The notes beneath the pieces were generated by a model. It had not been told where the DNA came from. It did not search any database and worked only from the letters and a program-made list of their open reading frames with translations. A stretch of 64,000 nucleotides of DNA from Escherichia coli (GTDB lineage: Bacteria > Pseudomonadota > Gammaproteobacteria > Enterobacterales > Enterobacteriaceae): assembly GCF_003790525.1 (NCBI RefSeq), contig NZ_CP033635.1. One strand, given 5' to 3'. A program made the translations under genes and the position numbers. Within the stretch, counting starts at the first letter, position 1. Each line of letters begins with the position of its first letter. Shown here one piece after another: positions 1-64,000 of this stretch.

Positions 1-1
1 C

Positions 2-235
2 ATTACAGCTAATTCCGATCGAACTGCAGAGATGGTAATGCATTCCTGCGGTATTGTGACTCTCCTGAAGCCACATCTGGGATATAAGGTGTGTTCTGAA
101 ATGGCGCACGAAGCATACCATACAGGCAAATCCCTCCATCAGATAGTGGTTGTCGAACGTAAGCTACTCACACAGGAAGAATGGGAGAAGACATTCAATC
201 TGGATAATCTGATTGCTCCGAAGTTCGAACAATAA
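2..235 (+). CDS. Aspartate ammonia-lyase/fumarase-family protein, C-terminal fragment (5' end outside window or truncated)
   Basis: Frame is open from window start; translation ...GIVTLLKPHLGYKVCSEMAHEAYHTGKSLHQIVVVERKLLTQEEW...NLIAPKFEQ matches the AspA/FumC C-terminal pattern as I recall it. Confidence 0.5.
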   Translation: MTANSDRTAEMVMHSCGIVTLLKPHLGYKVCSEMAHEAYHTGKSLHQIVVVERKLLTQEEWEKTFNLDNLIAPKFEQ

Positions 236-544
236 AATGTTTGGAAACTAAAAATGTAACCAATGTTCCTAGGCTGGCCCCCTGAATCTCCAGACTCCCT
301 ATATCACTTAAATTGATACAACTTTTTAGAGTAGTCATTAGTGAACAGATAATTGATAACTCAGAACCAGTAAAATGCAAAAGACGCACCACGCTGGGAA
401 AATCGCTGCTATTCAGCAGAGTTTTGTATCGAGAATGGTGGCCAGCCACTTATTGCTCTCGCGTAAGCGGGTATCCCCATCGTTTACCAGTCCAGATATA
501 GGTCACGTCACCATACTTGATTTAGCTGTGTCACAGCTAAGCGC

Positions 545-1034
<490 letters not shown>

Positions 1035-1199
1035 TTATCTTGTCATTGTGGAAAGACCGACATCCATAGCTTTGGATGGTACCTGCCACCGTAAAGTTCT
1101 GGTTAACAACTAGTTGAGTGGATTCGCGTTTAAACTCTGCGCTGAAATTTCCTTTTTTCATTGGAGCATCTGTGTTGTTCTAAGGTGAGCATATTACCT

Positions 1200-1650
1200 A
1201 TGCTCAGGTGGCCAAATTCAGTATGCCAGAACCAGAACATCTTGTGGTCAGGCAGAGGAAGAGCAAACTGTTACTGGACTCACTGCATGCGTGGATGGTG
1301 GAGAAAAATGCCACGCTGTCCAAAAATCCAGACTGGGAGAATGGTTCAGCTGTGTACTGAATCAGTGGGGCGCACTCTGTTATTACAGTGTTGACGGTCA
1401 GGCGGAGGCAGACATAATGCCGCGGAAAAAGCCCTTTGTGCCATCTGTCTCGGAAATAAAAACTTTATGTTCTTCGACGGCGAGCGCAGTGCACTGTTGT
1501 ATGGGCTTATCGGCACTTGCCTTCTGAACGACATTGATCCGGAAGAGTATCTGCGCCATATCCTGAGCGTACTGCCGGAATAACCTTCCAACCGTATTGA
1601 TGAACTCCTGCCATGGAACGTAGTTCTCACCAATAAATAAGCATCAATAT
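1200..1650 (+). mobile_element. IS66-family transposase (TnpC) 3' remnant, frameshifted
   Basis: Frames give LLLDSLHAWMVEKNATLSKNP, GNKNFMFFDGERSALLYGLIGTCLLNDIDPEEYLRHILSVLPE and NRIDELLPWNV, matching the C-terminal region of IS66-family TnpC across at least two frameshifts. Confidence 0.5.
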
Positions 1651-1778
1651 GATTCTCCATTAACGCTTACCTTTTCTCAGGCTATTTTTGATTTTTTTTG
1701 CTTTTCCCCGCCACTTTATGGTGATTATCACATCAATATACATCGACAGATATTAACGTAACTGAAGTGAGGTGAAGC

Positions 1779-2993
1779 ATGAAATTTGAACGCCATCATG
1801 AAATATTGAAACGACTCAGTAAATTCGGTTCTGTAAAAGTATCCGATCTGTCCAATAGCCTCAATGTAACGAAAGAAACTATTCGATCAGATCTTAATGA
1901 ACTTGCCAGACTTGGCTATCTGACTCGATGTCATGGCGGTGCTTTTATCGTCCTAGACTCGCTTGATACTATTGCGAAAAATGAAATCGCTTATGCGCTT
2001 GAAAATTATGATACAGCCCAGGGAATAAAAAAAGGCCACTCAACTATGAAAAGTCAAGTATGCGTTATTGGTTCGTTTAATGTTGATATCATCAGTTATT
2101 TGCCGAGGCTTCCCACTATCGGAGAATCGCTTCTGGCAAGTAATTTTATATTTTCACCGGGGGGAAAAGGTTGTAACCAAGCGCTGGCAGCAAGCTTTGC
2201 CGATACTGATGTTTATTTCATAACAAAAGTAGGTACAGATCACTTTAGTGATTATGCGATCAACTTTATGAATTCGTCTAAGATTTATAAAAGTATAATT
2301 TATCAAACGAAAGAAACGCAAACCGGAACTGCCACGATCCTTGTTAATGAAGGTACTGGCGATAATGTTATTGCGATCTATCCCGGTGCCAACATGACAA
2401 TGTCGTCCGATGAAATAACTATTCAGAAAGAAGCGATTATTAATTCTGATGTCATACTTCTGCAGCTCGAAACAAATTATACCGCTCTGCAACAAGCGAT
2501 CACATTGGCGCAAAAAAACAGTATCCCGGTCATTATTAACCCGGCACCCTATAATGATATCGTCAACGAACTTATTCAGGATGTTGATTATATCACCCCC
2601 AATGAAACAGAAGCTGGTTTACTGTCCGGCATAGACGTACACGATCTTGAATCAGCTAAACGAGCTGCAGAAGCTATCCACAATAAAGGGGTAAAAAACA
2701 CGGTTATCACGCTCGGTAGCAAGGGCTCACTCGCATTTGATGGCAAAAAATTCATTCATTCGCCAGCGTTTCCAGCGGTCGTTAAAAATACGGCAGGAGC
2801 CGGGGATGCTTTTAACGGCGCTCTGGCATCAGGACTTGCGAAAGGAAAATCACTGGAATCAGCACTGTGTTATGCCAGTGCCTTTGCATCCCTGGCGGTG
2901 GAGACAAGCAATGCTTCCGACATGCCTGAACATGAATCTGTGATACATCGAATTCAGAGTATACATTATCAGCAAACTATTTTTACGCATTAA
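1779..2993 (+). CDS. DeoR-type HTH domain fused to PfkB/ribokinase-family sugar kinase
   Basis: 404-aa ORF; N-terminus HEILKRLSKFGSVKVSDLSNSLNVTKETIRSDLNEL is DeoR-like; C-terminus has PfkB features (GGKGCNQA, NTAGAGDAFNGALA). Confidence 0.75.
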   Translation: MKFERHHEILKRLSKFGSVKVSDLSNSLNVTKETIRSDLNELARLGYLTRCHGGAFIVLDSLDTIAKNEIAYALENYDTAQGIKKGHSTMKSQVCVIGSFNVDIISYLPRLPTIGESLLASNFIFSPGGKGCNQALAASFADTDVYFITKVGTDHFSDYAINFMNSSKIYKSIIYQTKETQTGTATILVNEGTGDNVIAIYPGANMTMSSDEITIQKEAIINSDVILLQLETNYTALQQAITLAQKNSIPVIINPAPYNDIVNELIQDVDYITPNETEAGLLSGIDVHDLESAKRAAEAIHNKGVKNTVITLGSKGSLAFDGKKFIHSPAFPAVVKNTAGAGDAFNGALASGLAKGKSLESALCYASAFASLAVETSNASDMPEHESVIHRIQSIHYQQTIFTH

Positions 2994-3006
2994 GAAGGGA
3001 CAGAGA

Positions 3007-3765
3007 ATGAATAACACCAAAAAATCACTAAAGGTGCTCTTTATTGGAGAATCCTGGCATATTCATATGATTCATTCAAAAGGATATGACAGTTTTACCT
3101 CAAGTAAATATGAAGAAGGTGCGACCTGGTTACTCCAATGTCTGAAAAATAGTCAGGTAGATGTCACCTATATGCCGGCACATACGGTACAAATTGCCTT
3201 CCCTGAAGATGTGGCACAGTTAGAACAATATGATGCCATCGTTATTAGTGATATTGGTAGTAATACTTTCCTGCTACAAAATGATACTTTTTATCAGCTT
3301 CGCATAAAACCAAACGCTCTCGAACTGATTAAAGAATATGTGAATAACGGTGGTGGGTTATTGATGATTGGCGGCTATCTCTCATTCATGGGAATTGAAG
3401 CAAAAGCCAATTATAAAAATACAGTTCTGGCTGATGTGCTCCCGGTTACGATGTTAGATGGTGACGATCGTGTCGAAAAACCAGAGGGTGTTATTGCACA
3501 GCCATCACAACCTGACCATCCGGTTATTAAAGGGTTCTCTGAATATCCTTTTTTCCTAGGTTATAACCGGGCGATCGCTAAAGAAAATGCTGAGGTGGTA
3601 TTAACAATAAACAACGATCCATTACTGGTCTTTGGTAACTATCACAACGGGAAAATAGCCTGCTTTATGAGTGACTGTTCACCGCACTGGGGTACACAGC
3701 AGTTTATGTCCTGGCCGTTCTATACCGCGTTGTGGGTAAATATACTGACTCATATTGCAAGATAA
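3007..3765 (+). CDS. Class I glutamine amidotransferase-like (ThuA/DUF1355-type) protein
   Basis: 252-aa ORF 14 bp after the upstream gene; motif NNGGGLLMIGGYLSF suggests a GATase1-like fold; family assignment tentative. Confidence 0.55.
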   Translation: MNNTKKSLKVLFIGESWHIHMIHSKGYDSFTSSKYEEGATWLLQCLKNSQVDVTYMPAHTVQIAFPEDVAQLEQYDAIVISDIGSNTFLLQNDTFYQLRIKPNALELIKEYVNNGGGLLMIGGYLSFMGIEAKANYKNTVLADVLPVTMLDGDDRVEKPEGVIAQPSQPDHPVIKGFSEYPFFLGYNRAIAKENAEVVLTINNDPLLVFGNYHNGKIACFMSDCSPHWGTQQFMSWPFYTALWVNILTHIAR

Positions 3766-3821
3766 TAATAATAATGGGGTAACACCAGTTACTCCATTTA
3801 CTATAATAGAAGGATTGATGT

Positions 3822-4787
3822 ATGAAAAAGAATAAGTACTCAACTCCCTTATGGATGCTTGCCACGATTCTTGCGGGTATGCTCTCCCCTATGCAATCAG
3901 CGGTGAATGGTCAATTAGGTCACTGGTTACAGGACGGTAATGCATGCGCAGTTATCTCCTTTGCCAGTGGTTTAGTCGTGATGTTTTTTATTATTATGGC
4001 GCGAAAAGAAACCCGGCAACAATTTGCGGCAATTCCTTCTCTGATTAAAAACCGAAAAGTTCCTCTCTGGAACTGGTTTGCCGGTCTCTGTGGAGCGATG
4101 GTGGTATTTTCTGAAGGCGCATCAGCCAGCGCACTCGGGGTCGCAACGTTTCAGACCGCACTGATCTCCGCGCTATTGCTGTCTGGTTTACTTTGCGATC
4201 GCTTTGGTATCGGTGTCGACGAGAAAAAATACTTTACCCCTTATCGCATCATCGGTGCATTATTTGCGGTTATTGCTACGATTTTTGTTGTGTCACCGCA
4301 GTGGCATTCTACCTCTTTCATTTTACTTGCCATTCTTCCGTTCTTAGCTGGTTTGCTTGCAGGATGGCAGCCCGCTGGAAATGCAAAAGTAGCTGAAGCT
4401 ACGGGATCCATGCTGGTTTCAATCACCTGGAATTTCATCGTTGGATTTTGTGTTTTAGGCACAGCGCTAGCTATTCGTGTCGCATTAGGGCACGTCACTG
4501 TTCAATTACCAGATGTCTGGTGGATGTATCTTGGCGGCCCGCTTGGACTAATGTCTATCGGTTTAATGGCCATTTTGGTCAGAGGTCTTGGGTTACTGAT
4601 GCTGGGGGTTGCTTCAACGGCGGGCCAGTTACTGGGATCAGTATTGATTGACGTATTAATTCCATCGCTGGGCAATACCGTTTATCTGGTCACGATCATC
4701 GGAACACTGTTTGCACTGGTCGGTGCAATTGTTACCACTATTCCGGAATACAGAGCCTCGAAAACAATGAAGAAAATGGAGGTATAA
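3822..4787 (+). CDS. Polytopic inner-membrane protein (tandem DUF606/YdcZ-like, DMT-superfamily-like)
   Basis: 321-aa ORF with about 10 hydrophobic segments and an internal two-fold repeat; RBS-like aggattg upstream. Confidence 0.6.
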   Translation: MKKNKYSTPLWMLATILAGMLSPMQSAVNGQLGHWLQDGNACAVISFASGLVVMFFIIMARKETRQQFAAIPSLIKNRKVPLWNWFAGLCGAMVVFSEGASASALGVATFQTALISALLLSGLLCDRFGIGVDEKKYFTPYRIIGALFAVIATIFVVSPQWHSTSFILLAILPFLAGLLAGWQPAGNAKVAEATGSMLVSITWNFIVGFCVLGTALAIRVALGHVTVQLPDVWWMYLGGPLGLMSIGLMAILVRGLGLLMLGVASTAGQLLGSVLIDVLIPSLGNTVYLVTIIGTLFALVGAIVTTIPEYRASKTMKKMEV

Positions 4788-4789
4788 TC

Positions 4790-5824
4790 ATGAAAGATTA
4801 TCTACAAACTGTGACGGGCCCCGTCGCCCGTGAAGATATGGGGCTAACACTTCCTCATGAACATCTGTTCAACGATCTTTCCTCTGTTGTGGATGCTCCT
4901 TGCTATCCTTTTTCACAACGGCTTGTTGATAAAAAAGTCACGGCAGAAATCCAGTGGGCATTAAAACACGATCCTTATTGCTGCGCTGATAATATGGACC
5001 GCAAACCTATTGAAGATGTGATCTTCGAAATTAATAACTTTATCTCGCTCGGTGGTCGCACCATTGTTGATGCCACAGGGTCTGAGTCTATCGGACGAGA
5101 TGCGCAGGCATTACGAGAAGTCGCATTAAAAACAGGTCTGAATATTGTTGCTTCCTCCGGTCCCTACCTGGAAAAATTTGAAAGCCAGAGAATTCATAAA
5201 ACGGTTGATGAACTAGCGACAACGATCGATAAAGAATTGAATCAAGGGATTGGCGATACGGATATTCGTGCCGGAATGATCGGTGAAATAGGTGTCTCAC
5301 CGACATTTACCGAAGCCGAGCATAACAGCTTGCGGGCTGCCTCGCTGGCACAGATTAACAATCCTCATGTGGCGATGAATATTCACATGCCGGGCTGGCT
5401 TCGTCGCGGTGATGAAGTACTCGACATTGTGTTAGGTGAAATGGGCGTCTCGCCAAATAAAGTCTCTCTCGCACACTCGGATCCGTCAGGAAAAGACGTG
5501 GCGTATCAGCGGAAAATGCTTGATAAAGGTGTCTGGCTGGAATTCGACATGATTGGCCTAGACATTACCTTCCCGAAAGAGGGAATAGCGCCAGGGGTGC
5601 AGGAGACTGCCGATGCCGTCGCTCATCTCATTGAGTTGGGATACGCCGATCAGCTTGTTCTCAGCCACGATGTCTTCCTTAAACAAATGTGGGCTAAAAA
5701 TGGCGGTAATGGCTGGGGATTTGTTCCAGATGTTTTTCTGGCCTATCTGGCGGAGCGCGGCGTCGATAAAACGATCCTCAAAAAACTCTGTATCGATAAT
5801 CCCGGACGATTATTGACCGCATAA
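4790..5824 (+). CDS. Phosphotriesterase-family (PTE/Php-like) metal-dependent hydrolase
   Basis: 344-aa ORF; N-terminal metal-binding motif TLPHEHL typical of the PTE family; starts 3 bp after the upstream gene. Confidence 0.8.
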   Translation: MKDYLQTVTGPVAREDMGLTLPHEHLFNDLSSVVDAPCYPFSQRLVDKKVTAEIQWALKHDPYCCADNMDRKPIEDVIFEINNFISLGGRTIVDATGSESIGRDAQALREVALKTGLNIVASSGPYLEKFESQRIHKTVDELATTIDKELNQGIGDTDIRAGMIGEIGVSPTFTEAEHNSLRAASLAQINNPHVAMNIHMPGWLRRGDEVLDIVLGEMGVSPNKVSLAHSDPSGKDVAYQRKMLDKGVWLEFDMIGLDITFPKEGIAPGVQETADAVAHLIELGYADQLVLSHDVFLKQMWAKNGGNGWGFVPDVFLAYLAERGVDKTILKKLCIDNPGRLLTA

Positions 5825-5833
5825 AACCATTAT

Positions 5834-5856
5834 CCCCCGGCACATTGCGCCGGGGG
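5834..5856. terminator. Hairpin between convergent PTE gene and ggt fragment
   Basis: cccccggc-acattgc-gccggggg perfect inverted repeat directly after the PTE stop. Confidence 0.4.
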
Positions 5857-5863
5857 ATGTCAA

Positions 5864-6202
5864 TTAATACCCCGCCGTTAAATCATCCACCAAGCGCGAG
5901 TCGGATGCGCCGTACAACTCACCATCCGACCCAACCATAATGCTTTGCGTGCTGCCCATCGCCTCATTCAGCGCCACTTTCTGACCTTTTGCTTCCAGCA
6001 GCTTGAGCGTATCCGGACTAAACCCTTTTCAACACGCAGCTCGTCCGGCAACCACTGATGGTGGAAACGAGGCGCATTGGTCGCTTCGGCAACATTCATT
6101 CCACAATTGATGCTGTTCACCACCATTTGCGGCACGGTAGTGATGATCCAGCTACCGGTAACAAAGTGAGTACATAAAGGCCATACTGTCACGAACAGTG
6201 CA
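5864..6202 (-). pseudogene. gamma-glutamyltranspeptidase (ggt-like) C-terminal fragment, truncated by ISL3-family insertion and frameshifted
   Basis: Minus-strand translation ...NAPRFHHQWLPDELRVEKG... and ...GSTQSIMVGSDGELYGASD...DDLTAGY-stop matches the GGT C-terminus; N-terminal ~80% is absent. Confidence 0.6.
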
Positions 6203-7936
6203 AAAGTGGCTCTTCCTCAACCTAGGTGAAGATTTTCATGCCAGTGGACTCATTACCCTCCGCCTAAGTAGTTCAAGTCCGGCTCGACCATACATCTGGC
6301 GTATCAGCACCTTCAGGCGATTTACATGACCTTCGACAACACCAGTACTCCAGCGACTGCTGATTGCCTCACATATAGCCGCAGCATCAGCTTCCATCCC
6401 CGCAGCTACGCACCGAAGTTCTGCTGAGCCGCTTTCGTGGACCCGAGTGAACCAGCTGCTTAGCTGTGATTTATTTTAGGTTTTCAGAATACGGTAGAAC
6501 TCGAGTACCAGTTGCTGCGCTATTTTCAACTCCGGTTCTTTTTCACACATCAGACTAATAAATCGGAAAGCATAATTTTCTCCACCCCTGATTATTCTCC
6601 AGGGCATCAACCAGCGGCTTACCCGGGACACTGAAGGAAGTCTTGCGGCAGTAGTAACCGGTGGGATCCAGCCTTTATGCCATTTGGCAACAGCATCCCT
6701 GACGATGGTTTCACTGCCTGTAACCCCCCTGGCCACCATTTCCCGCCATATCCGGCCGGAGTTATAATTACCACATTCTCGTTGCTCTTTTAACCACTCC
6801 CTCCATGGGTCCAGAAGCCCTCGCTTTGGAGGCCTGGTTGACATTTCAGGGAATGTTCCTGAACCCACCCAGCGACTGACTGTCACTCGCGACAGGCCTG
6901 TAATACGGGATATTTCCCTGAAACTACATCCCTTGTTATGCAGGGCCATAACCTCTGTCCAACGCTGATGCCGTTTTTTGCGGATGTGCTGTTTAAGGCG
7001 TTCCAGACGACGGAGCGATGCTACAGGCACAGATATTTCTGGCTCAGGTGATTTCTTCAGTGATAACTCTCTGACAACAAGACGTATCAGAGGCATATGT
7101 CTGTACATCATTCGTTCAGGCTCATCACCAATATTTTTTAGCAGGTGCCATCGATCGGCCACCTGTCTGGCCTGAGGTGCACCTTCACGTGCTGCTGTCG
7201 CATAGACTCCACTGCGATCACGCGAGACAACCTGTATTTCCGGATATTTTCTGAACCAGGTCGCCAGCGTACGCTGATCACGGCCGGGAAGCAGGACGAG
7301 GGGACGGTGAGTATCAGGATTGACTATTAACATACCGCAGCAGTGGCCCCGATGCCACGCCCACTCATCAATACCGACATGAGGCGCGCCTGACTGTTTC
7401 GTCTCCGGGGTATTGATAAGCCTGCGAAGAAGAGTATCAGCACTGCAACGGAGACCCACTGCCGTTGCAGCCCGTTTTCCAGCCTCACCTCCAGCTATTA
7501 ATCCCAGTTGACATTGTTAATTTTGTAACGCCTGTGAAGACTGCTGGTGTGAACTGGCGAAGGGAGCAAGCGACTCGGCAAAAATTTTACGTGAACAAGC
7601 CGGGTTACGGCAGTACCAGTGGCGGACGGAAAATACAAGCCATAGCGTCTGCCCTGAGCAGGGTAGATGCTGTATCCGGCGCCGACGACAACTATGAACA
7701 GAGTCGCTACGCTTAAAGCATTCAGGACATTGTGCTGTTTTGCGTTTTCCGTGGAGATGGAGGGTTATACCGTCAGAGCTAATAATTTGTCGACTGCATC
7801 GCCATCCGCAAGGTAACTGTAGAAGTGTCTTAAGAGAGTGCATTGCGTTGCCCATAACTTAAAACAGCTTAGATCCTTGTTCGCCAGAAAGTTTCATCCA
7901 TTTTCTTCCACCCAGGTTGCGGAAGAACCACTTTTC
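6203..7936 (-). mobile_element. ISL3-family insertion sequence (~1.73 kb) with ~30-bp imperfect terminal inverted repeats
   Basis: Left end aaaagtggctcttcctcaacctaggtg versus reverse complement of right end aaaagtggttcttccgcaacctgggtg (3 mismatches); internal ISL3-type transposase. Confidence 0.6.
6215..7855 (-). pseudogene. ISL3-family transposase, disrupted by at least two frameshifts
   Basis: Zn-finger N-terminus (7855-7517), DDE core GIDEWAWHRGH...SRDRSGVYATAAREGAPQARQVADRWHLLKN (7459-6476), and C-terminal STGVVEGHVNRLKVLIRQMYGRAGLELL in a third frame (about 6300-6215). Confidence 0.6.
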
Positions 7937-8138
7937 ATCCGTCGTTGACAGATGTGAAGTATGCGGGAGAAAAAGTGAATATCTAACTGTAATAACTCAG
8001 ACCGGTACGAGTACTCGGGACGTCTACAATCATTCAGGGCAAAGTGCTAAAATTTCTCTATCCCGGGATGCCCCTACCAACGCAGCACTCCCGGAGATAT
8101 CATTACAGCTCTGCAACTGATTTCCGCGACTGAACCGC

Positions 8139-8546
8139 TCAGTTCCTATCCTTCCAGTTGCCCTCCTGCCCCCCCTCCCTGCTGTATACCCCGGTACCAC
8201 AACTCGGGCAGCACTTTTCCCCCTCATAATTTTCGTCACACATCACACAAAACCACTTTCTCACCTTCACCGTATAATCCGGAACCGTCATACCCTGCAG
8301 ATGCAAACGACGGGCCTCTTTCTCTGCCGGGTCAAGCCAGGTGCATCGCAGCAGGATTTTCTCAGCGACAGTCATCTGGTCATGTTCAAACCACGGTGGT
8401 TGTCCGTCATTGCCCCGCTGAAGTGTTAACGGGCATCCACAGGACACACAGCACAAAACGTCCTGGCGGTTGTGCTTCGCTGCTTCTTTCGCCGTAACAA
8501 AATGGCCTTTGCTGTCATTCGCCATATAACAGTTCAGAATTCGCAT
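8139..8546 (-). CDS. Cys-rich zinc-ribbon protein, hypothetical (paralog of upstream gene)
   Basis: CxxC pairs and a PWFEH motif shared with the adjacent gene; aggagg RBS just upstream of the ATG at 8546; start uncertain. Confidence 0.45.
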   Translation of the reverse strand: MRILNCYMANDSKGHFVTAKEAAKHNRQDVLCCVSCGCPLTLQRGNDGQPPWFEHDQMTVAEKILLRCTWLDPAEKEARRLHLQGMTVPDYTVKVRKWFCVMCDENYEGEKCCPSCGTGVYSREGGQEGNWKDRN

Positions 8547-8941
8547 ATTTCCTCCTGAGTTGTCCGGGGAATACTGAATCCTCCGGTCTGGCAGTGTGTG
8601 CAGTACCGCTCCCCATAATAATCGTGGTGACATTGTCTGCAGTGCCAGCTGGCTTTACGCACCACGGGTAAGGCATCCGGTACGAATTGCTGCAGACGTT
8701 TAATCAACTGTATTTCTCTGCGCTCCGGCCTGACATAAGGGCACTGTTGACCGTGCTCTGTCAGCCTGTCGTCAGTGTGTTCAAACCAGGGAAGTTCAGT
8801 GTCGTATTGCGGATGGTATCTGAGTGCACTGCCACACAAGTGGCAGGTGTAGTTAGCATAAGGTGCGGCCTGTGCAGTACGGGCGCCCGTCAGACGTCCG
8901 TTGCCATCAAGAGCGATAAAGGATTTTGCGTACATAGTCAT
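8534..8941 (-). CDS. Cys-rich zinc-ribbon protein, hypothetical
   Basis: 135-aa ORF with CHLCG, CRQCH, CTHCQ pairs and a PWFEH motif. Confidence 0.5.
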   Translation of the reverse strand: MTMYAKSFIALDGNGRLTGARTAQAAPYANYTCHLCGSALRYHPQYDTELPWFEHTDDRLTEHGQQCPYVRPERREIQLIKRLQQFVPDALPVVRKASWHCRQCHHDYYGERYCTHCQTGGFSIPRTTQEEICEF

Positions 8942-9194
8942 ATTCCTCAGCCGCCAGACGACACGCAGGCAACAGCCGTCCCGGTACGGGCAGCGTGGTC
9001 AGGGTGTGAATGGCGGTTCAGTTAAAATCTGGACTGGAGTTTGGGTAAAGCAGGCTGGTTGCTGTTACAGCACTGTGGTTGTCACACAATGGAACACTGA
9101 CGTAAAAAACAGTCAGTGGGCGAGTGGATACATCGTTGCCGCCAGACAACAACCCATACTTTTGGTTTGCCGGGTATTGGCGCGCCAGTCGTGC

Positions 9195-9764
9195 TCAACT
9201 CCGGCTACAGCCAAAATTGCGCTCACCGGTGCAGTGAGCTTTGGTATGTTCCTTCGCCAGATAGTCAGCACGTTCCAGCACCTGCTGAAAGCCAGTGTCA
9301 TCATCGCGTTCCAGCCACACCGCCGGCCAGGCCGGAAAATGCACCAGCGTGGCATGGCACCCGACATCCACTCCCAGGGCACTGCACCACGCCTGTTTAA
9401 TCATCCCGGCCAGTGATCCCGGAGCACGGTAATCACCGGCACGACACCAGGTATCCCGGTTAACCAGCAGCATCAGGTGATAGTGTTTTTTACCTTTGCA
9501 CTCCCCAAACTCCCGGGCCCAGACGTAATGCAGGGTTGTGGGATGCACGCGTTTACCTTCCCGATGCTTACGTTTCTGGTAAGCGTCGATTCGGGCTTTC
9601 AGGGCATTGATGAAGCGGGATATCACAGCTGCGTCCGTTGCTGCCGGTACATCCGGGAAACGCAGGTCAACCCGCAATGCCGTCAGGCGGGGATGAACAT
9701 TCAGTGCGTGCCGCACCGTCTCACGAATACGTTGCTGCCAGAAGGGGTTGTATTTGTAGGTCAT
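9195..9764 (-). CDS. YfjJ/YagK-family (inovirus Gp2-like) prophage protein
   Basis: N-terminus MTYKYNPFWQQRIRETV... recalled as the YfjJ/YagK family of CP4-type prophages; ATG at 9764 preceded by ggag; an upstream GTG at 9800 is an alternative start. Confidence 0.6.
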   Translation of the reverse strand: MTYKYNPFWQQRIRETVRHALNVHPRLTALRVDLRFPDVPAATDAAVISRFINALKARIDAYQKRKHREGKRVHPTTLHYVWAREFGECKGKKHYHLMLLVNRDTWCRAGDYRAPGSLAGMIKQAWCSALGVDVGCHATLVHFPAWPAVWLERDDDTGFQQVLERADYLAKEHTKAHCTGERNFGCSRS

Positions 9765-9963
9765 GGTTAAATCTCCGTATGGTTCATACGGAATAGCCAC
9801 GTCGTAAAAAATGCGCAGAGTCCCTGAAGTGACCTCCGGCAGGACACTGTCTCAGGCACTCTGTGATAACCCGAACGGTCGTCTCCGGACTGACGGTTGA
9901 ATTTTCAGCGTTGTTTTTTTAATGTAAAAAACCGGTTACGGGTAAGGCTGTGAGGAGGGAGTG

Positions 9964-10164
9964 ATGGTGATACGCAAAAAGAAGTGCAGGGACTGTGGAA
10001 ACGCGATTACTCATAATACAGTGTGTTGCCCGTATTGTGGTTCTGTCGACCCCTTCGGCTATTACCGGAATACAGACCGTATCGTTACCATACTGCTGGC
10101 ACTGATTATTGTGGTCCTGCTGACTACTGTCAGCGTCAGTGTGTATATACTGTGTAGCTGGTGA
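9964..10164 (+). CDS. Small zinc-ribbon protein with C-terminal transmembrane helix
   Basis: CRDCG...CPYCG zinc ribbon followed by hydrophobic IVTILLALIIVVLLTTVSVSVYIL; strong SD gaggaggga immediately upstream. Confidence 0.4.
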   Translation: MVIRKKKCRDCGNAITHNTVCCPYCGSVDPFGYYRNTDRIVTILLALIIVVLLTTVSVSVYILCSW

Positions 10165-11117
10165 GATAACGGTTCATGTATCCCCTGAGCTGACAGTGTA
10201 CCGGGTATATTAAGCGTAACCGACAGGTTCTCCTTCATACCATATTAAATTTTTCCAGGTATTGCCGCTGCCTTATTTCGTCCCATACAGGAAAACTCGT
10301 CTGGGTTTCTGACAAATACGCGAAACTCACAGCCCCTCAATATCAACCACACGCTGTAAGCCGGTAATACCTGAAAATCAGCCTATTACCGCCCGCGCCT
10401 CCGTTACCGAACGCTCAGGTGACCAGACTGAAGCCCAGCACGCACTCGTAAAATTTGCGGTCAGTTCCGTCAGTCAGTGGGCAACCGCAGAGTTACGGGC
10501 TTCCAGGTCCACAGGAGTGAGTCTATAACGCGTGTGGGAAATCATTTTTTCTGGCGTTGACAGAACGCCTTACGGGCTGCTACTTACCCGGTGTCCCGCA
10601 ATACAGCCTTAGTGTTCCGTTATCGGGGATCCGGACGCACCGCAACAACCGGGGAAGTATTTCTGGTTAGAGCTGTGTCAAGAGGGATTTCTCAGCCCCT
10701 CACTCACCGGCTCAGTCTCAGGGCAGAAGCATTAATACACTCAGTTCATGTCTTATACAGGAATGGGCATAGGGGGAGCTGGCGTGTCACTGCTGATTTT
10801 ACGCATCAGCGTTCATGTATCTGCACTCTGATACAGAATGCTTCACAGCGCTCTGTTACCGGAGAGATTTACTCTCTTAGGTTATTCTGGCAAATCCTTT
10901 ACGTTACTCTCTGATGACTTCTTATATTTATAATACCAATCAGACAACCTTATCCCATCGGTGATATCAGTCTCCTGCTCGCCAGGAACGGGCTGACTCA
11001 CTGTAACCACCTCCGAAAACAACTCTGCAATTATCAGAACGCCTGCTTCTCTCCCTGTCCTCACGAAAACTATCCCCTCTTTATCGCGCGTGCGTGCGGA
11101 AGCATCTTTTCGCAACA

Positions 11118-11130
11118 CCCCCCCCCCCCC
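11118..11130. repeat. Homopolymeric C13 tract
   Basis: 13 consecutive C residues, about 165 bp upstream of the alpA-like start. Confidence 0.9.
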
Positions 11131-11294
11131 GGGATTCCGCTACGGCTCTGCCATCGCAATCCCCCCGTTTATCTCCGGACAGCCACATTCCCGATTATTT
11201 TTTACGTTTCTCCCCGGTTGTTATGCCGGTGAAGGTGGCGCGCTGTTTTCATGACCACACCGGCTGGTTTAACAACATCCGGAGGAACATTCTC

Positions 11295-11501
11295 ATGGCT
11301 ACCCCAGTTTCGCTGATGGATGACCAGATGGTCGACATGGCGTTTATCACTCAACTGACCGGCCTAACCGATAAGTGGTTTGACAAACTCATCAAAGATG
11401 GGGGCTTTCCTGCGCCCATCAAAATGGGGCGCAGCTCCCGCTGGCTGAAAAGTGAAGTGGAAGCCTGGCTGCAGGCGCGTATTGCACAGTCCCGTCCGTA
11501 A
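11295..11501 (+). CDS. alpA: AlpA-family prophage transcriptional regulator
   Basis: 69-aa product MATPVSLMDDQMVDMAFITQLTGLTDKWFDKLIKDGGFPAPIKMGRSSRWLKSEVEAWL matches the AlpA/Phage_AlpA HTH family; ggagg RBS 8 nt upstream. Confidence 0.7.
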   Translation: MATPVSLMDDQMVDMAFITQLTGLTDKWFDKLIKDGGFPAPIKMGRSSRWLKSEVEAWLQARIAQSRP

Positions 11502-11579
11502 TTTTTAACCACTAACCCTTCGCCCACAGCAGACGCAATCTCCGGCCTGCCGGCGGCGCTCTGCTGCCTGTTATCCCCC

Positions 11580-12197
11580 GTGAGGAATATGAAAATGAAA
11601 CAACAGTATCAGACCCGTTACGAGCTGCTCCATGAAAACTACCAGAAATGGCTGACCGGCTTCACCCGGCACGCCGTATCATGGGGCGTGTGTCATCCGA
11701 ATATCTACTATTTCCATAATCTGACGCCCGGGTGGGTGTCATTCAATGGCGAAAAACCGGAGATTGCCATCGTTCCCCAGAGTCTGCACCGGCTGATTTA
11801 TGGTCCGGACAAACGGAGCTCCCCGTCCCTGGATGATGATCTGGTGGTGAATTTATGCACCAGCGAACACCTGCTGGTTCATCATCCGATGCTGGAAGGG
11901 ATCCTGCTGTCTGAATGTGAGCGCCTGAAGCAACATTCTCTGGCAAACAAACTGATCAGCCTCTTCCGTCAGTTTGGCGGCACGGAGTTACGTCTCAAAC
12001 TGGTCTGGCTCTGCTGGCTTGACTTAATGACCGGAAACAGCCTTGACGACTGGACGAAAAACCTGAAACACAAATCAGAAAAAGATCTGGAGCAATGGAT
12101 CATTGCACGTCAGGGTCAGAGTGAACCACTGACAAATCTGATGGATCAGTACGTGCTTATGGCATACCGTACATCGGTTGATGCCGCTCACAGTTGA
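11580..12197 (+). CDS. Hypothetical prophage protein
   Basis: 205-aa ORF 78 bp downstream of the alpA-like gene, same strand; no family recognised; start ambiguous among several Met codons. Confidence 0.5.
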   Translation: MRNMKMKQQYQTRYELLHENYQKWLTGFTRHAVSWGVCHPNIYYFHNLTPGWVSFNGEKPEIAIVPQSLHRLIYGPDKRSSPSLDDDLVVNLCTSEHLLVHHPMLEGILLSECERLKQHSLANKLISLFRQFGGTELRLKLVWLCWLDLMTGNSLDDWTKNLKHKSEKDLEQWIIARQGQSEPLTNLMDQYVLMAYRTSVDAAHS

Positions 12198-12739
12198 TGT
12201 CTGAGAACCACAGGGCTGGCAGCAGAAAACCAGCCCTGTGGTAAAATACAGTAATAGCGGCGTACATCAGGCACGCCGCTCACTCGTCCACAGATCATAT
12301 ACGTCATTATACTGCGCGATAACGGAGGGCTTCAGCACCCGGTCATTTCTGAGCGGGTATGAATACCATTGATGATGCGAAGCAGCCACGTGCAGAAACG
12401 TTCTTCACAACCAGGTGCCTCCATCTTCACTGCAGTCTGAATGTGCCGGCTTGTTATCCACCAGAAATGGTATGCTCCGGTACATGCATACCCCGGAGAC
12501 TATAAACGCACTGAATCATAGCCTCCCACCTCAGCAGGAGGCAGTCAGCTTTCAGGCGGAAAAACGTTGCAGTTAAAGATCGTGAGAATCGCTGTTTCGT
12601 TGCATAGCAACCCGAACAGTTGTAGTGAAACATTTTACCTGCATCAGCACATGGTCAGGCGCCGTCTGTATGGCGTGGAATACTGATGTTTCGGCTGATG
12701 GCAAGCCTCATTCTGTACTGACCCCAAAAAGTTGGACAG

Positions 12740-13591
12740 TTAAACACGAGGCATATAGGTCTGATTCCGATATTCAATTGGAGTCAGACTTTTTAATTTC
12801 AGGCTAATTCTTCTGCTGTTGTAGTATTCAATATATTCCGTAACAGCATCCTTCAGTTCGCTTATATTACTGAACTCATCAAGATAAAAACACTCCGACT
12901 TTAAGGTTCCAAAGAAACACTCCACCACAGCATTATCCAGACAATTGCCTTTTCTGGACATGCTTTGTTTAATACCATGTTCTTTAAGAATATTTTGATA
13001 TTTTCTCATACGATACTGCCATCCCTGGTCAGAGTGCAGAACAGGATGCTCGTGAGGATTAAGCTTTTTGAATGCCTGATCGAGCATATTCTCAACCATG
13101 TTCATCACTGGTCTTTCCGAAAGGCTGTAAGAAATAACTTCGTTGTTGAAGAGATCTATTACTGGAGACAAATACAGCTTGCGCCCATTGACTGCAAATT
13201 CAGTAACATCGGTAACCCACTTCTCGTTTGGCCGCGTAGCCTTGAAATCTCTTTGGAGAACATTAGGGGCGGTTTGCCCTACCTCTCCTCTGTAAGAGCG
13301 GTATCGCTTGACCTTAATCGCTGCTTTAAGTGAGAGGGTTCCCATCAGGCGCTGAACAGCTTTATGGTTAATCTGTTTCCCTTCTCGATGAAGAGACAGC
13401 GTTACCCTACGGTATCCGTATCGGCCTCTATTCTCGTGATAAATCTCACCAATACGCTTTTTAACGTCCGCATACTTGTCAGGCTTGCTGAGAGCCTTTA
13501 GATGGTAATAAAACGTACTGCGCGGTATCTCCGCAGCCCTGAGAAGCTCATCAAGAGGATAAAACTGCCTTAGCTCGTTGAGTACTTTCAC
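12740..13591 (-). CDS. insK: IS150 transposase OrfB (InsK)
   Basis: 283-aa IS3-family DDE transposase; overlaps insJ by 4 bp as expected for the -1 frameshift fusion. Confidence 0.9.
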
Positions 13592-14109
13592 TTTTTCGTG
13601 GGATGAGCTAAGGCTTTCAGCTTTTTTAGATACATAAGCCGCGTTTCAAGAAATCGAACTTGCCTTTCAAGATCCTCAATACGTCGGTCTTTTGACAGCT
13701 CCAATGCTGATGCCGCTTTTTCTGGATCAACTGATATTGCAATGTTTCTTTTGGTGCCAATCTTGAGCGCGCGTAAACCAGCTTCTCCGCGCTCTTCATA
13801 AACCTTCAGCCACCTGGCTACAGAACCACTACCAGCAAGCATAAAGTGAGCAGCAGCCTGATTAAGGGACATGTGCTGCTCGATCACAGCTTTCACGACC
13901 TTAATACGCAACTCTGGATCAGCACTAACACCTTTAGGTTTGGGAATTAAACCTTTTTCTCCATGTTTTTCATAGAGGGCAACCCATGTCCTGACCTGGG
14001 TTCGGGGGACACCAAAACGTGCCGAGATGATCCTGTAACCATCATCAGTAGTGAAGTAGTGATTCACGACTTCAAGGCGCTTTTCAAAAGGGTATTTTGG
14101 CTTTGACAT
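13588..14109 (-). CDS. insJ: IS150 OrfA (InsJ)
   Basis: 173-aa product MSKPKYPFEKRLEVVNHYFTTDDGYRIISARFGVPRTQVRTWVALYEKHG... matches InsJ of IS150 as recalled. Confidence 0.9.
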   Translation of the reverse strand: MSKPKYPFEKRLEVVNHYFTTDDGYRIISARFGVPRTQVRTWVALYEKHGEKGLIPKPKGVSADPELRIKVVKAVIEQHMSLNQAAAHFMLAGSGSVARWLKVYEERGEAGLRALKIGTKRNIAISVDPEKAASALELSKDRRIEDLERQVRFLETRLMYLKKLKALAHPTKK

Positions 14110-14439
14110 ATCAGGGGCTATTCCATTTCATCGTCCAACAAAATGGGTGCAGTACATTCTCTGTGGAAACAGGGGCGCGCATTAGCTTCTCAACCAGAGA
14201 GTGTCACAAAGACAAATATTGCTGAAAATCGCATTCATCGTTCAGGCGTGAATGCCCGGAGACAAAAGCCGCTGTCCACACAGTCCCCCTCTGACCTGAA
14301 CAAAAAGCATACACACAACAGGCTCACCTGACCCCGAAAAACCATAACTTCAGCAATACCAGTGACACCAGCACGTTACCTCAGTGCCACATCTTCAGAC
14401 CGCGATCAATCTGAAATGTGACTATCGGGGCAATATCCC

Positions 14440-14720
14440 TGCTTTGTGGTACACGATAACCAGAAAACATCCCCTGAACCGCCAGCCAGAAAGACTGGCC
14501 ACAAAAGGGGTAAGCTGAAATCGTTTATGGATTACATCGACATATGCCTGGCAGAGAATGTCCGGAATGACGAGGTTATCTTTGCGGAGATTAAGGCAAT
14601 GGTATACGGGCCGACGTTCCATGCCGCGTTACTACATTCAGCCCGGACGTAAAATGCGCCCGTCAAAAAGAACGGTTCGCTTCGAAACTCAGCCAGGATA
14701 CCACCTCTCCGCCACACCCG
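14440..14720 (+). pseudogene. IS21-family istA 5' remnant
   Basis: Frames give EPPARKTGHKRGKLKSFMDYIDICLAENVRNDEVIFAEIKAMVYG and RYYIQPGRKMRPSKRTVRFETQPGY, matching the IstA N-terminus with a frameshift and loss of the rest. Confidence 0.5.
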
Positions 14721-16024
14721 GGAAGAAGTTGATATGGTGGTTGCCGGACAACAGCGCTCCTGGATTGACTGCTGCATCACTCAACCACGCTGAATATCAA
14801 AGGAGAGCGTTACCGGTTAAAAGAGAAACGTAAAGCTGTGGTGATGACCCAAAACGCAACGCCTGTCAGTGAGGATGAAATGGTGAAAAGCGGACAGCAT
14901 CAGTAACGGAAGTATCTTAGCGGGTACGAAAATGGCAGGATCGTGACATTGACAGAATATCTCCTGATCATCCTGAATGACTGCAGTTGCTGTAGAAAAG
15001 TAAGCTGTCTCCACCCACGGCACCACTTAACAGGCATTCCGTAACTTCCCCCAGACTTACTATGACGCATTATCGGTGCACTGAAAACGGGAGAGTGCGC
15101 TTAAAACCGCAGACCGCATGCGGGTGTTACTGCATGACAGTCTGGCCGTATTGTGAGATGTCGGCAGGAACCGATGTCCGCGCAGGGGGGAACTTCCTGC
15201 AGTACCTGACGCTTCAAATGGTATTAACCGTAGGGTGTTGTTGGTTCCGGATCGCGGAAATGGGAGCACAGGTCTGCTACGGGGTGTACCTCTGACAGTA
15301 AATCCGGCTCGCTCATCTGACAGCCTCTCTCCCGGAAAAGACCAAAAATGAGATCGTCTCCTCAACAGCAGAGAAGAGGTCTTGACAGACAGGCTACATT
15401 GCATACGATTTATGAAGAAAAAGACAGCAAATATGGAGGTTATAGCGGAGAATACCCTACGAAATTCCTATGAAAAACGATTGAAAAAAATATCAAATTC
15501 GATTCGTTTTTATATGCTTTTTGGGAGCGTGGCGATGACGAACTGTTGCATGTGCAGAGGAGAATGCACCCGGAAGCACCAGAATCATCCAGAAAGGCAG
15601 AACGATTACGCATCAAACCAGGAGACAGCAATATCAAGGTAATATACTGATTTAAAATGAATTTACAGCAATACGTGAAAACATTTTTTACTTAAAGGAG
15701 ACAGATGCGCTGAAGAGAGTGCAGGTATTTTTATATAAAAATGAGAAGTTTACGGGATGTATATCCGGCACACTATGACCGGAGAATATCAGTCAAGCTT
15801 AAAAAGACAATAAATACAGTGAGTTAAATACACAGAGAAAACGTAGTATCAGAGGGTACATCTTACAACAGAGACTGAATTTCCGGTTTTTCATAACCGG
15901 CGCATTCCGGAAAGTGCAGGCGGCCCGGAGGTTTTCTGACGCCACTACCTGGTAGATTGTTCTGTACATCATGTACGGAGGTTTTTGTTTGCTTTTTTAA
16001 AATCTGCAAATGTGAGAAAAGCAG

Positions 16025-17188
16025 GTGAGGTGTATTGTGGGAAAGGAACTGGATGATATCTGCACCAGCTGTCCGTATATCGATACTGTAAAACGGCACA
16101 AACAACAGCTCGGTGCCATAGAGGAATATACACAGTGGTTAAAAAAAGAACCACGGGCATCTTATTTTTTTCTGTTCCAGCTGTATACCCGCATTCACAA
16201 TACATTTTTCTCCCAAAAGCAACAACTCCCGTTCACTCCCGGTGGCACTCACTGCCCGGAACCTGATGTCACCCTTCGGGACTTAACGCTTTCCCCTGGC
16301 TACCACAGTGATTATGCCCCTCAACCCATTCCGGAGATGGACAGTTCTGCTGTTGTTCCCCCAACTAATGAAAACACCTCGCCTCCGGAAGATACTCCCG
16401 ACAACACTCCGGCCGGAGGCAATACCGGACAAGCGGAAAAGACCAGAAACGCAGGACTCACACCCATTCCTGAAAAACGTTCAGGAATGCCCCCGGAACA
16501 TCTGCGGTTTGCCACGGGGTTTCCATCGCAACCGAAGATTGCCGGTCCCAGAGAAAAGCCGATGCGCACCGTGCATCCGGATAAAATCTACCGTGAAATT
16601 ATATGGTTCTGCTCCAGTTACCTGCTGAAATCCGGACCAGAGGCTACGAGGACGATTATCAACTCAGTATTCTCTGAATGGGCCAGCATAAACAATGATT
16701 ACCCCTCCCCCTTTTCGTGGGTGGACAGCAGGGACAGTGAACAGTGTGACTGGTTATGGAACGCCATGCAGATCCGGTGTGTGGGAACCCCGCTGAATCC
16801 CCTTACCCCGGAGCAGAAATACTGGTTTGCCTGCGCCACGTTTGATAACTGGGAGGGCTGGAATGAGCAACAGGTACAGTTTTTACTGGAAAGTAATCCC
16901 AGACGGAACAGAGCGAAGTTTACGCAGGTCTCCTTCCAGGCCCCCAGGATTCAGCATAAAGCGATTCTTCTTGATGAGCTGAAAAGTGCCCGGGAGCAAC
17001 AAAAAAGGCGTGATGAACGTGCTGATGGTTCCGTCCCTCTGAAACTGTCCGGAAAAATCCACAAACAGCTTGAAAGTATTGCCCGAAGTCGTGGTGTCCT
17101 CCCAAAAAAACTGCTGAATGAAATGATTGAGCAGGCGTACCATGATTTGGTGGCAACCAGGCAGAACAGCCAAATCGATTCCAGATAA
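16025..17188 (+). CDS. Hypothetical protein with Pro/Thr-rich linker and possible C-terminal ribbon-helix-helix segment
   Basis: 387-aa ORF with GTG start (uncertain); low-complexity PPTNENTSPPEDTPDNTPAGG; C-terminal KLSGKIHKQLESIARSRGVLPKKLLNEMIEQAYHDL resembles an RHH DNA-binding motif. Confidence 0.4.
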   Translation: MRCIVGKELDDICTSCPYIDTVKRHKQQLGAIEEYTQWLKKEPRASYFFLFQLYTRIHNTFFSQKQQLPFTPGGTHCPEPDVTLRDLTLSPGYHSDYAPQPIPEMDSSAVVPPTNENTSPPEDTPDNTPAGGNTGQAEKTRNAGLTPIPEKRSGMPPEHLRFATGFPSQPKIAGPREKPMRTVHPDKIYREIIWFCSSYLLKSGPEATRTIINSVFSEWASINNDYPSPFSWVDSRDSEQCDWLWNAMQIRCVGTPLNPLTPEQKYWFACATFDNWEGWNEQQVQFLLESNPRRNRAKFTQVSFQAPRIQHKAILLDELKSAREQQKRRDERADGSVPLKLSGKIHKQLESIARSRGVLPKKLLNEMIEQAYHDLVATRQNSQIDSR

Positions 17189-17213
17189 TTTCAGACAGAT
17201 ATTATTTCCGTGA

Positions 17214-17256
17214 ATCCCCCGCCACCTTTCCGGTGCGCGGGGTTTTGTCTTTTTTC
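17214..17256 (+). terminator. Putative rho-independent terminator
   Basis: GC stem (cccgc ... gcggg) followed by ttttgtctttttt, just after the 387-aa ORF. Confidence 0.45.
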
Positions 17257-17271
17257 ACCGGGAATACATGT

Positions 17272-18144
17272 ATGAATCCGTCTGATGCCATTGAGGCAAT
17301 TGAAAAACCGCTCTCCTCCCTGCCTTACTCACTTTCCCGTCACATCCTGGAACATCTGCGCAAACTCACCAGTCACGAACCCGTGCCTGGCATTATGGGT
17401 AAAAGCGGGGCCGGTAAATCCTCACTCTGTAATGCGCTGTTTCAGGGGGAGATCACCCCGGTCAGTGATGTTCACGCCGGCACCCGGGAAGTGCAGCGCT
17501 TCCGTCTGAATGGCCATGGTCACAGCATGGTTATCACTGACCTGCCCGGGGTGGGCGAGAGCCGGGACAGGGATGCAGAGTATGAAGCCCTGTACCGTGA
17601 CATTCTGCCCGAACTGGACCTGGTACTGTGGCTGATTAAAGCCGATGACCGTGCCCTGTCTGTGGATGAGTATTTCTGGCGACACATCCTGCACCGGGGA
17701 CATCAGCGGGTACTGTTTGTGGTGATGCAGGCCGATAAAACGGAGCCCTGCCATGAATGGGATATGGCCGGTATTCAGCCTTCTCCCGCACAGGCACAGA
17801 ACATTCGCGAAAAAACGGAGGCGGTATTCCGTCTGTTCCGGCCCGTACATCGGGTTGTTGCCGTATCGGCCCGCACCGGCTGGGAACTGGATACGCTGGT
17901 CAGTGCGCTCATGACAGCACTTCCCGACCATGCCGCCAGTCCCCTGATGACCCGCCTGCAGGACGAGCTGCGCACGGAATCTGTCCGCGCTCAGGCCCGT
18001 GAACAGTTTACCGGTGCGGTGGACCGGATATTTGACACGGCGGAGAGCGCCTGTATTGCCTCTGTTGCACGCACGGTTCTGCGTGCCGTCCGTGACTCGG
18101 TGGTCTCTGTTGCCCGCGCGGTATGGAACTGGATTTTCTTCTGA
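17272..18144 (+). CDS. YeeP/YfjP/YkfA-family prophage GTPase, apparently intact
   Basis: P-loop GKSGAGKSSLCNALF and G3 DLPGVGES; family recalled from CP4-44/CP4-57/CP4-6; start set at the ATG giving MNPSDAIE (ORF extends upstream to a GTG). Confidence 0.8.
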   Translation: MNPSDAIEAIEKPLSSLPYSLSRHILEHLRKLTSHEPVPGIMGKSGAGKSSLCNALFQGEITPVSDVHAGTREVQRFRLNGHGHSMVITDLPGVGESRDRDAEYEALYRDILPELDLVLWLIKADDRALSVDEYFWRHILHRGHQRVLFVVMQADKTEPCHEWDMAGIQPSPAQAQNIREKTEAVFRLFRPVHRVVAVSARTGWELDTLVSALMTALPDHAASPLMTRLQDELRTESVRAQAREQFTGAVDRIFDTAESACIASVARTVLRAVRDSVVSVARAVWNWIFF

Positions 18145-18261
18145 ACCCGGTGGTGATGTACCAGGCTGTTGTTACAGATTTTTAACTCCATGAAAACACT
18201 ATGCAAACGCAGCCATACCCGGGTTGTCCCCTTGCGTTGTGTTTCTCAAGTTAATAGAATG

Positions 18262-18305
18262 CATCGATCGTTACTATCATATCGATCGTTATAAACGATC
18301 GTTTG
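18262..18305. promoter_or_regulatory. Cluster of three CGATCG-core repeats upstream of the dynamin operon (putative operator)
   Basis: catcgatcgtta (18262-18273), atcgatcgtta (18281-18291), and the 12-bp perfect palindrome aaacgatcgttt (18294-18305); 57 bp upstream of the dynamin start. Confidence 0.3.
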
Positions 18306-18361
18306 TAGTAAATGACCTCCTCCGTGGTTGTCATGAAAATGCGTCTTAGGAAGGTTAAATA

Positions 18362-20758
18362 ATGCACGAAAAGAACATCGCCCTGCTTTGTGATGAAGCC
18401 GACCGACTTTTGCAACTGAACATTAATCTGCTCCGGCAAATGGTTGAGGAGCCAGATGTGTTATCTGACAGTAAGAACGAAAACAGACTGCTTTTTGATA
18501 AACAGAAAGCACTGAAAAGAATTGAGGAGCTGGAGGGCGAACAAATCAAAACCGCCCGCAGGGAGATGGTGCTGGCTGTTGTCGGCACGATGAAAGCAGG
18601 CAAATCAACCACCATCAACGCCATTGTGGGGCAGGAAATTCTGCCTAACCGTAACCGCCCCATGACCTCTGTACCGACGCTCATCCGCCACGTTCCCGGA
18701 AAAACTGAGCCGGTTCTCCATCTGGAACATATTCAGCCTGTCCGCAATTTATTAATCACACTGCAGGAAAAACTCGCCACCCCGGCAGGACAGCAGGTCG
18801 CACAGACCCTGCAGCAAACCGGGGATACCCGCGAACTGCTGGATATTCTGACGGATGATGGCTGGCTCAAAAATGAATACCACGGGGAGGAGGAAATCTT
18901 TACCGGACTGGCATCGTTAAACGATCTGGTTCGTCTTGCTGCGGCAATGGGGACTGAATTTCCTTTTGATGAATACGCAGAAGTGCAGAAACTGCCGGTG
19001 ATCGACGTGGAATTCAGCCATCTGGTGGGGATGGATGCATGCCAGGGAACACTCACACTGCTGGATACCCCCGGCCCTAATGAGGCCGGACAACCGCAGA
19101 TGGAAGTGATGATGCGGGATCAACTGCAGAAAGCCTCTGCGGTTCTGGCTGTGATGGATTACACCCAGATGAACTCAAAAGCGGATGAAGACGTCCGTAA
19201 AGAGCTTAATGCCATTGCTGACGTATCAGCCGGCCGCCTGTTTGTACTGGTCAATAAATTTGATGAGAAAGACCGCAATGGCGATGGGGCAGATGCCGTA
19301 CGCCAGAAAGTTCCGGCAATGCTGAACAGCGATGTGCTGCCCGCCTCCCGCGTTTATCCCGGATCCTCACGCCAGGCATACCTGGCTAACCGTGCGCTTC
19401 ATGAGTTACGGAAAAACGGAACCCTTCCTGTTGATGAAGCCTGGGTCGATGATTTTATCAGAGGTGCCTTCGGTTGCATGAAAAAAGAATACGTCTGTAA
19501 AGACAGTGAACTGGCAACTGAAGGGGCGACAGACCTGTGGGAAGGCTCACTTATCGATCAACTGATAACGGAAGTCATACAGAGCTCACATTCCAGAGCT
19601 GCGGCACTGGCGGTTGACTCTGCCGCCGCAAAACTGATGCAGAATGCAGAAAATATCAGTGAATACCTGTTGTTACGCCATCAGGGGCTACAGCAAAGCA
19701 TTCAGTCACTGCAGTCGCATATCACCAGCCTGCTTGCGGATATCCGGGAAATCGCGGACTGTCAGGAGCAGATGACCACTGATGTCAGAATGGCCATGGA
19801 GGAGATCGATACTAAAACCCGGGAATTACTGACGGGGGTCTGCACCTCACTGGAAGAGGAGCTGAATGACTATTTCAGAAGCGGTAAACGCAAAGAACAG
19901 CAAATGCTGGAGGAAGAAGACGCAGAACAACGAAGGTCTCAGTCCGGATTATGGGGGAAAATTTCTCAATGGTCCGGTATCAACAACCAGGGCCGGGAGG
20001 ATTACAGGAAACGAGATTTTGCCCCGGACAGCCCCGAAATAAAATTCAGTGATCGCAGGGAAGCCCTTGAACTGATGACGCAAATCGAATCGACCGTGAC
20101 CAGCCTGCACCGTGAGGCTGAAGCACAGTTCCGGCCTGAGCTGGAGAAAATCGTCAGCGGGATTGAAACAGGTTTTCGTGGCACGGCCCTGTACGCCACA
20201 GAAAACATTGCCGGTCGCATCAATGCCCGCCTGGAGGATGAGGGCTTTACCGTAAAAATCAGTTTTCCGGCAGTCAGCCAGTTACAGACCCGGCTCGCGG
20301 TAAAAATAAATCTGAGTGCGCTTATGGAGGAAAGAACGGAGACCGTCACCCGTCGCCGTCGGCAGAGTGGCGTATGGGGAACCGTTTGTCGATGGTTTGG
20401 CACCAGTGACCTGGGCTGGGAAAACTATGACGAGGATGTGAGTCGCAGCGTGATCAATATCAACAAGGTCAGAGAGGAAGTTATGTCACTGACCCGGGCA
20501 TATTTCGGGGAGCTGCAGGCATCCATTGAGCAGGATATTAACCAGCCCGTCCGCCAGGAAATCGATGCCTTTTTCTGCGCATTCAGGGAGAAAGTTGAAC
20601 AACTGCGTAACACGCTGATTCAGAGCTCTGAAGATCATAAACGCGATCAGCAGGCGCAGGAACGGCTTACCGGGCGACTTCAGGCATTAAATGAAAGGGT
20701 TCCTGAGCTCATTACTGACAGTAAGGCGCTGAGGGAAGAGCTGGAGACAATGCTGTGA
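18362..20758 (+). CDS. Bacterial dynamin-like GTPase, CrfC/YjdA-like
   Basis: 798 aa; G1 GTMKAGKST, G3 DTPGPNE, G4 NKFD; N-terminal block REMVLAVVGTMKAGKSTTINAIVGQEILPNRNRPMT matches E. coli CrfC as recalled; long helical C-terminal stalk; RBS aggaagg. Confidence 0.9.
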   Translation: MHEKNIALLCDEADRLLQLNINLLRQMVEEPDVLSDSKNENRLLFDKQKALKRIEELEGEQIKTARREMVLAVVGTMKAGKSTTINAIVGQEILPNRNRPMTSVPTLIRHVPGKTEPVLHLEHIQPVRNLLITLQEKLATPAGQQVAQTLQQTGDTRELLDILTDDGWLKNEYHGEEEIFTGLASLNDLVRLAAAMGTEFPFDEYAEVQKLPVIDVEFSHLVGMDACQGTLTLLDTPGPNEAGQPQMEVMMRDQLQKASAVLAVMDYTQMNSKADEDVRKELNAIADVSAGRLFVLVNKFDEKDRNGDGADAVRQKVPAMLNSDVLPASRVYPGSSRQAYLANRALHELRKNGTLPVDEAWVDDFIRGAFGCMKKEYVCKDSELATEGATDLWEGSLIDQLITEVIQSSHSRAAALAVDSAAAKLMQNAENISEYLLLRHQGLQQSIQSLQSHITSLLADIREIADCQEQMTTDVRMAMEEIDTKTRELLTGVCTSLEEELNDYFRSGKRKEQQMLEEEDAEQRRSQSGLWGKISQWSGINNQGREDYRKRDFAPDSPEIKFSDRREALELMTQIESTVTSLHREAEAQFRPELEKIVSGIETGFRGTALYATENIAGRINARLEDEGFTVKISFPAVSQLQTRLAVKINLSALMEERTETVTRRRRQSGVWGTVCRWFGTSDLGWENYDEDVSRSVININKVREEVMSLTRAYFGELQASIEQDINQPVRQEIDAFFCAFREKVEQLRNTLIQSSEDHKRDQQAQERLTGRLQALNERVPELITDSKALREELETML

Positions 20759-21660
20759 CTTCACCATTTATTCAACAAATTGCTGATAACCGGGTATGTC
20801 AGGTACTCACCTGTCTTCCTGAAAAATTTGTGGTTGATTTCGCAAACGGAATCGATGTTGCACAGGAGCATATCCGCACGGCCGGAGAGCGCACGTTCTT
20901 CCGGCGTTTAAAAGAGGGGCTGACCGGCGAAGGCGCTGCACGGCAGAATGCCATCAATGCGTCGCTTGCACAGGGCGTTGAGGCGTCCCTGCGCTGGCTG
21001 ACGGAGATGACAACGTCACTTGCCACCACAAACTACGCGATTACCCGGGTAAACGACAGGGTCAGTTCACTGGTCAGTGATACAGCCAGGCTGGCGCATT
21101 ATTCCGCAGATACGCGGGAGCAGTTACTCACCCTGGCCGATCAGGTTCACCATAAACTGAATCATCTTGAAGAAAAACTCCACCGTGTTGACCAGGTTCA
21201 GCGGGCGCAGTTACATCTTGAGCAGATATTCTCATGGTGGAGCGCCGGGCGATATGCGTCATTTTCCCCTGCCGGACGTTGTTATGTGGCACTTGAAGAG
21301 CTTCGCTGGGGCGCGTTTGGTGATGTGATACGTCAGAGCGAAACAGGCCAGGTTAACCAGCTACTGGATATTCTCAGACATAAAGCATTAACGCAGATGG
21401 CACAGGAGAGTGGCGGTAGTGCAACCGTGCGTCTGAACACTCTGGACTGGCTTGGTGGTCAGGGCCGGGAGCAGGCAGATAACGAGTGGCATGACGCGAT
21501 TAACTGGCTGGGAGACTGGTGCAGTGAAGAGCAGCATCCGGTGATCTGGTCAACCACGCAGGCTGCAGAACACTTACCGGTTCGCATGCCTCGCCTCTGC
21601 TCTGCAGAACGCCTCTCTGAAAGTATGGTCGATGAAATATTTCAGAAGGGGGCTGCATGA
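20755..21660 (+). CDS. Dynamin partner protein (YjcZ-like, by synteny with crfC-yjcZ)
   Basis: 301-aa ORF; GTG start overlaps the dynamin stop (GTGA); mostly helical; family assignment rests on position, not recalled sequence. Confidence 0.7.
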   Translation: MTSPFIQQIADNRVCQVLTCLPEKFVVDFANGIDVAQEHIRTAGERTFFRRLKEGLTGEGAARQNAINASLAQGVEASLRWLTEMTTSLATTNYAITRVNDRVSSLVSDTARLAHYSADTREQLLTLADQVHHKLNHLEEKLHRVDQVQRAQLHLEQIFSWWSAGRYASFSPAGRCYVALEELRWGAFGDVIRQSETGQVNQLLDILRHKALTQMAQESGGSATVRLNTLDWLGGQGREQADNEWHDAINWLGDWCSEEQHPVIWSTTQAAEHLPVRMPRLCSAERLSESMVDEIFQKGAA

Positions 21661-22727
21661 GTACAGAAATGAAAACGGGGCTGGTGCTGTCCGGTGGCGG
21701 GGCGGTGGGCGCTTATCAGGCGGGAGTGGTTAAGGCACTGGCAGAGTGTGGTACACAGATCAGCATGGTTTCAGGGGCCAGCATTGGCGCATTCAATGGT
21801 GCCATTATCGCGGCCTCTACCGATCTGTCAGAAGCTGCCGTACGCCTGGAGGCGCTCTGGGATCATCTGGGGAATAATCAGGTGCTGTCGGTAAACAGAT
21901 TGGTTTACTTTTCATTGCTGAAAAAATTGTTCCAGGCAATGAACCTCTGCCAGATCCCCGGACGTGCAGGAGCACTGCTTACGACGCTTCTTCGCCATAT
22001 ATCGACAATCAACGGGTTTGACAATCTGATGGCTCAGCCGTTGTTGTCAGATGAGCCCCTGACAGCGCTGATGGATCATTATCTTGATACTGATGCTCTG
22101 GCAGACGGGCTACCGCTGTATGTGTCGCTGTACCCCACAGAAGGGGGCATGCAGGATATTATTGACTGCATTCGTGCTGAACTGGGTGTCGGAACCACGA
22201 AAAACGCCGTTTTTCAGCATATCCAGAGCCTGCCCCGCGGACAGCAGAAAGAGGCTCTGCTTGCGTCAGCCGCGCTGCCCCTGCTGTTCCGTCCCCGTGA
22301 GGTTCAGGGGACAATGTTCGGTGATGGTGGTATGGGAGGATGGCGAAATATGCAGGGAAATACCCCTGTGACGCCTCTGGTCGATGCCGGATGCAATATG
22401 GTGATTGTGACGCATCTGAGTGACGGTTCTTTATGGGATCGCCAGGCTTTTCCGGACACCACAATCCTTGAGATCCGTCCCCGGAAAAGGCTGAAATATG
22501 CAGGTGATGGTGGCAACAGCGGCGGTCTGCTCAGTTTTACATCGGCACATACCGACGCCTGGCGTCAGCAGGGCTATGAAGACACGATGCTGGCGATGGA
22601 GCATATCCGGAAACCGCTGGCAGCACGTCAGGCACTGACCCGGTCAGAGGCGGTATTGCAGAAAAGCCTGGATATAACGGAAGAGGCAGATTTGGCACTG
22701 AGAAACGCGATGGCCCGGATTAAATAA
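21657..22727 (+). CDS. Patatin-like phospholipase
   Basis: 356 aa; Gly-rich oxyanion SGGGAVGAYQAG, lipase GxSxG as GASIG, catalytic Asp in FGDGGM; ATG overlaps the upstream stop (ATGA). Confidence 0.85.
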   Translation: MSTEMKTGLVLSGGGAVGAYQAGVVKALAECGTQISMVSGASIGAFNGAIIAASTDLSEAAVRLEALWDHLGNNQVLSVNRLVYFSLLKKLFQAMNLCQIPGRAGALLTTLLRHISTINGFDNLMAQPLLSDEPLTALMDHYLDTDALADGLPLYVSLYPTEGGMQDIIDCIRAELGVGTTKNAVFQHIQSLPRGQQKEALLASAALPLLFRPREVQGTMFGDGGMGGWRNMQGNTPVTPLVDAGCNMVIVTHLSDGSLWDRQAFPDTTILEIRPRKRLKYAGDGGNSGGLLSFTSAHTDAWRQQGYEDTMLAMEHIRKPLAARQALTRSEAVLQKSLDITEEADLALRNAMARIK

Positions 22728-22743
22728 AGACGCCCCAAAGAAA

Positions 22744-22770
22744 CGCCACCGCCTGTGGTGGTGTTTTTCC
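22744..22770 (+). terminator. Putative rho-independent terminator after the patatin gene
   Basis: ccacc-gcctgt-ggtgg hairpin followed by tgttttt, 17 bp after the patatin stop. Confidence 0.5.
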
Positions 22771-23057
22771 TGTCTGGTGTTATTGAAAATATTTTCAGAT
22801 ATATATTACCTGAGAGAAAGTTTTACCCCTCACCTGTCAATTCACTCACTGGAAATTTAATTATGAAATTACCTGTAAAGTTATTAATGAGCCTTATATC
22901 TCTGGTCAGCGTTATTGCACGTGCCGGGGAATATAAAAATTACAGCCGGGATGAAATAAAATACTGGCGATATACATCATACAAGGGGGGGAAACTTCCG
23001 GAAGGTTTCACTGATGAGAAATTTTCCAGCGCCATTTACAACGGAAGAATATTTACA

Positions 23058-23546
23058 ATGAAACGTTTACATACCCTTATGTTATTTCTGGCGGTTCTGT
23101 TCACGGGCTTTAACTTTAACGCAGAAGCGGCTACCGTAAAACAAGCTCTTAGTTGTAACCCGGAAGCCTGGGCTGAACAACCTGGAGCGTGTCCATCAAC
23201 GTACGAGTTGTACGAAGGTGACGCTACCTACAAAGCCGCTATCGACAAAGCATTAAAACCGGTCGGACTGAGCGGCATGTTCGGTAAAGGCGGCTATATG
23301 GATGGCCCTGGTGGAGGTATCACGCCAGTAAACATTAACGGTACAGTCTGGTTCCAGGGCGACGGTTGCAAAGCCAATACCTGCGGCTGGGACTTTATCG
23401 TAACACTCTATAACCCAAAAACCCATGAAGTTGTTGGCTACCGTTACTTTGGTTTAGATGACCCGGCCTACCTGGTTTGGTTCGGTGAAATTGGCGTGCA
23501 TGAATTCGCGTATCTGGTGAAAAACTACGTAGCTGCGGTTAACTAA
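23058..23546 (+). CDS. Ivy-like (inhibitor of vertebrate lysozyme family) periplasmic protein, divergent
   Basis: Signal peptide MKRLHTLMLFLAVLFTGFNFNAEA; KAA...KGG...CKANTCGWDFIV aligns with Ivy KAA...KGG...CKPHDCGSQRIAV as recalled; an in-frame upstream ATG at 22863 also precedes a hydrophobic stretch. Confidence 0.5.
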   Translation: MKRLHTLMLFLAVLFTGFNFNAEAATVKQALSCNPEAWAEQPGACPSTYELYEGDATYKAAIDKALKPVGLSGMFGKGGYMDGPGGGITPVNINGTVWFQGDGCKANTCGWDFIVTLYNPKTHEVVGYRYFGLDDPAYLVWFGEIGVHEFAYLVKNYVAAVN

Positions 23547-23561
23547 TTTAAGGAGTCTATC

Positions 23562-23972
23562 ATGAAAACTTTTATCAAAACTTTACTCGTTGCTGTAACT
23601 ATTCTGTTCTCTGTCTTCGCTACTGCGAAACAAGTAAAACTGCCAAATAACATCAAATACGTTAATACTACAGAAGCGTTTTCCTGTACCGAAATTGACG
23701 GTATGAATTGCCAGACAAAGAATCAGTTCAACTATAAAGATAACAGCTATGTTTTCGTGCTTGAGCGTGGTGGTGCCTGGTGCTACGACTACACTGTCTC
23801 GGTAGTTAACCTGAAAACCGGGAAAGCACAAATGATTGAATACGGGGACAATCAACTGTGCTCAGGTAGCAACAAACCGTTCTTCGAAATCAAAAATGGC
23901 GTACCGACGGTAGGAGTCATCGACACATCCGGAAAACCTGTCGTTGTAGCCCAGGACAAACTTAAAATCTAA
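23562..23972 (+). CDS. Small secreted Cys-containing protein, hypothetical
   Basis: 136 aa; signal peptide ending ATA-KQ; four Cys; strong aaggag RBS; 15 bp after the Ivy-like gene. Confidence 0.6.
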   Translation: MKTFIKTLLVAVTILFSVFATAKQVKLPNNIKYVNTTEAFSCTEIDGMNCQTKNQFNYKDNSYVFVLERGGAWCYDYTVSVVNLKTGKAQMIEYGDNQLCSGSNKPFFEIKNGVPTVGVIDTSGKPVVVAQDKLKI

Positions 23973-24112
23973 GGAGTAAACCATGCGTTTCTCTGCACAT
24001 TATTAATATCAAAGGTAAATACAGCCCCAGCCATTGTTACCGGAAAGCCGCTTAATGCGTGGCTCGCCAGTGAAAGGCCTCTCAGACAATAAACCTTATT
24101 CATTTCACCCGT

Positions 24113-24148
24113 CAGGCCGCGTCTTCTCCGGGAGACGCGGCTTTTTTC
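24113..24148 (+). terminator. Rho-independent terminator
   Basis: gccgcgtcttctcc / ggagacgcggc hairpin followed by ttttttc. Confidence 0.6.
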
Positions 24149-24192
24149 ATTTATTGCACCAGTAAATCTTAACCACCGATAAGGAGCAAAGT

Positions 24193-25013
24193 ATGCGATT
24201 AGCCAGTCGTTTTGGTTATGCTGCAAACCAGATACGCCGTGACCGTCCGCTGACACATGAAGAACTGATACGCCATGTACCCAGTATTTTTGGGGAAGAC
24301 CGGCACATCTCCCGCAGTGAACGGTATGCGTACATTCCCACCATTACCGTCCTGGAAAATCTGCAGCGGGAAGGCTTTCAGCCGTTCTTCGCCTGCCAGA
24401 CCCGTGTGCGCGACCCGGGCCGCCGGGGATACACAAAACACATGCTGCGTCTGCGGCGGGCCGGAGAGATAAACGGAGAACATGTCCCTGAAATTATTCT
24501 GCTCAACTCTCATGACGGTACCTCCAGCTACCAGATGCTGCCGGGTTACTTCAGGTTCGTCTGCCAGAACGGGTGCGTCTGTGGCCAGTCTCTGGGGAAG
24601 TGCGTGTTCCACACCGGGGAAATGTAGTGGAGAAAGTTATCGAAGGGGCTTACGAGGTGGTGGGCGTGTTTGACCGGATAGAGGAGAAGCGTGATGCCAT
24701 GCAGTCGCTGGTCCTGCCGCCACCGGCACGCCAGGCGCTGGCACAGGCGGCACTGACTTACCGTTATGGTGACGAACATCAGCCCGTCACCACCGCCGAC
24801 ATTCTGACGCCGCGACGCCGGGAGGATTACGGTAAGGACCTGTGGAGCGCATATCAGACCATCCAGGAGAATATGCTGAAAGGCGGGATTTCCGGTCGCA
24901 GTGCCAGAGGAAAACGTATCCATACCCGGGCCATTCACAGCATTGATACCGACATTAAGCTCAATCGCGCATTGTGGGTGATGGCAGAAACGATGCTGGA
25001 GAGCCTGCGCTGA
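24193..25013 (+). pseudogene. DUF932 (YfjQ-like) prophage protein, frameshifted
   Basis: N-terminal part (24193-24627) and C-terminal part (24573-25013) both match YfjQ as recalled but lie in different frames; break near 24590-24625. Confidence 0.75.
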
Positions 25014-25094
25014 TGCCGTTTCCCTGAGTGAGGGAATCATTCAGCTTTCGTTCCTGAAAAACACACATTTATTTGTTATTTAAGGAGTTATCTC

Positions 25095-25574
25095 ATGAAA
25101 ACCGTTTCTCAGAATACCCCCACAATTTATTCAGCTACAACACCAGAGAATAATCCGCCTCAGTTGGTTGCCAGCCTCGTCCCTGATGAACAGCGCATCA
25201 GCTTCTGGCCGCAGCATTTTGGCCTCATTCCACAGTGGGTGACCCTGGAGCCCCGTGTCTTCGGCTGGATGGACCGTCTGTGCGAAGACTACTGCGGTGG
25301 TATCTGGAATCTGTACACCCTGAACAACGGCGGGGCATTTATGGTACCCGAACCGGATGACGATGATGACGAAACATGGGTACTGTTCAATGTCATGAAC
25401 GGTAACCGCGCTGAAATGAGCCCGGAAGCCGCCGGCATTGCTGCCTGTCTGATGACGTACAGTCATCATGCCTGTCGTACAGAGTGTTATGCCATGACGG
25501 TCCATTATTACCGGCTGCGGGATTACGCCCTGCAGCATCCGGAATGCAGCGCCATTATGCGCATCATCGACTGA
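25095..25574 (+). CDS. Anti-restriction protein, ArdB/KlcA (YfjX-like) family
   Basis: 159 aa; conserved position before the RadC-like gene in CP4-type islands; acidic DDDDDE stretch; RBS aaggag. Confidence 0.75.
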   Translation: MKTVSQNTPTIYSATTPENNPPQLVASLVPDEQRISFWPQHFGLIPQWVTLEPRVFGWMDRLCEDYCGGIWNLYTLNNGGAFMVPEPDDDDDETWVLFNVMNGNRAEMSPEAAGIAACLMTYSHHACRTECYAMTVHYYRLRDYALQHPECSAIMRIID

Positions 25575-25589
25575 ATGGAGAGAAGCACA

Positions 25590-26066
25590 ATGCAACAACT
25601 TTCCTTTCTGCCAGGAGAGATGACGCCCGGCGAGCGCAGCCTCATTCTGCGGGCCCTGAAAACCCTGGACCGCCATCTTCATGAACCCGGCGTGCCCTTC
25701 ACCTCCACCCGTGCGGCACGGGAATGGCTGATTCTGAACATGGCGGGACTGGAGCGTGAAGAATTCCGGGTGCTGTATCTGAATAACCAGAATCAGCTGA
25801 TTGCCGGTGAAACCCTCTTCACCGGCACCATCAACCGCACGGAAGTCCATCCCCGGGAAGTGATTAAACGCGCCCTGTATCACAATGCCGCTGCCGTGGT
25901 GCTGGCACACAATCACCCGTCCGGTGAAGTCACACCCAGCAAGGCAGACTGCCTTATCACGGAACGTCTGGTACAGGCACTGGGCCTGGTGGATATCCGG
26001 GTGCCGGACCATCTGATAGTCGGTGGCAACCAGGTTTTCTCCTTTGCCGAACATGGTCTGCTTTAA
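25590..26066 (+). CDS. yeeS: RadC-like JAB/MPN-domain protein (YeeS/YfjY/YkfG family)
   Basis: JAMM motif HNHPSG; start set at MQQLSFLPGEMTPGER with ggagag RBS (ORF extends 5 codons upstream). Confidence 0.85.
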   Translation: MQQLSFLPGEMTPGERSLILRALKTLDRHLHEPGVPFTSTRAAREWLILNMAGLEREEFRVLYLNNQNQLIAGETLFTGTINRTEVHPREVIKRALYHNAAAVVLAHNHPSGEVTPSKADCLITERLVQALGLVDIRVPDHLIVGGNQVFSFAEHGLL

Positions 26067-26128
26067 CCCGTCACAACCACATCACACCTGTTTTCACTTT
26101 TATCTTCTGTCTTCAGAGGTATCCCATT

Positions 26129-26350
26129 ATGAAAATTATCACCCGTGGCGAAGCCATGCGTATTCACCGTCAGCATCCGGCATCCCGTCTTTTTTCGTTC
26201 TGTACCGGCAAATACCGCTGGCACGGCAGTGCTGAGGTTTATACCGGTCGTGAAGTGCAGGATATTCCCGGTGTGCTGGCCGTGTTTGCCGAACGCCGTA
26301 AGGACAGTTTTGGTCCGTATGTCCGGCTGATGAGCGTCACCCTGAACTGA
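26129..26350 (+). CDS. yeeT: YeeT-family (DUF987) protein
   Basis: 73 aa MKIITRGEAMRIH...YVRLMSVTLN matches K-12 YeeT as recalled. Confidence 0.85.
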   Translation: MKIITRGEAMRIHRQHPASRLFSFCTGKYRWHGSAEVYTGREVQDIPGVLAVFAERRKDSFGPYVRLMSVTLN

Positions 26351-26423
26351 GTGGGAATTCTGATGAGCAGAATTATCGCCACTACCGGACCATTCTTAGC
26401 CGATTTTCTGTAAGGATTTTATC

Positions 26424-26792
26424 GTGTCAGACACACTCCCCGGGACAACACTTCCCGACGACAATCACGACCGCCCCTGGTGGGGGCTGCCCTGCACCGT
26501 GACGCCCTGTTTCGGGGCACGTCTGGTGCAGGAGGGTAACCGCCTGCATTACCTTGCCGACCGCGCCGGTATCAGAGGCCTGTTCAGCGATGCAGATGCG
26601 TACCACCTGGACCAGGCCTTTCCGCTGCTGATGAAACAACTGGAACTCATGCTCACCAGCGGTGAACTGAATCCCCGCCATCAGCATACCGTCACGCTGT
26701 ATGCAAAAGGGCTGACCTGCAAAGCCGATACCCTCAGCAGTTGTGGTTACGTTTATCTGGCTGTTTATCCGACGCCCGAAATGAAAAATTAA
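26424..26792 (+). CDS. cbeA: Type IV antitoxin CbeA (YeeU)
   Basis: 122 aa MSDTLPGTTLPDDNHDRPWWGLPCTVTPCFGARLVQEGNRLHYLADRAGIRG... matches CbeA as recalled. Confidence 0.9.
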   Translation: MSDTLPGTTLPDDNHDRPWWGLPCTVTPCFGARLVQEGNRLHYLADRAGIRGLFSDADAYHLDQAFPLLMKQLELMLTSGELNPRHQHTVTLYAKGLTCKADTLSSCGYVYLAVYPTPEMKN

Positions 26793-26880
26793 CTCTCCAG
26801 AATAGCCTTCTGCTACGGCCTGGTGTTTTCACCACGCCACTTTTCCATTTTTATATCTGCATATCAGGAAAATCTTCAGT

Positions 26881-27254
26881 ATGAAAACATTACCTGTATT
26901 ACCCGGGCAGGCGGCCAGTTCTCGCCCGTCTCCTGTTGAAATCTGGCAGATACTGCTGTCCCGACTGCTGGACCAGCACTATGGCCTCACACAGAATGAC
27001 ACACCTTTTGCCGATGAACGTGTGATTGAGCAGCATATTGAGGCAGGCATTTCACTGTGTGATGCGGTGAACTTTCTCGTGGAAAAATACGCGCTGGTGC
27101 TACCGACCAGCCGGGATTCAGCGCCTGTACCCGCTCTCAGTTAATAAACAGCATCGATATCCTCCGGGCTCGCAGGGCGACCGGCCTGATGACCCGCGAC
27201 AATTACAGAACGGTAAATAACATTACCCTGGGTAAGTATCCGGAGGCGAAATGA
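26881..27254 (+). pseudogene. cbtA: Toxin CbtA (YeeV), frameshifted
   Basis: First 73 residues match CbtA, then the frame ends at 27144; the expected C-terminus INSIDILRARRATGLMTRDNYRTVNNITLGKYPEAK is in another frame (27150-27254); consistent with a single-base deletion near 27103. Confidence 0.8.
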
Positions 27255-27445
27255 TGACACTGGAAGCCGACAGCGTTAACGTACAGGCGCTGGATATGGG
27301 GCACATTGTCGTTGACATTGATGGTGTTAATATCACTGAACTGATTAATAAGGCCGCTGAAAACGGTTATTCACTCCGCGTGGTGGATGACCGTGACTCT
27401 ACCGAAACACCGGCAACTTATGCCAGCCCTCACCAGTTGCTGTAA
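27251..27445 (+). CDS. yeeW: YeeW-like small protein
   Basis: 64-aa ORF overlapping the cbtA stop, in the position of K-12 yeeW. Confidence 0.45.
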   Translation: MMTLEADSVNVQALDMGHIVVDIDGVNITELINKAAENGYSLRVVDDRDSTETPATYASPHQLL

Positions 27446-27850
27446 GACAATGCAGTGATGCAGGGTATAGTGCCATTAACCACAGAAACAGCACTGTTGT
27501 CCTGTATTAAGCAGGCAAGAGAAGATGTCCTTACCCTGCGCCATCTGCAGCTTCTGCACCAGAACCGGTGAATCTCACTCAACAGGCTTCATTTCCCCTG
27601 ACGCCAGCCTGAATACAGCTGGCGTTTTCATTTATAAACAGAAAGGAAAACCGATAATAATGGAATGGACGCCCCGACCATGAAGCAACGGTAGGATATT
27701 ACTGATAAACCTTCCAGTGGAGGTGCGTTATGGCCGTTTTAACGATTAGCATTGACCTGACAAAAAATGAATTCCAAATCCACGGTCTGGGTAGGAACAG
27801 AAAAATCTAAGCTCAGAAAACGGATTAAAGTAAGCGTCAACGGAGCACCA

Positions 27851-27985
27851 TATTGACGCTTATTTATTGGTGAGAACTACGTTCCATGGCAGGAGTTCGT
27901 CAACACGGTTGGAGGGCCATTCCGGCAGTATGCTCAGAATATGGCGCAGATACGCTTCCGGATCGATACCGTTCAGACGGCAGGT
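27851..27985 (-). mobile_element. IS66-family terminal remnant (~135 bp), inverted relative to the 1200-1650 copy
   Basis: About 88% identical by eye to the reverse complement of 1515-1650 (ttatttattggtgagaactacgttccatggcaggagttc...). Confidence 0.45.
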
Positions 27986-28029
27986 GCCTGCTTTTCCGGC
28001 AACAAGCAGGAATCTCAGCGCTGAAGCAG

Positions 28030-28242
28030 GAATTAGAGGTAAAAACGCCCTACCGGGCCATGAATCACCCGGTCATTGGAGTAGTAACCAAAGCAGATTT
28101 AGCCAGCATGGAACAAATATCTTTGGTGAAATGTTGGTTACGGGAAGCTGGAGCGCACAACGTGTTAGTAACCAGTGCGGTTAATAACAATGGAGTTACA
28201 GAACTTTTTGCCTTGCTGCATACAGAAGAAGGCTGCCGCTAA
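28030..28242 (+). pseudogene. yoeF: PduV/EutP-like fragment (yoeF-like)
   Basis: C-terminal PVIGVVTKADLASMEQISLVKCWLREAGAHNVLVTSAVNNNGVTELF resembles EutP/PduV; N-terminus missing; position matches K-12 yoeF. Confidence 0.45.
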
Positions 28243-28342
28243 TTTCGATAGGTTCTCAGATGAGAATGATGACGGTGATACACAGATAAGAATCAATGAG
28301 CAATGAGGGTTGCCGGGCAACCCTCATTGAATAAAACAGGAA

Positions 28343-28672
28343 TTACTTCGCTTCGCCGTTTTTCATTTCGCCCATAGCTTTCAGCTTTTTGGAGATATCG
28401 CGGCGTTCTTTGGAGAGCTCGGCATTTTTGATGATGTAATCGTCAACGCGATCTTCATAGTCACCTTTCATGCTGGCGATGATGCCCTGGATTGCTTCAA
28501 CGCTCATCCCTGGCTTGATGTAATCGCTCAGGTTGTCCAGCAACAGGACGCGCTTCTGGTTGTCACGGATCTTTTTCTCAACGTCCTGAATTTCACGTTG
28601 CAGTTTGTTCTTACGACGGAACAGACGAACAAATTCCAGTACGTCCTGGAATGAAGGCTTGGTAGTTTCCAT
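28343..28672 (-). CDS. yeeX: YeeX (DUF496/UPF0265) protein
   Basis: [41 protein letters not shown]...; start set at METT (ORF extends 22 codons upstream). Confidence 0.85.
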
Positions 28673-28843
28673 TTTTATACCCCTGATAATGTGAGAGTCG
28701 GATTCGTTTAAGCAACCGCTATTCGATAGGGCCAACATTACTCATAGCTGCCGCAGATGACAATGCTTTTATCCCTTTTCACTATCATACCCTTTATCCT
28801 TGCTGAATCGAAGCAGCAGCAAGATGATTCTGAAGTTCAGGAA

Positions 28844-29902
28844 TTATTTGCGCAAGGCCCGGCAAATCAGATTCGATAGCAACTCAAGCTGATGCGCCGT
28901 TTCCATGTTCAGCCACACATAACCATAGATTGGTGTTTCCACAACCTTCAGGTCATGGTGGTTATTAAGCAACAGACGCAGCTCTTCCACAGCATCGTTC
29001 AATTTTTCCGTATTGGCAAAAACCGGCTGCGGATTACCTTCGTACAGCGCATGAACAAGGCTCAGCAGTATTTGCTGCATCATGTGCTGGGTATCACGAA
29101 GTTTTTGCGCGTTCAATAACACGAAATGGCTGGGGCGCGTGGCCCAGTATGCATTGATTTGCAACTCCAGCATACAAACCAGATTGCGGTTAATGGTCTG
29201 GATACCTTCATATATCGATTTTGGAATACGGGTTTCTTTGCTGGCGGGCGCAATCAGCCCACGCATTTTCACGGCATCGGTCAGCAGTTTTTGTAGATGG
29301 CTTTCCAGACGTGGGCGTTCGAGTAAGTTCGGTGAGAATGCAGATTGATAGACCCGATTATACTCGGTCAGACTTTTCGCCAGTTGAATGCGCCAGTGGA
29401 TGAACGCCCGTTGTGGCCAGATACCGGTAAACAACATTGCCAGTAAAGAGCCGAGGATCACATCGCCGCTTCGCCATAACGCCGTATCAATTTCACCTGT
29501 CGGGGAACCCACAACAATTGCCAGCGTCACCCCAATCAATAATCCTTGATACGGTTTCTTGCCCAGCGCCAGCCAACCGCAAAGAAACATCGCCGCCGCG
29601 CACCAGACTAACATCAGCGGTAACGAAATTAACTCCAGTTGCAGAGCGATAAGACCTAAAATCGAACCCAACACCGTACCGCCAATACGTTCGAAGGCAC
29701 GAGGGACAACGTTCCCCCAGAACGAGATTGGCCCCATAATCACCACCATGGTGACCAGCGGCCAGGTGCTTTCCGGGATAGTAAACAGGCGGATAATGAG
29801 AAAAGTGAGCAGGAATGCCAGCGCGACCCGAGTACCATGCACAATGCGGTAATGGCGGTATACCCGGATTTCAAACGGGCTTAATGACTTATCGGCACGC
29901 AC
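28844..29902 (-). CDS. yeeA: Inner-membrane protein YeeA
   Basis: 352-aa polytopic membrane protein in the conserved position between yeeX and sbmC. Confidence 0.85.
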   Translation of the reverse strand: MRADKSLSPFEIRVYRHYRIVHGTRVALAFLLTFLIIRLFTIPESTWPLVTMVVIMGPISFWGNVVPRAFERIGGTVLGSILGLIALQLELISLPLMLVWCAAAMFLCGWLALGKKPYQGLLIGVTLAIVVGSPTGEIDTALWRSGDVILGSLLAMLFTGIWPQRAFIHWRIQLAKSLTEYNRVYQSAFSPNLLERPRLESHLQKLLTDAVKMRGLIAPASKETRIPKSIYEGIQTINRNLVCMLELQINAYWATRPSHFVLLNAQKLRDTQHMMQQILLSLVHALYEGNPQPVFANTEKLNDAVEELRLLLNNHHDLKVVETPIYGYVWLNMETAHQLELLSNLICRALRK

Positions 29903-30099
29903 GCAGAAACTCCGTAATGAAGATTAAAAGCGCTCATAACACATCTGTCGGCCAGAAGGCGCGCCTCTGAGTTATCCGACGGACATACCGGGAACAGTGT
30001 AATTTCCCGGCAGGAGCGAAAAATTTGAAAGGCGCATCTTACTCTTTTCGCTTTCAAAAAAAGAGTGGTCTTCGCGTCAACACACCGCCCTGAGATGAA

Positions 30100-30573
30100 T
30101 TAGTGATGTTTTGGCTGCACCGCAACATACATTTCGATATCCCAGTACCCATCTTCCGCGCCATTGTTCAAGTAAACCTCGAAGCAGGGCTTTGGTAACA
30201 TTTCATAGGCACTGTCCTGCAAGAGGCTATTAAAGAACTGATACCAGGGTTTAGCAAAATCATCACCGACTACACGAGCCACCGCCACCGCATACTGACC
30301 ACCTGAAATTTCTGTCAGAATGACGCCCTCACTGTTTTCGGGGAGCGTAAAGTTATTCGGCACCGTCACGACGGTGTCGCAGCGTAATTTTTCGGCGGGT
30401 GTTTCATCTGGATTGTCGTAATAGACAGCAACCCACTCCTTCGGCACAATATTTTTGCTATCTATCCACATCATCAACTGCTCAAAGCCTTTCTTTACCG
30501 TCTGTTCCCACGGGCCAACGAGATGGAAACCTGCAACGGTACGTTTATCTTCCTGCTTAATCTCGTAGTTCAT
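30100..30573 (-). CDS. sbmC: DNA gyrase inhibitor SbmC (GyrI)
   Basis: 157 aa [38 protein letters not shown]... matches SbmC as recalled. Confidence 0.9.
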
Positions 30574-30691
30574 GACGCCCCCATTAATACTGTTTTTATA
30601 TACAGTATAGTTGCAATATTAAAACCACAAGGAATGAGTGTTGATTATGCGAGCAGACTCGCACTCCTGCCAGTCTGCTGCAAAAGAAAGG

Positions 30692-31864
30692 TCAGGCCTT
30701 ATGGTGGAAATAATCACTCAGCCGGGAAAACATGCTGCCTTCCCCGACAGATTCCAGGGTAACCAGCGGCCAGTGCGCCACCTGTTTATCACGGTCGTAA
30801 AGTTCAATTTCCCCTACCCGCTGATGGGCGCTAATTGGCGCGGTGAGTTCTTTACCATCAAGGGTATATTTGGCTTTGATATGTGGAATTTCGGCTTTCG
30901 GTAGCACCATCCAGAACTCTTGTTCCGTTCCCAGGGCGATATTTTCTTTATCGCCATACCAGATGCGTTCCGTACCAACCTTTTTCCCACGGTGCAAAAT
31001 TTGCACCGTAGTAAAGTTTTGTTGACCCCAACGCAGTAATTTTCTTGCCTCTTCCTCACGACCTTTTGCGCTGTCAGCCCCCATTACCACTGCAATGAGA
31101 CGACGCTGCCCATCTACAGCCGAAGCAATGAGATTAAACCCGGCACCAGAAGTATGACCCGTTTTCAGGCCGTCAACATTCATGGTTTTATCCCACAATA
31201 ACCCGTTACGGTTTTGCTGGGTGATACCGTTCCAGGTGAGGCTTTTCTCACTGTACATATGATAAAACTCGGGCTCGCCGTGGATGATAGCGCGAGAAAG
31301 CACAGCTAAATCATAAGCCGAGCTATGCTGGCCAGGTGCATCCAGACCATGCACTGTTTCAAAATGCGTATCCTTGAGATGCAGCTTCTCGGCATAGTTG
31401 TTCATCATTTCAACAAACTGCCGTTGCCCACCGGCAATATAGTCAGCCAGTGCAACACAAGCGTCATTTCCGGAATCCACAATTAAACCACGGCTTAAAT
31501 CACGTACCGATACGCGATCGCCCTCTTTCAAAAACATCAGTGAAGAACCGACAAACACCGGATTATCTTTCGCCCACGCATCACGCCCCACGGTGACAAT
31601 ATCGTCTGGCGTAATGCGATGACTATCGATAGCACGATCCACGACATAGCCCGTCATCAGCTTTGTCAGGCTGGCGGGATTGCGCTGTTGATGCTCATTA
31701 CCCGCGGTGAGAATCTGACCGGTGGTGTAATCCATCAATACCCAGGACCCGGCATGAATCTCTGGAGGCTGAGGTGAAAAAGGAATGTTTTCCGCCGCAA
31801 AACCAGACGATAAATTAAAAACGAACAAAGAAGCAGCAATAATAAGACGGCGTTTCAACAGCAA
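30692..31864 (-). CDS. dacD: D-alanyl-D-alanine carboxypeptidase DacD (PBP6b)
   Basis: 390 aa with signal peptide and penicillin-binding-protein pattern; conserved position. Confidence 0.9.
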   Translation of the reverse strand: MLLKRRLIIAASLFVFNLSSGFAAENIPFSPQPPEIHAGSWVLMDYTTGQILTAGNEHQQRNPASLTKLMTGYVVDRAIDSHRITPDDIVTVGRDAWAKDNPVFVGSSLMFLKEGDRVSVRDLSRGLIVDSGNDACVALADYIAGGQRQFVEMMNNYAEKLHLKDTHFETVHGLDAPGQHSSAYDLAVLSRAIIHGEPEFYHMYSEKSLTWNGITQQNRNGLLWDKTMNVDGLKTGHTSGAGFNLIASAVDGQRRLIAVVMGADSAKGREEEARKLLRWGQQNFTTVQILHRGKKVGTERIWYGDKENIALGTEQEFWMVLPKAEIPHIKAKYTLDGKELTAPISAHQRVGEIELYDRDKQVAHWPLVTLESVGEGSMFSRLSDYFHHKA

Positions 31865-32066
31865 ACCCTCAGGTGTTTCAAATAGCTGTTCTTTTTACGG
31901 AAATACTTATGAACTGGCTGGAATAAAGTGCAAGAAAATGTGACTACTATCTCATTTTTATCTGACATGATCTGTTGCCACTCGCTGCCAAATTGTCGCG
32001 CTAAAGCTGATTAGCACGGTGATATTTGATACTCTGGCAGACAGCAGAAATAACGGATTTAACCTA

Positions 32067-33494
32067 ATGATGAATGACGGTAAGCAACAATCTACCTTTT
32101 TGTTTCACGATTACGAAACCTTTGGAACGCACCCCGCGTTAGATCGCCCTGCACAGTTCGCAGCCATTCGCACTGATAACGAATTCAATGTCATCGGCGA
32201 ACCCGAAGTCTTTTACTGCAAGCCCGCGGATGACTATTTACCCCAGCCTGGAGCAGTATTAATTACCGGTATTACCCCGCAGGAAGCACGGGCGAAAGGA
32301 GAAAACGAAGCCGCGTTTGCCGCCCGTATTCACTCGCTTTTTACCGTACCGAAGACCTGTATTCTGGGCTACAACAATGTGCGTTTCGACGATGAAGTCA
32401 CACGCAACGTTTTTTATCGTAATTTCTACGATCCTTACGCCTGGAGCTGGCAGCATGATAACTCGCGCTGGGATTTACTGGATGTTATGCGTGCCTGTTA
32501 TGCCCTGCGCCCGGAAGGAATAAACTGGCCTGAAAATGATGACGGTCTACCGAGCTTTCGCCTTGAGCATTTAACCAAAGCGAATGGTATTGAACATAGC
32601 AACGCCCACGATGCGATGGCTGATGTGTACGCCACTATTGCGATGGCGAAACTGGTAAAAACGCGTCAGCCACGCCTGTTTGATTATCTCTTTACCCATC
32701 GTAATAAACACAAACTGATGGCGTTGATTGATGTTCCGCAGATGAAACCCCTGGTTCACGTTTCCGGAATGTTTGGGGCATGGCGTGGCAATACCAGCTG
32801 GGTGGCACCGCTGGCGTGGCATCCTGAAAATCGCAATGCCGTAATTATGGTGGATTTGGCAGGAGACATTTCACCATTACTGGAGCTGGATAGCGACACA
32901 TTGCGCGAGCGTTTATATACCGCAAAAGCCGATCTTGGCGATAACGCCGCCGTTCCGGTTAAGCTGGTGCATATCAATAAATGTCCGGTACTGGCCCAGG
33001 CGAATACGCTACGCCCGGAAGACGCTGAGCGTTTAGGGATTGCTCGTCAACACTGCCTGGATAACCTGAAAGTGTTGCGCGAAAACCCGCAAGTACGCGA
33101 CAAAGTTGTGGCAATTTTTGCAGAAGCTGAACCGTTTACACCATCAGATAATGTAGATGCACAGCTTTATAATGGCTTTTTTAGCGACGCCGATCGTGCA
33201 GCAATGAAAATCGTGCTGGAGACTGAACCGCGTAATTTACCGGCTCTGGATATCACCTTTGTTGATAAGCGTATCGAGAAACTCCTGTTCAACTACCGCG
33301 CCCGCAACTTCCCCGGCACGTTAGATGACAACGAGCAGCAACGCTGGCTTGAGCACCGCCGCCAGGTCTTCACACCCGAGTTTTTACAAGGCTATGCAGA
33401 AGAGATTCAGATGCTGGCGCAGCTGTATGCCGACGATAAAGAAAAAGTGGCGCTGTTAAAAGCGCTTTGGCAGTACGCGGAAGAGATTGTCTAA
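32067..33494 (+). CDS. sbcB: Exodeoxyribonuclease I (SbcB)
   Basis: 475 aa from MMNDGKQQSTFLFHDYETFGT; DEDDh exonuclease motifs. Confidence 0.9.
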   Translation: MMNDGKQQSTFLFHDYETFGTHPALDRPAQFAAIRTDNEFNVIGEPEVFYCKPADDYLPQPGAVLITGITPQEARAKGENEAAFAARIHSLFTVPKTCILGYNNVRFDDEVTRNVFYRNFYDPYAWSWQHDNSRWDLLDVMRACYALRPEGINWPENDDGLPSFRLEHLTKANGIEHSNAHDAMADVYATIAMAKLVKTRQPRLFDYLFTHRNKHKLMALIDVPQMKPLVHVSGMFGAWRGNTSWVAPLAWHPENRNAVIMVDLAGDISPLLELDSDTLRERLYTAKADLGDNAAVPVKLVHINKCPVLAQANTLRPEDAERLGIARQHCLDNLKVLRENPQVRDKVVAIFAEAEPFTPSDNVDAQLYNGFFSDADRAAMKIVLETEPRNLPALDITFVDKRIEKLLFNYRARNFPGTLDDNEQQRWLEHRRQVFTPEFLQGYAEEIQMLAQLYADDKEKVALLKALWQYAEEIV

Positions 33495-33501
33495 TGTGAA
33501 G

Positions 33502-33525
33502 CCTCCGCCGCTGGTACGGCGGAGG
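33502..33525. terminator. Hairpin between convergent sbcB and yeeD
   Basis: cctccgccg-ctggta-cggcggagg perfect inverted repeat. Confidence 0.45.
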
Positions 33526-33536
33526 ACAATTTTGAG

Positions 33537-33764
33537 TCAGGCTTTTTGAACGGTGATGCTCCACGCTGCATCGCCAATCTGCTGATAATCGGTGATGGCA
33601 TGTCCTTCTTCTGCCGCCCACTGTGGGATTGCTTCAGTTGCCTGGGTGCAATCAAACTCAATTACCAACTCATCGCCGCTGGCCATTTCTGCCAGTGCTG
33701 CTTTTGCTTCTATGAGTGGAAACGGACAGACCTGCGTCACCACATCCAGCTTTTTAATCGCCAT
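33537..33764 (-). CDS. yeeD: TusA-like sulfurtransferase YeeD
   Basis: 75 aa with CPFP motif (VVTQVCPFPLIEAK). Confidence 0.85.
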   Translation of the reverse strand: MAIKKLDVVTQVCPFPLIEAKAALAEMASGDELVIEFDCTQATEAIPQWAAEEGHAITDYQQIGDAAWSITVQKA

Positions 33765-33777
33765 CTTTACACCTTAC

Positions 33778-34836
33778 TTAATTTGCCGCAGCAGTTGCCA
33801 GTCGCGCCTTACGCTGCGGTCGAACATACACAAGCCAGGACGCAGTCCAGACTCCGAGAATCATAAATACAAGGCCAATCCAGCCCTGCCAGGTCATCAT
33901 TGCAGTCATGACCAGTCCATTACCGATAGAGCAACCACCTGCAATGCTGGCACCGAAGCCCATCAGTACACCACCTAACCCGCTACGTAATGTTGTTTGT
34001 GCATCAGCAGCGCGAACGCGGAACTCACGGCTCGCTTTGGCGGCAATAAATGACCCCACGAAGCTCCCTAACACCAGGAAAACGCCCCAGTTAATGTATT
34101 TCACGTCACCCGCGACCAGAAATTGCAGAATATTGGCCGTTGGGGAAGTGATGCCTAACCCAAACATACGTCCGGTTGCTTCACTCAGGGGCCAGGCTAA
34201 AAGCGCAATCAAACCGATGAGTACAGCTGTGACAAAGGGATGCCAGCGTTTTTCAAACAGAATATGAGCGATCCCGGTTCGGCGCGGCGGTAAGGTCGCG
34301 ACTTTGAGTTTTGGCTTCTTCAACTCTTTCATCACCACCCAGAGCGTTATCACCAGCAAAACGGCAACCAACGGCCACACAGACAAATTAAAAGTATCAG
34401 CAATAGAGTTATGTTCAGTAGTGTAGTGCTGCAAGGTTTGATTTAAACCACTGGCGTGTGGAGAACGCATCACCGCACTCATCACCATATAAGTGAAAAG
34501 CGCGATCCAACTGCCGATCAATCCCTCACCCGCGCGATACCAGGTCCCGGTGGCACATCCACCCGCCAGAACAATTCCCAGCCCGAAAAGATACCCACCT
34601 ATAACAGTACCAAGCCACGGGAACGCCCCGGCTTCGTAAGTCAGTAGGCCCGCCTGAATTAACGCAAAAACCCCCACGCTTTGTACCGAAATTGCAATCA
34701 GCAAGGCGTAAAACATGCGATTATTTTTCGCGACATACATATCGCGAAAACCACCTGTCAGGCAAAAACGCCCACGCTGCATGACAAATCCCAGCAGAGC
34801 ACCACAAATTAGCCCGCTTAATATCATTGAAAACAT
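33778..34836 (-). CDS. yeeE: Thiosulfate transporter YeeE (TsuA family)
   Basis: 352-aa polytopic membrane protein immediately upstream of yeeD. Confidence 0.85.
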   Translation of the reverse strand: MFSMILSGLICGALLGFVMQRGRFCLTGGFRDMYVAKNNRMFYALLIAISVQSVGVFALIQAGLLTYEAGAFPWLGTVIGGYLFGLGIVLAGGCATGTWYRAGEGLIGSWIALFTYMVMSAVMRSPHASGLNQTLQHYTTEHNSIADTFNLSVWPLVAVLLVITLWVVMKELKKPKLKVATLPPRRTGIAHILFEKRWHPFVTAVLIGLIALLAWPLSEATGRMFGLGITSPTANILQFLVAGDVKYINWGVFLVLGSFVGSFIAAKASREFRVRAADAQTTLRSGLGGVLMGFGASIAGGCSIGNGLVMTAMMTWQGWIGLVFMILGVWTASWLVYVRPQRKARLATAAAN

Positions 34837-35014
34837 AAATTAATTAACCAGATGAATGTTAATAAGGAAATTATTCATGACTGGTGGAATGCAGACCAAT
34901 AACCAAATTCTCTAAATTAGAACAAATGGTTATTAATGAGGATTTCGATAAAAAAGAATAAAAAAACCGGAGCCAAATATTCATTCGACTCCGGTTGATT
35001 ATTAGAAAAGATGA

Positions 35015-36373
35015 TTATGCTACGTCTTCGTACTGCGGAACCGGGTTACGGAAGCTCTTGGTTACGCATGCCAGGTAAATCAGGCCGATAGCAGCCCAGA
35101 TCAGACCCAGAACCATTGAGCTTTCTTCCAGGTTAACCCACAGCGCACCAACGGTCAGCGCACCACACATCGGCAGGAACAGATACTGGAAGTGATCTTT
35201 CAGCGTCTTGTTACGCTTCTCACGGATCCAGAACTGCGAGATGACCGACAGGTTAACGAAGGTGAACGCCACCAACGCACCAAAGTTAATCAGCGCCGTT
35301 GCCATTACCAGGTCAAAGTTGATTGCCAGCAGGGCAATCGCGCCAACCAGGATGATATTCATCGCCGGAGTACGCCATTTCGGGTGTACATAACCGAAGA
35401 AGCTTTTCGGGAACACGCCGTCACGACCCATTACGTACATCAGACGCGCAACGCCTGCGTGCGCCGCCATACCGGACGCCAGTACGGTAATGGTGGAGAA
35501 GATCAGCGCGCCAACCTGGAACGCTTTACCCGCAACGTACAGCATGATTTCAGGCTGTGACGCATCCGGATCTTTAAAGCGAGAGATATCCGGGAAGTAC
35601 AGCTGCAGGAAGTAAGTTGCAAAGATGAAGATCATGCCGCCAATCAGCGCGGTCAGGAAAATCGCACGCGGGATCACGCGCTCTGCATCTTTGGTTTCTT
35701 CCGACAGGTTGCTGATGCCGTCAAAGCCGGTAAAGGAGAAGCACAGGATTGTCGCCCCGGTAATCATCGGGATAACATGCGCATCGCCAGACCAGAACGG
35801 ACGAGTGCTCGCCAGCGTACCCGCTCCTTCACCTTCAAATACGCCATAAACAACCATGCCCAGGATCACCGCGATCAGCACTACCTGCAACACGACGATT
35901 ACAGTGTTGAAGTTCGCTACGGATTTCAGACTACGCAGGTTAAAGGCGGTCATAAAGGCCACCAGCGCCACCACAAACATCCACGATGGAATGGAAGGCA
36001 CCAGAGCTTCAAAATAGATTTTCGCCAGCAGAATGTTGATCATCGGCGCGAACAGATAGTCGAGCAGAGAAGACCAACCCACCATAAAGCCGACAGTCGG
36101 GCTAATGGATTTCTGGGCGTAAGTGTATGCAGAGCCAGCAGAAGGATAGCGGCGGACCAGCTTCCCGTAGCTCAGAGCCGTAAACAGGATCGCAATCAAT
36201 GCGAACGCATAGGCTGTCGGCACATGACCATCCGTGAGGCCTGAAACGATACCAAAAGTATCAAACAGCGTCATCGGCTGCATATAGGCAAGACCCATCA
36301 TTACAACCGGAACTAACGTAAGCGTTTTACGCAATTCCACGCGAGAGGTGTTTGGAGTAACGTTATGCGACAT
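35015..36373 (-). CDS. plaP: Putrescine importer PlaP (YeeF)
   Basis: APC-family permease; start set at [16 protein letters not shown] as in K-12. Confidence 0.9.
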
Positions 36374-36639
36374 GGTCATTCTCCTTTACGGTGATAACCG
36401 TCGCGTAAGCAAAAAATTGCCCCATTTTTTTGGATTCCTCAGCGACAACAACTGTCGATTTTTAGTAAATATCTATCCGGTACGAAGCCCGGCCTCTTGG
36501 TATGAATGATTGGTTTGAAGCAAAAAATAACCGACGCTGATGAAACGTCGGTTTTTAGTCATTTTTTGACAGCGGCGCATTGTGCCTAAATGGGGGGGAA
36601 ATGACAAGAGAATGAGAGGCTTGTCATAATAATTTTTCT

Positions 36640-37569
36640 TTAAATGGCTGATTTTCCGTCATCAGATTTTGCATAAACACCGGCGATCGCACTATTTGCT
36701 AAAATTTCATCCCGCCACCAGCCGCTGGCAAGCCCTGCGGTCTGTTCATTCCAGCCAATCCAGACGGGTTCAAAGAGAGTTTGGGCGACCACTTTCTTCT
36801 CGATTAACGCGCCACTATCGAGAAAACGTTGCGCCAGATAACGGGGTAAATAGCCGCAGCCGAGGCCGCTAATTTGCAGCTCCAGCTTGGTTTTAAAATC
36901 GAAAACGGTAATGGCTTCTTGTTCGTCGAGAAGTTGTGAGGCCGTAGAAGCGCCTGCCTGCGCAGTGTCCCCCACCACAATCGCCCGATATCGCTTAATG
37001 ATACGACGGTTTAACGGCTCTTCTTCCTGGGCTAACGGATGATGAGGCGCGACCGCAAAGACTTGTTCCAGATCGCCCAACCGCGAGAAACCAAATTCAC
37101 TGGAAGATGGTGGCTCATGCATCGCGCCAACAATAATATCCGCTCGCCCCTGAGTCAGGGCATCCCAGGAACCACCGAGTACGCCATTGATAAACTTCAG
37201 GCGCGTCACGCTATGATGTTGATAAAAAGCTTCAATCAGTGGCGCAAGCAGAGAAAAAGGAAACGTGTCGTCCACGCCAATCACCAGCTCGTTTTCCCAG
37301 CCTTCATGCAGTTTGATCGCCTGCTTTTCCAGTTCCCGCACGGTATGCAGAACTTCCCGCCCTTTCTCTAATAACATTTTTCCGGTGCGGGTGAATTTAG
37401 CGCGGTGACCGCTACGATCAAGCAATTGAATATTAAGGTCGCTTTCCAGCTTGTGAACGGTGTAACTCAGAGCGGACGGCGTCTTGTAGAGTTTGGCCGA
37501 CGCCGCCGCAAAACTGCCTTCTTTTTCTAAGGCATCGAGGATCATCAACACATCCAGCAGTGGTTTCAT
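36640..37569 (-). CDS. yeeY: LysR-family transcriptional regulator YeeY
   Basis: N-terminal HTH and LysR substrate-binding region; start set at MKPLLDVLMILD. Confidence 0.85.
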   Translation of the reverse strand: MKPLLDVLMILDALEKEGSFAAASAKLYKTPSALSYTVHKLESDLNIQLLDRSGHRAKFTRTGKMLLEKGREVLHTVRELEKQAIKLHEGWENELVIGVDDTFPFSLLAPLIEAFYQHHSVTRLKFINGVLGGSWDALTQGRADIIVGAMHEPPSSSEFGFSRLGDLEQVFAVAPHHPLAQEEEPLNRRIIKRYRAIVVGDTAQAGASTASQLLDEQEAITVFDFKTKLELQISGLGCGYLPRYLAQRFLDSGALIEKKVVAQTLFEPVWIGWNEQTAGLASGWWRDEILANSAIAGVYAKSDDGKSAI

Positions 37570-37614
37570 ACACGCCCCCTTGCAGTGCATGCGGCGTCCT
37601 GCTGGCGTGATCGT

Positions 37615-38439
37615 TTACTCCAGCGGCATTACCAGCGGATCGGGATACTGGTATTCAAACCCCAGTTCATTACAAATCCGACTGCCATCAATAATCTTAC
37701 CTTTGCCGCTGTCCAGACTATTTCTGAACTGCGGAGGTTCCAGCCCCAGTAAACGGGCCATCTGCGGATAGAAAACATTACGCGCAGGGTGAGCTGGCGC
37801 ACATATATTATAGATGTGTCCGCCTTTAGGTGCCTGTAACAACAGAGTGATAGCGCCAATAACATCTTCTAAATGGACTAAATTAACACCATGTTCACCA
37901 TCAGGCGCGGTTTTTCCGGCAAAGAAGCGTCCGGGATGACGTCCCGGTCCGACAAGGCCCGCAAGACGCAGAATATCGACCGAAGTACCGGGTAAATTGT
38001 GCAGCCAGTCTTCGAGTTCTTCTAATACTCTTCCACTGTTGGTTACCGGATTACGCGGGGTAGTTTCTTTCACCGTGCCTTGCGCGTCGCCATAGACAGA
38101 CGTTGAGCTGGTGAAAATAATGCGGGGAATACGATGAGCCAGCGCGCTATCCACTAACTCTTGTACCGCTTGTAAATAGAACTCATCGCCGGGGCCGCTA
38201 CGACGTGCCGGAAGCGTAATGACCAGCGCATCGGCATCCATCAGGGCATCCAGATCGTCAGAATCGCAAACTAACTCAGGCTCCATGCGAAGCAGATAGC
38301 TATCAATGCCACTCATTCGGGCCGCTTCGACACCATCTTGTGTGGTTTTACTCCCGGTGACTTGCCAGCCTCGCGCTGAAAGTGACATCGCCAGCGGCAT
38401 GCCTAACCACCCTAACCCGACAATTGCGACCTTTTTCAT
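37615..38439 (-). CDS. yeeZ: NAD-dependent epimerase/dehydratase-family protein YeeZ
   Basis: 274 aa with Rossmann motif VGLGWLGMPLA. Confidence 0.85.
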   Translation of the reverse strand: MKKVAIVGLGWLGMPLAMSLSARGWQVTGSKTTQDGVEAARMSGIDSYLLRMEPELVCDSDDLDALMDADALVITLPARRSGPGDEFYLQAVQELVDSALAHRIPRIIFTSSTSVYGDAQGTVKETTPRNPVTNSGRVLEELEDWLHNLPGTSVDILRLAGLVGPGRHPGRFFAGKTAPDGEHGVNLVHLEDVIGAITLLLQAPKGGHIYNICAPAHPARNVFYPQMARLLGLEPPQFRNSLDSGKGKIIDGSRICNELGFEYQYPDPLVMPLE

Positions 38440-38865
38440 CCGTTATCTCCTGATACACCTAAGATCTATAAGGCTACGCTAGCGTATCAAAACTGACAAT
38501 TCATTCTATGAATGAAATCGAAACGGTTAGCAAATATACCATTGCCTGATGCGCTCCGCTTATCAGTCCTACAAAAACATCAATATATTGAATTTACGCA
38601 ACATTTGTAGACCAGATAAGGCATTCACGCCGCATCCGGCAGGAACAAAGCCCACTTTAGTTACAGAACACAATGTTCTTGAGGGTTTTAAAGACATATT
38701 TTCACGATTTCTTTTCTAACGTAGTCACTCCAGGCCCCCTCCTTTCCCCGCTCATTCATTAAACAAATCCATTGCCATAAAATATATAAAAAAGCCCTTG
38801 CTTTCTAACGTGAAAGTGGTTTAGGTTAAAAGACATCAGTTGAATAAACATTCACAGAGACTTTT

Positions 38866-38916
38866 ATGACACGCGTTCAATTTAAACACCACCATCATCA
38901 CCATCATCCTGACTAG
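38866..38916 (+). CDS. hisL: his operon leader peptide
   Basis: MTRVQFKHHHHHHHPD with seven consecutive His codons. Confidence 0.9.
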   Translation: MTRVQFKHHHHHHHPD

Positions 38917-38979
38917 TCTTTCAGGCGATGTGTGCTGGAAGACATTCAGATCTTCCAGTGGTGCATGAACGCATGAGAA

Positions 38980-39016
38980 AGCCCCCGGAAGATCACCTTC
39001 CGGGGGCTTTTTTATT
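38980..39016 (+). terminator. his attenuator terminator
   Basis: agcccccggaag-atcac-cttccgggggct hairpin followed by a T tract, between hisL and hisG. Confidence 0.8.
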
Positions 39017-39061
39017 GCGCGGTTGATAACGGTTCAGACAGGTTTAAAGAGGAATAACAAA

Positions 39062-39961
39062 ATGACAGACAACACTCGTTTACGCATAGCTATGCAGAAA
39101 TCCGGCCGTTTAAGTGATGATTCACGCGAATTGCTGGCGCGCTGTGGCATTAAAATCAATCTTCACACCCAGCGCCTGATCGCGATGGCAGAAAACATGC
39201 CGATTGATATTCTGCGCGTGCGTGACGACGACATTCCCGGTCTGGTAATGGATGGCGTGGTAGACCTTGGGATTATCGGCGAAAACGTGCTGGAAGAAGA
39301 GCTGCTTAACCGCCGCGCCCAGGGTGAAGATCCGCGCTACTTTACCCTGCGTCGTCTGGATTTTGGCGGCTGCCGACTTTCACTGGCAACGCCGGTTGAT
39401 GAAGCCTGGGACGGCCCGCTCTCCTTAAACGGTAAACGTATCGCCACCTCTTATCCTCACCTGCTCAAGCGTTATCTCGACCAGAAAGGCATCTCTTTTA
39501 AATCCTGCTTACTGAACGGTTCTGTTGAAGTCGCCCCGCGTGCCGGACTGGCGGATGCGATTTGCGATCTGGTTTCCACCGGTGCCACGCTGGAAGCAAA
39601 CGGCCTGCGCGAAGTCGAAGTTATCTACCGCTCGAAAGCTTGCCTGATCCAACGCGATGGCGAAATGGAAGAATCCAAACAGCAACTGATCGACAAACTG
39701 CTGACCCGTATTCAGGGTGTGATCCAGGCGCGCGAATCAAAATACATCATGATGCACGCACCGACCGAACGTCTGGATGAAGTCATCGCCCTGCTGCCAG
39801 GTGCCGAACGCCCAACTATTCTGCCGCTGGCGGGTGATCAACAGCGCGTAGCGATGCACATGGTCAGCAGCGAAACCCTGTTCTGGGAAACCATGGAAAA
39901 ACTGAAAGCGCTGGGTGCCAGTTCAATCCTGGTCCTGCCGATTGAGAAGATGATGGAGTGA
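39062..39961 (+). CDS. hisG: ATP phosphoribosyltransferase
   Basis: 299 aa from [17 protein letters not shown]; matches HisG. Confidence 0.95.
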
Positions 39962-39966
39962 TCGCC

Positions 39967-42337
<2,371 letters not shown>

Positions 42338-42338
<1 letters not shown>

Positions 42339-43404
42339 TGAGTCAGAAGTATCTTTTTATCGATCGCGATGGAACCCTGATTAGCGAACCGCCGAGTGAT
42401 TTTCAGGTGGACCGTTTTGACAAACTCGCCTTTGAACCGGGCGTGATCCCGGAACTGCTGAAGCTGCAAAAAGCGGGCTACAAACTGGTGATGATCACTA
42501 ATCAGGATGGTCTGGGAACACAAAGTTTCCCGCAGGCGGATTTTGATGGACCGCACAACCTGATGATGCAGATCTTCACCTCGCAAGGCGTGCAGTTTGA
42601 TGAAGTGCTGATTTGTCCGCACCTGCCCGCAGATGAGTGCGACTGCCGTAAACCGAAAGTAAAACTGGTGGAGCGTTATCTCGCTGAGCAAGCGATGGAT
42701 CGTGCCAACAGTTATGTGATTGGCGATCGCGCGACCGATATTCAACTGGCGGAAAACATGGGTATTAATGGTTTACGCTACGACCGCGAAACCCTGAACT
42801 GGCCGATGATTGGCGAGCAACTCACTAAACGAGACCGTTACGCCCACGTAGTGCGCAACACCAAAGAGACGCAAATTGACGTCCAGGTGTGGCTGGATCG
42901 TGAAGGTGGCAGCAAGATTAACACCGGCGTTGGCTTCTTTGATCACATGCTGGATCAGATCGCCACCCACGGCGGTTTCCGCATGGAAATCAACGTCAAA
43001 GGCGACCTCTATATCGACGATCACCACACCGTCGAAGATACCGGCCTGGCGCTGGGCGAAGCGTTAAAAATTGCCCTCGGCGATAAACGCGGTATTTGTC
43101 GCTTTGGTTTTGTGCTGCCGATGGACGAATGCCTTGCCCGCTGCGCGCTGGATATCTCTGGTCGCCCGCACCTGGAATATAAAGCCGAATTTACCTACCA
43201 GCGCGTGGGCGATCTCAGCACTGAAATGATCGAGCACTTCTTCCGTTCGCTCTCTTACACTATGGGCGTGACGCTACACCTGAAAACCAAAGGTAAAAAC
43301 GATCATCACCGTGTAGAGAGCCTGTTCAAAGCCTTTGGTCGCACCCTGCGCCAGGCCATCCGCGTGGAAGGCGACACCCTGCCCTCGTCAAAAGGAGTGC
43401 TGTA

Positions 43405-43405
<1 letters not shown>
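42338..43405 (+). CDS. hisB: Bifunctional imidazoleglycerol-phosphate dehydratase / histidinol-phosphatase
   Basis: 355 aa from [13 protein letters not shown] (HAD motif) with IGPD C-terminal domain. Confidence 0.95.
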
Positions 43406-45483
<2,078 letters not shown>

Positions 45484-45490
<7 letters not shown>

Positions 45491-46095
45491 CAGAACAACA
45501 ACGTCGCGAACTGGACTGGGAAAAAACCGACGGACTGATGCCGGTGATTGTGCAACATGCGGTATCCGGCGAAGTGCTAATGCTGGGCTATATGAACCCG
45601 GAAGCTCTGGACAAAACCCTCGAAAGCGGCAAAGTCACCTTCTTCTCGCGCACTAAACAGCGACTGTGGACCAAAGGCGAAACGTCGGGCAATTTTCTCA
45701 ATGTGGTGAGTATTGCCCCGGACTGCGACAACGACACGTTACTGGTGCTGGCGAATCCCATCGGGCCAACCTGCCACAAAGGCACCAGCAGCTGCTTCGG
45801 CGACACCGCTCACCAGTGGCTGTTCCTGTATCAACTGGAACAACTGCTCGCCGAACGTAAATCTGCCGACCCGGAAACCTCCTACACTGCCAAACTGTAT
45901 GCCAGCGGCACCAAACGCATTGCGCAGAAAGTAGGCGAAGAAGGCGTGGAAACCGCGCTGGCCGCGACGGTACATGACCGCTTTGAGCTGACCAACGAGG
46001 CATCTGATTTGATGTATCACCTGCTGGTGTTGTTGCAGGATCAGGGGCTGGATTTAACGACGGTAATTGAGAACCTGCGTAAACGGCATCAGTGA
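45484..46095 (+). CDS. hisI: Bifunctional phosphoribosyl-AMP cyclohydrolase / phosphoribosyl-ATP pyrophosphatase
   Basis: 203 aa; last gene of the his operon. Confidence 0.95.
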
Positions 46096-46144
46096 GTTGC
46101 GGGGTAAGCGGATGCGATATTGTTGCCGCATCCGGCAAAAAAAC

Positions 46145-46176
46145 GGGCAAGGTGTCACCACCCTGCCCTTTTTCTT
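46145..46176. terminator. Terminator between convergent hisI and wzzB
   Basis: gggcaaggtg...caccaccctgccc hairpin followed by tttttcttt; a second palindrome gcggatgcg...cgcatccggc lies just upstream (46108-46136). Confidence 0.5.
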
Positions 46177-46190
46177 TAAAACCGAAAAGA

Positions 46191-47171
46191 TTACTTCGCG
46201 TTGTAATTGCGTAGAGCATTACGCCCCAGCACAATCCCCGCGCCAACCATGCCACCCAGCAGCACCGCCAGAATCAAGGTAATTGCCTTTTTCGGGCTAT
46301 CACGACGAATAGGTAACGTCGGTTTCATTACATAGCGGTAAGCATGAATATCAAGATCATCAACCTTTAAGCTTTCGATATCAAGCAGGTTTTGACGAGT
46401 CTGATAGTAGTTTGGTGAGAACACCAACGGACGGGTCGCCTCATGCTTAATCATCGACTCCAGCGCTTCGCTCCCCAAAAGGAACAACGTATCTTGTGTG
46501 ATATCTTCGCCAGTCTGTTGAATCTGCGGTTTTGTCACCTGCGCCTGATTCGCATACTGCAACGCTTCCTGAATCTGACGGATACGCAGATCTTTCTGCT
46601 CCTGCGCAACCACTTCCTGCGTTCTTAAAGAGTCCTGCAAGTTTTTCCGTCCCAGAGCAAGGTTGTCCTTGAGATCCTTTTCTAGCTCTTGATTTACTTT
46701 ATCATCAACTTGCTGAATGTATTGGGCCAATTTCATTTGTGCGTCCTCTGCAGTTTGCCCAACATAAGAAACAGTCAATGGTAATTGCTGGTTCTTTACA
46801 GAAGGTTCGATTGTAAGTTTTTCTGGTTCTTTCTGATTATCCAGCGTTTCTGCTAATGCAGAGAAGGCAGAACTGAAGCGACCAATTAACGCCTCCTGTA
46901 AATCCGGCACTTTAGGTGCAGCCTGACCATAGATAACATTCATGGCATTGTTATAGCCAGCAATTTGCCCCACGTCAGGCTGAGTGATAATTGCTGTTGA
47001 CGTCCATTTCTCCTTCGCTACCGCCAAATACCCAATAGCCAGGGCAATAGCAACAATGACAGAGAAGATGATTGTCACCTTGCCACGCCACAACTGCACT
47101 AGTAAATCAATCAAATCAATCTGTTCCGGATCATGGTTTTGCCCAGAAACGTTATTATCTTCTACTCTCAT
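46191..47171 (-). CDS. wzzB: O-antigen chain-length determinant Wzz
   Basis: 326 aa from MRVEDNNVSGQNHDPEQIDLIDLLVQLWRGK; two transmembrane ends and coiled-coil periplasmic domain. Confidence 0.9.
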   Translation of the reverse strand: MRVEDNNVSGQNHDPEQIDLIDLLVQLWRGKVTIIFSVIVAIALAIGYLAVAKEKWTSTAIITQPDVGQIAGYNNAMNVIYGQAAPKVPDLQEALIGRFSSAFSALAETLDNQKEPEKLTIEPSVKNQQLPLTVSYVGQTAEDAQMKLAQYIQQVDDKVNQELEKDLKDNLALGRKNLQDSLRTQEVVAQEQKDLRIRQIQEALQYANQAQVTKPQIQQTGEDITQDTLFLLGSEALESMIKHEATRPLVFSPNYYQTRQNLLDIESLKVDDLDIHAYRYVMKPTLPIRRDSPKKAITLILAVLLGGMVGAGIVLGRNALRNYNAK

Positions 47172-47317
47172 CATTACCCTAACGGACTAAATAATTTTAA
47201 GTCGCCATAGTTTAGCGATAATCGCCATGAATGCCATAGGATAAATGATAAAAATAATGAATTATTACAAAGGGAACATAAGAGAATCAGGGCGAAAATC
47301 GCCCTGATAACAGGATG

Positions 47318-48493
<1,176 letters not shown>

Positions 48494-48731
48494 TCAGAAT
48501 TAACTTAACTGTGAATCATGATGTTTTTAGCATCCTGATAAGAGCTAAAAGTTTTAACGCTACGTTGTCAGATGGTCAACGCAACGAAAAACAATTCAGA
48601 TTTTCTTTATAAGAATAGCTGATATTTATTAAGTTAATATTAAGCAGTGAAATTTAGTCTATAAGATAATTGGCAAAAAAAAGCCCGGCGCAATATACGC
48701 CAGGCCTCAATTTATTGTTAGTTAAATAAGA

Positions 48732-50138
48732 TTAATCCAGCCATTCAGTATGGAACACACCTTCTTTATCAATGCGCTTATAAGTATGCGCCCCGAAATA
48801 GTCACGCTGTGCCTGGATCAGGTTCGCAGGCAGAACAGCGGCACGGTAGCTATCGTAATAGGCAACCGCAGCGGCGAAGGTCGGAACCGGGATACCGTTC
48901 TGTACTGCATAAGCGACGACATCGCGCAGCGCCTGCTGGTAGTCATCGGCAATTTGCTTGAAGTACGGGGCCAGCAGCAGGTTAGCGATCTGCGGATTTT
49001 CGGCATATGCATCGGTGATTTTCTGCAGGAACTGCGCACGGATGATGCAGCCAGCACGGAAAATCTTCGCGATTTCGCCGTAGTTCAGATCCCAGTTGTA
49101 CTCTTCAGACGCAGCACGCAGCTGAGAGAAGCCCTGAGCGTAAGAAACGATTTTGCCCAGATACAGCGCACGACGAACTTTTTCGATGAACTCAGCCTTG
49201 TCGCCAGCTGGCTGCGCTTGCGGACCAGAGAGAACTTTAGATGCGGCAACGCGCTGATCTTTCAGAGAAGAGATATAACGTGCAAACACAGACTCGGTAA
49301 TCAGCGACAGCGGTTCTCCGAGATCCAGCGCGCTCTGGCTGGTCCATTTACCGGTACCTTTGTTAGCCGCTTCATCCAGGATCACATCAACCAGGTAGTT
49401 ACCGTCTTCATCTTTTTTAGTGAAGATGTCTTTGGTGATGTCGATCAGGTAGCTGCTCAGTTCACCGTTATTCCACTCGGTAAAGGTCTGTGCCAGTTCT
49501 TCGTTAGAGAGATTCAGGCCGCCTTTAAGCAGAGAATAGGCTTCAGCAATCAGCTGCATATCACCGTATTCAATACCGTTGTGAACCATCTTAACATAGT
49601 GACCTGCGCCATCGGCACCAATATAGGTAACGCATGGCTCCCCGTCTTCAGCCACTGCGGCGATTTTGGTCAGGATCGGTGCAACCAGTTCATAGGCTTC
49701 TTTCTGTCCGCCAGGCATAATGGAAGGACCTTTCAGCGCACCTTCTTCACCACCGGAAACACCGGTACCGATAAAGTTAAAGCCTTCTGCAGAAAGCTCA
49801 CGGTTACGACGAATGGTGTCCTGGAAGAAGGTGTTACCACCATCAATGATGATGTCACCTTTATCGAGGTATGGCTTGAGGGAATCAATAGCAGCATCCG
49901 TGCCTGCACCTGCTTTCACCATTAACAGGATGCGACGAGGCGTTTCCAGAGATTCAACAAACTCTTTCACCGTATAGTAAGGAACCAGTTTCTTGCCTGG
50001 ATTTTCGGCAATAACTTCTTCCGTCTTTTCACGGGAACGGTTGAAAATAGAGACGGTATAACCACGGCTTTCGATGTTGAGCGCAAGGTTGCGCCCCATC
50101 ACTGCCATACCGACGACGCCAATCTGTTGCTTTGACAT
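48732..50138 (-). CDS. gnd: 6-phosphogluconate dehydrogenase (decarboxylating)
   Basis: 468 aa [27 protein letters not shown]... matches Gnd. Confidence 0.95.
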
Positions 50139-50327
50139 TGTTTACTCCTGTCTGAGGTGCTCACCGCTGCAAATAAGCGGCTGAATATGAGTAACGGGTT
50201 TACTTCTAATATATTTAGGAAAGGCTTATCTCTCTATGTCCCAAAAACTAAACCTTTTGGATACATCGACTATCAGATCTAAAAGACATACATTTTATAA
50301 TATCAAAACCTAATAAAACCATTCTAA

Positions 50328-51083
50328 TTAAAGTCTCTTAGCAAGAGCTCTTACTGAATAAATAAAAAAAAGAACTAATGACTTGAATAATGAAAAAGAC
50401 AATACTCTTCTATAAATATTCCATTGCCACATAGCTGCAGTGAACTTATTTGAGGACAACCCCGTATTATGTATATAATATCTGGCAAGATTTTTCTGTA
50501 TGCAATAAACCAGCTTTGCTTTTTTTACTATTGTTAACCACATTAGGTAATCTTCATGACCAATTTCCTGTTGATATACTTTCCCTATCTGAGTTGAGTC
50601 ATAAATACCAGTTAAGTTACCAATATGATTAGATTGCAGCATATTATTATATGTAATAACTTCCTTAAACCTTCTTTCTTTTATTACATTTGTATCAGCA
50701 TAAAAAACCTCATAGTTTGAACAAACAACTTTATAATTTCCAGCACTCAATATTTTCAGTTGTTCTTCGAGTTTAGTCTCAAACCAAACATCATCACTAT
50801 CACAAAATGCAATATATCTACCATTACAAGCAGCAATCCCAACATTTCTAGCCGAAGATACTCCCTTACCATTTCGATTTAGTAAATAAACAATACGTTC
50901 ATCGATAATAGACTTAATAATATGTTCTGTTGAATCCGACGAATTATCATTGATTATATATAATTTAAAATCCTCATACGTTTGTTTTAAAATTGACAAA
51001 ATACTATCTTTAATAGTTTCTTCAGCATTATAAGCTGGCATAATTATTGATACTGTTTCATTACCCATAAAAAGCCCCATCAT
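50328..51083 (-). CDS. Family 2 glycosyltransferase (O-antigen)
   Basis: IIMPAYNAEETI and DSDD motifs; AT-rich; start uncertain among three N-terminal Met codons. Confidence 0.8.
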   Translation of the reverse strand: MMGLFMGNETVSIIMPAYNAEETIKDSILSILKQTYEDFKLYIINDNSSDSTEHIIKSIIDERIVYLLNRNGKGVSSARNVGIAACNGRYIAFCDSDDVWFETKLEEQLKILSAGNYKVVCSNYEVFYADTNVIKERRFKEVITYNNMLQSNHIGNLTGIYDSTQIGKVYQQEIGHEDYLMWLTIVKKAKLVYCIQKNLARYYIHNTGLSSNKFTAAMWQWNIYRRVLSFSLFKSLVLFFIYSVRALAKRL

Positions 51084-51092
51084 TATTCAAAA

Positions 51093-52175
51093 TTAGAACA
51101 AGTATGATTTATAATAAAATTCTGCGATAGGAAACAGAATAACCTTTAATAGATACGGAATAAAACAGTATAATAATGAGAGATACAAACAAACGAAGTA
51201 TCTATTCTTAACAGTGTATTTAATAACATAAATTATCGGGATTATATAAAATATCACAAAATAGTAGTTAACCCTTGAAATAAAATCAAAACTGAGCATT
51301 AACAAATAAACATTCACCGTTAAAGCCCACATACCAATTAACTTTCGCTCATTATCTTTTATAACAAAAACCTTTAGTTTTAATAAGATAAGGAATAGCA
51401 AATTAAATGGAATCCAATACATTTTAGTTAGTACATTCATTATACTCACAGAACTTTCATCGAATGAGGATAAATAATGTGAGTAATAGGGGAATAAATT
51501 TTGCACTATATAATAAATAATTTGCTGAAGATAAGAGAAAAGAAACAATAAAAAAGTCAACACATAAATTTTAAAAGCATGTTTACACGCAAAAAAATAC
51601 GTCTTATCTGGAATTACGAGAAAACAGAAACCAATCAAAGCAGAGCGATGAAAACCTAAAGCAGCAACCATTAATATGAAAGATAACAATAATTTCCCTC
51701 TAAACTTATAGAGAATTGATATTGCAAACAAATAAATTGAAAATGATGCTCTTATTATATTCATCTGGGTATGAAATAAATTAGTAACAACCCAAAAAAG
51801 AAAAAAAACCAAAACAAGAGAATAACCATAGTTTTTCCATAACTGAAAAACAATAACAAACACCAATAAAGATTGTAATAAAGCAGTTAACGCAATAAAA
51901 CCTTTGAATCCCCATCCAGTCAGTTGATATAGCCTCATATATCCATAAAAGAGATATTCCTTATTTTGATAAAAGGTATCGAGTTCATTAGCATTATTAT
52001 ATATATTTTGATAGCTAAAATAATCTGTTCCAACACCGTATTGAAATGCTGGCAACAGAGTCATAAAAAAAACGCATATGCCCCCGATAATTATTTTCCC
52101 ATAAGGAATACGATTATATGCATTAAACAAAAACATATAAAAAAGCACAATAGTATTAATTATAATATATATCAT
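51093..52175 (-). CDS. wzy: O-antigen polymerase Wzy (EpsG-like)
   Basis: 360-aa highly hydrophobic polytopic protein, AT-rich, inside the O-antigen cluster. Confidence 0.7.
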   Translation of the reverse strand: MIYIIINTIVLFYMFLFNAYNRIPYGKIIIGGICVFFMTLLPAFQYGVGTDYFSYQNIYNNANELDTFYQNKEYLFYGYMRLYQLTGWGFKGFIALTALLQSLLVFVIVFQLWKNYGYSLVLVFFLFWVVTNLFHTQMNIIRASFSIYLFAISILYKFRGKLLLSFILMVAALGFHRSALIGFCFLVIPDKTYFFACKHAFKIYVLTFLLFLFSYLQQIIYYIVQNLFPYYSHYLSSFDESSVSIMNVLTKMYWIPFNLLFLILLKLKVFVIKDNERKLIGMWALTVNVYLLMLSFDFISRVNYYFVIFYIIPIIYVIKYTVKNRYFVCLYLSLLYCFIPYLLKVILFPIAEFYYKSYLF

Positions 52176-52858
52176 TTTTCTGCAATAAAAAGACGTTCAG
52201 CTTCGATAGAACTAGAGTTTAAATTTACAGGATGAGAAAAGTATTGACCATAAAATACATTATCCAGTTTCGCATTTCTTACAATGTAACTCCAGTCATC
52301 ACAAAAGAAACTATTTTCTTCCATTAACCTCAGAATTCTCTCAGCGCCTTTAATATCCACACAATAACAGCATGTCCTATATAACCAACGATGTGTACCT
52401 AATATTACTTTTCGCACCCCACATATTGATTTTCTCCCCATTATGACACGACTAAAGCTTTTTAGACCATCCTGTCCACCCAAAATATAGACACTTGATG
52501 AGCAGAATGAATTAATCATTTCGTCCAAATATTTAACATTTTCCTTGGGCAAAACGTCATCTTCCAAAACCACCAACCATTTCCTTCCACTCGCCAAAAA
52601 TTCCGTTAAAGCTTTTTTATGACTCAAGAAACATCCCAATTCCGACGGAGTTAAAAAACCTCTTCCAAACATCTTTGAGGACCTAATTTTAAATAAAGAA
52701 AAGTATTTTTCTGCCAATAATTTCCGTCCATCAATAGCATGAGAAACACGACATTCTATGTCATACTTCGCCATTTCATTTTTTAATTTATCTCTCCTTT
52801 CATTATGTTGAGGTAATGATATTATACAAAAGTCAACAAGTTTTCTTTTCATTCTCAC
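52172..52858 (-). CDS. Family 25 glycosyltransferase (LPS/O-antigen)
   Basis: N-terminal CIISLPQHNERRDKL... pattern typical of GT25 (Lic2B/LgtB-like). Confidence 0.65.
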   Translation of the reverse strand: MRMKRKLVDFCIISLPQHNERRDKLKNEMAKYDIECRVSHAIDGRKLLAEKYFSLFKIRSSKMFGRGFLTPSELGCFLSHKKALTEFLASGRKWLVVLEDDVLPKENVKYLDEMINSFCSSSVYILGGQDGLKSFSRVIMGRKSICGVRKVILGTHRWLYRTCCYCVDIKGAERILRLMEENSFFCDDWSYIVRNAKLDNVFYGQYFSHPVNLNSSSIEAERLFIAEK

Positions 52859-53664
52859 TTCCTTTTACTGGACAGTTGTTTTAATCTTTTATAAAAATAT
52901 GAAAGCATATATCTTATAACTGTTATGAATGCAAGACAAAATGCATTATTTAGGGACGTTCTGTAAACCTCCAGAGCAAGCTCAACTATTTGTTTTGGTG
53001 TATATTTATATCCCCGTCCATAGGATATTTTAATTTGAGACCCTCCCAGAGTTCTCACAGAAATTAGCGACATAACAGAAATTAGTTTTAGTTTTAATGG
53101 TATATCTTCCCCCCAAGTCAAATATCTTATTTTATAAGCATCAATGATTTTATTTCTACGATACAACGTATTAGATTGATTCCAACCAAGAGTAAATTGC
53201 TTTGGATACCCTAAACACTCTATACATTCTTGTATTAATCCTCTGTTATATTTTTTTATTGTGAAAATATTACCTGTCTCGTTTTTACAATTAAACTCTT
53301 CCACATAATCACTTCTAAAGACGATGGCATCAACCTCATTATTTTCTAATAAATAATTAACACCCCAATCAAGAGCAAATTCAGCAATATAATCATCAGT
53401 ATCAAGAAAAAAACAAAATTCTGTATCTGAATCCAATAAGCCTACATATCTTGCGTGAGAAGGGCCTTGATTAAGAGTATAGGTGTAATTACACCCGTAA
53501 TTATTACAAATAATTTTATTTTTGCGCGCTTCATCAGAAACTGAACCATCATCAATTACAAAAATCTTACACTGCTTATAGCTACTGATTATTTTAATAT
53601 TTTCCTCTAATATTATGCTCGAATTATAAGTTGGTATTATTATTGATATTCTTTTATTATTCAT
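52855..53664 (-). CDS. Family 2 glycosyltransferase (O-antigen)
   Basis: ISIIIPTYNSS and DTDD motifs. Confidence 0.8.
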   Translation of the reverse strand: MNNKRISIIIPTYNSSIILEENIKIISSYKQCKIFVIDDGSVSDEARKNKIICNNYGCNYTYTLNQGPSHARYVGLLDSDTEFCFFLDTDDYIAEFALDWGVNYLLENNEVDAIVFRSDYVEEFNCKNETGNIFTIKKYNRGLIQECIECLGYPKQFTLGWNQSNTLYRRNKIIDAYKIRYLTWGEDIPLKLKLISVMSLISVRTLGGSQIKISYGRGYKYTPKQIVELALEVYRTSLNNAFCLAFITVIRYMLSYFYKRLKQLSSKRK

Positions 53665-53672
53665 TCTATTGC

Positions 53673-54467
53673 CTATTTATTGTATTTTACGTATATGGCT
53701 TTCTTTGTGTTATAAAGGTTTTTAACATAGGATAACCGTTTAACATGCAAGTAAAGGGGTTTAATGATAGTTTTTACCCTGACGGTTGATTTATCCCACA
53801 TTAACTGTTCATATAATTCGCCATCACAATATTTCAGACCCAGTGAACGTTTATATAAAAACAGCTCATTGCTCATCCACTTCCCAAAAAACTCTAACCC
53901 TCGAAAAACGACACCATCATAATTTTTTGCTATCTGCTTTTGCAAAATATCAACACCGTATGCCGAAAAAATATAATGGGCATCGACTTTCATTAAATAA
54001 TCACAATCACCTAAAGAAAAACTAAAATTATAAAATTCGGCCAGTGAACCATCTCCCTTTGTCACCTGATCTTTATACCCTTCTCCAGCAATAGCGAGAT
54101 TTTTATCATAAGAGTAAAGTTGTATAGAGCAAACATCAGCTAATTGATTCGATAATCTTTCTACAATATCTCTTGTATTATCTGTAGAATTATTATCTAC
54201 AACAATTATTTGTGATGCTAACCCCGAAATAGACAATATAGATGCCTCTATATATTCAGATCCGTTTTTGACTCTATATATAACAGAGACACTTGGTATT
54301 TTCCTCTTATATTCATTCTGTTTTCTTAGCTTAGCTGCAACATAATCATCAAAATCTAACCGATTGGAGTACTTCTTATCGTTTTTCGCAGATAAAAAGG
54401 AAATAGTAAAAAGATAGTAATGAAAAGATAAAATTAACTTTTTTAAAATAGAATATAAACTCATCAC
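53673..54467 (-). CDS. Glycosyltransferase, GT2-like
   Basis: VSVIYRVKNGSEYIEASILSI...VVDNNSTDNT pattern; DXD-like VDAH. Confidence 0.6.
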   Translation of the reverse strand: MMSLYSILKKLILSFHYYLFTISFLSAKNDKKYSNRLDFDDYVAAKLRKQNEYKRKIPSVSVIYRVKNGSEYIEASILSISGLASQIIVVDNNSTDNTRDIVERLSNQLADVCSIQLYSYDKNLAIAGEGYKDQVTKGDGSLAEFYNFSFSLGDCDYLMKVDAHYIFSAYGVDILQKQIAKNYDGVVFRGLEFFGKWMSNELFLYKRSLGLKYCDGELYEQLMWDKSTVRVKTIIKPLYLHVKRLSYVKNLYNTKKAIYVKYNK

Positions 54468-55738
54468 TTTATCACTCGATTAAACAATAAAATACAGTAA
54501 ATCAATGGGATTATATTAATCAATGACACGACAATTAACTTAGACACAGCTATTCCAACAACACCAAATATGTTAGTCAGATAAAATGTTATAACAAGAG
54601 ACGGTATAAGCATATATATATGCAATTTACTTATAAAACCTTGCCGATCACTCATATTTAAAAAAACATATACAGGGCAAAATATTGCATTAATAATCTG
54701 CGTCATAACTAAAATAATTAACACTTCGCTAGCATTACTGTATTGAACACCAAATATAGATAATATCAGCCCTGAAAAAAAGGGAAACAGAAGAGCCATT
54801 AAAACACATGGTATCATTATGAAGAACATAGCTTTTTTAGTTAGCTCTTTTATTTCATTCATTTTACTTTGGCTGTATAAACTGGCGACCTTAGGTGCCA
54901 GAATTGTGCTAATTGACATTGCAAATAAATTTATAACCAAGGATATTCTATCAGACACAGCAATAATAGCGACATCAGCAGCTGGGAGCAACAAACCGGA
55001 AAGTACAACATAAGATTGAACAATCAGCATTCCTAATGAGTTACCAATGAAATACTCTGATAATTCTTTCAGTCTAAACGGTATTGACTCTGTTTCTAAC
55101 CGATTGAAATCGTCCCTAAATTTATAATACGAGTATACCCCCCCCCCTCCTCCAATAAGAATAATTGAGAAGAAGTATGATAAAGACACCAGTAAAACAC
55201 TTTCATTTTTAATCAGAACAATAAGTAATACAAAAAAAATAAACAATAAGGGTTGAAATATATACTGCAGAACAACACTAAAAGTGACAAGACCTTGAGA
55301 CTGTAAAAAGGAATATAACAATATATTTACTGACGATGATATTATCAACAGAATCGCCAAACACCATGTATTTCGTAATAATAATTGTGGCGAAAAATAA
55401 TGAATTATAGGTATTAAAATGATAGATAAGATAATACTGGATATAACACTCCGTTTTATGCATCTAAGAAAAAAAACGCCTCGTGCTTTTAATGCATATT
55501 TAACTGAGGCACATTTTTTCAAAATTAAATTATTTTGTCCTAAAGAGGATAGGGACGATATTATTCCAGTTACTGATAATAGGAAGAAAACCCCACCAGC
55601 CTCACTCATATTGAGCGTTCTTGATATCATCACACTCGTTGACAGCGCAAGTATAGCGCCGAATATCCTCAACACAAATACAGTTTTAATTGTAAACATT
55701 AACTTCTCGTTATTTACCCAAAGACCTCTTTGCAACAA
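54464..55738 (-). CDS. wzx: O-antigen flippase Wzx
   Basis: 424-aa polytopic membrane protein; first gene after the JUMPstart; contains an internal G10 coding-strand homopolymer. Confidence 0.8.
   Translation of the reverse strand: MLQRGLWVNNEKLMFTIKTVFVLRIFGAILALSTSVMISRTLNMSEAGGVFFLLSVTGIISSLSSLGQNNLILKKCASVKYALKARGVFFLRCIKRSVISSIILSIILIPIIHYFSPQLLLRNTWCLAILLIISSSVNILLYSFLQSQGLVTFSVVLQYIFQPLLFIFFVLLIVLIKNESVLLVSLSYFFSIILIGGGGGVYSYYKFRDDFNRLETESIPFRLKELSEYFIGNSLGMLIVQSYVVLSGLLLPAADVAIIAVSDRISLVINLFAMSISTILAPKVASLYSQSKMNEIKELTKKAMFFIMIPCVLMALLFPFFSGLILSIFGVQYSNASEVLIILVMTQIINAIFCPVYVFLNMSDRQGFISKLHIYMLIPSLVITFYLTNIFGVVGIAVSKLIVVSLINIIPLIYCILLFNRVIK
55138..55147. repeat. Homopolymeric C10 tract (G10 on the wzx coding strand)
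   Basis: Ten consecutive C residues inside wzx, encoding part of GGGGG in IILIGGGGGVYSYY. Confidence 0.9.
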
Positions 55739-55786
55739 ATAATAGGGGGGAGGGTATAGATACTACCCCGCAAGACGCAAAAAACA

Positions 55787-55797
55787 ACGCTACCGCC
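55787..55797 (-). promoter_or_regulatory. ops element (GGCGGTAGCGT) of the JUMPstart region, RfaH-dependent antitermination site
   Basis: Plus-strand acgctaccgcc is the reverse complement of GGCGGTAGCGT, 49 bp upstream of wzx on the transcribed strand. Confidence 0.7.
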
Positions 55798-56009
55798 CCT
55801 GGCTTAACAGCTACCAGTTCACTAACACAAACTTATAACATGGCAATCTTAATAAATTCGTCTCTAATAAAACAAGAGACCGTTTTCTAAATCACATGAA
55901 GCAAAAAATCACCATAAAAGATCTAAACATCATCTGATATTTTAAACATTAGCTTAGATAATCGGTTGACGACTTTCATATTACTATTTTCTCCCGCCTT
56001 TTATCTTCA

Positions 56010-56909
56010 TTAAAAATCATTTATAATTATTTCTTCTATTTTACCACGGAATTTTGTGCCTAGCATAATGTTTCTCAAACCATACTTCACAAACGCCTGC
56101 ATATAGCCCATTTTTTTGCCGCAGTCGTAACTGTCGCCAGTCATCAGCATTGCATCCACAGCATGTTTTTTCGCCAGTTCGGCAATGGCATCAGTCAGTT
56201 GAATACGTCCCCATGCACCAGGCTGAGTACGTTCCAGTTCCGGCCAAATATCGGCAGAAAGCACATAACGACCTACGGCCATGATATCTGAGTCCAGCGT
56301 CTGCGGCTGATCCGGTTTTTCGATAAATTCAACAATGCGGCTGACTTTACCTTCGCGATCCAGCGGTTCTTTGGTCTGAATGACGGAGTATTCAGAGAGA
56401 TCGCCCGGCATACGTTTTGCCAGCACCTGGCTGCGTCCCGTTTCATTGAAGCGCGCAATCATAGCGGCAAGATTGTAGCGCAGCGGGTCGGCGCTGGCGT
56501 CATCGATAACAACGTCCGGCAATACCACGACAAATGGGTTGTCACCAATGGCCGGTCGCGCACACAAAATGGAGTGGCCCAGACCTAAAGGTTCGCCCTG
56601 ACGCACGTTCATAATGGTCACACCCGGCGGGCAGATGGATTGAACTTCCGCCAGTAGTTGACGCTTCACGCGCTGTTCAAGAAGAGATTCTAATTCATAA
56701 GAGGTGTCGAAGTGGTTTTCGACCGCGTTCTTGGACGCGTGAGTTACCAAGAGGATTTCTTTGATCCCTGCAGCCACAATCTCGTCAACAATGTACTGAA
56801 TCATTGGCTTGTCGACAATCGGTAGCATCTCTTTGGGAATCGCCTTAGTGGCAGGCAACATATGCATCCCAAGACCTGCTACCGGTATAACTGCTTTTAA
56901 ATTCGTCAT
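56010..56909 (-). CDS. galF: UTP-glucose-1-phosphate uridylyltransferase paralog GalF
   Basis: 299 aa [43 protein letters not shown]... matches GalF. Confidence 0.9.
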
Positions 56910-57150
56910 TCTTTTCCTACCTCTAAGTGGCTGATAGTGCGTAAATTATTGCCATAGGTTAGCCAACGGTATGGCTATATGCCAAAGCTTAGTACCGCAT
57001 AACTTTGATTAAACCTTACGATAACACTACACACCATCAGCATCTGGGTTACTCGGATTACTCGGAAATCCACATACTGATAATTTAATCAGTACCTCTT
57101 TCCGAATAATCGTAGTCCAACCTAGTCCTTTTTTCTCTGACTCGTCTGCA

Positions 57151-58146
57151 TTACTCAGAAACAAACGTTATGTCGTCTTTTTTGGCATGGACGAATTCAT
57201 ACTGCAGAGTTCGATCCAGACCTTGCGACAGCGTATACGGTGCAACAAAACCTGACGAATGCACTTTCGTTGCGTCAAACTGTGTAGTTGCGCAGAACTT
57301 TTTCACGCGCACAGAGCTGACAGCGTATTTTTTGCCCATAATTTTGCTCAGGATATCAAAGCAATATCCACCCAGCATTCCTAGTGGGTAAGGCAAGTGC
57401 ATAGAAGGGATCTTTTTGTTCAGACTTTGTTCAACTTCAGCAACCAACTGGTTCATGTTCAGGTCTGGCTTATCAACGTAGTTATAAACCTCATAACCTG
57501 CGGCAACATTCTTCAGTTTGTACTTGATAAACTCAACAATGTTTCCAACATAAGCCATGGACTTATAGTTAGTCCCTGCGCCCACCATCATAAACTTGCC
57601 GCCAGCGATCTGTTTCAGCAAGTTATAGACGTTACCGCGGTTGCGTTCACCGAAGATAACGGTAGGACGGATGATGGTTAATGAACGTTCTGTTGGTGCT
57701 TTGTTATACCATTCACGCAGCACTTCCTCTGCCTGCCACTTACTTTTGCCGTAGTGGTTGAAAGGGTCGTGTGGATGGTTTTCGTCAGGGTTATGTTTGT
57801 TCAAACCATAAACAGCAACGGAACTGGTAAAGATGATATTTTTAACGCCATTTTTTTCCATGGCCGCCAGCACATTGCGGGTACCCTGAACGTTGACATC
57901 ATAATAGAGAGAAGTAGGGCTGACGTCATCGCGGTGTTCCGCTGCCAGTAGTACAACAGTGTCAAAACCAACTAATGCCTGGTCGAGTGCCTGTTGATCG
58001 CGAACATCGCCAATCTGTGTGATTTCTGGATAAAAGTGGCTCTGCTGTTTGTCCAGGTTCTTGATATTAAAGTCAGCAATTGCCGTTTCAAGTAGTCGGG
58101 TTCCTACGAATCCGGAAGCTCCTATGAGCAAAACGTTATCGTTCAT
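57151..58146 (-). CDS. gne: UDP-N-acetylglucosamine 4-epimerase-like (Gne/GalE family)
   Basis: 331-aa SDR with GASGFVG Rossmann motif and YGKSK catalytic motif; located between galF and wcaM as gne is in several O-antigen loci. Confidence 0.7.
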   Translation of the reverse strand: MNDNVLLIGASGFVGTRLLETAIADFNIKNLDKQQSHFYPEITQIGDVRDQQALDQALVGFDTVVLLAAEHRDDVSPTSLYYDVNVQGTRNVLAAMEKNGVKNIIFTSSVAVYGLNKHNPDENHPHDPFNHYGKSKWQAEEVLREWYNKAPTERSLTIIRPTVIFGERNRGNVYNLLKQIAGGKFMMVGAGTNYKSMAYVGNIVEFIKYKLKNVAAGYEVYNYVDKPDLNMNQLVAEVEQSLNKKIPSMHLPYPLGMLGGYCFDILSKIMGKKYAVSSVRVKKFCATTQFDATKVHSSGFVAPYTLSQGLDRTLQYEFVHAKKDDITFVSE

Positions 58147-58303
58147 AAATCACTTTAGTCTGGTTGTTACGTAAGAAACACAAGATAAAGATGAGTACCT
58201 TCCCTGAGTAGTCAATGCTGCCCAGCCCCAGCTTTAACAGTTAGTGTGAGGATTATAATCTTTTAGAACATTATATCCAGTAAGTTTATGAATGGTCGCA
58301 AAT

Positions 58304-59698
58304 CTACTCCCTCCGTTCCGGCAATCTAAAGTTAATCTTTTCCACATTAACAATATGGTGATTAATCCTGTCGATATCGACGGAGCTTTGCCCTTTTTCA
58401 TTCACCGCATGAACATTTGCAAGAGACAGTAGTGTTTCTTTTTTCGCCATAAAGACGCCGCGAACGTCTTTGCGCATGTCAAAGTTCATGCTCAATGCGG
58501 GTCCAACTGAGGATTCCTGCATCACATTGATATTACGCATAAAAAGATGTTGCGGTTTGTTGTGTAACTCCAGCGACGCACGCTTCATCTCAATGTTAGT
58601 CAGCGCCACAAAGGAGACAGCATTCCCGGCGGAGATTTGAATGCCGCGCAATTTATAAGCAAGATGAGTATTATCCAGTTGAATATTATTCACCCGGAAA
58701 TTCTGCGGTATCGAGAGATATTTGCCTTTAATTACCCCATAGCCGATTAACATCCCGGCACTATTAATCATTTCAATATTATCAATCACAAAGTTGTCAC
58801 AACCATAAATAGCAACTGTGGCGTTATCAATACCTGCTTTCTTACTGAAATCCGGCGTGATATTACGGGCTTTGATATTACGAATAACAAAATGTTTACC
58901 ATTTTCAACATGGATCAGTTGCCGACAATCCGATCCCGTGATATTCGCCACGACAAAGTTTTTCACTGCCTGGTCTTCCGGGTAGTTGTTATCATAAGTG
59001 CTTCCCGCAAGACCTATGCCAATGCCCCAGTTGATTTTGCCGTTAGTACAGTTGATGCGCTCGATGACATGGTCAGATATCAAAATATCACGGTCGTTAA
59101 TCGCCACGTTCCATTCAATAGCGTCGCCCTGTAAGTCACTGAACTTACAGTTGGTGATGTTGGCACCGATAATCTGATTATGAAATCCCTGGCGTAAGAT
59201 GGCGTAATTAGCGTGGCTGACAGTGAGGTTATCGATGGTCAGGTTGCGCATGACCCGTTTGTTTTTGCCGCCGATATAAATCTGCGTTACCGGACCAAAG
59301 CCGCTCATCGCCAGCCCTTTGATGGTGCAGTCAGAGCCGCGCACATCCAGGGTGATGTTATGCATACTGCCGCCCTCCTCCCCTGTCACCTGGCTGCCGT
59401 CCTGTAAGACAAATCGCCCTCTGCCGTTGCCGCGCAAGCTTCCAAGAATGTGTAACGTTTTACCGGGAGGGATAAAGATGCCGGTGTTGATATTGTCACA
59501 AACCAATCCGCCAGGCACGACAACCGTTTGCCCTTCGCTGAAGGCTTGTTTAAATGAGGCGATCCAGTCGTGAGGGTTGTAGTCGTTAATGTTTACGCTT
59601 TGTCGGGCGGATAGTGCGCGAGCGAAAGGGGTATGAAGGAAGGCAAGCGCGGAGCTTGCCGTCAGGAAGGTGCGTCGGGAGAGTGTTTTAAATGGCAT
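58304..59698 (-). CDS. wcaM: Colanic acid biosynthesis protein WcaM
   Basis: 464 aa with Tat-like signal [21 protein letters not shown]. Confidence 0.9.
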
Positions 59699-59708
59699 AC
59701 GTTCTCCT

Positions 59709-60929
59709 CTATAAAGCCTGCAGCAAGCTGGCGAGTTCTCGATTGATCACCTGCTGGTTAAAATCGTGTTCGACTTTTTCGCGAGCACGTTTGACGACAG
59801 GAGCCAGTTCGTCGGTGTCCAGTTGGCTAAACGCCGCCAGTCGTTGCGCCAGTGCGCGAGCATCGTTCTCAGGCACCAACCAGCCGGATTTATCGGCCTC
59901 CACCAGTTCAGGAATTCCGCTATGCAGAGTAGAAACCACCGGAATGCCGACCGCCATCGCTTCCATTAGCGCCACCGGGATGCCTTCCATATCGCCGTCC
60001 GCACCCGTTACCGAAGGCAACAGGAAGACATCCGCGTCGTCGAGCATCGCCTTCACTTCGTGGCTTGGTTTAAAGCCCGGCATCTCCACCACATCTTCCA
60101 GTTGATATTGTTCGATGAGGGTGCGCAGGCGTCGTTCCCACGGGCCAATGCCGAGGATGCGATAGCGAAATGCCACGCCCTGCTCTTTCAACTGAAGGCA
60201 GGCTTCGATCGCCACATGCAGGCCTTTTTTCTCGGTTAAGCGTGCGACGGAAATGATTTCCAGCGGCGTTGCGGGCGCTTTCACCGGACGCGGGCTAAAA
60301 CGCGTCATGTCCACGCCCATGCGCGATACGGCGATTTTTTCCCTCGGGCAGCCCATTTTTTGCAGCCTTCCGGCCCACAGATTGCTTATTGGTAACATCA
60401 GGTCGCCACGGCGAAACAGTTGTTGATATTCGGGAGTGTAGTGGTTGAGCACTTCCCGACTGGAGATATCAATACCGTGGAAGATAGTGGCAATTTTGCC
60501 GCGAATGACACCCAGTTCGCGTAGTTTTGCCGCGGTTACCCCAGCAGGGCCAAAATGAGCGATAAACACATCGGCATGAAACGGTGTTGCGACCTGGCCG
60601 CAAATGGCAGACAAAATCAGGTTCCGCGACTCGGCACCATAGCGTTTGAGGTTAAGCGCCTGCCAGGTATTTTTACGATGAATGCCGCGTAAGGTCTGAC
60701 TGGCTCGGTGGCGCAGTTTCGCCACTTTGCCCGTAGGTTCGTCCTGTAACCAGCGGGTTCTGGCGGCAAGGTTGTATTTCGTCCATGCCGCGTGGGTGTT
60801 CTGGGTGTCGCCTTTTTGCAGCGCGAGAATCTCCACCTCAAATCCCATATCAATAAACGCGGTAATTTGGTTAAGGACGAAGGTTTCTGAAGACAGCGGG
60901 AATTTCAGTAAAAAGAAGCCAACCTTCAT
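59709..60929 (-). CDS. wcaL: Colanic acid glycosyltransferase WcaL
   Basis: 406-aa GT1-family protein in conserved position. Confidence 0.9.
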
Positions 60930-62206
60930 TTCACTTCCCCGATGCGTTCAAGCACAGATTGCACCATCTGCATTCCTGTCTGACGCTCACGACTGACGGC
61001 TTCGTTAAGTCGTGTATTCAGCGCAGGAAGCTGGCCTAAGGTATCCGCAACCATCGCTTGCAGGCTGCCGTCTAATAAATGACGGATATCAATTGCCATC
61101 TCTGGTAGCCCCAGTTGTTGCATAATCCCGGCGGATTTATGTTCATAGTTGATGGCAATCGCTGGAGTGGCAAAGTTCATCGAGATAATGGCAGAGTGCA
61201 AGCGCGTACCGACGGTGAGTTCACAGGCCGCCAGAATTTTGCCCATTTCCAGATCATTGAGTTCATCCATCACTACGTGGTAACGGGCAGGATCGCTGAT
61301 GTGCTGGCGCAGGTTGAGCGCCACCATGCGGTCGTCTTTGTTATAGCTGTCGATACCCGTACAGGTGGAGAGCGCAATCACCTGATACCCTTCATCGAGA
61401 ATGCGATTGACCACCCCGGCAAAGGCTTTTTCATACGCTTGCTGAGTGGTGCCGAGACGTTTGTCGAACGGTGCCAGTTCGCGTAGGGTAATTGCTACCG
61501 TTTTCTGTTGTGCGGCAACGTCCAGCCAGTGTTGAACGGCATAGCTGGCGGTGAAGTCTTCTGTGTGGTGATCGACCAGCCACGCGGTATCGACGCCATG
61601 TTCCACTTTTGCAGTGGTGATATTGCTGCGTTTCATTAGATCGAGGCTAACCGACTCGCGCAGGATCAGCGCGTCACAGTGACCAAAAACGTAGTTCGCC
61701 AGTTGGTTAAATTGCTCATCCTGGAACGGGCCGACGCTGTGACCAATCATAAACAGCGGCTTTTTCGCCATAAATGTGCAAAGCGCATGTTCAAACTGCG
61801 GCACACCGTAGAGATCGACAAAAAACGATCCGCCGACCTGAATAATGGCGTCGTAACCTGACAGCAGGCGCACGAAGTCGGTGAATCCCTGGGCGATGGC
61901 GATATTACGCAGCTTGCCAGTGTCGGTGACGCGTGAGAGCAATACCTGATGCTGGTAGCGGCGACGGAGGACTTTTTTAACGCGCCCGACAACGCCCGCC
62001 GCGCTGTTGTGTTGTTTCATTTGCAGGAACAGCGGATCGCCCATTACCGGGCGGTTGAGCAGCCAGGAAGAACTGACCGGATAGCGACTCATCACGTCCA
62101 CTTCGGCGTGTGGATTGAGGATGTTGATGGCATCAAGTAAGCCGCGCAAGATGGCGCTGTCGCCGCGGTTGCCGCAAGTGTGGTTGCCCAGAATAAGTAA
62201 TTTCAT
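60926..62206 (-). CDS. wcaK: Colanic acid pyruvyltransferase WcaK
   Basis: 426 aa MKLLILGNHTCGNRGDSAIL...; overlaps wcaL by 4 bp. Confidence 0.9.
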   Translation of the reverse strand: MKLLILGNHTCGNRGDSAILRGLLDAINILNPHAEVDVMSRYPVSSSWLLNRPVMGDPLFLQMKQHNSAAGVVGRVKKVLRRRYQHQVLLSRVTDTGKLRNIAIAQGFTDFVRLLSGYDAIIQVGGSFFVDLYGVPQFEHALCTFMAKKPLFMIGHSVGPFQDEQFNQLANYVFGHCDALILRESVSLDLMKRSNITTAKVEHGVDTAWLVDHHTEDFTASYAVQHWLDVAAQQKTVAITLRELAPFDKRLGTTQQAYEKAFAGVVNRILDEGYQVIALSTCTGIDSYNKDDRMVALNLRQHISDPARYHVVMDELNDLEMGKILAACELTVGTRLHSAIISMNFATPAIAINYEHKSAGIMQQLGLPEMAIDIRHLLDGSLQAMVADTLGQLPALNTRLNEAVSRERQTGMQMVQSVLERIGEVK

Positions 62207-62298
62207 TATGACCTCAAAAGGAGTTCTAAATTGCGTCGGTGCTATAGTTGATGATTAAGAGTTAAACCGGTGACATATTCAAAGCTGTGCTCGATCAG

Positions 62299-62336
62299 TC
62301 CCCTCGCCCCCTGGGGAGAGGGTTAGGGTGAGGGGG
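62299..62336. repeat. GC-rich imperfect palindromic intergenic repeat
   Basis: cccctcgccccctggggagagggttagggtgaggggg between wcaK and wzxC; repeat family not assigned. Confidence 0.3.
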
Positions 62337-62367
62337 AAAATGCGCACGACCTTACGGGGATAGCCAT

Positions 62368-63846
62368 TCACCCCGCCCGTAAAAGCATTTTCATTTTTTC
62401 GCTGCGACAAAACTGACGCTTCACTTCCACCACAAGCGGATGGCGCGACAGCACAATCATCACCACAAACGCCAGCACACCCGTGGCTATTTGCACCGCC
62501 AGCAGCATCCCCAGCGCCAGTTGCCCTTTCAGCACAATGCCCAGCGCATAACTGTCCACCAGCGTCGGCAGCGAGAGATAAAACGGCAGCCACAAACTCA
62601 GGATGTACTGGCGATAACTGGAACCGAGCACCGGTTTAATCATCACGAAATAGCTCAGAATGGTGTTGATAATCTGCACCAGCAGGAAGCCAAGCGTGAC
62701 GCCGATTGCGCCCGCCATCTGCCCACCAATAACAATCGCCGGAATAAACAGAAATGTTTTGAATACGTTGAATTTAAAGCTGATGTCCACCCGTGCTTTC
62801 GCCATCAGCAGCGAACCAATCGGGTTACCCACGGAGCGCAGTAGCCCCACCACACACAGCAATTGCAGCACCGGAATAATGCTGTTCCACTTCTCACCAA
62901 AGACCAGCGGTACAAAGTTATTCGACACCACCATCAGCCCCAGCAGCGCCGGAAAGTTGATAATCCCCACTACCGACAGCAGCTTGTAGAAGTTAACGCG
63001 CAGCTTTTCGGTGTCGTCCTGAATTTTGGCAAATGCCGGAAACAACACGCGGGTGATGATTGGGTTCAGCTTCATCGGCGGCACAACGGCCACGTTGTAC
63101 GCCAGGTTGTATCCCCCTGCTACGCCCGCGCCGAGAATACGCGCCAGCACCAGCGTTGAAAGGTTGGTGTTGAGATAGTTGATGATGCTGTCCGCCGTCA
63201 GCCAGGCACCAAAGCGTAAGTTCGGTGCCACCGACGCCAGCGAGAAATGCAGACCGGGGCGATAAATTTTGCGGCCAAAGTAGCCAAACAGCAGCGTTCT
63301 CACCGCACTATTGACCAGATAACCGAGGATCGCGGTCATCGCCAGCGGCCAGAAATGGGCGCTAACCACCGTAAAAGTAAAGCCCGCCAGCACCGCGCTG
63401 GTTTCGATCATGCCGATTTTGTTGAACTCCAGCTCTTTTTGCATCAACGCGCGGAACTGTTGCCCGTGGGGGATCACCACAAACGCCAGCGACAATGTTT
63501 TAATCAACGGTGCCAGGTCCGGGTTATTCAGCACGTCGCCGATGAGATCACTCAACAAAAACACCGCCACACACACCACAAGCCCCAGCCCAACGTTCAG
63601 CCAGTACAGCGTGGTGAGTTCCAGGCGGCTGATTTCTTTTCGCTGAATAATGGAGTTAGCGATACCGAAGTCAGAAAGCGTATCTGCCAGCGCGATAATC
63701 ACCAGCGACACGGTAAGCAAACCGAACTGGTGGTTGTCGATAATCCGCGCCAGCACGGTCATCTGCACCAGCCCGAGGCCGATGATGATCACCGTGGCAA
63801 TCGCCGACCACTTCGCGCCGCTGATGGTTTTTTCACGTAAGCTCAT
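62368..63846 (-). CDS. wzxC: Colanic acid flippase WzxC
   Basis: 492-aa polytopic membrane protein MSLREKTISGAKWSAIATVIIIGLGLVQ. Confidence 0.9.
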   Translation of the reverse strand: MSLREKTISGAKWSAIATVIIIGLGLVQMTVLARIIDNHQFGLLTVSLVIIALADTLSDFGIANSIIQRKEISRLELTTLYWLNVGLGLVVCVAVFLLSDLIGDVLNNPDLAPLIKTLSLAFVVIPHGQQFRALMQKELEFNKIGMIETSAVLAGFTFTVVSAHFWPLAMTAILGYLVNSAVRTLLFGYFGRKIYRPGLHFSLASVAPNLRFGAWLTADSIINYLNTNLSTLVLARILGAGVAGGYNLAYNVAVVPPMKLNPIITRVLFPAFAKIQDDTEKLRVNFYKLLSVVGIINFPALLGLMVVSNNFVPLVFGEKWNSIIPVLQLLCVVGLLRSVGNPIGSLLMAKARVDISFKFNVFKTFLFIPAIVIGGQMAGAIGVTLGFLLVQIINTILSYFVMIKPVLGSSYRQYILSLWLPFYLSLPTLVDSYALGIVLKGQLALGMLLAVQIATGVLAFVVMIVLSRHPLVVEVKRQFCRSEKMKMLLRAG

Positions 63847-63847
63847 A

Positions 63848-64000
63848 TCAATATGCCGCTTTGTTAACGAAGCCTTTGAATACCGTCAGGAAAACGATTT
63901 TGATATCGAACCAGACGCTCCATTCGCGGATGTACTCAAGGTCGAACTCGACGCGTTTTTCCATTTTCTCCAGCGTGTCGGTTTCGCCGCGCCAGCCATT
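63848..64000 (-). CDS. wcaJ: Colanic acid UDP-glucose lipid carrier transferase WcaJ, 3' end only (continues beyond window)
   Basis: Minus-strand translation ...DIKIVFLTVFKGFVNKAAY-stop matches the WcaJ C-terminus; stop lies 2 bp upstream of the wzxC start. Confidence 0.7.
   Translation of the reverse strand, partial: NGWRGETDTLEKMEKRVEFDLEYIREWSVWFDIKIVFLTVFKGFVNKAAY

Follow-up and report, generated by a model that had tools for sequence, protein, structure and literature searches.

Two inverted IS66-family relics bordering the cobU–tmaR variable region in Escherichia coli, very probably left by independent insertions of different elements

The DNA analyzed here is a stretch of 64,000 nt (the window) that comes from E. 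coli SMS-3-5 and includes its cobU–tmaR variable region, the CP4-44 locus. This region occupies the place of a cbi–pdu cluster: a cbiP fragment adjoins cobU on one side, and a relic of pduV forms the border on the other. Two fragments of IS66-family insertion sequences (ISs), called here the left and right arms, lie at its edges. Both were already annotated as IS66-family pseudogenes, the right one being yoeD of K-12. The genes of the metabolic islet beside the left arm encode a DeoR-HTH/ribokinase-like PfkB kinase, a glutamine amidotransferase, a DMT transporter, and a phosphotriesterase-related protein. The first of these genes, with NCBIfam matches to ribokinase and an AgaR-type HTH, begins at 1779, 108 nt past the left tip, which is flanked by CTTTTCTC. 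The junction between the islet and the following CP4-44-like island consists of a fragment of ggt with a dead ISL3 element (~5860-7855). Coordinates of the features are listed in Table 1.

Table 1. Features at the two edges of the variable region (window coordinates)
Feature	Position	Strand	Basis or remark
Degenerate IS3-family DNA	268..1231	-	RefSeq pseudogene: transposase, frameshifted, internal stop
Left arm, 3' 439 nt of an IS66-family element	1232..1670	+	tnpC codons ~397-537 and right inverted repeat
Right inverted repeat (IRR) of left arm, ~28 nt	1643..1670	+	ends …CCATTAACGCTTAC; aligns to ISEc23, IS682, and ISEc47 ends
8 nt beside left tip, CTTTTCTC	1671..1678	.	read from sequence
Metabolic islet beside left tip	1779..5824	+	RefSeq annotation, ORFs
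First 100 nt of decayed IS110-family transposase gene	27730..27829	+	target of right-hand IS66 insertion
Target octamer GGATTAAA beside right tip	27822..27829	.	empty-site comparison
Right arm, last 159 nt of an ISEc23/ISEc47/IS682-type IS66 element	27830..27988	-	tnpC codons ~493-537 and IRR
Spacer common to pre-insertion allele	27989..28059	.	deletion junction with IS66 interior at 27988/27989
pduV relic (K-12 yoeF), PduV residues 87-147	28060..28242	+	right border of variable region

A repeat search of window positions 1-30000 returned a single outstanding inverted pair, 1512-1673 and 27827-27988 (162 nt, 88% complementary), and the runner-up pairs were at most 34 nt long at 71-78%. When the left region was compared with the whole 64-kb window by BLAST, the second copy was the sole match (88.3%, 19 mismatches, 0 gaps, E 2.3e-55). 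Counted within the IS-derived DNA, the arms were identical at 141 of 159 positions (88.7%). The repeat search and BLAST thus confirmed the inverted pair of IS66 termini described in the original prediction. Both arms end in true IS66-type tips, …GCTTAC at 1670 and GTAAGC… at 27830, and as had been predicted the two tips point into the intervening segment, an interior of 26,159 nt. Intact ISEc23, IS682, and ISEc47 terminate at …GACGCTTAC, and both arms terminate at the identical base, which is also where the 8-bp target duplications of IS682 and ISEc47 are located. Because the arms stop at the terminus of the intact element, they represent the same part of it, the 3' end of tnpC with the right inverted repeat.

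The alignment to IS66-family references, which had been proposed as a check, set the exact termini at 1670 and 27830 and corrected the extents given earlier. The left copy had been placed at 1200-1650 and is 1232-1670, positions 1200-1231 being the tip of an IS3-family element. The right copy had been placed at 27851-27985 and is 27830-27988, the terminal 21 nt including the inverted-repeat tip having been missed. Both arms carry fragments of the TnpC DDE transposase (PF03050, the PF13817 C-terminal domain, NF033517), and both retain the right terminal inverted repeat (5'-GTAAGCG…). Compared with ISEc23, ISEc47, and IS682, which are active in Enterobacteriaceae, both arms have lost the left inverted repeat along with tnpA, tnpB, and the bulk of tnpC. 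With full ISEc23 as the BLAST query, just ISEc23 2081-2532 (left arm) and 2374-2532 (right arm) were found in the window, and neither arm has tnpA and tnpB upstream of tnpC; both are relics. Target duplications of 8 bp are known for the relatives IS682 (TCTTTCTC), ISEc47 (GAAGACGC), and the P50 element (GATTTGTA).

The left arm, the more decayed of the two, is dead, with two 1-nt deletions, one 12-nt deletion, and a TGG-to-TAA stop. In tblastn it was spread over three frames against residues 394-537 of ISEc23 TnpC with 69-81% amino-acid identity, and it matched the NCBIfam profile NF033517 (transpos_IS66, E 9.5e-24) at profile positions 272-385 of 387; its homologues bear PF03050 and PF13817. 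It is homologous to the same region of ISEc23, ISEc47, and IS682 as the right arm, and its tip shares their …ACGCTTAC end, but its identity to these intact elements was just 81-83% over 445 nt (83% to ISEc23 and IS682, 80.6% to ISEc47) and 87-89% over the 159 nt. No intact copy of this lineage was found in 5,426 E. coli genomes (best match outside the locus ~84%) or in PLSDB (83.5%). The 24-nt left-type tip ATATGATTCTCCATTAACGCTTAC was absent from the 100,044 species-representative genomes scanned; as this tip is kept in all left-arm variants compared, the result means that the exact tip is absent from representative genomes, and no more. In a protein search with the repaired C-terminus of the left-arm TnpC, the matches listed were short or partial proteins alone, with at most 81% identity at full coverage, and an intact relative may exist outside E. 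coli. On these comparisons the left arm represents an unnamed member of the IS66 family, which may be extinct. Identical lesions were present in all three allele variants of the left arm that we examined, and one variant (L015) showed 8 differences clustered within the last 35 nt of the arm. Part of the 17% divergence from living elements may be due to post-mortem decay or gene conversion. A tnpA'/tnpB fragment with similar divergence (84%) lies 13.4 kb outside the window edge in the source genome, at 1114180-1114856 of NC_010498.1. This fragment and the left arm may be halves of one extinct IS66 that were parted by incoming metabolic islets.

The junction of the left arm with the PfkB flank was contiguous and identical in 1,974 genomes; the flank was never found without the left arm. 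The octamer CTTTTCTC would be the surviving copy of the target duplication, its partner having been lost. On its outer side the left arm is cut at 1231/1232 by an IS3-family element, whose left-end (IRL-side) tip adjoins the IS66 fragment. Homology with variant genomes breaks at the same position, and an intact IS3-family element in L006 aligns at 90% from window ~1228. According to BLAST, the degenerate IS3-family DNA is probably two remnants: an IS911-like orfA/orfB' pseudogene lies at 471-1161, and ~268-470 resembles an IS2-type end. The reading of 268-1231 as one IS3-family element was rejected, as clean terminal inverted repeats were sought there and none were found. In another strain, the IS110-like ISSso6 is located 4 nt within the inverted repeat of the left arm.

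The right arm matches the last 159 nt of ISEc47 (97.5%), ISEc23 (95.6%), and IS682 (95.0%) with the same end base, and it is 98.7% identical to a plasmid copy of IS66. It is too short for an HMM match and was assigned by its 95-98.7% DNA identity to intact tnpC 3' ends. Over its full length it is 99.4% identical to the K-12 copy, and this level is kept across most E. coli. The K-12 pseudogene yoeD, with yoeF, gave a 162-nt match at the same locus, with the DUF957'/yeeW end of the island on one side and the EutP/PduV fragment by tmaR on the other, and does not differ materially from the right arm. The complete right junction was found in 3,183 of the 5,426 genomes and was identical among them. 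A longer 'right arm' in strain MSB2_1A was rejected because it is an unrelated IS66 fragment elsewhere in that genome.

The insertion site of the right arm could be read directly from an empty-site allele. In two genomes (L013 and L015), the sequence of 27730..27829 runs unbroken into an IS110-family pseudogene of 1,029 nt, so that …AAAACGGATTAAA/CGTTCCCTG… of the empty site corresponds to …AAAACGGATTAAA/GTAAGCGTC… of the window. The uninterrupted IS110 site, …GGATTAAA/CGTTCC…, is kept in 633 complete genomes together with a longer spacer and the pduV relic. The right arm was inserted in situ into this decayed IS110-family gene. On the other side of the arm, the window from 27989 aligns to L013 from 7642 (98.6%), and the 159-nt arm stands in place of 1,311 bp of L013 (6331-7641). 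We regard the empty-site allele as ancestral because 1.3 kb present there is missing from the majority allele; in principle it could be a replacement. Through a later deletion, the arm is fused to spacer that starts 71 nt before the pduV relic (yoeF). The relic matches TIGR02528 (EutP/PduV, E 6e-11). E. coli EC93 carries a complete pdu operon with full-length pduV as its last gene at the yoeF position, 100 bp from tmaR, and the homology of its pduV to the window begins at 28060 (98% DNA and 93% amino-acid identity). We found no description of the pre-insertion IS110 allele or of the deletion junction of yoeD in the searchable literature. This dead IS110 gene was struck by two different IS66-family members, 135 bp apart.

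As one stretch of 159 nt of the element is present in both arms, they are not halves of one IS that was split by an insertion. In this respect the original prediction holds, and its proposal of two separate IS66-family insertions in inverted orientation, later eroded, is also supported. Its description of the arms as the same terminus is correct for the part of the element and incorrect for the family member: identity to the intact ends was 95.0-98.7% for the right arm and 87-89% for the left arm, a difference of 6-10 points for each intact reference. Alignment to different IS66-family members or to different parts of the element had been named as the result that would speak against it, and the first of these was found and the second was not. 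Two copies are considered the same IS in ISfinder from roughly 90% DNA identity (or 95% amino-acid identity); with 88.7% the arms do not count as one IS in this sense, and the 81-83% of the left arm to ISEc23, ISEc47, and IS682 also lies below this level. FDAARGOS_944 carries the left arm together with islet and island, and its right site is intact, with no right arm. K-12, in turn, has the right arm and lost the left arm by a ~17-kb deletion, whose scar fuses window 283-473 to window 17592-18147. Therefore, the arms are independent. In P24_WM1, neither arm is present and the islet–ISL3–island junction is retained. This junction, built of ggt and ISL3 and not of IS66, was found in L014 and L015, where the right IS66 never inserted; the idea that the IS66 pair joined the islet to the prophage remnant is thus not borne out.

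Inward-facing tips are also what inverted copies of one IS66 would show if they had carried the ~26-kb segment in as a composite transposon and then lost their outer halves. The position of the arms agrees with this, the left one lying ~240 bp from conserved cobU-side backbone in variant genomes and the right one at the pduV-side border. We consider such an origin extremely unlikely, however, because the arms are different members at 88.7% identity, the outer ends and the flanking duplication are both absent, and FDAARGOS_944 has the entire interior with the left arm alone. In addition, the IS110 relic targeted by the right IS was already beside the same island, uninterrupted, in the 633 genomes above. 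Across genomes, the cargo occurred with the left arm alone, with neither arm, or in part with the right arm alone. It is next to inconceivable that one arm was made from the other by segmental duplication or gene conversion within the island. The survival of the same 159 nt in both would fit such copying, but the right arm shares far more with free-living elements (97.5-98.7%) than with its left counterpart (88.7%), and its end is a bona fide IS tip in a target with a known empty site.

Homologous recombination between the arms could have flipped the interior and given the present gene order, as they offer 159 nt of inverted homology with a longest perfect run of ~41 nt, near the minimum for RecA-dependent exchange. 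Such an inversion would create chimeric junctions, the body of the left arm being followed by TTTAATCC… and that of the right arm by CTTTTCTCAGG…. We judge this history very improbable. No chimeric mismatch pattern was seen. At the right tip, the IS110' flank represents the original insertion junction, and the junction of the left tip with PfkB does not vary among its 1,974 genomes. The right arm, with 99.4% identity to its K-12 counterpart, has unchanged flanks on both sides in genomes without the left arm. All four of the genomes in which both arms were located share the orientation, with a spacing of 26-28.5 kb. Deletion by homologous recombination is impossible between inverted repeats, and the outer truncations have other causes: on the left an IS3-family element inserted, and on the right an illegitimate deletion occurred. 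In K-12, where the left arm is missing, the right arm and both of its junctions are unaltered, and the suggestion that the pair drove inversion or deletion is not supported. No sign of inversion or composite-transposon behaviour was found in the genomes compared. A known case of IS66-mediated rearrangement is pAt15955 of Agrobacterium, where homologous recombination between intact, near-identical IS66 copies in direct orientation deletes the flanked DNA and leaves one copy with hybrid flanks, the 8-bp flanks being diagnostic (PMC6778807). IS66-family copies flank a large segment in both cases, but the present arms are inverted, 11% divergent, truncated, and occur independently.

We concluded that the arms are very probably dead relics of two different IS66-family ISs, which reached the edges of the cobU–tmaR region by independent transpositions at separate times. 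A single ancestral event for each arm is suggested by the junction identical in 1,974 genomes on the left, by that in 3,183 genomes on the right, and by the lesions common to the left-arm variants. Identities, junctions, the empty site, and the combinations of alleles were observed directly. How the deletions arose and in which order the events occurred are inferred, the order from a handful of inspected genomes and allele counts, and recombination could have spread or replaced alleles. An older IS66 member would have come to lie so that 108 nt separated its right end from the PfkB islet. Its tnpC would then have been interrupted at 1231/1232 by an IS3-family element, the upstream part would have been lost or rearranged, and the remaining 439 nt would have decayed. 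Later, an element of the ISEc23/ISEc47 type would have entered the IS110-family gene, by then decayed, after GGATTAAA at the end of the island nearest tmaR. An illegitimate deletion would then have taken the remaining IS66, the remaining IS110 relic, and ~380 nt of spacer, joining the 159 nt to DNA that begins 71 nt before the pduV relic and giving yoeD–yoeF of K-12, the present majority allele. In the K-12 lineage, the additional ~17-kb deletion would have taken the left arm together with the islet.

The inverted 'bracketing' is thus a by-product of the pile-up of ISs at island borders and has no present function. As the two ISs landed separately at the edges of a variable island, their pairing is ordinary debris and not a mechanism, and the pair itself has little weight beyond bookkeeping. 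For genome scans, same-family IS fragments at island edges are expected debris, and the distribution of alleles should be checked before a mechanism is proposed. What the analysis adds is a clean pre-insertion allele, the IS110 relic, and an exact deletion junction for yoeD–yoeF. It also shows that yoeF consists of the final 61 codons of pduV, exactly where the pdu operon sits in pdu-positive E. coli, and that CP4-44 of K-12 derives from the longer arrangement in the window by a ~17-kb deletion. A more general reading, which we hold to be possible though rather doubtful, is that decayed ISs at both cobU–tmaR borders act as recurrent landing pads and that the edges change by nested IS-in-IS insertion and deletion. 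The IS3-family element cutting the left IS66 fits this reading, as do the two IS66-family strikes on the dead IS110 gene, the ISSso6 copy within the left-arm repeat, and the possible splitting of one extinct IS66 into the left arm and the tnpA'/tnpB fragment. If it is true, IS66- and IS110-family elements would have a site preference for other IS relics.

A repeat search of the first 30 kb of the window found a single standout inverted pair, 1512-1673 and 27827-27988 (162 nt, 88%), and all remaining inverted pairs were 34 nt or shorter. When the left region was searched by BLAST against the complete window, only this second copy came back (E 2.3e-55). We aligned both fragments, the left and right arms, to intact ISEc23, IS682 and ISEc47 from other E. 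coli genomes. Each arm was the extreme 3ʹ end of tnpC with the right inverted repeat, and its last base was the last base of the intact elements (…GACGCTTAC). IS682 and ISEc47 have 8-bp duplications at the element end, matching the length reported for IS66 duplications (PMC6778807). The two tips point towards each other across 26,159 nt. Repeat search, BLAST and alignment to family references thus confirmed the original observation of inverted IS66-family termini facing the interior, with the coordinates corrected to the exact IS-derived spans in the table. Both relics were already annotated, and this kind of feature is well known. The coordinate sums against NC_010498.1 were 1,101,972 at the left end of the segment and 1,101,970 at the right, indicating a net 2-nt indel between the window and the RefSeq record somewhere between 1700 and 27600.

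Coordinates of features in the window and in the comparison records
Feature	Window	Comparison record	Remark
Window		SMS-3-5 (NC_010498.1) ~1,038,000-1,101,970	minus strand
Piece on plasmids	1-1983	p399-2 (L009) 10802-12783	99.5%
IS2-like end	~268-470
IS911-like pseudogene	471-1231
K-12 scar, left piece	283-473	K-12 (L003) 23017-23207	191 bp, 99.5%, just left of left arm
K-12 scar, yeeP piece	17592-18147	K-12 (L003) 22464-23019	3ʹ part of yeeP
Left arm	1232-1670
ISSso6 insertion	1666/1667	FDAARGOS_944 (L015) 14360-15876
Metabolic islet	1779-5824		adjoins left arm
IS110-family transposase gene start	27730-27829	uninterrupted-site allele (L013) 6231-7259	heavily decayed; 100 nt before right arm
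Right arm	27830-27988
pduV relic (yoeF)	28060-28242	EC93 pdu record (L016) 8740-9183	EC93 homology begins at 28060
P50 IS66-family element		P50 (L012) 6466-7382
tnpAʹ/tnpB fragment		L002 14181-14857 (NC_010498.1 1114180-1114856)
Isolated IS66 tip		L002 23778-23816	39 nt

The two arms had been taken for the same IS66-family terminus. Over the shared 159 nt, the right arm was 95.0-98.7% identical to four references and the left arm 87.4-89.3% (plasmid-borne IS66 copy, 98.7% and 88.7%, respectively; ISEc47, 97.5% and 87.4%; ISEc23, 95.6% and 89.3%; IS682, 95.0% and 88.7%), and the idea that they are copies of one element was rejected on this difference. The left arm reached only 80.6-83.1% over its full 445 aligned nt, and the arms were 88.7% identical to each other. 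Judged by this identity pattern, the arms derive from two distinct IS66-family members and cover the same portion of the element. The left arm is the older and more decayed of the two; two 1-nt deletions, one 12-nt deletion and an in-frame stop are common to its three allele variants. Away from this locus, no copy closer than ~84% was found among 5,426 complete E. coli genomes and 72,556 plasmids, and its 24-nt tip was absent from 100,044 species-representative genomes.

On the left, IS66 homology begins at 1232-1233 and the alignment of an intact IS3-family element reaches ~1228, so an IS3-family insertion cut tnpC there. The adjacent DNA (268-1231) seems to consist of two IS3-family remnants; variant-2 genomes have only the IS2-like piece (~89-91% identity), fused exactly at 1232. 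The junction of the left tip with the PfkB flank was contiguous in 1,974 genomes, and the flank was never found without the arm, which points to one ancestral event. In two variant genomes (L010 and FDAARGOS_944) the left arm and the conserved cobU–cbiPʹ–IS4ʹ backbone are ~240 bp apart, while in SMS-3-5 more islets (aspA, dgo and others) lie between them. In FDAARGOS_944 the IS110-like ISSso6 is inserted 4 nt inside the inverted-repeat tip, and eight differences from the window copy, clustered in the last 35 nt, may be a short conversion tract. An IS66-family fragment holding tnpAʹ, tnpB and the beginning of tnpC (ISEc23 262-942) was found 13.4 kb past the window edge, with orientation and ~84% divergence like those of the left arm. 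The two may be halves of one element that the aspA, hypT and dgo islets now separate. An isolated IS66 tip was also found in that record.

The right arm is the K-12 pseudogene yoeD, flanked on one side by the yeeW/DUF957ʹ end of CP4-44 and on the other by the EutP/PduV fragment yoeF, which adjoins tmaR. The complete right junction was present in 3,183 of the 5,426 genomes. In some genomes the match to the island-side flank ends at 27829; beyond this point, two of them (L013 and FDAARGOS_944) carry a heavily decayed 1,029-nt IS110-family gene, then a spacer, then the pduV relic. This uninterrupted allele, found in 633 complete E. coli genomes, holds 1.3 kb that the K-12-type allele is without, and represents the locus before yoeD arose. 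At the empty site …AAAACGGATTAAA is followed by CGTTCC…, and the window has …AAAACGGATTAAA followed by GTAAGCG… at the insertion point. Past the arm, the window from 27989 aligns to L013 from 7642, so the 159-nt arm replaces 1,311 bp. These alignments show that an ISEc23/ISEc47-type element inserted into the IS110 relic; a deletion afterwards took away what was left of both the IS66 and the IS110 relic, together with some of the spacer. P50 has a different IS66-family member, ~70% identical to ISCro1 and reduced to 918 bp by internal deletion, in the same dead IS110 gene, 135 bp downstream of where yoeD inserted. It has GTAAGC at both ends and is flanked by an 8-bp duplication (GATTTGTA), so an IS66-family element hit this gene a second time, independently.

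The arms might have been the ends of a composite transposon, but they occur independently, which excludes it. SMS-3-5 has both; FDAARGOS_944 has only the left arm, with the islet, ggtʹ-ISL3ʹ and the island present and the right site uninterrupted; K-12 has only the right arm; and P24_WM1 has neither, its left part having been removed by an IS3 and an adjacent deletion, with the islet–ISL3–island junction kept. Inversion through the arm pair, also proposed, found no support, as both arms were located in four genomes in a common orientation with a spacing of 26-28.5 kb. Nor was there support for the pair having joined the islet to the island, because that junction consists of a ggt fragment and a dead ISL3. 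What stands of the original interpretation is two separate, eroded, inverted IS66-family insertions, not of the same member and with no demonstrable role in rearrangement; the order of events is inferred from few genomes and allele counts.

The islet encodes an unusual 404-aa protein in which a DeoR/AgaR-type HTH is fused to a ribokinase-like PfkB kinase; the next genes are for a glutamine amidotransferase, a DMT transporter and a phosphotriesterase-related protein. In several genomes the islet carries internal stops. A chromosomal piece of the island, comprising the aspA end, IS3-family debris, the left arm and 313 bp of PfkB flank, is captured on plasmids: the IncF/IncI plasmid p399-2 (CP084536.1), where it is accompanied by upstream dgo/hypT/aspA islets and stops at an IS1, and NZ_AP022088.1, AP026488.1 and NZ_CP128940.1.

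In K-12 the 191 bp from just left of the left arm run straight into the 3ʹ part of yeeP, a deletion scar of ~17 kb in which the left arm and islet are gone; K-12 CP4-44, with its truncated yeeP, thus looks like a deletion derivative of the window arrangement. EC93 possesses a complete pdu operon, whose final gene, a full-length pduV, lies 100 bp from tmaR, precisely where the window has yoeF. From the start of EC93 homology, yoeF corresponds to PduV residues 87-147, the last 61 codons of pduV. At the opposite side of the region lies a cbiP fragment adjoining cobU. Therefore, the whole CP4-44-type variable region occupies the place of the cbi–pdu cluster in pdu-positive strains.

What the first reader, a model, noticed from the sequence alone, without database searches (positions are those of the whole stretch)
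1779..5824. Metabolic islet led by a DeoR-HTH / PfkB-kinase fusion
Four tightly spaced same-strand genes: a DeoR-type HTH fused to a ribokinase-family kinase, a GATase1-like protein, a DUF606-type membrane protein and a phosphotriesterase-family hydrolase. A regulator fused to a sugar kinase suggests a one-component sensor that couples phosphorylation or binding of an unknown sugar or lactone to control of the downstream transporter and hydrolase. It is flanked by IS debris, so it is accessory.
Basis: partly seen in the sequence, partly recalled or inferred. Interest (0 to 1): 0.4.

Follow-up and report, generated by a model that had tools for sequence, protein, structure and literature searches.

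The report
E. coli copy of rikA operon
This is the E. coli version of a four-gene Salmonella cluster published in 2026 (rikA to STM3550), whose first gene joins a DNA-binding domain to a ribose kinase; the genes are real, mobile and conserved, but what compound they process and whether the first gene regulates them are still untested.

Summary
Four intact same-strand genes lie at exactly the stated coordinates, with the stated domains. The window is E. coli chromosome. The islet is accessory: it is complete in 1907 of 5426 complete genomes and bounded by IS debris.

It is not new. It is the orthologue (74-93% protein identity, same gene order) of Salmonella STM3547-STM3550. STM3547 was published in 2026 as RikA, a ribose kinase. 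That paper names the same neighbours, the predicted DeoR domain and conservation in Escherichia.

The "one-component sensor" reading is partly supported.
- **For:** the helix-turn-helix (HTH) part is as conserved as the kinase across 97 full-length homologues. It is under purifying selection and has a strong ribosome-binding site.
- **For:** a 60-nt upstream DNA element recurs before related fusion genes that lead quite different operons. It was also recovered at 4 of 4 held-out loci.
- **For:** Firmicutes versions of the cluster carry a separate LacI regulator instead of the fused HTH.
- **Against:** in Salmonella the protein purified from a native-signal construct began at Met90 and had no HTH.

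Every ribose-contacting residue of RbsK is kept. Sister operons pair this kinase with nucleoside or ADP-ribosyl hydrolases. My best reading is therefore uptake and hydrolysis of an unidentified ribose conjugate, not an unknown sugar or lactone.

The parts
1684..1741 (+). Conserved upstream DNA element, a candidate operator/promoter. It has T-rich units in 10-nt phase (G at 1690, 1700 and 1710), then TATG (1717-1720) and the palindrome GTGA-TTA-TCAC (1721-1731).
   Evidence: About 85% identical to Salmonella, while sequence further upstream is unrelated and synonymous sites are saturated. It aligns across 12 loci, including operons with different cargo. An nhmmer profile hits only here in the window, at 1681-1741. 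No Rfam match and no consensus RNA structure.
1754..1759 (+). TAACGT, a candidate -10 hexamer (inferred).
   Evidence: The TAnnnT skeleton is invariant or nearly so at alignment columns 83-88 in 12 loci. No transcription start data are available.
1769..1774 (+). Shine-Dalgarno sequence GAGGTG for the annotated Met1 start.
   Evidence: Anti-SD duplex of -9.2 kcal/mol, in the top 0.7% of positions in the gene. It is strong in all 8 loci tested.
1779..2993 (+). rikA orthologue, 404 aa: DeoR-type winged HTH (aa 1-57, nt 1779-1949), variable linker (aa 58-89, nt 1950-2045), ribokinase domain (aa 90-404, from the in-frame ATG at 2046).
   Evidence: Pfam and NCBIfam. 80% identical to STM3547/RikA. 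The AlphaFold model gives two confident domains and a linker with pLDDT below 50. All RbsK ribose and ATP residues are kept, including D343, which matches RbsK D255.
3007..3765 (+). PF07090 'GATase1-like' protein, orthologue of STM3548.
3773..3798 (+). Intercistronic hairpin directly after the stop codon of gene 2.
   Evidence: -13.5 kcal/mol. A hairpin at the same place but with a different sequence occurs in Salmonella, Providencia and Klebsiella. A promoter-like site at 3779-3807 overlaps it.
3822..4787 (+). Duplicated DMT_YdcZ membrane transporter, orthologue of STM3549.
   Evidence: Pfam PF04657, two repeats. 93% identical to Salmonella, pN/pS 0.05.
4790..5824 (+). Phosphotriesterase-family hydrolase, orthologue of STM3550 and of Proteus mirabilis Pmi1525.
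   Evidence: 74% identical, without gaps, to PDB 3RHG/4QSF. The motif residues H23, H25, E166, H199, H229 and D294 are identical.
5831..5859 (.). Strong hairpin between the hydrolase gene and the ggt remnant; a likely shared terminator.
   Evidence: -22.4 kcal/mol. It was flagged as terminator-like on the minus strand.
5862..6147 (-). 3' fragment of a foreign ggt gene, which marks the right end of the transferred segment.
   Evidence: 84% identical to the ggt that converges on STM3550 in Salmonella. Collinear homology with the Salmonella locus runs from 1684 to 6147. Pfam G_glu_transpept.
1223..1583 (+). IS66-family transposase fragment, the left boundary debris.
   Evidence: RefSeq annotation of the identical SMS-3-5 sequence.
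6236..7855 (-). ISL3-family transposase pseudogene, the right boundary debris.
   Evidence: RefSeq annotation; ORFs.

Best explanation
The islet is a horizontally acquired E. coli copy of the Salmonella rikA-STM3548-STM3549-STM3550 cluster. I propose it is a salvage module for an unidentified ribose-containing conjugate.

Proposed steps:
1. The DMT protein imports the compound.
2. The phosphotriesterase-family esterase and the PF07090 protein remove the non-sugar part.
3. The kinase domain of gene 1 phosphorylates the freed ribose to ribose 5-phosphate.
4. The full-length product of gene 1, presumably a dimer like RbsK, uses its DeoR-type HTH to bind the conserved element at 1684-1741. Ribose or ATP binding to the kinase domain would modulate this, making it the operon's own regulator.

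Shown: gene identities and orthology; ribose kinase activity of the 80%-identical orthologue (published); conservation of the HTH and of the upstream element.

Inferred: DNA binding, direction of transport, roles of genes 2 and 4, and the nature of the substrate.
For: **Orthology.** Protein identities to Salmonella are 81, 81, 93 and 87%, the order is identical and a ggt neighbour is retained. The same four genes occur in Providencia, Klebsiella and Orbus.

**Kinase.** RikA supports growth on ribose from its chromosomal copy, with Km 2.0 mM, and D343 is essential (PMC13432705). All RbsK ribose and ATP contacts are invariant.

**The HTH is real.**
- 14 HTH residues are invariant in 16 sequences down to 46% identity.
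- Mean conservation is 0.63 for the HTH, 0.69 for the kinase and 0.39 for the linker across 97 homologues.
- dN/dS is about 0.19.
- The Met1 ribosome-binding site is strong in 8 of 8 loci.
- The winged-helix fold is predicted with confidence.
- The SPI-2-adjacent paralogue orf408 has no Met at position 90, so only the long form is possible there.

**Operator.** A profile trained on 8 loci finds 4 of 4 held-out fusion loci at the same offset. Only one other hit had E below 1 in 1.27 Mb.

**Regulator slot.** Firmicutes clusters have LacI > kinase > PF07090 with no fused HTH.

**Ribose-release logic.** Sister fusion genes lead operons that carry nucleoside hydrolase plus a nucleoside or MFS transporter, or ADP-ribosylglycohydrolase plus an ABC importer.

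**Import and ester or amide cleavage.** Firmicutes versions use RbsBAC-type importers. The hydrolase slot is filled by PTE, an M20 peptidase or an alpha/beta hydrolase in different clusters.
Against: - In Salmonella, the protein purified from a construct with native upstream sequence was about 35 kDa and consistent with a start at Met90, with no HTH.
- No DNA binding, induction or transcript data exist.
- RikA kcat is about 80-fold lower than that of RbsK, and the paper's authors suggest ribose may be an off-target substrate.
- The YdcZ family is labelled a putative exporter in Pfam.
- PF07090 has no known activity and lacks the expected catalytic Cys.
- Pmi1525 is known only as a promiscuous esterase (plus my own knowledge of the 2015 paper).
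- A third sister-operon type (DHDPS, DUF386, MFS) does not obviously release ribose.
Confidence: 0.55

Rival explanations
1. Dual-product gene. Met1 yields a low-abundance HTH-kinase regulator, and an internal start at codon 90 yields the bulk kinase-only enzyme. This refines the main explanation rather than excluding it.
For: - A 35-kDa Met90 product was seen in Salmonella.
- Position 90 is Met in 82 and Val in 10 of 97 homologues, although the surrounding linker is variable.
- The Providencia Val codon is GTG.
- Purine-rich SD-like sequences precede codon 90. They are strong in Providencia, S. bongori, Gilliamella and Rahnella. Fisher combined p is 0.0007 over 8 loci, which are not fully independent.
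Against: - The internal SD is weak in E. coli and Salmonella themselves (-3.2 and -3.4 kcal/mol, about the 20th percentile).
- orf408 has no Met there.
- The Met could be a relic of the ancestral kinase start.
- The 35-kDa band could arise from cleavage in the disordered linker.
Confidence: 0.3
2. The HTH-coding part is not expressed. Gene 1 is simply a third ribokinase that starts at Met90, and some other factor regulates the cluster.
For: Only the short protein was recovered. RikA(90-404) fully supports growth on ribose.
Against: The HTH shows purifying selection and invariant residues, stays in frame across 97 homologues, has a strong Met1 SD everywhere, and is accompanied by a conserved upstream element shared with paralogous operons.
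Confidence: 0.1
3. Ribose is an off-target substrate. The kinase and the cluster act on a different sugar, sugar lactone or sugar-amino acid conjugate. This is the suggestion of the first reader and of the 2026 paper.
For: - kcat is low relative to RbsK.
- The TIGR02152 ribokinase score of 285 falls just under the 299.65 cut-off.
- PTE-family members include phospho-sugar lactonases, though the match to NF045706 is weak.
- An amino-acid permease and an M20 peptidase occur in related clusters.
Against: - Every RbsK ribose-contact residue is invariant, even in the Firmicutes kinases.
- Km for ribose equals that of RbsK.
- Deoxyribose, xylose and xylulose are poor substrates, and L-arabinose is not phosphorylated.
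- Sister operons contain ribose-releasing hydrolases.
Confidence: 0.25
4. A detoxification and export module for organophosphate or other xenobiotic esters, made of a phosphotriesterase and an exporter.
For: The family names (PTE; YdcZ 'putative exporter'). Pmi1525 hydrolyses methylphosphonate esters (PDB names; my own knowledge).
Against: The cluster is invariably linked to a ribokinase. Related clusters use binding-protein-dependent importers. The kinase plus PF07090 pair is conserved across phyla.
Confidence: 0.05

Closest known systems
Salmonella Typhimurium RikA (STM3547) and the STM3547-STM3550 cluster (Mol Microbiol 2026, PMC13432705)
   Same: Orthologous, with the same four genes in the same order and the same ggt neighbour. 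The protein is 404 aa with the DeoR HTH, Met90 and D343 in the same positions. The paper itself lists Escherichia among the carriers.
   Different: The E. coli copy sits in an IS-bounded piece of a CP4-44-like island rather than at the yhhY-ggt locus. Nucleotide identity is only 76%. Nothing has been tested in E. coli.
E. coli RbsK ribokinase with its separate regulator RbsR
   Same: The kinase fold and all ribose, ATP and catalytic residues are shared; E 2e-52 to PDB 1GQT.
   Different: RbsK has no DNA-binding domain and its regulator is a separate LacI-type protein. Here a DeoR-type HTH is fused to the kinase, and the cargo genes are unrelated to rbsDACB.
DeoR-family repressors (DeoR, GlpR, AgaR)
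   Same: The N-terminal HTH_DeoR domain is shared. The T-rich repeated upstream element recalls the repeated operators of this family (my own knowledge).
   Different: The DeoR_C sugar-phosphate sensor domain is absent and is replaced by a complete, catalytically competent kinase.
Enzyme-regulator fusions ('trigger enzymes') such as NadR, BirA and PutA, and the ROK repressors Mlc and NagC (own knowledge)
   Same: They follow the same logic: a DNA-binding domain joined to an enzyme or kinase-like domain that senses the metabolite.
   Different: The folds and families differ, and no regulatory function has been demonstrated here.
Pmi1525 of Proteus mirabilis (PDB 3RHG, 4QSF) and Rsp3690 (3K2G)
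   Same: 74% identical to Pmi1525, with identical metal-ligand motifs.
   Different: Only promiscuous esterase and methylphosphonate esterase activities are known. The natural substrate is unknown for both.
STM3548 (PDB 2GK3) and STM1381 (PDB 3SOZ), family PF07090
   Same: 81% identical to STM3548 and, by the alignment, roughly 65% to STM1381. The class-I amidotransferase-like fold is shared.
   Different: No function is known for either. The name 'glutamine amidotransferase' reflects the fold only.

Membership tests
RikA / STM3547-3550 cluster | Full-length orthology of gene 1 to STM3547 | tested here: met
   80% identity over 404 of 404 aa
RikA / STM3547-3550 cluster | Synteny with the PF07090, DMT_YdcZ and PTE genes | tested here: met
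   Collinear blastn from 1684 to 6147, including the ggt remnant
RikA / STM3547-3550 cluster | Ribose kinase activity | not testable with these tools
   Shown for the Salmonella protein only
Ribokinase (PfkB family, EC 2.7.1.15) | PfkB domain with the catalytic Asp and the GAGD anion hole | tested here: met
   PF00294 E 4e-65; A341-G342-D343
Ribokinase (PfkB family, EC 2.7.1.15) | RbsK ribose-contact residues (N14, D16, G41-G42-K43, N46, E143) | tested here: met
   N101, D103, G128-G129-K130, N133 and E231 are all conserved
Ribokinase (PfkB family, EC 2.7.1.15) | NCBIfam equivalog cut-off | tested here: not met
   TIGR02152: 285.4 bits against 299.65. NF008353: 255 bits against 341
DeoR-family transcription regulator | N-terminal HTH_DeoR domain | tested here: met
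   PF08220 E 2.6e-15, aa 5-56; winged-helix model
DeoR-family transcription regulator | C-terminal DeoR_C effector domain | tested here: not met
   No PF00455 hit; PfkB occupies aa 92-382
DeoR-family transcription regulator | Sequence-specific DNA binding and regulation | not testable with these tools
   Only indirect evidence: the conserved upstream element
Class I glutamine amidotransferase | Nucleophile Cys at the elbow after the central strand, with a His-Glu pair | tested here: not met
Phosphotriesterase family (PF02126), Pmi1525 subgroup | PTE domain with the HxH, Glu, His, His, Asp metal-ligand pattern | tested here: met
   E 7.5e-47. H23, H25, E166, H199, H229 and D294 are identical to 3RHG
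Phosphotriesterase family (PF02126), Pmi1525 subgroup | Esterase or phosphonate-esterase activity | not testable with these tools
   Reported for Pmi1525
Enzyme-fused one-component regulator ('trigger enzyme') | DNA-binding domain and a competent enzyme domain in one translated polypeptide | tested here: inconclusive
   Sequence, selection and ribosome-binding-site evidence favour it. The only protein-level experiment saw the short form
Four-gene operon | Co-transcription of all four genes | tested here: inconclusive
   Gaps of 13, 56 and 2 nt and a conserved order favour it. A conserved hairpin and a promoter-like site lie between genes 2 and 3. BioCyc predicts two operons

The most novel reading that the evidence does not exclude
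HTH-ribokinase fusions form an unrecognised family of one-component regulators in Enterobacterales and Orbales. They share an operator and head operons that salvage ribose from different ribosyl compounds. The gene makes two proteins: a full-length autoregulator from Met1 and a kinase-only enzyme from an internal start at codon 90. The PF07090 protein, conserved at 60-66% identity between E. coli and Bacillales, is a new enzyme that, together with an interchangeable esterase or peptidase, frees ribose from a still unknown natural conjugate.
Probability: 0.3. Interest if true: 0.55.

Novelty: already known. Interest (0 to 1): 0.3.

Why it matters
About a third of E. coli genomes carry this module, as do Salmonella, Citrobacter, Klebsiella, Providencia, Proteus and insect-gut Orbales. 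Salmonella has a second, related copy beside SPI-2.

Its substrate is unknown, and two of its proteins have crystal structures but no known physiological function. If the regulator role holds, the conserved operator and the kinase domain give a direct handle for finding the inducer and the natural substrate, for example a reporter fusion screened against ribosyl compounds. That would also assign a function to family PF07090.

As it stands, this is an ordinary accessory catabolic operon that has already been described.

Tried and rejected
- **Genome-contig scan.** I used the N-terminal alignment as query, but the patterns chosen were kinase motifs. It returned almost only ordinary ribokinases and just two fusion loci. 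It was rescued in part by tblastn, which found the Firmicutes clusters.
- **RNA element upstream?** Rfam gave no hit and RNAalifold gave zero pairs. I rejected this reading in favour of a DNA element.
- **Promoter assignment.** The consensus scan found nothing convincing at the conserved element. I could not place a -35 box, so the -10 call at 1754-1759 is tentative.
- **Literature on PF07090, 2GK3, 3SOZ and STM1381.** Nothing useful turned up.
- **Raushel-lab papers on Pmi1525 and Rsp3690.** They are not held in the library. Their content is cited from memory and from a citing paper.
- **Characterised DeoR-PfkB fusions.** A literature search found none.
- **True glutamine amidotransferase?** Rejected for gene 2.
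- **SPI-2 orf408 upstream region.** It shows a look-alike of the element by eye but does not score with the profile, so I did not count it.


Full report
**Observation**

Four ORFs lie at 1779-2993, 3007-3765, 3822-4787 and 4790-5824 on the + strand, separated by 13, 56 and 2 nt. Pfam assigns them as follows:
- Gene 1: HTH_DeoR (aa 5-56) plus PfkB (aa 92-382).
- Gene 2: GATase1_like (PF07090).
- Gene 3: two DMT_YdcZ repeats (PF04657, formerly DUF606).
- Gene 4: PTE (PF02126).

NCBIfam places the kinase just under the ribokinase equivalog cut-off, at 285 bits against 299.65.

**Where it comes from**

The segment is 100% identical to chromosomes of E. coli SMS-3-5 and many other strains. A complete copy is present in 1907 of 5426 complete genomes. 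It also occurs on an E. albertii plasmid and in a 1-Mb Klebsiella pneumoniae record filed in the plasmid collection.

The RefSeq annotation shows a transposase pseudogene and an IS66 fragment upstream, and a ggt 3' fragment and an ISL3 pseudogene downstream. All of this lies inside a CP4-44-like island beside the his and O-antigen loci.

Collinear homology with the Salmonella locus runs from window 1684 to 6147 at 76% nucleotide identity. It starts exactly at a conserved upstream element and ends inside the ggt fragment, which is 84% identical to Salmonella ggt. In Salmonella the cluster converges on an intact ggt. The E. coli islet is therefore a 4.5-kb piece lifted from such a context, and "accessory" is correct.

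**It is already described**

A 2026 paper (PMC13432705) names STM3547 RikA. Its findings:
- The chromosomal gene alone supports growth on ribose.
- Km is 2.0 mM for ribose and 50 µM for ATP; kcat is about 80-fold below that of RbsK.
- D343 is essential.
- Other pentoses are poor substrates.
- The paper notes the predicted DeoR domain at residues 2-57.
- It lists STM3548-3550 as a predicted amidotransferase, DMT transporter and phosphotriesterase of unknown function.
- It reports the cluster in Citrobacter, Escherichia, Budvicia and Proteus.

One result bears directly on the finding. Protein purified through a C-terminal tag from a construct with 278 bp of native upstream sequence was about 35 kDa, consistent with a start at Met90. 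RikA(90-404) sufficed for growth on ribose.

The E. coli proteins are about 81, 81, 93 and 87% identical to the Salmonella ones. Structures exist for close relatives of two of them. Gene 4 is 74% identical to Pmi1525 (PDB 3RHG, 4QSF). Gene 2 is 81% identical to STM3548 (PDB 2GK3).

**Is the fusion real?**

Comparative evidence says yes:
- The 397-412 aa HTH+PfkB architecture persists down to 46% identity in many Enterobacterales and Orbales.
- Fourteen HTH residues are invariant in 16 diverse sequences.
- Over 97 full-length homologues, mean column conservation is 0.63 in the HTH, 0.69 in the kinase and 0.39 in the linker.
- Between E. coli and Salmonella, the HTH has pN 0.118 against pS 0.443.
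- The Met1 start has a strong Shine-Dalgarno sequence in all eight loci examined. In E. coli it is -9.2 kcal/mol, in the top 0.7% of positions.
- AlphaFold gives a confident winged helix (aa 1-57), a confident kinase (aa 90-404) and a linker (aa 61-89) with pLDDT below 50.
- The SPI-2-adjacent paralogue orf408 has no Met at position 90.

At the same time, position 90 is Met in 82 and Val in 10 of the 97 homologues, although the neighbouring positions vary. The one Val codon I could read is GTG. SD-like sequences precede codon 90; they are weak in E. coli and Salmonella and strong in four other lineages (combined p 0.0007).

The published short product may therefore come from a real internal start, or from cleavage in the disordered linker. 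In either case the HTH is clearly under selection to be translated.

**A shared upstream DNA element**

Upstream of the fusion gene I found a roughly 60-nt element at window 1684-1741. It contains T-rich units in 10-nt phase, then TATG, then GTGA-TTA-TCAC.

It is about 85% identical between E. coli and Salmonella, although synonymous sites are saturated and the sequence further upstream is unrelated. It aligns at a fixed distance from the start codon in 12 loci. These include fusion genes whose downstream cargo is completely different.

A profile trained on eight loci found four of four held-out fusion loci at the expected position, with E values of 0.002, 0.004, 0.014 and 1.7. Only one other hit had E below 1 in 1.27 Mb, and there was a single hit in the window. 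There is no Rfam match and no consensus RNA structure.

The simplest reading is an operator, overlapping the promoter, recognised by the conserved HTH. This is inference; no binding data exist. A TAnnnT at 1754-1759 is a candidate -10 hexamer.

**What the family context says**

The fusion gene is always the first gene of its operon. Downstream cargo takes several forms:
- The PF07090, DMT and PTE trio, in Salmonella, Providencia, Klebsiella and Orbus.
- Nucleoside hydrolase with a NupC or MFS transporter, in a Salmonella mobile element and in Gilliamella.
- An ABC importer with an ADP-ribosylglycohydrolase, in S. bongori.
- DHDPS-family lyase, DUF386 and MFS, in Rahnella, Pectobacterium and Tatumella.
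- Beside SPI-2: PF07090, an alpha/beta hydrolase and an amino-acid permease.

In Firmicutes the kinase has no HTH, and the order is:
- LacI > kinase > PF07090 > RbsB/A/C-like importer > PTE in Oceanobacillus.
- LacI > kinase > PF07090 > M20 peptidase > importer in Brevibacillus.

Four things follow:
1. The kinase plus PF07090 pair is the conserved core across phyla.
2. The transporter slot is filled by importers.
3. The hydrolase slot is filled by three unrelated ester- or amide-cleaving families.
4. A dedicated regulator sits where the HTH is fused in Enterobacterales.

All RbsK ribose and ATP residues are invariant in every one of these kinases.

**The other proteins**

PF07090 is extraordinarily conserved, at 60-66% identity between E. 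coli and Bacillales. It has Tyr124 where the amidotransferase nucleophile is expected, and an invariant SDCxPHW motif. Its nearest structural relatives outside the family are ThuA-like proteins and the middle domains of GH42 and lacto-N-biose phosphorylase. True amidotransferases are further away. The "glutamine amidotransferase" label reflects the fold only.

The PTE protein keeps the HxH, E, H, H, D pattern identical to Pmi1525. Pmi1525 is known only as a metal-dependent esterase.

A hairpin directly after the gene 2 stop codon is present with different sequences in four genera. A promoter-like site overlaps it. Expression of genes 3 and 4 may therefore be partly uncoupled from genes 1 and 2, as BioCyc's two-operon prediction suggests. 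A strong hairpin follows gene 4.

**Most likely mechanism (confidence about 0.55)**

A ribose-bearing ester or amide conjugate is imported. The PTE-family esterase and the PF07090 protein process it, and the released ribose is phosphorylated by gene 1. The full-length form of gene 1 autoregulates the operon through the upstream element in response to ligand binding in the kinase domain.

Rivals:
- A dual-isoform refinement (0.3).
- The true substrate is not ribose (0.25).
- The HTH is never made (0.1).
- Xenobiotic detoxification and export (0.05).

**Verdict**

The feature itself is already in the literature, and its physiological role is still open.

Within the searchable library I found no prior report of three points made here. 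They need bench confirmation:
- The operator-like element.
- The "leader of ribose-salvage operons" pattern.
- The LacI-for-HTH substitution in Firmicutes.

Interest is 0.3.

Noticed in passing
window 18362-22727 (+): Three overlapping genes annotated as a dynamin-family protein (798 aa), an RdcB-family protein (301 aa) and a patatin-like phospholipase (356 aa). They lie in the same CP4-44-like island and look like a defence-type module.
   Followed up: no
window 8139-8941 (-): Two overlapping zinc-ribbon proteins lie next to an inovirus Gp2-family gene, just beyond the ISL3 pseudogene.
   Followed up: no
window 32-235 (+): A 67-aa ORF matches the fumarase/aspartase C-terminal domain (PF10415). 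It appears to be the severed 3' end of the aspartate ammonia-lyase-like gene interrupted by an IS3 element just upstream of the window.
   Followed up: partly
window 1779-2140 (codons 1-120 of gene 1): Synonymous divergence from Salmonella is much lower here (pS 0.37-0.55) than in the rest of the gene (0.64-1.07). The cause is unexplained; it could be selection on the mRNA around the two starts or a recombination tract.
   Followed up: no
window 3773-3798: A hairpin follows the gene 2 stop codon. It is conserved in position but not in sequence in Salmonella, Providencia and Klebsiella, and absent in Orbus. It may be a partial terminator or a stabiliser.
   Followed up: partly
L095 6763-11055: A Salmonella paralogous cluster lies between ttrBCA and pykF (the old SPI-2 'orf408/orf245/orf32/orf48'): HTH-PfkB, PF07090, alpha/beta hydrolase, amino-acid permease. 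The logic is the same but the hydrolase and transporter differ.
   Followed up: partly
L062 5941-12567; L033 3147-10849: Oceanobacillus and Brevibacillus clusters have a LacI regulator, a plain ribokinase, PF07090, an RbsBAC-like importer, and PTE or an M20 peptidase.
   Followed up: partly
L006, L092, L093 (genes downstream of the fusion gene): In Rahnella, Pectobacterium and Tatumella the fusion gene leads a DHDPS-family lyase, DUF386 and an MFS transporter. This resembles nanA, yhcH and nanT and suggests a keto-deoxy sugar acid whose cleavage yields a pentose.
   Followed up: no
L004 8001-14123: A 60%-identical fusion gene leads nucleoside hydrolase, NupC, MFS and M20 peptidase genes on a Salmonella element flanked by ccdAB, a resolvase and an integrase. 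The module is itself mobile.
   Followed up: no

What the first reader, a model, noticed from the sequence alone, without database searches (positions are those of the whole stretch)
5864..7936. ISL3-family element with frameshifted transposase abutting a truncated ggt paralog
Only the last ~110 codons of a gamma-glutamyltranspeptidase-like gene remain, ending at the left inverted repeat of an ISL3-family element. The transposase is split over at least three frames, so the element is probably immobile. The flanks show no clean 8-bp duplication, suggesting a later deletion removed the rest of ggt.
Basis: partly seen in the sequence, partly recalled or inferred. Interest (0 to 1): 0.35.

Follow-up and report, generated by a model that had tools for sequence, protein, structure and literature searches.

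The report
Dead ISEc38 beside a ggt stub
This is an ordinary, already annotated piece of E. coli island debris: a dead copy of insertion sequence ISEc38 sits beside the last ~100 codons of a gamma-glutamyltransferase gene, and that stub most likely arrived attached to four neighbouring genes taken from another bacterium's ggt locus.

Summary
The window is E. coli, from a CP4-44-type island between cobU and yeeX. RefSeq already annotates a "gamma-glutamyltransferase" pseudogene and an "ISL3 family transposase" pseudogene here, and about half of 5,426 complete E. coli genomes carry the locus.

- **Identity and ends.** The element is an ISEc38-like IS spanning 6187-7950 (1764 bp), not ending near 7936.
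- **Transposase.** It is not frameshifted. It is one 540-codon frame (7855..6236, minus strand) broken by two in-frame TAA codons. One is fixed in all 11 copies checked; the other is in 5 of 11.
- **The ggt stub.** It covers residues ~478-580 and has its own 1-nt and 12-nt deletions. It is not a paralog that decayed in place.

In Salmonella and Citrobacter the same four genes (kinase, amidotransferase-like, transporter, phosphotriesterase-like) lie directly beside the full-length native ggt. One collinear alignment runs from those genes into the stub. The stub is closest to E. coli ggt (92%, dS 0.24), so I infer an Escherichia-like donor. No E. coli genome has a longer copy. No 8-bp duplication flanks the IS, but other ISEc38 copies mostly lack one too. 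Interest is low.

The parts
1233..1671 (+). Remnant of an IS66-family (ISEc23-like) element: the 3' part of its transposase gene plus its right terminus (...ACGCTTAC). It forms the left edge of the captured block.
   Evidence: PGAP calls it an 'IS66 family transposase, frameshifted, missing N-terminus'. It is 83-84% identical to ISEc23-family elements over window ~1233-1690. Sequence read.
1684..5863 (+). Captured four-gene block, all ORFs intact here: DeoR-HTH/PfkB ribokinase-like kinase (1779-2993), GATase1-like protein (3007-3765), DMT_YdcZ transporter (3822-4787) and phosphotriesterase-family protein (4790-5824). A 39-nt spacer follows, carrying a hairpin at 5832-5858.
   Evidence: One collinear blastn alignment joins window 1684-6147 to S. 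enterica L016 4893-9364 at 75.8%. Identity to Citrobacter and S. bongori is 75.5-77%. The hairpin is I7.
5864..6162 (-). ggt remnant, corresponding to residues ~V478-Y580 of the 580-aa E. coli GGT. It has a 1-nt deletion in the CCC run at 6023-6025, which causes the frameshift. It also has a 12-nt deletion between GCTACC repeats near 6150-6157, which removes P482-S485.
   Evidence: two ORF pieces in different frames; GGT profiles; 92.5% to resident ggt; alignment showing both deletions.
6163..6186 (.). 24-nt spacer of unassignable sequence between the end of ggt homology and the IS terminus.
   Evidence: No match with up to 6 substitutions in any ggt locus held or elsewhere in the window. Alignment.
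6187..7950 (-). ISEc38-like ISL3-family insertion sequence, 1764 bp and complete end to end, but with a dead transposase gene.
   Evidence: Aligns over its whole length at 95% identity to an intact plasmid 'ISL3-like element ISEc38 family' copy; homology starts and stops exactly at 6187 and 7950.
6187..6229 (.). Terminal inverted repeat at the transposase-distal end (TGTCACGAACAGTGCAAAAGTGGCTCTTCC...).
   Evidence: I1; ends compared across six copies.
7908..7950 (.). Terminal inverted repeat at the transposase-proximal end (reverse complement TGTCAACGACGGATGAAAAGTGGTTCTTCC...).
   Evidence: I1.
6236..7855 (-). Transposase pseudogene: a single frame of 540 codons that differs from the intact ISEc38 transposase at 45 positions.
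   Evidence: PGAP 'internal stop' annotation.
7517..7519 (-). In-frame TAA at codon 113 (Leu TTA in the intact copy). It is polymorphic among E. coli genomes.
   Evidence: TAA in 5 of 11 chromosomal copies. The other six, where the codon is present, read TTA.
6476..6478 (-). In-frame TAA at codon 460 (Gln CAA in the intact copy). It is fixed at this locus and cuts off the last third of the DDE domain.
   Evidence: TAA in 11 of 11 copies; the residues after this stop match PF01610 positions 168-239 of 240, while the 327-aa ORF before it holds only positions 1-105.
7951..8138 (.). Right flank: island-specific non-coding DNA downstream of a DUF7828/zinc-ribbon gene. It is not ggt.
   Evidence: No similarity to any ggt locus. 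In paralogous islands homology begins only at window 8162.

Best explanation
The region is a junction inside a mosaic E. coli genomic island of the CP4-44 type, lying between cobU and yeeX.

**What is shown**
- A 4.5-kb block carries four genes (DeoR/PfkB kinase, GATase1-like, DMT transporter, phosphotriesterase-like) plus the last ~100 codons of ggt.
- This block is collinear with the native ggt locus of Salmonella and Citrobacter, where the phosphotriesterase-like gene converges on full-length ggt.
- In E. coli the block is bracketed on the left by the terminus of an IS66-family remnant and on the right by a complete ISEc38-like element.
- The IS has kept both inverted repeats, but its 540-codon transposase frame carries two nonsense codons. 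The older one separates the last third of the DDE domain from the rest, so no full-length transposase can be made.

**What is inferred**
- The block was cut out of the ggt locus of an Escherichia-like donor by IS insertions, one of them within or next to ggt at about codon 478.
- It was then joined to the island by IS-mediated recombination or deletion. The ggt stub is therefore a passenger scar, not a gene that once worked at this site.
- After capture, both the stub and the IS decayed neutrally. The stub acquired a 1-nt deletion, a 12-nt deletion and excess amino-acid changes. The IS acquired its nonsense codons, and in other strains its own indels and deletions.
- The whole arrangement has since been inherited in roughly half of E. 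coli.
- The IS cannot move on its own. It could at most be mobilised in trans where an intact ISEc38 is present.
For: **Identity and annotation**
- The region is essentially identical (rounded 100.0%) to E. coli SMS-3-5 and many other strains. 2,582 of 5,426 genomes hold at least 80% of window 5800-8200.
- PGAP annotates both pseudogenes.
- The island context is shown.

**IS identity and ends**
-.

**Single frame with two TAA stops**
- One search shows the single-frame translation.
- NF033550 matches in one stretch at 341 bits.
- The DDE domain is split by the second stop.
- Stop 2 is in 11 of 11 chromosomal copies and stop 1 in 5 of 11. Independent 1-nt indels, a 457-bp deletion and a truncation occur in other strains.

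**Ancestral synteny**
- S. bongori and S. enterica have the order yhhX-(yhhY)-kinase-GATase-DMT-PTE-ggt-yhhA-ugpQCEAB.
- Three Citrobacter genomes and S. diarizonae have PTE followed within about 45-50 nt by a convergent ggt, full-length in Citrobacter.
- One collinear alignment joins window 1684-6147 to L016 4893-9364.
- E. coli K-12-type strains have tssD-yrhA-IS1-yrhB at that position instead.

**Origin of the stub**
- It is 92.2% identical to E. coli ggt and 80.5-85.1% to Citrobacter and Salmonella ggt.
- Against E. coli ggt, dN is 0.038 and dS 0.24, with 8 amino-acid changes. About 26 would be expected if all the divergence were neutral decay of a duplicate.
- No resident E. coli allele is closer than 92.9% in the listed sample.

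**No longer copy in E. coli**
- A chimeric PTE + stub + 700 nt ggt query is covered at least 80% in 0 of 5,426 genomes.
- The 5' part of ggt occurs essentially once per genome: 5,433 places in 5,425 genomes.

**Left edge**
- The left edge of the block lies at the IS66-remnant terminus.
Against: - No donor genome with a ggt matching the stub was found. No non-coli Escherichia species appeared in the genome scan for the phosphotriesterase-like gene.
- The protein search with the stub returned only short fragments.
- The dN/dS argument rests on only 93 codons.
- A 24-nt stretch of unknown origin lies between the stub and the IS. The IS insertion itself may therefore not be what truncated ggt.
- The two bracketing IS elements belong to different families, so they cannot have acted as a simple composite transposon. 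The actual joining events are not reconstructed.
- Where the truncation happened (donor, an intermediate replicon, or an early island) cannot be told from present sequences.
Confidence: 0.75

Rival explanations
1. A complete second ggt gene (a paralog) once sat at this site in the island. ISEc38 inserted into it, and a later IS-adjacent deletion removed the 5' four-fifths of ggt together with the target-site duplication.
For: - There is no 8-bp duplication, and the right flank is not ggt.
- IS-adjacent deletions are a well-known activity of insertion sequences (general knowledge).
- Other strains show further deletions starting at this IS.
Against: - None of 5,426 complete E. coli genomes has PTE next to a longer ggt, and none has a second copy of the ggt 5' part at this locus.
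- The missing duplication is not diagnostic. Four other ISEc38-type copies also lack an 8-bp duplication.
- 24 unassignable nucleotides separate the ggt homology from the IS end.
- The model can be rescued only by moving the deletion back to a time before the island spread in E. coli. At that point it merges with the best explanation.
Confidence: 0.15
2. The stub is a copy of the 3' end of E. coli's own ggt. It was duplicated within the genome, for example by IS-mediated transduction of flanking DNA, and has since drifted.
For: Its nearest relative among the sequences compared is the resident E. coli ggt, at 92%.
Against: - The stub is physically continuous with the phosphotriesterase-like gene and spacer, exactly as in Salmonella and Citrobacter. 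No E. coli genome has that cluster at its own ggt locus.
- Homology to resident ggt starts exactly at the stop codon and does not include the downstream DNA.
- With dS 0.24 there are only 8 amino-acid changes, which is too few for pure neutral decay of a duplicate.
- The stub lies outside the range of resident alleles in the listed sample (90.5-92.9%).
Confidence: 0.07
3. The interrupted transposase is still functional. This could be by stop-codon readthrough or recoding, or because the 327-aa middle ORF acts as a truncated regulator or transposase, which would leave the element mobile.
For: - Both terminal inverted repeats are as well preserved as in the intact copy.
- The 327-aa ORF retains the first part of the DDE domain and an HTH.
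Against: - Both stops are TAA.
- One stop is polymorphic and the other is a plain CAA>TAA change relative to the intact element.
- Other strains carry different frameshifts and a 457-bp deletion at the same locus.
- 45 of 540 residues differ from the intact protein.
- The last third of the DDE domain is beyond stop 2.
- The element sits at the same place in more than 2,500 genomes.
Confidence: 0.02

Closest known systems
ISEc38 (ISL3 family insertion sequence), as annotated by NCBI on E. coli IncF-type plasmids (e.g. NZ_AP028871.1, transposase WP_077885511.1)
   Same: The two are 1764 bp long and collinear end to end at 95% nucleotide identity, with the same 540-codon transposase frame and the same terminal inverted repeats beginning TGTCA. 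The domain make-up is also the same: ISL3 zinc ribbon, and a DDE_Tnp_ISL3 domain split by an insert carrying an HTH.
   Different: The window copy has two nonsense codons and 45 amino-acid replacements. It is chromosomal and fixed at one site. No target-site duplication is present. I could not compare it with the ISfinder reference entry itself.
E. coli gamma-glutamyltransferase gene ggt (K-12 type, WP_000595082.1, 580 aa)
   Same: The stub is 92% identical in nucleotides over the last ~295 nt, and its C-terminus ...VDDLTAGY is colinear with that of ggt.
   Different: Only residues ~478-580 remain, so the region before residue ~478, most of the protein, is absent. A 12-nt deletion removes P482-S485, and a 1-nt deletion shifts the frame. 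The downstream DNA is that of the Salmonella/Citrobacter-type locus, not of the E. coli ggt locus.
Native ggt locus of Salmonella enterica, S. bongori and Citrobacter spp. (yhhX-yhhY-[kinase-GATase1-like-DMT-PTE]-ggt-yhhA-ugp)
   Same: Gene order and orientation are the same, and the PTE-ggt convergent junction matches. One collinear alignment runs across all four genes into ggt.
   Different: Nucleotide identity is only 75-77% for the cluster and 80-85% for the stub, so these genera are not the donor. In them ggt is full length and no IS is present.

Membership tests
ISL3 family insertion sequence (ISEc38 group) | Transposase matching the ISL3 family profile over its whole length | tested here: met
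   NF033550 transpos_ISL3 scores 341 bits against a cutoff of 180, covering profile positions 1-368 of 370 in one stretch, residues 31-535. PF01610 scores E 4e-26 and PF14690 E 1.5e-6.
ISL3 family insertion sequence (ISEc38 group) | Terminal inverted repeats at both ends | tested here: met
   The arms 6186-6228 and 7909-7951 are 43 nt long and 77% complementary. The ends coincide with those of five other copies.
ISL3 family insertion sequence (ISEc38 group) | 8-bp direct target-site duplication. This figure for the family comes from my own knowledge of ISfinder's family description. | tested here: not met
   The flanks are GGCCATAC on the left and GATGTGAA on the right. Four other ISEc38-type copies also lack an 8-bp duplication, although one has a 5-bp repeat, GGAGC. 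This feature therefore says little here.
ISL3 family insertion sequence (ISEc38 group) | Uninterrupted transposase reading frame, needed for an autonomous element | tested here: not met
   Two in-frame TAA codons at 7517-7519 and 6476-6478. The DDE domain is split by the second stop.
ISL3 family insertion sequence (ISEc38 group) | Near-identity to the ISEc38 reference sequence, needed to call it the same IS rather than a relative | tested here: inconclusive
   It is 95.0% identical in nucleotides and 495 of 540 residues identical to a copy that NCBI labels 'ISL3-like element ISEc38 family'. The ISfinder reference entry was not available.
Gamma-glutamyltransferase (GGT, PF01019 / NF007187) | Significant sequence similarity to GGT | tested here: met
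   PF01019 scores E 2.8e-10, covering profile positions 420-465. NF007187 scores E 2e-56, covering profile positions 484-581 of 581. DNA identity to E. coli ggt is 92.5%.
Gamma-glutamyltransferase (GGT, PF01019 / NF007187) | Full-length precursor with the large subunit and the catalytic N-terminal threonine of the small subunit (T391 in E. coli, from my own knowledge) | tested here: not met
   Only residues ~478-580 are present. NF007187 scores 191 bits against a cutoff of 990. The right flank of the IS is not ggt.
Gamma-glutamyltransferase (GGT, PF01019 / NF007187) | Intact reading frame in the part that remains | tested here: not met
   A 1-nt deletion splits the fragment into two frames. 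A 12-nt deletion removes P482-S485.
Paralog of E. coli ggt (arising by duplication within the lineage) | Origin by duplication of the resident gene rather than by import with foreign flanking DNA | tested here: not met
   The stub is contiguous with a gene cluster that lies beside native ggt in Salmonella and Citrobacter. Against E. coli ggt, dS is 0.24 with dN/dS 0.16. The stub lies outside the resident-allele range in the listed sample. No E. coli genome has the cluster at its own ggt locus.

The most novel reading that the evidence does not exclude
The ggt stub may be a molecular fossil recording where the island's four-gene cluster (kinase, GATase1-like, DMT transporter, phosphotriesterase-like) came from. 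On this reading an Escherichia-lineage ancestor or sister species kept the cluster at its ggt locus, as Salmonella and Citrobacter still do. E. coli lost the cluster there, where K-12 now has tssD/yrhA/yrhB, and half the species retains it only as an IS-captured copy on a CP4-44-type island. The stub's divergence (dS ~0.24 from resident ggt) would then give a handle on the donor and on the age of the capture.
Probability: 0.5. Interest if true: 0.3.

Novelty: already known. Interest (0 to 1): 0.12.

Why it matters
It matters little beyond annotation hygiene.

- **Already annotated.** Both pseudogenes are annotated in RefSeq, and ISEc38 is routinely listed in E. coli mobilome surveys (e.g. PMC10383658).
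- **Survey counts.** Many of the ISEc38 hits such surveys report in E. coli chromosomes may be this fixed, dead copy rather than an active element.
- **The ggt remnant.** It should not be counted as evidence of a second ggt gene in E. coli.
- **A provenance tag.** The stub marks an IS-mediated capture of a chromosomal gene block whose function is unknown. The same block sits at the native ggt locus in Salmonella and Citrobacter.

Tried and rejected
- **Frameshift reading.** I rejected it after the single-frame translation and the one-stretch profile match.
- **Looking for a longer or intact ggt next to the PTE gene in E. coli.**
  - The exact-protein context look-up gave only the same junction or further deletions.
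  - The ggt 5' part occurs about once per genome.
  - The chimeric query gave 0 of 5,426 genomes.
- **Looking for the donor.**
  - The genome-contig scan with the PTE protein found Citrobacter, Salmonella, Klebsiella, Proteus, Providencia and Actinobacteria, but no non-coli Escherichia.
  - The protein search with the repaired stub returned only short GGT fragments and was uninformative.
- **Defining the ISEc38 target-site duplication from other copies.** The best E. coli hits were all one plasmid context. Of four independent copies, only one had a short 5-bp flanking repeat. No conclusion on the usual duplication was possible.
- **Checking whether the right flank (7951-8200) or the 24-nt spacer derive from any ggt locus.** Neither matched anything.
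- **E. coli plasmids carrying the IS66 remnant and the start of the cluster.** pMTY9754_NA1 is interrupted by IS1 before the region of interest, so it was no help.
- **Literature.** ISEc38 appears only in survey tables. A search for ISL3 target-duplication papers gave nothing specific.
Full report
**What the window is.** The 2.4 kb around the finding is essentially identical (rounded 100.0%) to E. coli SMS-3-5 and many other E. coli chromosomes. 2,582 of 5,426 complete genomes hold at least 80% of window 5800-8200. RefSeq/PGAP already annotates a 'gamma-glutamyltransferase' pseudogene here (frameshifted, missing N-terminus). Next to it is an 'ISL3 family transposase' pseudogene labelled 'internal stop'. 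The wider context is a CP4-44-type island between cobU and yeeX/tmaR. Its backbone includes cbtA/cbeA, yeeS/T, a YagK/YfjJ-family gene and zinc-ribbon genes.

**Checking the ggt fragment.** The fragment is real.
- On the minus strand, 5864-5977 and 5968-6192 give two ORF pieces in different frames.
- They match Pfam G_glu_transpept (E 2.8e-10) and positions 484-581 of the 581-position NCBIfam ggt model (E 2e-56).
- At DNA level, window 5864-6157 is 92.5% identical to the resident E. coli ggt, with one 1-nt gap.
- The alignment shows a 1-nt deletion in the run at 6023-6025. It also shows a 12-nt deletion between GCTACC repeats that removes P482-S485. From my own knowledge of the E. coli GGT structure, that stretch includes the oxyanion-hole glycines G483 and G484.
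- Homology ends at about 6162, so the remnant corresponds to residues ~V478-Y580.
- The next 24 nt (6163-6186) match nothing in any ggt locus or elsewhere in the window.

**Checking the IS.** The element belongs to the ISL3 family.
- NF033550 scores 341 bits against a cutoff of 180. PF01610 and PF14690 also match.
- Aligned to an intact plasmid copy that NCBI labels 'ISL3-like element ISEc38 family', it is 95% identical. Homology starts and stops exactly at 6187 and 7950, giving 1764 bp.
- The terminal inverted repeats are 43 nt long and 77% complementary. They begin TGTCA in all six copies compared.

The three ORF pieces (7855-7517, 7459-6476, 6397-6236) lie in the same frame.
- A single-frame translation gives 540 codons with two in-frame TAA codons.
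- That translation matches the ISL3 profile in one unbroken stretch, residues 31-535.
- Relative to the intact copy, the stops are Leu113 TTA>TAA and Gln460 CAA>TAA, and 43 other residues differ.
- The 79 residues after stop 2 carry positions 168-239 of the 240-position DDE_Tnp_ISL3 profile. The 327-aa ORF before it holds only positions 1-105. The catalytic domain is therefore split.
- From general knowledge of ISL3 transposases, the conserved '...EGxNxxxK' motif with the catalytic Glu lies in that last segment (here VVEGHVNRLK).

**The IS copy is old and decaying.** Among 11 chromosomal copies of this locus, stop 2 is present in all. Stop 1 is present in five. Others carry their own 1-nt indels, a 457-bp internal deletion or a truncation. 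This is the pattern of an old, fixed, neutrally decaying copy, not of programmed recoding.

**Target-site duplication.** At the true ends the flanks are GGCCATAC and GATGTGAA, so there is no duplication. Four other ISEc38-type copies (two E. coli plasmids, pO26_1 and an Edwardsiella plasmid) also show no 8-bp duplication; pO26_1 has a 5-bp repeat, GGAGC. The absence is therefore weak evidence on its own. The firmer observation is that the right flank (7951-8138) is island DNA downstream of a zinc-ribbon gene and has no similarity to ggt.

**Where the stub came from.** The gene to the left of the stub (4790-5824) encodes a phosphotriesterase-family protein. It is the last of four intact genes: DeoR-HTH/PfkB kinase, GATase1-like, DMT_YdcZ transporter and PTE.
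- Its closest homologues outside E. coli are in Salmonella and Citrobacter, at 85-88% amino-acid identity.
- In S. bongori and S. enterica, the same four genes in the same order sit at the native ggt locus: gntR-yhhW-yhhX-(yhhY)-[four genes]-ggt-yhhA-ugpQCEAB. The PTE gene converges on a full-length 580-aa ggt.
- In S. enterica, S. diarizonae and three Citrobacter genomes ggt begins about 45-50 nt after the PTE stop.
- A single collinear blastn alignment joins window 1684-6147 to S. enterica L016 4893-9364 at 75.8%. It runs through all four genes and the spacer and into the stub. Citrobacter and S. bongori behave the same way.
- K-12-type E. coli has tssD-yrhA-IS1-yrhD-yrhB between yhhY and ggt instead.

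The stub is therefore the edge of a chromosomal block taken from a ggt locus. It is not the relic of a second ggt gene that worked in this island.

**Who the donor was.** This part is inference.
- The stub is 92.2% identical to resident E. coli ggt but only 80.5-85.1% to the Citrobacter and Salmonella genes. E. coli ggt is 83-87% identical to those genes over the same stretch.
- Against E. coli ggt, dN is 0.038 and dS 0.24 over 93 codons, with 8 amino-acid changes.
- If the stub were a duplicate of E. coli's own ggt that had decayed neutrally, roughly half of dS should appear at non-synonymous sites. That would be about 26 changes, not 8.
- Most of the divergence therefore accumulated while both genes were under selection, in separate lineages. 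A smaller excess of replacements was added after truncation.
- In the listed sample, resident alleles were 90.5-92.9% identical to the stub. Resident alleles differ among themselves by up to about 6%.
- The donor was thus probably an Escherichia-like lineage outside present E. coli diversity.
- I could not find it. The species-representative genome scan found no non-coli Escherichia with the cluster, and the protein search with the repaired stub was uninformative.

**Was the rest of ggt ever here?** A chimeric query tested this: the PTE 3' end, the spacer, the stub and 700 nt of ggt beyond the truncation point. It is covered at least 80% in 0 of 5,426 genomes. The 5' part of ggt occurs essentially once per genome. 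Nothing shows a longer copy at this site in E. coli. The truncation could have happened in the donor, on an intermediate replicon or in an early form of the island, and present data cannot tell which. The 24-nt unassignable spacer suggests the ISEc38 insertion may not itself be the event that cut ggt.

**The other edge of the block.** Homology to Salmonella begins at window ~1684. That is 13 nt after the right terminus (...ACGCTTAC, ~1671) of an ISEc23-like IS66-family remnant. The 4.5-kb block is therefore bracketed by IS termini on both sides. This fits IS-mediated capture. Because the two IS elements belong to different families, the block is not a simple composite transposon.

**Verdict.** The ggt stub, the ISL3 element, the dead transposase and the missing duplication are all real. 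The transposase is not frameshifted, the IS ends are 6187 and 7950, and the 'paralog truncated by a later deletion' story is better replaced by 'passenger fragment of a donor's native ggt'. The object is a known IS (ISEc38 type) and a known annotated pseudogene pair, both common in E. coli. ISEc38 is routinely reported in E. coli mobilome surveys. Novelty: already known. Interest: low. The provenance of the four-gene cluster is a modest evolutionary footnote.

Noticed in passing
window 1779-5824: An intact four-gene cluster of unknown function: a DeoR-HTH fused to a ribokinase-like PfkB kinase, a GATase1-like protein, a DMT_YdcZ transporter and a phosphotriesterase-family hydrolase. It is native beside ggt in Salmonella and Citrobacter, and is also found in Klebsiella, Proteus, Providencia and Budvicia. 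The PTE protein has 45-64% identical homologues in many Actinobacteria. In some E. coli strains the transporter gene is split (L005, L012).
   Followed up: partly
L019 6001-7743 (resident ggt) across E. coli genomes: The resident E. coli ggt is unusually polymorphic. 1,925 of 5,425 genomes have a 5' part only 90-95% identical to the K-12-type allele.
   Followed up: no
window 6187-6201 and 7936-7950; L002, L099, L100, L101, L102 ends: The outermost 15 nt of ISEc38-type elements come in two versions, TGTCAACGACGGATG and TGTCACGAACAGTGC. Either version can occur at either end in different copies. This suggests recombination or end exchange between copies.
   Followed up: no
window 6236-7855 (-), residues ~260-430 of the conceptual protein: The ISEc38-type transposase carries an insert of about 170 aa inside its DDE domain. 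The insert has an HTH that matches the N-terminus of IS21-family transposases (NF033546, E 8.5e-13, residues 303-394).
   Followed up: no
L104 (NZ_CP079635.1, 'Klebsiella pneumoniae plasmid' of 1.04 Mb): This PLSDB record carries the E. coli locus with sampled stretches 100% identical to the window: the 47 nt before the IS and the 250 nt after it. It looks like a mis-assigned or contaminating E. coli chromosome segment rather than a Klebsiella plasmid.
   Followed up: no
window 8139-8941 (-) and 9195-9800 (-): Two overlapping DUF7828/Zn_ribbon_11 genes and a YagK/YfjJ ('inovirus Gp2 family') gene lie immediately right of the IS. They are typical CP4-type island backbone, and paralogous copies exist in other islands of the same genomes.
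   Followed up: no
window 5832-5858: A 13-bp, G+C-rich stem (92% complementary) lies in the 39-nt spacer between the PTE stop and the ggt stub stop (I7). It is probably a terminator shared by the two convergent genes, as the ancestral arrangement would predict.
   Followed up: no
L015 9268-10671 (S. bongori): One S. bongori assembly has three extra small ORFs called in the ~1.7 kb between the PTE gene and ggt. The junction therefore varies within that species too.
   Followed up: no

What the first reader, a model, noticed from the sequence alone, without database searches (positions are those of the whole stretch)
8139..9764. Tandem paralogous zinc-ribbon proteins with a shared PWFEH motif beside a YfjJ/YagK-family gene
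Two adjacent minus-strand ORFs share multiple CxxC pairs and a PWFEH motif, consistent with a tandem duplication of a zinc-ribbon module, immediately downstream of a YfjJ/YagK-family gene. Their function in CP4-type islands is unknown; they may be nucleic-acid binding.
Basis: seen in the sequence. Interest (0 to 1): 0.35.

Follow-up and report, generated by a model that had tools for sequence, protein, structure and literature searches.

The report
Paired zinc-finger genes in island core
Two neighbouring small zinc-binding genes in an E. coli genomic island are real, ancient paralogues from an already catalogued family of unknown function. They almost always travel with a Rep-like nicking-enzyme gene and the AlpA regulator, so they are an ordinary, uncharacterised part of the island's housekeeping module.

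Summary
Window 8534-8935(-) (ZrA, 133 aa) and 8139-8546(-) (ZrB, 135 aa) are paralogues: 31% identity, BLASTP E=3e-15. Each has CxxC…PWFEH…C followed by W-CxxC-x9-CxxC. They lie directly downstream of a YfjJ/YagK-type gene (9195-9764). Both match Pfam DUF7828 + Zn_ribbon_11 and are identical to RefSeq "putative zinc ribbon protein" entries. The 2.4-kb block that carries them matches 3870 of 5426 complete E. coli genomes, so the family is catalogued but uncharacterised.

New here:
- The duplication is ancient. Every tandem pair found in other Enterobacterales genera has the same A-then-B order, usually with a 13-nt start/stop overlap.
- 36 of 40 modules have a YfjJ-like gene upstream and 33 of 40 have AlpA. 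The upstream YfjJ-like gene nearly always keeps its HxH and Tyr motifs.
- The N-terminal half is homologous to the zinc finger of the competence nuclease CoiA (hhalign 91.6%), but there is no nuclease domain.
- dN/dS is about 0.2 for both types.
- The family was not found in phages, is rare on plasmids, and is absent from K-12's CP4 islands.

Best guess, at low confidence: ZrA and ZrB are non-catalytic zinc adaptor subunits for the island's Rep-like/AlpA excision-replication module. Nucleic-acid binding is untested. Interest is low to moderate.

The parts
8534..8935 (-). zrA: A-type small zinc protein (133 aa, identical to WP_000270974 'putative zinc ribbon protein'). It has a CoiA_N-like finger (residues ~1-65), a helix (72-84) and a C4 zinc ribbon (97-121). 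An alternative upstream ATG lies at 8941.
   Evidence: ORF and translation. Pfam DUF7828 E=2.8e-31 and Zn_ribbon_11 E=1.3e-9. RefSeq annotation. AF2 model pLDDT 80.7. hhalign to CoiA N-terminus 91.6%. dN/dS 0.21.
8139..8546 (-). zrB: B-type paralogue (135 aa, identical to WP_001221623 'zinc-ribbon domain-containing protein'). The start ATG at 8546 follows AGGAGG.
   Evidence: Pfam DUF7828 E=7.7e-31 and Zn_ribbon_11 E=7e-18. 31% identity to ZrA, E=3e-15. dN/dS 0.19.
8534..8546 (-). 13-nt overlap of the zrB start with the zrA stop, which implies translational coupling.
   Evidence: Sequence. The same 13-nt overlap occurs in eight other loci (L009, L013, L026, L032, L033, L043, L046, L057).
9195..9764 (-). 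YfjJ/YagK-family ('inovirus Gp2 family') gene of Y1 type. It carries Rep-like motifs: R.DL, H106-Y-H108 (HUH) and Y180-LAK.
   Evidence: Pfam YagK_YfjJ_C E=1.1e-47 and weak REP_ORF2-G2P. Motif conservation in 51 homologues. 67% identical to the upstream Gp2-family gene (Y1) of the Klebsiella plasmid module L062.
8936..9194 (-). 259-nt non-coding spacer between the YfjJ-like gene and zrA. Most other islands carry alpA at this position; no alpA remnant is present here.
   Evidence: tblastn with the Klebsiella plasmid AlpA found nothing in the spacer. No minus-strand terminator-like site was predicted in the whole scanned interval, 7800-11600.
9901..9928 (-). Sigma-70-like promoter match (TTTACA-16-GAAAAT) upstream of the YfjJ-like gene. 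It is a candidate promoter for a yfjJ-zrA-zrB transcript.
   Evidence: Consensus scan only, and the number of hits is not above the shuffle expectation. This is weak evidence.
11295..11501 (+). alpA (AlpA-family HTH, 68 aa). In this island it lies 1.5 kb away on the opposite strand instead of between the YfjJ-like gene and zrA.
   Evidence: Translation. RefSeq 'helix-turn-helix transcriptional regulator'. jackhmmer AlpA set.

Best explanation
ZrA and ZrB are two co-expressed paralogous small zinc proteins.

Shown:
- Each is built from an N-terminal CoiA_N-like finger (CxxC…WFEH…C), a helix and a C-terminal C4 zinc ribbon.
- Neither has any catalytic domain.
- They are the distal genes of a conserved island core module whose usual order is YfjJ-like HUH/Rep-type gene, then AlpA, then ZrA, then ZrB. 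A degenerate second YfjJ-like copy sometimes follows. The module sits at the boundary between the conserved island genes and the variable cargo.

Inferred:
- The two proteins are made in fixed ratio through translational coupling and act together, probably as a hetero-oligomer.
- They act as zinc-dependent adaptor or specificity subunits for the island's excision/replication (or mobilisation) machinery. They would either recognise a DNA structure at the site where the Rep-like protein acts, or bridge that protein to a partner.
- The island context points to rolling-circle-type nicking by the YfjJ-like protein, under AlpA control, after excision.
For: Domain make-up: Pfam DUF7828 + Zn_ribbon_11 for both proteins. 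Twelve invariant columns across 40 members (M1, C31, C34, F51, H53, W97, C99, C102, G108, C112, C115, G118), with W50, E52 and C65 nearly invariant.

CoiA link: hhalign of the family profile against a real CoiA N-terminus gives 91.6% probability, E=8e-7, over 50 columns. CoiA is a structure-specific ssDNA endonuclease with a small N-terminal zinc finger (bioRxiv 10.1101/2024.02.06.579203).

Synteny: 36 of 40 Zr modules have a YfjJ-like gene within 2.5 kb upstream on the same strand, and 33 of 40 have AlpA. The same holds for very divergent members from Morganellaceae and from metagenomes.

The partner looks catalytically competent: 36 of 38 YfjJ-like genes upstream of Zr keep HxH and Tyr.

Pairing: every one of 12 distinct tandem pairs is ordered A then B, usually with a 13-nt overlap. 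A natural fusion of two family units exists (P0202).

Selection and position: dN/dS is about 0.2. The module is core rather than cargo, because the cargo downstream differs between islands: AbpAB in K-12, SMEK/CTD10 in L003, KwaA and type I R-M in L064.
Against: No direct evidence for DNA binding or for any protein contact:
- pI is about 7 and few basic residues are conserved.
- An A-linker-B AlphaFold model gave pTM 0.48. The rise in pLDDT for ZrA residues 61-100 could simply come from the different alignment.

The Zr genes are not obligatory partners:
- A-type and B-type genes each occur alone in some islands, so a heterodimer cannot be obligatory.
- K-12 YfjJ and YagK have no Zr partner, so the Rep-like protein does not need Zr.

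Nuclease or nickase activity of YfjJ-like proteins has not itself been demonstrated in anything I could find.
Confidence: 0.35

Rival explanations
1. ZrA and ZrB are zinc-finger transcription factors. They would work like the small zinc-binding activators Ogr of phage P2 and Delta of satellite P4, switching on island, cargo or helper-element genes together with AlpA.
For: They share an operon with AlpA, a transcriptional activator, in 33 of 40 modules. They lie at the boundary with variable cargo. They are small zinc proteins that occur as pairs or fusions, which recalls P4 Delta being a covalent double Ogr (my own knowledge, not tested). They are carried in islands with P4-type integrases.
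Against: Ogr_Delta does not appear among the Pfam families listed at E<=1 (the full lists for ZrA and ZrB, and the 25 most-matched of 40 families for the 40 members). The cysteine spacing differs: CxxC-x9-CxxC here, against C-x2-C-x22-C-x4-C recalled for Ogr. The family has no PHROG match and no hit in 50,697 phage genomes. No operator-like repeat is conserved upstream of the module.
Confidence: 0.25
2. They are protein-binding zinc modules aimed at a host or competitor target. Examples would be an anti-defence factor, a host-takeover factor or an inhibitor of another mobile element. In that case they are unrelated mechanistically to the neighbouring Rep-like gene.
For: pI is neutral and conserved basic residues are few, and the tails are acidic. 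The same islands carry anti-restriction (KlcA/ArdB-like), RadC and DUF932 genes, which are typical of DNA-entry functions. The best-conserved part is a short N-terminal beta-hairpin, which could be a protein interface.
Against: Linkage is tight and same-strand to the YfjJ-like gene and AlpA, not to the anti-restriction block, which lies on the other side of the island and is usually on the other strand. There is no PADLOC match. The family is rare on plasmids, 33 of 72,556, although plasmids are where entry-phase anti-defence genes are usually abundant.
Confidence: 0.15
3. The pair is decaying baggage: non-functional or spurious ORFs kept only by linkage.
For: Many database entries are fragments, frameshifts or chimeras between the paralogues. 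K-12's CP4 islands have lost the genes entirely.
Against: dN/dS is about 0.2 for both types over dS>1. All zinc ligands are invariant across 40 diverse members. The ribosome-binding site and the coupled start are conserved. The block is present in 3870 of 5426 E. coli genomes.
Confidence: 0.04

Closest known systems
Pfam DUF7828 (PF25165) + Zn_ribbon_11 (PF11682, formerly DUF3279); RefSeq 'putative zinc ribbon protein'
   Same: ZrA and ZrB are full members. Both domains score far above the curated cut-offs, and the sequences are identical to WP_000270974 and WP_001221623.
   Different: Nothing differs in sequence. The family has no assigned function, and no paper in the searched library mentions it.
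N-terminal zinc finger of the competence nuclease CoiA (Pfam CoiA_N, PF25164)
   Same: There is a homologous stretch of about 50 residues: beta-strands, then F/Y-x-C-x-x-C, about 15 residues, then P-[HW]-F-[AE]-H (hhalign 91.6%). Weak direct Pfam hits occur in 10 of 40 members.
   Different: Zr proteins lack the PD-(D/E)xK nuclease domain and the CoiA C-terminal domain. They carry a C4 ribbon instead. They occur in Enterobacterales islands, whereas CoiA is restricted to Bacillota (abstract of bioRxiv 10.1101/2024.02.06.579203).
Phage P2 Ogr and satellite P4 Delta zinc-finger activators
   Same: They are small zinc-binding proteins of P4-integrase-type elements. Delta is a duplicated unit, as the Zr pair and the P0202 fusion are. 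This is an analogy from my own knowledge.
   Different: No sequence or profile similarity was detected. The cysteine spacing differs. Zr is absent from phage genomes.
Accessory DNA-binding proteins of HUH relaxases and Rep initiators (for example TraY, MobC and NikA-type relaxosome factors)
   Same: They are small, non-catalytic proteins encoded next to an HUH-type enzyme gene and co-expressed with it. This is an analogy in gene order only.
   Different: Those are ribbon-helix-helix or HTH proteins, not zinc proteins. No oriT or ori has been identified in this island, and no binding has been tested.

Membership tests
Pfam DUF7828 / Zn_ribbon_11 ('putative zinc ribbon protein') | Match to PF25165 above its gathering score (25.7 bits) | tested here: met
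   ZrA 107.5 bits, ZrB 106.1 bits.
Pfam DUF7828 / Zn_ribbon_11 ('putative zinc ribbon protein') | Match to PF11682 above its gathering score (24 bits) | tested here: met
   ZrA 38 bits, ZrB 64.4 bits. All 40 aligned members match both models.
Pfam DUF7828 / Zn_ribbon_11 ('putative zinc ribbon protein') | Zinc actually bound by the Cys/His ligands | not testable with these tools
   Only ligand invariance is available (C31, C34, H53, C99, C102, C112 and C115 invariant, C65 nearly invariant).
CoiA competence nuclease family | N-terminal CoiA_N zinc finger | tested here: met
   hhalign 91.6%, E=8.4e-7, ZrA 6-56 aligned to CoiA 2-54.
CoiA competence nuclease family | Central PD-(D/E)xK nuclease domain (PF06054) | tested here: not met
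   No PF06054 match. The protein ends after 133 or 135 residues, and the remainder is a helix plus a zinc ribbon.
CoiA competence nuclease family | CoiA C-terminal domain (PF25166) | tested here: not met
   No match.
Ogr/Delta zinc-finger activators | Match to the Ogr_Delta profile, and the C-x2-C-x22-C-x4-C spacing (spacing recalled from the literature) | tested here: not met
   Ogr_Delta is not among the Pfam hits listed at E<=1 (full lists for ZrA and ZrB; the 25 most-matched of 40 families for the 40 members). The spacing here is CxxC-x9-CxxC.
YfjJ/YagK ('inovirus Gp2') family (applies to the neighbouring gene, not to Zr) | Match to PF11726 above its gathering score; HUH-type motifs | tested here: met
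   162.5 bits against a cut-off of 25.8. HxH and Y.AK motifs are present and kept in 36 of 38 Zr-upstream homologues.
YfjJ/YagK ('inovirus Gp2') family (applies to the neighbouring gene, not to Zr) | Nicking or replication-initiator activity | not testable with these tools
   No solved structure was matched, and no experimental paper was found.
Known anti-phage defence proteins (PADLOC) | Match to a PADLOC model | tested here: not met
   Only one chance-level hit, E=0.035.

The most novel reading that the evidence does not exclude
The block Y1(HUH)-AlpA-ZrA-ZrB-(dead Y2) would be a so far undescribed replication or mobilisation engine of CP4/P4-integrase-type islands of Enterobacterales. In it, a hetero-oligomer of two CoiA-finger/zinc-ribbon proteins would select the DNA structure that the Rep-like enzyme nicks after excision. 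That would explain how these 'cryptic prophages' persist and move without phage or conjugation genes of their own.
Probability: 0.2. Interest if true: 0.55.

Novelty: already known. Interest (0 to 1): 0.28.

Why it matters
CP4-type islands are present in most E. coli and in many Enterobacterales, and they carry defence, virulence and resistance cargo. How they replicate, persist or move after excision is poorly understood.

The Zr pair belongs to the small set of genes that stay constant while the cargo changes. It is linked to the only enzyme-like core gene apart from the integrase. K-12's CP4 islands lack Zr, which may explain why nobody has studied it.

If Zr proteins prove to be specificity factors for a Rep-like nickase, the life cycle of these islands would become experimentally tractable. 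If they do not, they remain a well-conserved domain of unknown function. Either way, the sequence feature itself is already catalogued.

Tried and rejected
I replaced it with a degenerate DNA pattern spanning WFEH and the four ribbon cysteines.
- The AlphaFold-database fold library was unavailable.
- NCBIfam, PHROGs and PADLOC have no family for Zr.
- The A-linker-B single-chain AlphaFold model, used as a proxy for a heterodimer, was inconclusive: pTM 0.48 and no access to inter-chain error. A first alignment for it put the B-type rows on the A half and was discarded.
- I looked for remnants of the family in K-12 CP4-44 (yeeH/yoeG/yoeH), CP4-57 and CP4-6 and found none.
- There is no remnant of alpA, or of a second YfjJ-like gene, beside the window pair.
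- Rfam has no match in 7000-16500.
- The inverted repeat in the yfjJ leader is not conserved in other loci, so I dropped it as an operator or origin candidate.
- Literature searches on the Pfam names and the RefSeq product name found nothing functional.

Full report
**What is at the coordinates**

The span 8139-9764 holds three minus-strand genes.

- The first is a YfjJ/YagK-family gene at 9195-9764. It matches Pfam YagK_YfjJ_C at E=1.1e-47 and weakly matches REP_ORF2-G2P.
- After a 259-nt spacer comes zrA. The ORF runs 8534-8941. Homologues and PGAP start at the second ATG, 8935, which gives MYAKSF… and 133 aa.
- zrB follows. The 164-aa ORF 8139-8633 is over-extended. The true start is the ATG at 8546, behind AGGAGG, which gives MRILNCY… and 135 aa.
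- The zrB start overlaps the zrA stop by 13 nt.

The 2.4-kb block is 100% identical to E. coli SMS-3-5 and many other strains, and it is present in 3870 of 5426 complete E. coli genomes, with a median of 2 copies and up to 7. RefSeq calls the genes 'inovirus Gp2 family protein', 'putative zinc ribbon protein' (WP_000270974) and 'zinc-ribbon domain-containing protein' (WP_001221623). The island occupies the CP4-44 locus next to tmaR/yeeA.

**Is the similarity real?**

Yes. ZrA and ZrB align at 31% identity over 118 residues, E=3e-15. Both match Pfam DUF7828 (E~1e-31) and Zn_ribbon_11 (E=1e-9 and 7e-18).

In a 40-member alignment the invariant columns are M1, C31, C34, F51, H53, W97, C99, C102, G108, C112, C115 and G118. 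W50, E52 and C65 are nearly invariant. Each protein therefore has two metal sites:
- an N-terminal CxxC…(P)WFEH…C site;
- a C-terminal W-x-CxxC-x9-CxxC ribbon.

AlphaFold gives a confident model (pLDDT 80.7) with two small beta modules joined by a helix.

**Family size and range**

- A full HMM scan of 1.84 billion cluster representatives found only 285 clusters at E<=1e-3. Nearly all of the 150 listed are 50-170 aa, and none of the longer ones I read carries an informative fusion to another domain.
- A degenerate DNA pattern spanning WFEH and the four ribbon cysteines hit 54 loci in the collection of one genome per species. All are Enterobacterales (Yersinia, Budvicia, Hafnia, Serratia, Pectobacterium, Photorhabdus, Klebsiella, Salmonella and others), apart from two contigs of a Collinsella MAG that look like contamination.
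- Divergent named members are from Proteus and Providencia.
- There is no match in 50,697 phage genomes and matches in only 33 of 72,556 plasmids.
- NCBIfam, PHROG and PADLOC have no family for these proteins. No solved structure is related. No paper mentions the family.
- K-12's CP4-44, CP4-57 and CP4-6 contain YfjJ/YagK but no Zr gene or remnant. This probably explains the lack of experiments.

**Conserved context**

I built HMMs in the sandbox for Zr, YfjJ-like and AlpA proteins and mapped them on all loci.

- Of 40 Zr modules with at least 1.5 kb of upstream sequence, 36 have a YfjJ-like gene within 2.5 kb upstream on the same strand.
- 33 of 40 have AlpA, usually between the YfjJ-like gene and Zr.
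- 10 of 41 have a second YfjJ-like gene just downstream.

The fullest version is annotated on a Klebsiella plasmid: Gp2-family, AlpA, zinc ribbon, zinc ribbon (13-nt overlap), Gp2-type, DUF2913. Very divergent members keep the same neighbourhood.

Downstream of the module the genes differ from island to island:
- defence-like cargo and the integrase in L003;
- KwaA and a type I R-M system in L064;
- AbpAB directly after yfjJ in K-12, where Zr is missing.

Zr therefore belongs to the conserved core at the edge of the cargo region.

In the window, alpA lies 1.5 kb away on the other strand (11295-11501). An ISL3 pseudogene abuts the 3' side of zrB. tblastn finds no alpA remnant in the spacer and no second YfjJ-like remnant.

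**The partner gene**

In an alignment of 51 YfjJ-like proteins the conserved columns are R.DL, W..E, HxH…N and Y.AK…K. This is the three-motif pattern of HUH Rep/relaxase-type enzymes, which I recognise from established knowledge of that superfamily.

- 36 of 38 copies upstream of Zr keep both histidines and the tyrosine.
- 6 of 10 copies just downstream of ZrB have lost all of them.

The window copy is the intact upstream type: H106-Y-H108 and Y180-LAK, 67% identical to the Klebsiella plasmid Y1 and 27% to Y2. Activity of this family has not been shown experimentally in anything I could find.

**The pair is old and ordered**

In all 12 distinct tandem pairs the upstream gene is A-type (MYAKSF…) and the downstream gene is B-type (MR[IM]LKCY…). 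The pairs come from Escherichia, Siccibacter, Serratia, Hafnia, Budvicia, Superficieibacter, Trabulsiella, Yersinia, a Klebsiella plasmid and an Enterobacteriaceae MAG.

- Eight other loci share the window's 13-nt overlap. Budvicia has short gaps instead.
- Some islands carry only an A-type or only a B-type gene.
- One lineage has a 238-aa natural fusion of a ribbon-less unit with a full unit, placed after another Zr gene.
- Chimeras between the paralogues occur in E. coli.
- Median dN/dS is 0.21 for A-type and 0.19 for B-type at dS above 1.
- Within the A type, the N-terminal 53 residues are the most conserved part: 0.90-0.94 mean column identity, against 0.73 for the ribbon.

**Remote homology**

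Ten of 40 members give weak Pfam hits to CoiA_N. I retrieved real CoiA N-termini carrying PF25164 and ran a profile comparison. ZrA 6-56 aligns with CoiA 2-54 at 91.6% probability, E=8e-7.

CoiA is a structure-specific ssDNA endonuclease that resolves the transformation D-loop. It is described as having a small putative zinc finger N-terminal to its PD-(D/E)xK domain (bioRxiv 10.1101/2024.02.06.579203). Zr proteins have the finger but no nuclease domain, so they are not CoiA family members. The function of the finger in CoiA is not established either.

**How it most likely works**

Shown:
- two zinc-module proteins without catalytic domains;
- expression that is probably coupled;
- purifying selection;
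- near-obligate linkage to an apparently intact HUH-type gene and to AlpA;
- a core position rather than a cargo position.

Inferred: ZrA and ZrB act together as adaptor or specificity subunits of the island's excision-replication or mobilisation step. They would do this either by recognising a DNA structure for the Rep-like protein or by bridging proteins. I put this at about 0.35.

Points against:
- pI is neutral and few basic residues are conserved;
- single-type islands exist;
- YfjJ and YagK occur without Zr in K-12;
- the A-linker-B model was uninformative, with pTM 0.48.

Rivals:
- Ogr/Delta-like transcription factors working with AlpA, about 0.25. No profile similarity, and absent from phages.
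- Protein-targeting anti-defence or takeover factors, about 0.15. The genes are linked to the wrong side of the island and are rare on plasmids.
- Decaying baggage, about 0.04. Contradicted by dN/dS and by ligand invariance.

About 0.2 remains for something not considered here.

**Verdict**

In terms of novelty this is an already catalogued, functionally unknown family. The conserved Y1-AlpA-ZrA-ZrB(-Y2) module and the CoiA_N link are modest additions that make a bench test straightforward. Interest is about 0.28.

Noticed in passing
L062 8900-9466; also L009, L013, L031, L043, L046 (gene just downstream of ZrB): A second YfjJ-like paralogue often follows ZrB. In 6 of 10 cases it has lost the HxH and Tyr motifs, so it looks like a catalytically dead copy. 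In the Klebsiella plasmid module a DUF2913 gene follows it. The window island lacks this gene.
   Followed up: partly
window 9964-10164 (+): A small divergent ORF (67 aa from the GTG at 9961, 66 aa from the PGAP ATG at 9964; 'hypothetical protein' WP_001297900) has an N-terminal CxxC…CxxC zinc ribbon followed by a hydrophobic, probably transmembrane, stretch. It matches PHROG 38187 (unknown function) at E=1.6e-5. It sits between the yfjJ-zr genes and alpA.
   Followed up: partly
window 9816-9827 / 9852-9863: An inverted repeat with 12-nt arms (92% complementary, 24-nt spacer) lies in the leader between the promoter-like site and the start of the YfjJ-like gene. No equivalent repeat is conserved upstream of YfjJ-like genes in other loci.
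   Followed up: yes
window 6236-7855 (-): An ISL3-family transposase pseudogene with an internal stop sits near the 3' end of zrB, and a gamma-glutamyltransferase fragment lies beyond it. This insertion may have removed whatever originally followed zrB.
   Followed up: partly
window ~16025-22727 (+): A cluster runs: hypothetical protein, YeeP-like GTPase, dynamin-family protein (798 aa), RdcB-family protein, patatin-like phospholipase. It looks like a possible membrane-remodelling or defence-type cargo cassette.
   Followed up: no
L064 7612-8717 and L065 4565-5670 (metagenome contigs): Here there are three DUF7828 units in a row: one Zr gene, then a 238-aa natural fusion of a ribbon-less unit with a full unit. 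They follow AlpA and a 239-aa protein with no Pfam hit. KwaA and a type I R-M system lie downstream as cargo.
   Followed up: partly
E. coli protein clusters P0141, P0148, P0152, P0157, P0226, P0296: E. coli carries a third sequence type that starts MNGIKTGLGITPGEH… and occupies the B position. Several database entries are chimeras between A, B and this type, which suggests recombination among island copies within genomes.
   Followed up: partly
L014-L020 (Budvicia aquatica DSM 5075): This single genome carries at least seven loci with Zr genes, several of them A/B pairs. That is an unusually high island load.
   Followed up: no
window ~26.9-27.3 kb (SMS-3-5 record 1074716-1075089): In the SMS-3-5 copy of this island the cbtA toxin gene of the CbtA/CbeA pair is annotated as frameshifted, while the antitoxin gene cbeA is intact.
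   Followed up: no

Follow-up and report, generated by a model that had tools for sequence, protein, structure and literature searches.

The window, a stretch of 64,000 nucleotides, carries on its plus strand a small coding sequence (9964..10164, with a TGA stop at 10162-10164) that PGAP and RefSeq annotate as WP_001297900.1, a "hypothetical protein". It encodes a 66-aa protein with the predicted product MVIRKKKCRDCGNAITHNTVCCPYCGSVDPFGYYRNTDRIVTILLALIIVVLLTTVSVSVYILCSW, which we describe below as a tail-anchored zinc-ribbon protein. A mechanical search for open reading frames gives a slightly longer plus-strand frame of 67 aa (9961..10164) that opens with GTG, and the initial annotation had described the gene in this form, with a strong ribosome-binding site. 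Read directly, positions 9950-9969 of the plus strand are gtGAGGAGGGagtgATGgtg. They include a Shine-Dalgarno sequence, GAGGAGGG, at 9952-9959, whose AGGAGG core ends 5 nt upstream of ATG 9964. We prefer this ATG, which is also the start chosen by PGAP, because GTG 9961 abuts the Shine-Dalgarno sequence without a spacer. The open frame is real; translation likelier starts at ATG 9964, with a product of 66 aa rather than 67. The ribosome-binding site is as strong as had been claimed, and its GAGG core is retained in all six aligned subtypes of the gene. We also considered, and then dropped, a hairpin at the 5' end that surrounds the start codon (z = -3.4), since the L008-type sequence gives it no support. 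The suggestion that the gene had escaped annotation proved wrong: PGAP/RefSeq lists exactly 9964-10164 under this accession in thousands of genomes, and UniProt holds it as A0A024L0K2 (A0A024L0K2_ECOLX). These entries have the identical sequence and coordinates and offer nothing beyond a name, and no Pfam or NCBIfam family is assigned to them; one source labels the protein 'predicted nucleic acid-binding Zn ribbon protein'.

The small gene is separated by about 200 bp from a divergently oriented gene of the YagK/YfjJ family (9195..9764, minus strand). The latter encodes a Rep-like protein with an HYH motif ('inovirus Gp2 family'; PF11726, E 1e-47) that is 36-40% identical to YfjJ and YagK of K-12. 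Downstream of it, in the same conserved block and on the same strand, lie two tandem paralogous genes for proteins with DUF7828 and Zn_ribbon_11 (8534-8935 and 8139-8546). To the right of the small gene is a decayed hha pseudogene of the Hha/YmoA family (10420..10557, minus strand), in which tblastn reveals an internal stop and a frameshift. The next genes of the conserved backbone encode an AlpA-like HTH regulator (11295-11501) and a hypothetical protein of 200 aa (11595-12197), both on the plus strand. We inspected this arrangement at 10 loci from E. coli and Salmonella: the window, Nissle 1917, five other E. coli genomes, two contigs with the Salmonella-type protein (one from an assembly that its source names Salmonella enterica), and one further assembly. 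It is the same in all 10. The two leftward DUF7828 genes are followed by the leftward YagK/YfjJ-type gene, the intergenic region and the rightward small gene, and then, usually, by a leftward hha/ymoA, the AlpA-like regulator and the gene for the 200-aa protein. IS insertions have cut or removed one DUF7828 copy at a few loci. In other island subtypes hha is intact at the same relative position; in the window, the small gene is intact beside the decayed hha.

The control region that separates the two divergent genes, the YagK-like and the small one (9765..9951), is conserved between subtypes. Its identity of 88-95% is above that of the sequence coding for the N-terminal domain of the small protein (75-91%), and a copy with a 24-nt deletion shows 76%. 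The region contains inverted repeats at 9774-9792 and 9816-9863 and a palindrome, AACCGGTT, at 9930-9937. A promoter scan identified a promoter-like site on the minus strand (9928..9901), directed away from the small ORF. A weak plus-strand candidate can be recognised by eye (TTGAAT at 9897-9902, a spacer of 17 nt, and TAATGT at 9920-9925) and was not picked up by the scan. Another minus-strand promoter-like site lies within the ORF (10133..10105), in sequence that is not conserved between subtypes. An Rfam search of positions 9500-11400 at E<=1 returned no RNA family, and the search for a terminator at the locus found none. The fold of the downstream sequence is unremarkable.

The island that holds these genes occupies the CP4-44 position of an E. 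coli chromosome. Its end carries yeeS, yeeT, cbeA, cbtA, and yeeW, followed by tmaR, yeeA, sbmC, dacD, sbcB, the his operon, and the O-antigen cluster. The window represents an expanded island of the CP4-44 type, adjacent to the his operon, and the earlier wording of a "prophage remnant" was a fair description of such a cryptic P4-type (CP4-44-like) integrative element. The first 25 kb of the window are 100% identical to many complete genomes. Adhesins and toxin-antitoxin pairs are among the accessory genes carried by islands of the CP4/P4 type. The locus itself was found in 3,050 of 5,426 complete E. coli genomes by megablast and in 3,493 by the more sensitive blastn, i.e., in 56-64% of them. 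The gene is present in more than half of the complete genomes and is often multicopy: the median is 2 copies and the maximum 6, nearly all of them chromosomal. The count of the YagK-like gene is similar (3,502-3,846 genomes). In about 1,950 genome records the best match is at least 99% identical, the identical protein is encoded on at least 1,000 contigs, and carriers include Nissle 1917 and IHE3034. In E. coli, and sporadically in Salmonella, the small gene belongs to the backbone of CP4-44/P4-type integrative islands.

In K-12, neither tblastn nor blastn finds a homologue in CP4-57, CP4-6, or CP4-44, and surveys of K-12 by Ribo-seq are therefore uninformative for this gene. Its absence from the three K-12 CP4 elements probably explains the missing experimental record. 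A literature search for the accession and the peptide gave no match, the peptide is not present in the supplements of an EHEC Ribo-seq paper, and the literature on YagK/YfjJ and on zinc-ribbon membrane proteins held nothing specific to the protein.

The two CxxC pairs and the C-terminal transmembrane helix that had been read from the sequence are both borne out by closer analysis. The pairs, C8-x2-C11 and C22-x2-C25, the first of which reads C8-R-D-C11 and the second of which forms a knuckle that reads CPYCG, delimit the core of a predicted Cys4 zinc ribbon (9985..10038). The four cysteines are invariant in 12 members of the family and in a set of 28 sequences that includes remote relatives; H17-N18-T19, between the two knuckles, is also invariant. 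The ribbon is followed by a juxtamembrane motif, SVDPFGYYRNTDR (residues S27 to R39; 10042..10080), that is nearly invariant within the family and whose DPFG-plus-basic part recurs in remote relatives. The transmembrane anchor spans residues 40-62 (10081..10149) and leaves a tail of four residues, LCSW; across subtypes the tail has 2-4 residues. The Kyte-Doolittle maximum over 19 residues is 2.99 (residues 40-58), and AlphaFold2 predicts a helix at residues 33-65 with pLDDT >90. The N-terminal domain has a net charge of +2 to +5 in all subtypes, and R35 and R39 flank the transmembrane segment. These features make it probable, on prediction, that the protein has a single C-terminal transmembrane segment and a cytoplasmic N-terminal domain, i.e., that it is tail-anchored with an N-in topology.

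The prediction of the ribbon depends on the depth of the alignment. With the family alone, AlphaFold2 gives it a pLDDT <50. When remote homologues are added, the mean pLDDT of the model is 82.9 and that of the ribbon 77-82, with strands at residues 5-7 and 14-16 and the same helix at 33-65. Superposed locally on solved Cys4 ribbons, the predicted ribbon deviates by 1.3-1.8 A (rmsd) over 23-28 residues, with Foldseek E values of at least 0.57. A fold search of the PDB and of a viral structure library gave no significant match, and a sequence search of PDB chains returned generic ribbons only. We consider it fairly probable that the ribbon binds zinc.

Searches of family databases place the protein outside the curated families. 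The best Pfam match is to zf-ChsH2 (16.2 bits, cut-off 23.2), the others reach 13-16 bits for cut-offs of 27-29, and the best NCBIfam match has 16.4 bits for a cut-off of 32; no match is above threshold in either collection. The generic Cys4 ribbons (Zn_Ribbon_1 PF13240, Zn_ribbon_3 PF13248, DZR PF12773, and zf-ChsH2 PF12172), which are often fused to transmembrane segments, share the two CxxC knuckles about 10 residues apart and the CPxCG of the second knuckle. Their models lack the HNT and SVDPFGYYRNTDR motifs of the island family, and their scores remain below the curated cut-offs. DUF2116 (PF09889, 'probable treble clef') was considered and set aside: the window protein does not match it, and the remote relatives score 17.6-23.7 bits for a threshold of 26.8. 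We also rejected a zinc-binding anti-sigma factor (ZAS, zf-HC2 plus a transmembrane segment). There is no zf-HC2 among the Pfam matches at E<=1, the spacing H17-x4-C22-x2-C25 does not fit H-x3-C-x2-C, and there is no sigma factor gene in the neighbourhood, neither in the window nor at the compared loci. The protein is an uncharacterised conserved hypothetical of the common "zinc ribbon plus TM" architecture, without a curated family.

The close family is narrow. A HMMER scan of 1.84 billion representatives gave 25 matches at E<1e-10, all of them E. coli-type variants, and no relative was found in a scan of 100,044 species-representative genomes. The island family was not found on phages and is almost absent from plasmids. 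In PADLOC-DB 2.0, the small protein has no match at E<=0.1, and its neighbours (the YagK-like, the two DUF7828, the AlpA-like, and the 200-aa proteins) have none stronger than E 5e-4. A weaker tier of HMMER matches, from E ~1e-5, includes many proteins of 55-80 aa with the same cysteine spacing, the S-x-DPFG motif, a basic stretch, and one transmembrane segment. In hhalign, the family and these remote relatives align with a probability of 99.6%, a value that is partly circular because the relatives were picked from the matches of the same profile.

To analyse selection, we fetched five divergent copies of the gene and aligned them with that of the window; at least five protein subtypes exist. 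In the 39 codons of the N-terminal domain, the Nei-Gojobori dN/dS between intact subtypes is 0.10-0.19 (binomial P against neutrality, 7e-4 to 8e-3). In these codons, for example, the window copy and the L008 copy differ by 7 synonymous and 3 nonsynonymous changes, and the L008 and L009 copies by 10 and 7, respectively. The half that encodes the transmembrane segment evolves very differently. Its DNA identity between subtypes is 51-62%, as compared with 75-91% for the N-terminal domain, and dN/dS is 0.4-2.5 between distinct transmembrane types. A hydrophobic stretch of 23 residues is nevertheless kept in every subtype (Kyte-Doolittle maximum of 2.8-3.0 in 5/5), and the protein has 64-66 aa in all of them despite a DNA divergence of ~40-50% in this part. 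Conservation declines steadily along the ORF in the 5'-to-3' direction, and directly past the stop codon the similarity between subtypes falls to ~30-40%, as for unrelated sequence. To judge from these alignments, the protein has a characteristic signature: its cytoplasmic domain is constrained in sequence and its helix in character only. The fast evolution of the transmembrane segment could alternatively result from co-evolution with a membrane partner or from recombination, and the gradient of divergence suggests a mosaic boundary inside the ORF.

This conservation follows the bounds of the ORF, has the character of coding sequence, and includes purifying selection on the zinc-ribbon half. 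It agrees with the view in the initial annotation that this is a real small protein. That annotation would have taken a lack of conservation in related islands as evidence against the protein; the gene is kept in these islands, with a coding signature. On the basis of the comparative data, we predict with high confidence that it is a genuine translated gene. Some copies are decaying: the L007 copy is frameshifted, the L006 copy lacks the second knuckle, and the comparison of the L005 and L006 copies gives a dN/dS of 0.54. The function is therefore dispensable in some islands.

What might such a protein do? The best explanation of the data as a whole, which we put forward tentatively, is that of an inner-membrane, tail-anchored zinc-ribbon protein that would serve as a membrane-tethered binding module. 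The cytoplasmic and positively charged N-terminal domain would fold as a Cys4 zinc ribbon (residues 8-25), followed by the nearly invariant juxtamembrane motif (27-39), the transmembrane helix (40-62), and a periplasmic tail of 2-4 residues. The gene is transcribed divergently from the YagK/YfjJ-type Rep-like gene, over the highly conserved control region of 200 bp. Because the ribbon and the juxtamembrane motif are under selection and the sequence of the helix is not, the helix is most simply regarded as an anchor and might have no other role. The ribbon and the motif would then form the working surface: they would bind a cytoplasmic partner and hold or sequester it at the inner membrane. This partner may be a protein, or else nucleic acid, of the island's own regulation or replication module or of an incoming element; the outcome would be a modulation of island regulation, of replication, or of processes related to transfer. 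We propose this mechanism of a membrane-tethering adaptor with yet more reserve than the general description of the protein. A conceptual precedent is ZitP of Caulobacter, reportedly a membrane-anchored Cys4 zinc-finger adaptor whose N-terminal cytoplasmic finger binds a protein at the membrane. The likeness is a functional analogy only: ZitP is much larger and has a periplasmic DUF3426 domain. If a role in island regulation, replication, or competition between elements were true, it would bear on the persistence of these islands. A 2025 review of small membrane proteins (PMC12648545) does not mention zinc, and no characterised member that it covers is linked to it; a worked example of a zinc-linked small membrane protein would add a new mechanistic class.

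The features of the locus lend themselves to other readings. The intergenic DNA upstream is conserved even more than the ORF, and conservation decreases steadily from 5' to 3' along the latter, as might be seen if the frame were non-functional or hitch-hiking and owed its conservation to the recent spread of the islands and to an overlap with the regulatory DNA of the YagK-like gene. The ~1,950 genome records with copies at least 99% identical say little on selection in this respect. We nevertheless regard this explanation as very improbable: substitutions between subtypes in the N-terminal domain are concentrated at synonymous sites, a frame of 64-66 codons with a hydrophobic end of 23 residues is kept across ~40-50% DNA divergence, and the four cysteines and the CPxCG knuckle are preserved. 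Alternatively, given the small size and hydrophobicity of the protein, its strong ribosome-binding site, and its location in a cryptic P4-type element in which cbtA/cbeA are also present, it could be a membrane-damaging toxin, either type I-like, a kil-type prophage protein, or an abortive-infection effector. The majority of hydrophobic small proteins are toxic if overproduced. The helix of such a toxin would depolarise or permeabilise the inner membrane and thereby stabilise the island or kill infected cells. A link to prophages is frequent among type I membrane toxins (PMC12648545), and frameshifted and truncated variants of the island gene are common among database clusters, as might be expected of a costly gene. 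However, the intact form dominates, with the exact sequence on at least 1,000 contigs. The would-be effector, the transmembrane helix, is the least conserved part of the protein, and constraint is strongest on the cytoplasmic ribbon. The Rfam search described above, which a novel RNA would escape, revealed neither an antisense nor a neighbouring RNA, and the promoter-like site on the antisense strand of the ORF shows no conservation. Hok/Gef, Ldr, Ibs, and TisB are likewise small single-TM proteins of mobile elements, but the window protein differs from these type I toxins in that its 66 aa include a cytoplasmic domain of 39 residues that is predicted to fold. The absence of a PADLOC match and the silence of the review on zinc also count against a toxin. 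We hold this identity to be unlikely, and the proposed damage to the membrane equally so. Given that no part of the protein is conserved less than its helix, and that the search for an antisense RNA was negative, a membrane toxin is less likely than a tethering adaptor. Of the two roles that the initial annotation had named as frequent among small membrane proteins of prophage remnants, toxin and regulator, the data thus lean away from a toxin of the classical small membrane kind.

The remote relatives raise the question of whether the protein takes part in competition between mobile elements. A ribbon located at the membrane might block incoming DNA (in conjugation, or from a phage or satellite), or it might aid the transfer or establishment of the element's own DNA. 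The relatives share the layout C-x2-C...C-x2-C-x-x-DPFG-basic-TM with the window protein, and of the five with informative contigs, four sit in conjugative-transfer regions, where they are encoded antiparallel to the transfer genes: one in an F-type transfer cluster, one in a Dot/I-type cluster, one in an SSB/AcaB/SNF2 region, and one in a TraG/TrbI/Topo III region. The fifth is the exception and is chromosomal. Weak matches to longer ribbon-TM proteins of phages point in the same direction: in PHROG 38187, 10292, and 14275, an N-terminal ribbon and a transmembrane segment align with residues 6-58 (E 1.5e-5 to 1.3e-3). These profiles have 136-178 positions and an extra C-terminal domain, and the match spans their first ~50 positions only. 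On the other hand, the homology is remote and the comparison set partly circular; the island family of E. coli is missing from phages and nearly so from plasmids; there is no T4SS in the window island; and PADLOC again gives no match. We judge a role in competition between elements to be improbable, on a par with a toxin, and retain the membrane-tethered binding module as the preferred reading.

A broader proposal, which we consider slightly more doubtful still, would unite the island protein and its relatives in the transfer regions of IncF, I-type, and P-type elements in one unrecognised, mobile-element-borne family of membrane-tethered zinc-ribbon proteins whose common role would concern DNA traffic at the inner membrane. 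Such a family might control transfer or establishment, exclude competitors, or anchor proteins of the Rep or relaxase type. The abundance of the gene in E. coli other than K-12 and the possible link to conjugative elements make the protein slightly more interesting. The relatives on conjugative elements, such as a 72-aa IncF ORF between traN and trbC (L026:5001-5219), are of the same length class, with the same cysteine spacing, S-x-DPFG motif, basic stretch, and single transmembrane segment, and they are likewise monocistronic and borne by mobile elements. They differ in their identity to the window protein, which is ~30-35%, in a longer C-terminal tail past the transmembrane segment, and in their location in tra clusters and not in P4-type islands. 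ORFs of one such type (P0100) were found on 125 PLSDB plasmids, of which 117 are conjugative, mostly IncF plasmids of E. coli and Shigella. The P0100-type ORF is absent from the PLSDB gene table in most records. It occupies the traN-trbC gap on the anti-tra strand and is 34% identical to the window protein over 53 ungapped residues.

The intergenic region that separates the small gene from the divergently oriented YagK-like gene (9765-9950) is 88-95% identical across island subtypes, except in a single copy with a 24-nt deletion, where identity is 76%. In the same comparison the adjacent coding DNA is less conserved. The region includes a perfect 8-bp hairpin directly upstream of the YagK-like start codon (9774-9781/9785-9792). 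It also contains an inverted repeat of 12 nt (9816-9827/9852-9863) and, at 9930-9937, the palindrome AACCGGTT. Together, this high conservation and these three elements suggest that regulatory sites are densely packed here or that the 5' UTR is structured.

The start of the small gene itself differs in the D-type copies (L008:4024-4221 and L007:4024-4220), which have ATC in place of ATG and a weakened Shine-Dalgarno sequence (GCGAGGGAG). Translation of these copies would have to begin at the following codon, GTG. PGAP nevertheless sets their start at ATC.

Two tandem paralogous genes of the backbone block (8139-8935, minus strand), whose products of 133 and 135 aa each combine DUF7828 with Zn_ribbon_11, overlap each other by 13 nt and weakly resemble the N-terminal domain of CoiA. 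The YagK-like gene invariably accompanies them, making up a three-gene block. The hha gene (Hha/YmoA family) is a pseudogene in the window (10420-10557, minus strand), where a frameshift and an internal stop interrupt it, and is intact at the matching relative position in other island subtypes. The backbone block is flanked on one side by an IS150 insertion (12741-14110, minus strand) and on the other by a degraded ISL3 transposase (6236-7855, minus strand); the island is therefore a mosaic, and partly decayed. Its cargo includes a module of dynamin-family, RdcB-family and patatin-like phospholipase genes (18363-22728, plus strand), preceded by a GTPase-family gene (17273-18145), and this module may represent a system for defence or for membrane remodelling.

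Remote relatives of the small protein (59-78 aa) share a layout of ribbon, DPFG, basic stretch and TM. They are encoded within conjugative transfer regions, antiparallel to the tra genes (L026:5001-5219, on the IncFIB/FII plasmid NZ_CP039405.1; L010:6001-6219; L011:6001-6237; L020:6001-6228; L022:3002-3181). Of the 125 plasmids on which a 72-aa ORF occupies the traN-trbC gap, 117 are conjugative; for the majority of records the ORF has no entry in the PLSDB gene table.

The window has Rfam matches above the gathering score to the sRNA STnc240 (36520-36594, minus strand), the His operon leader (38892-39015, plus strand) and a JUMPstart element (55786-55824, minus strand). They agree with the chromosomal flank, which comprises yee genes, the his operon and the O-antigen cluster.
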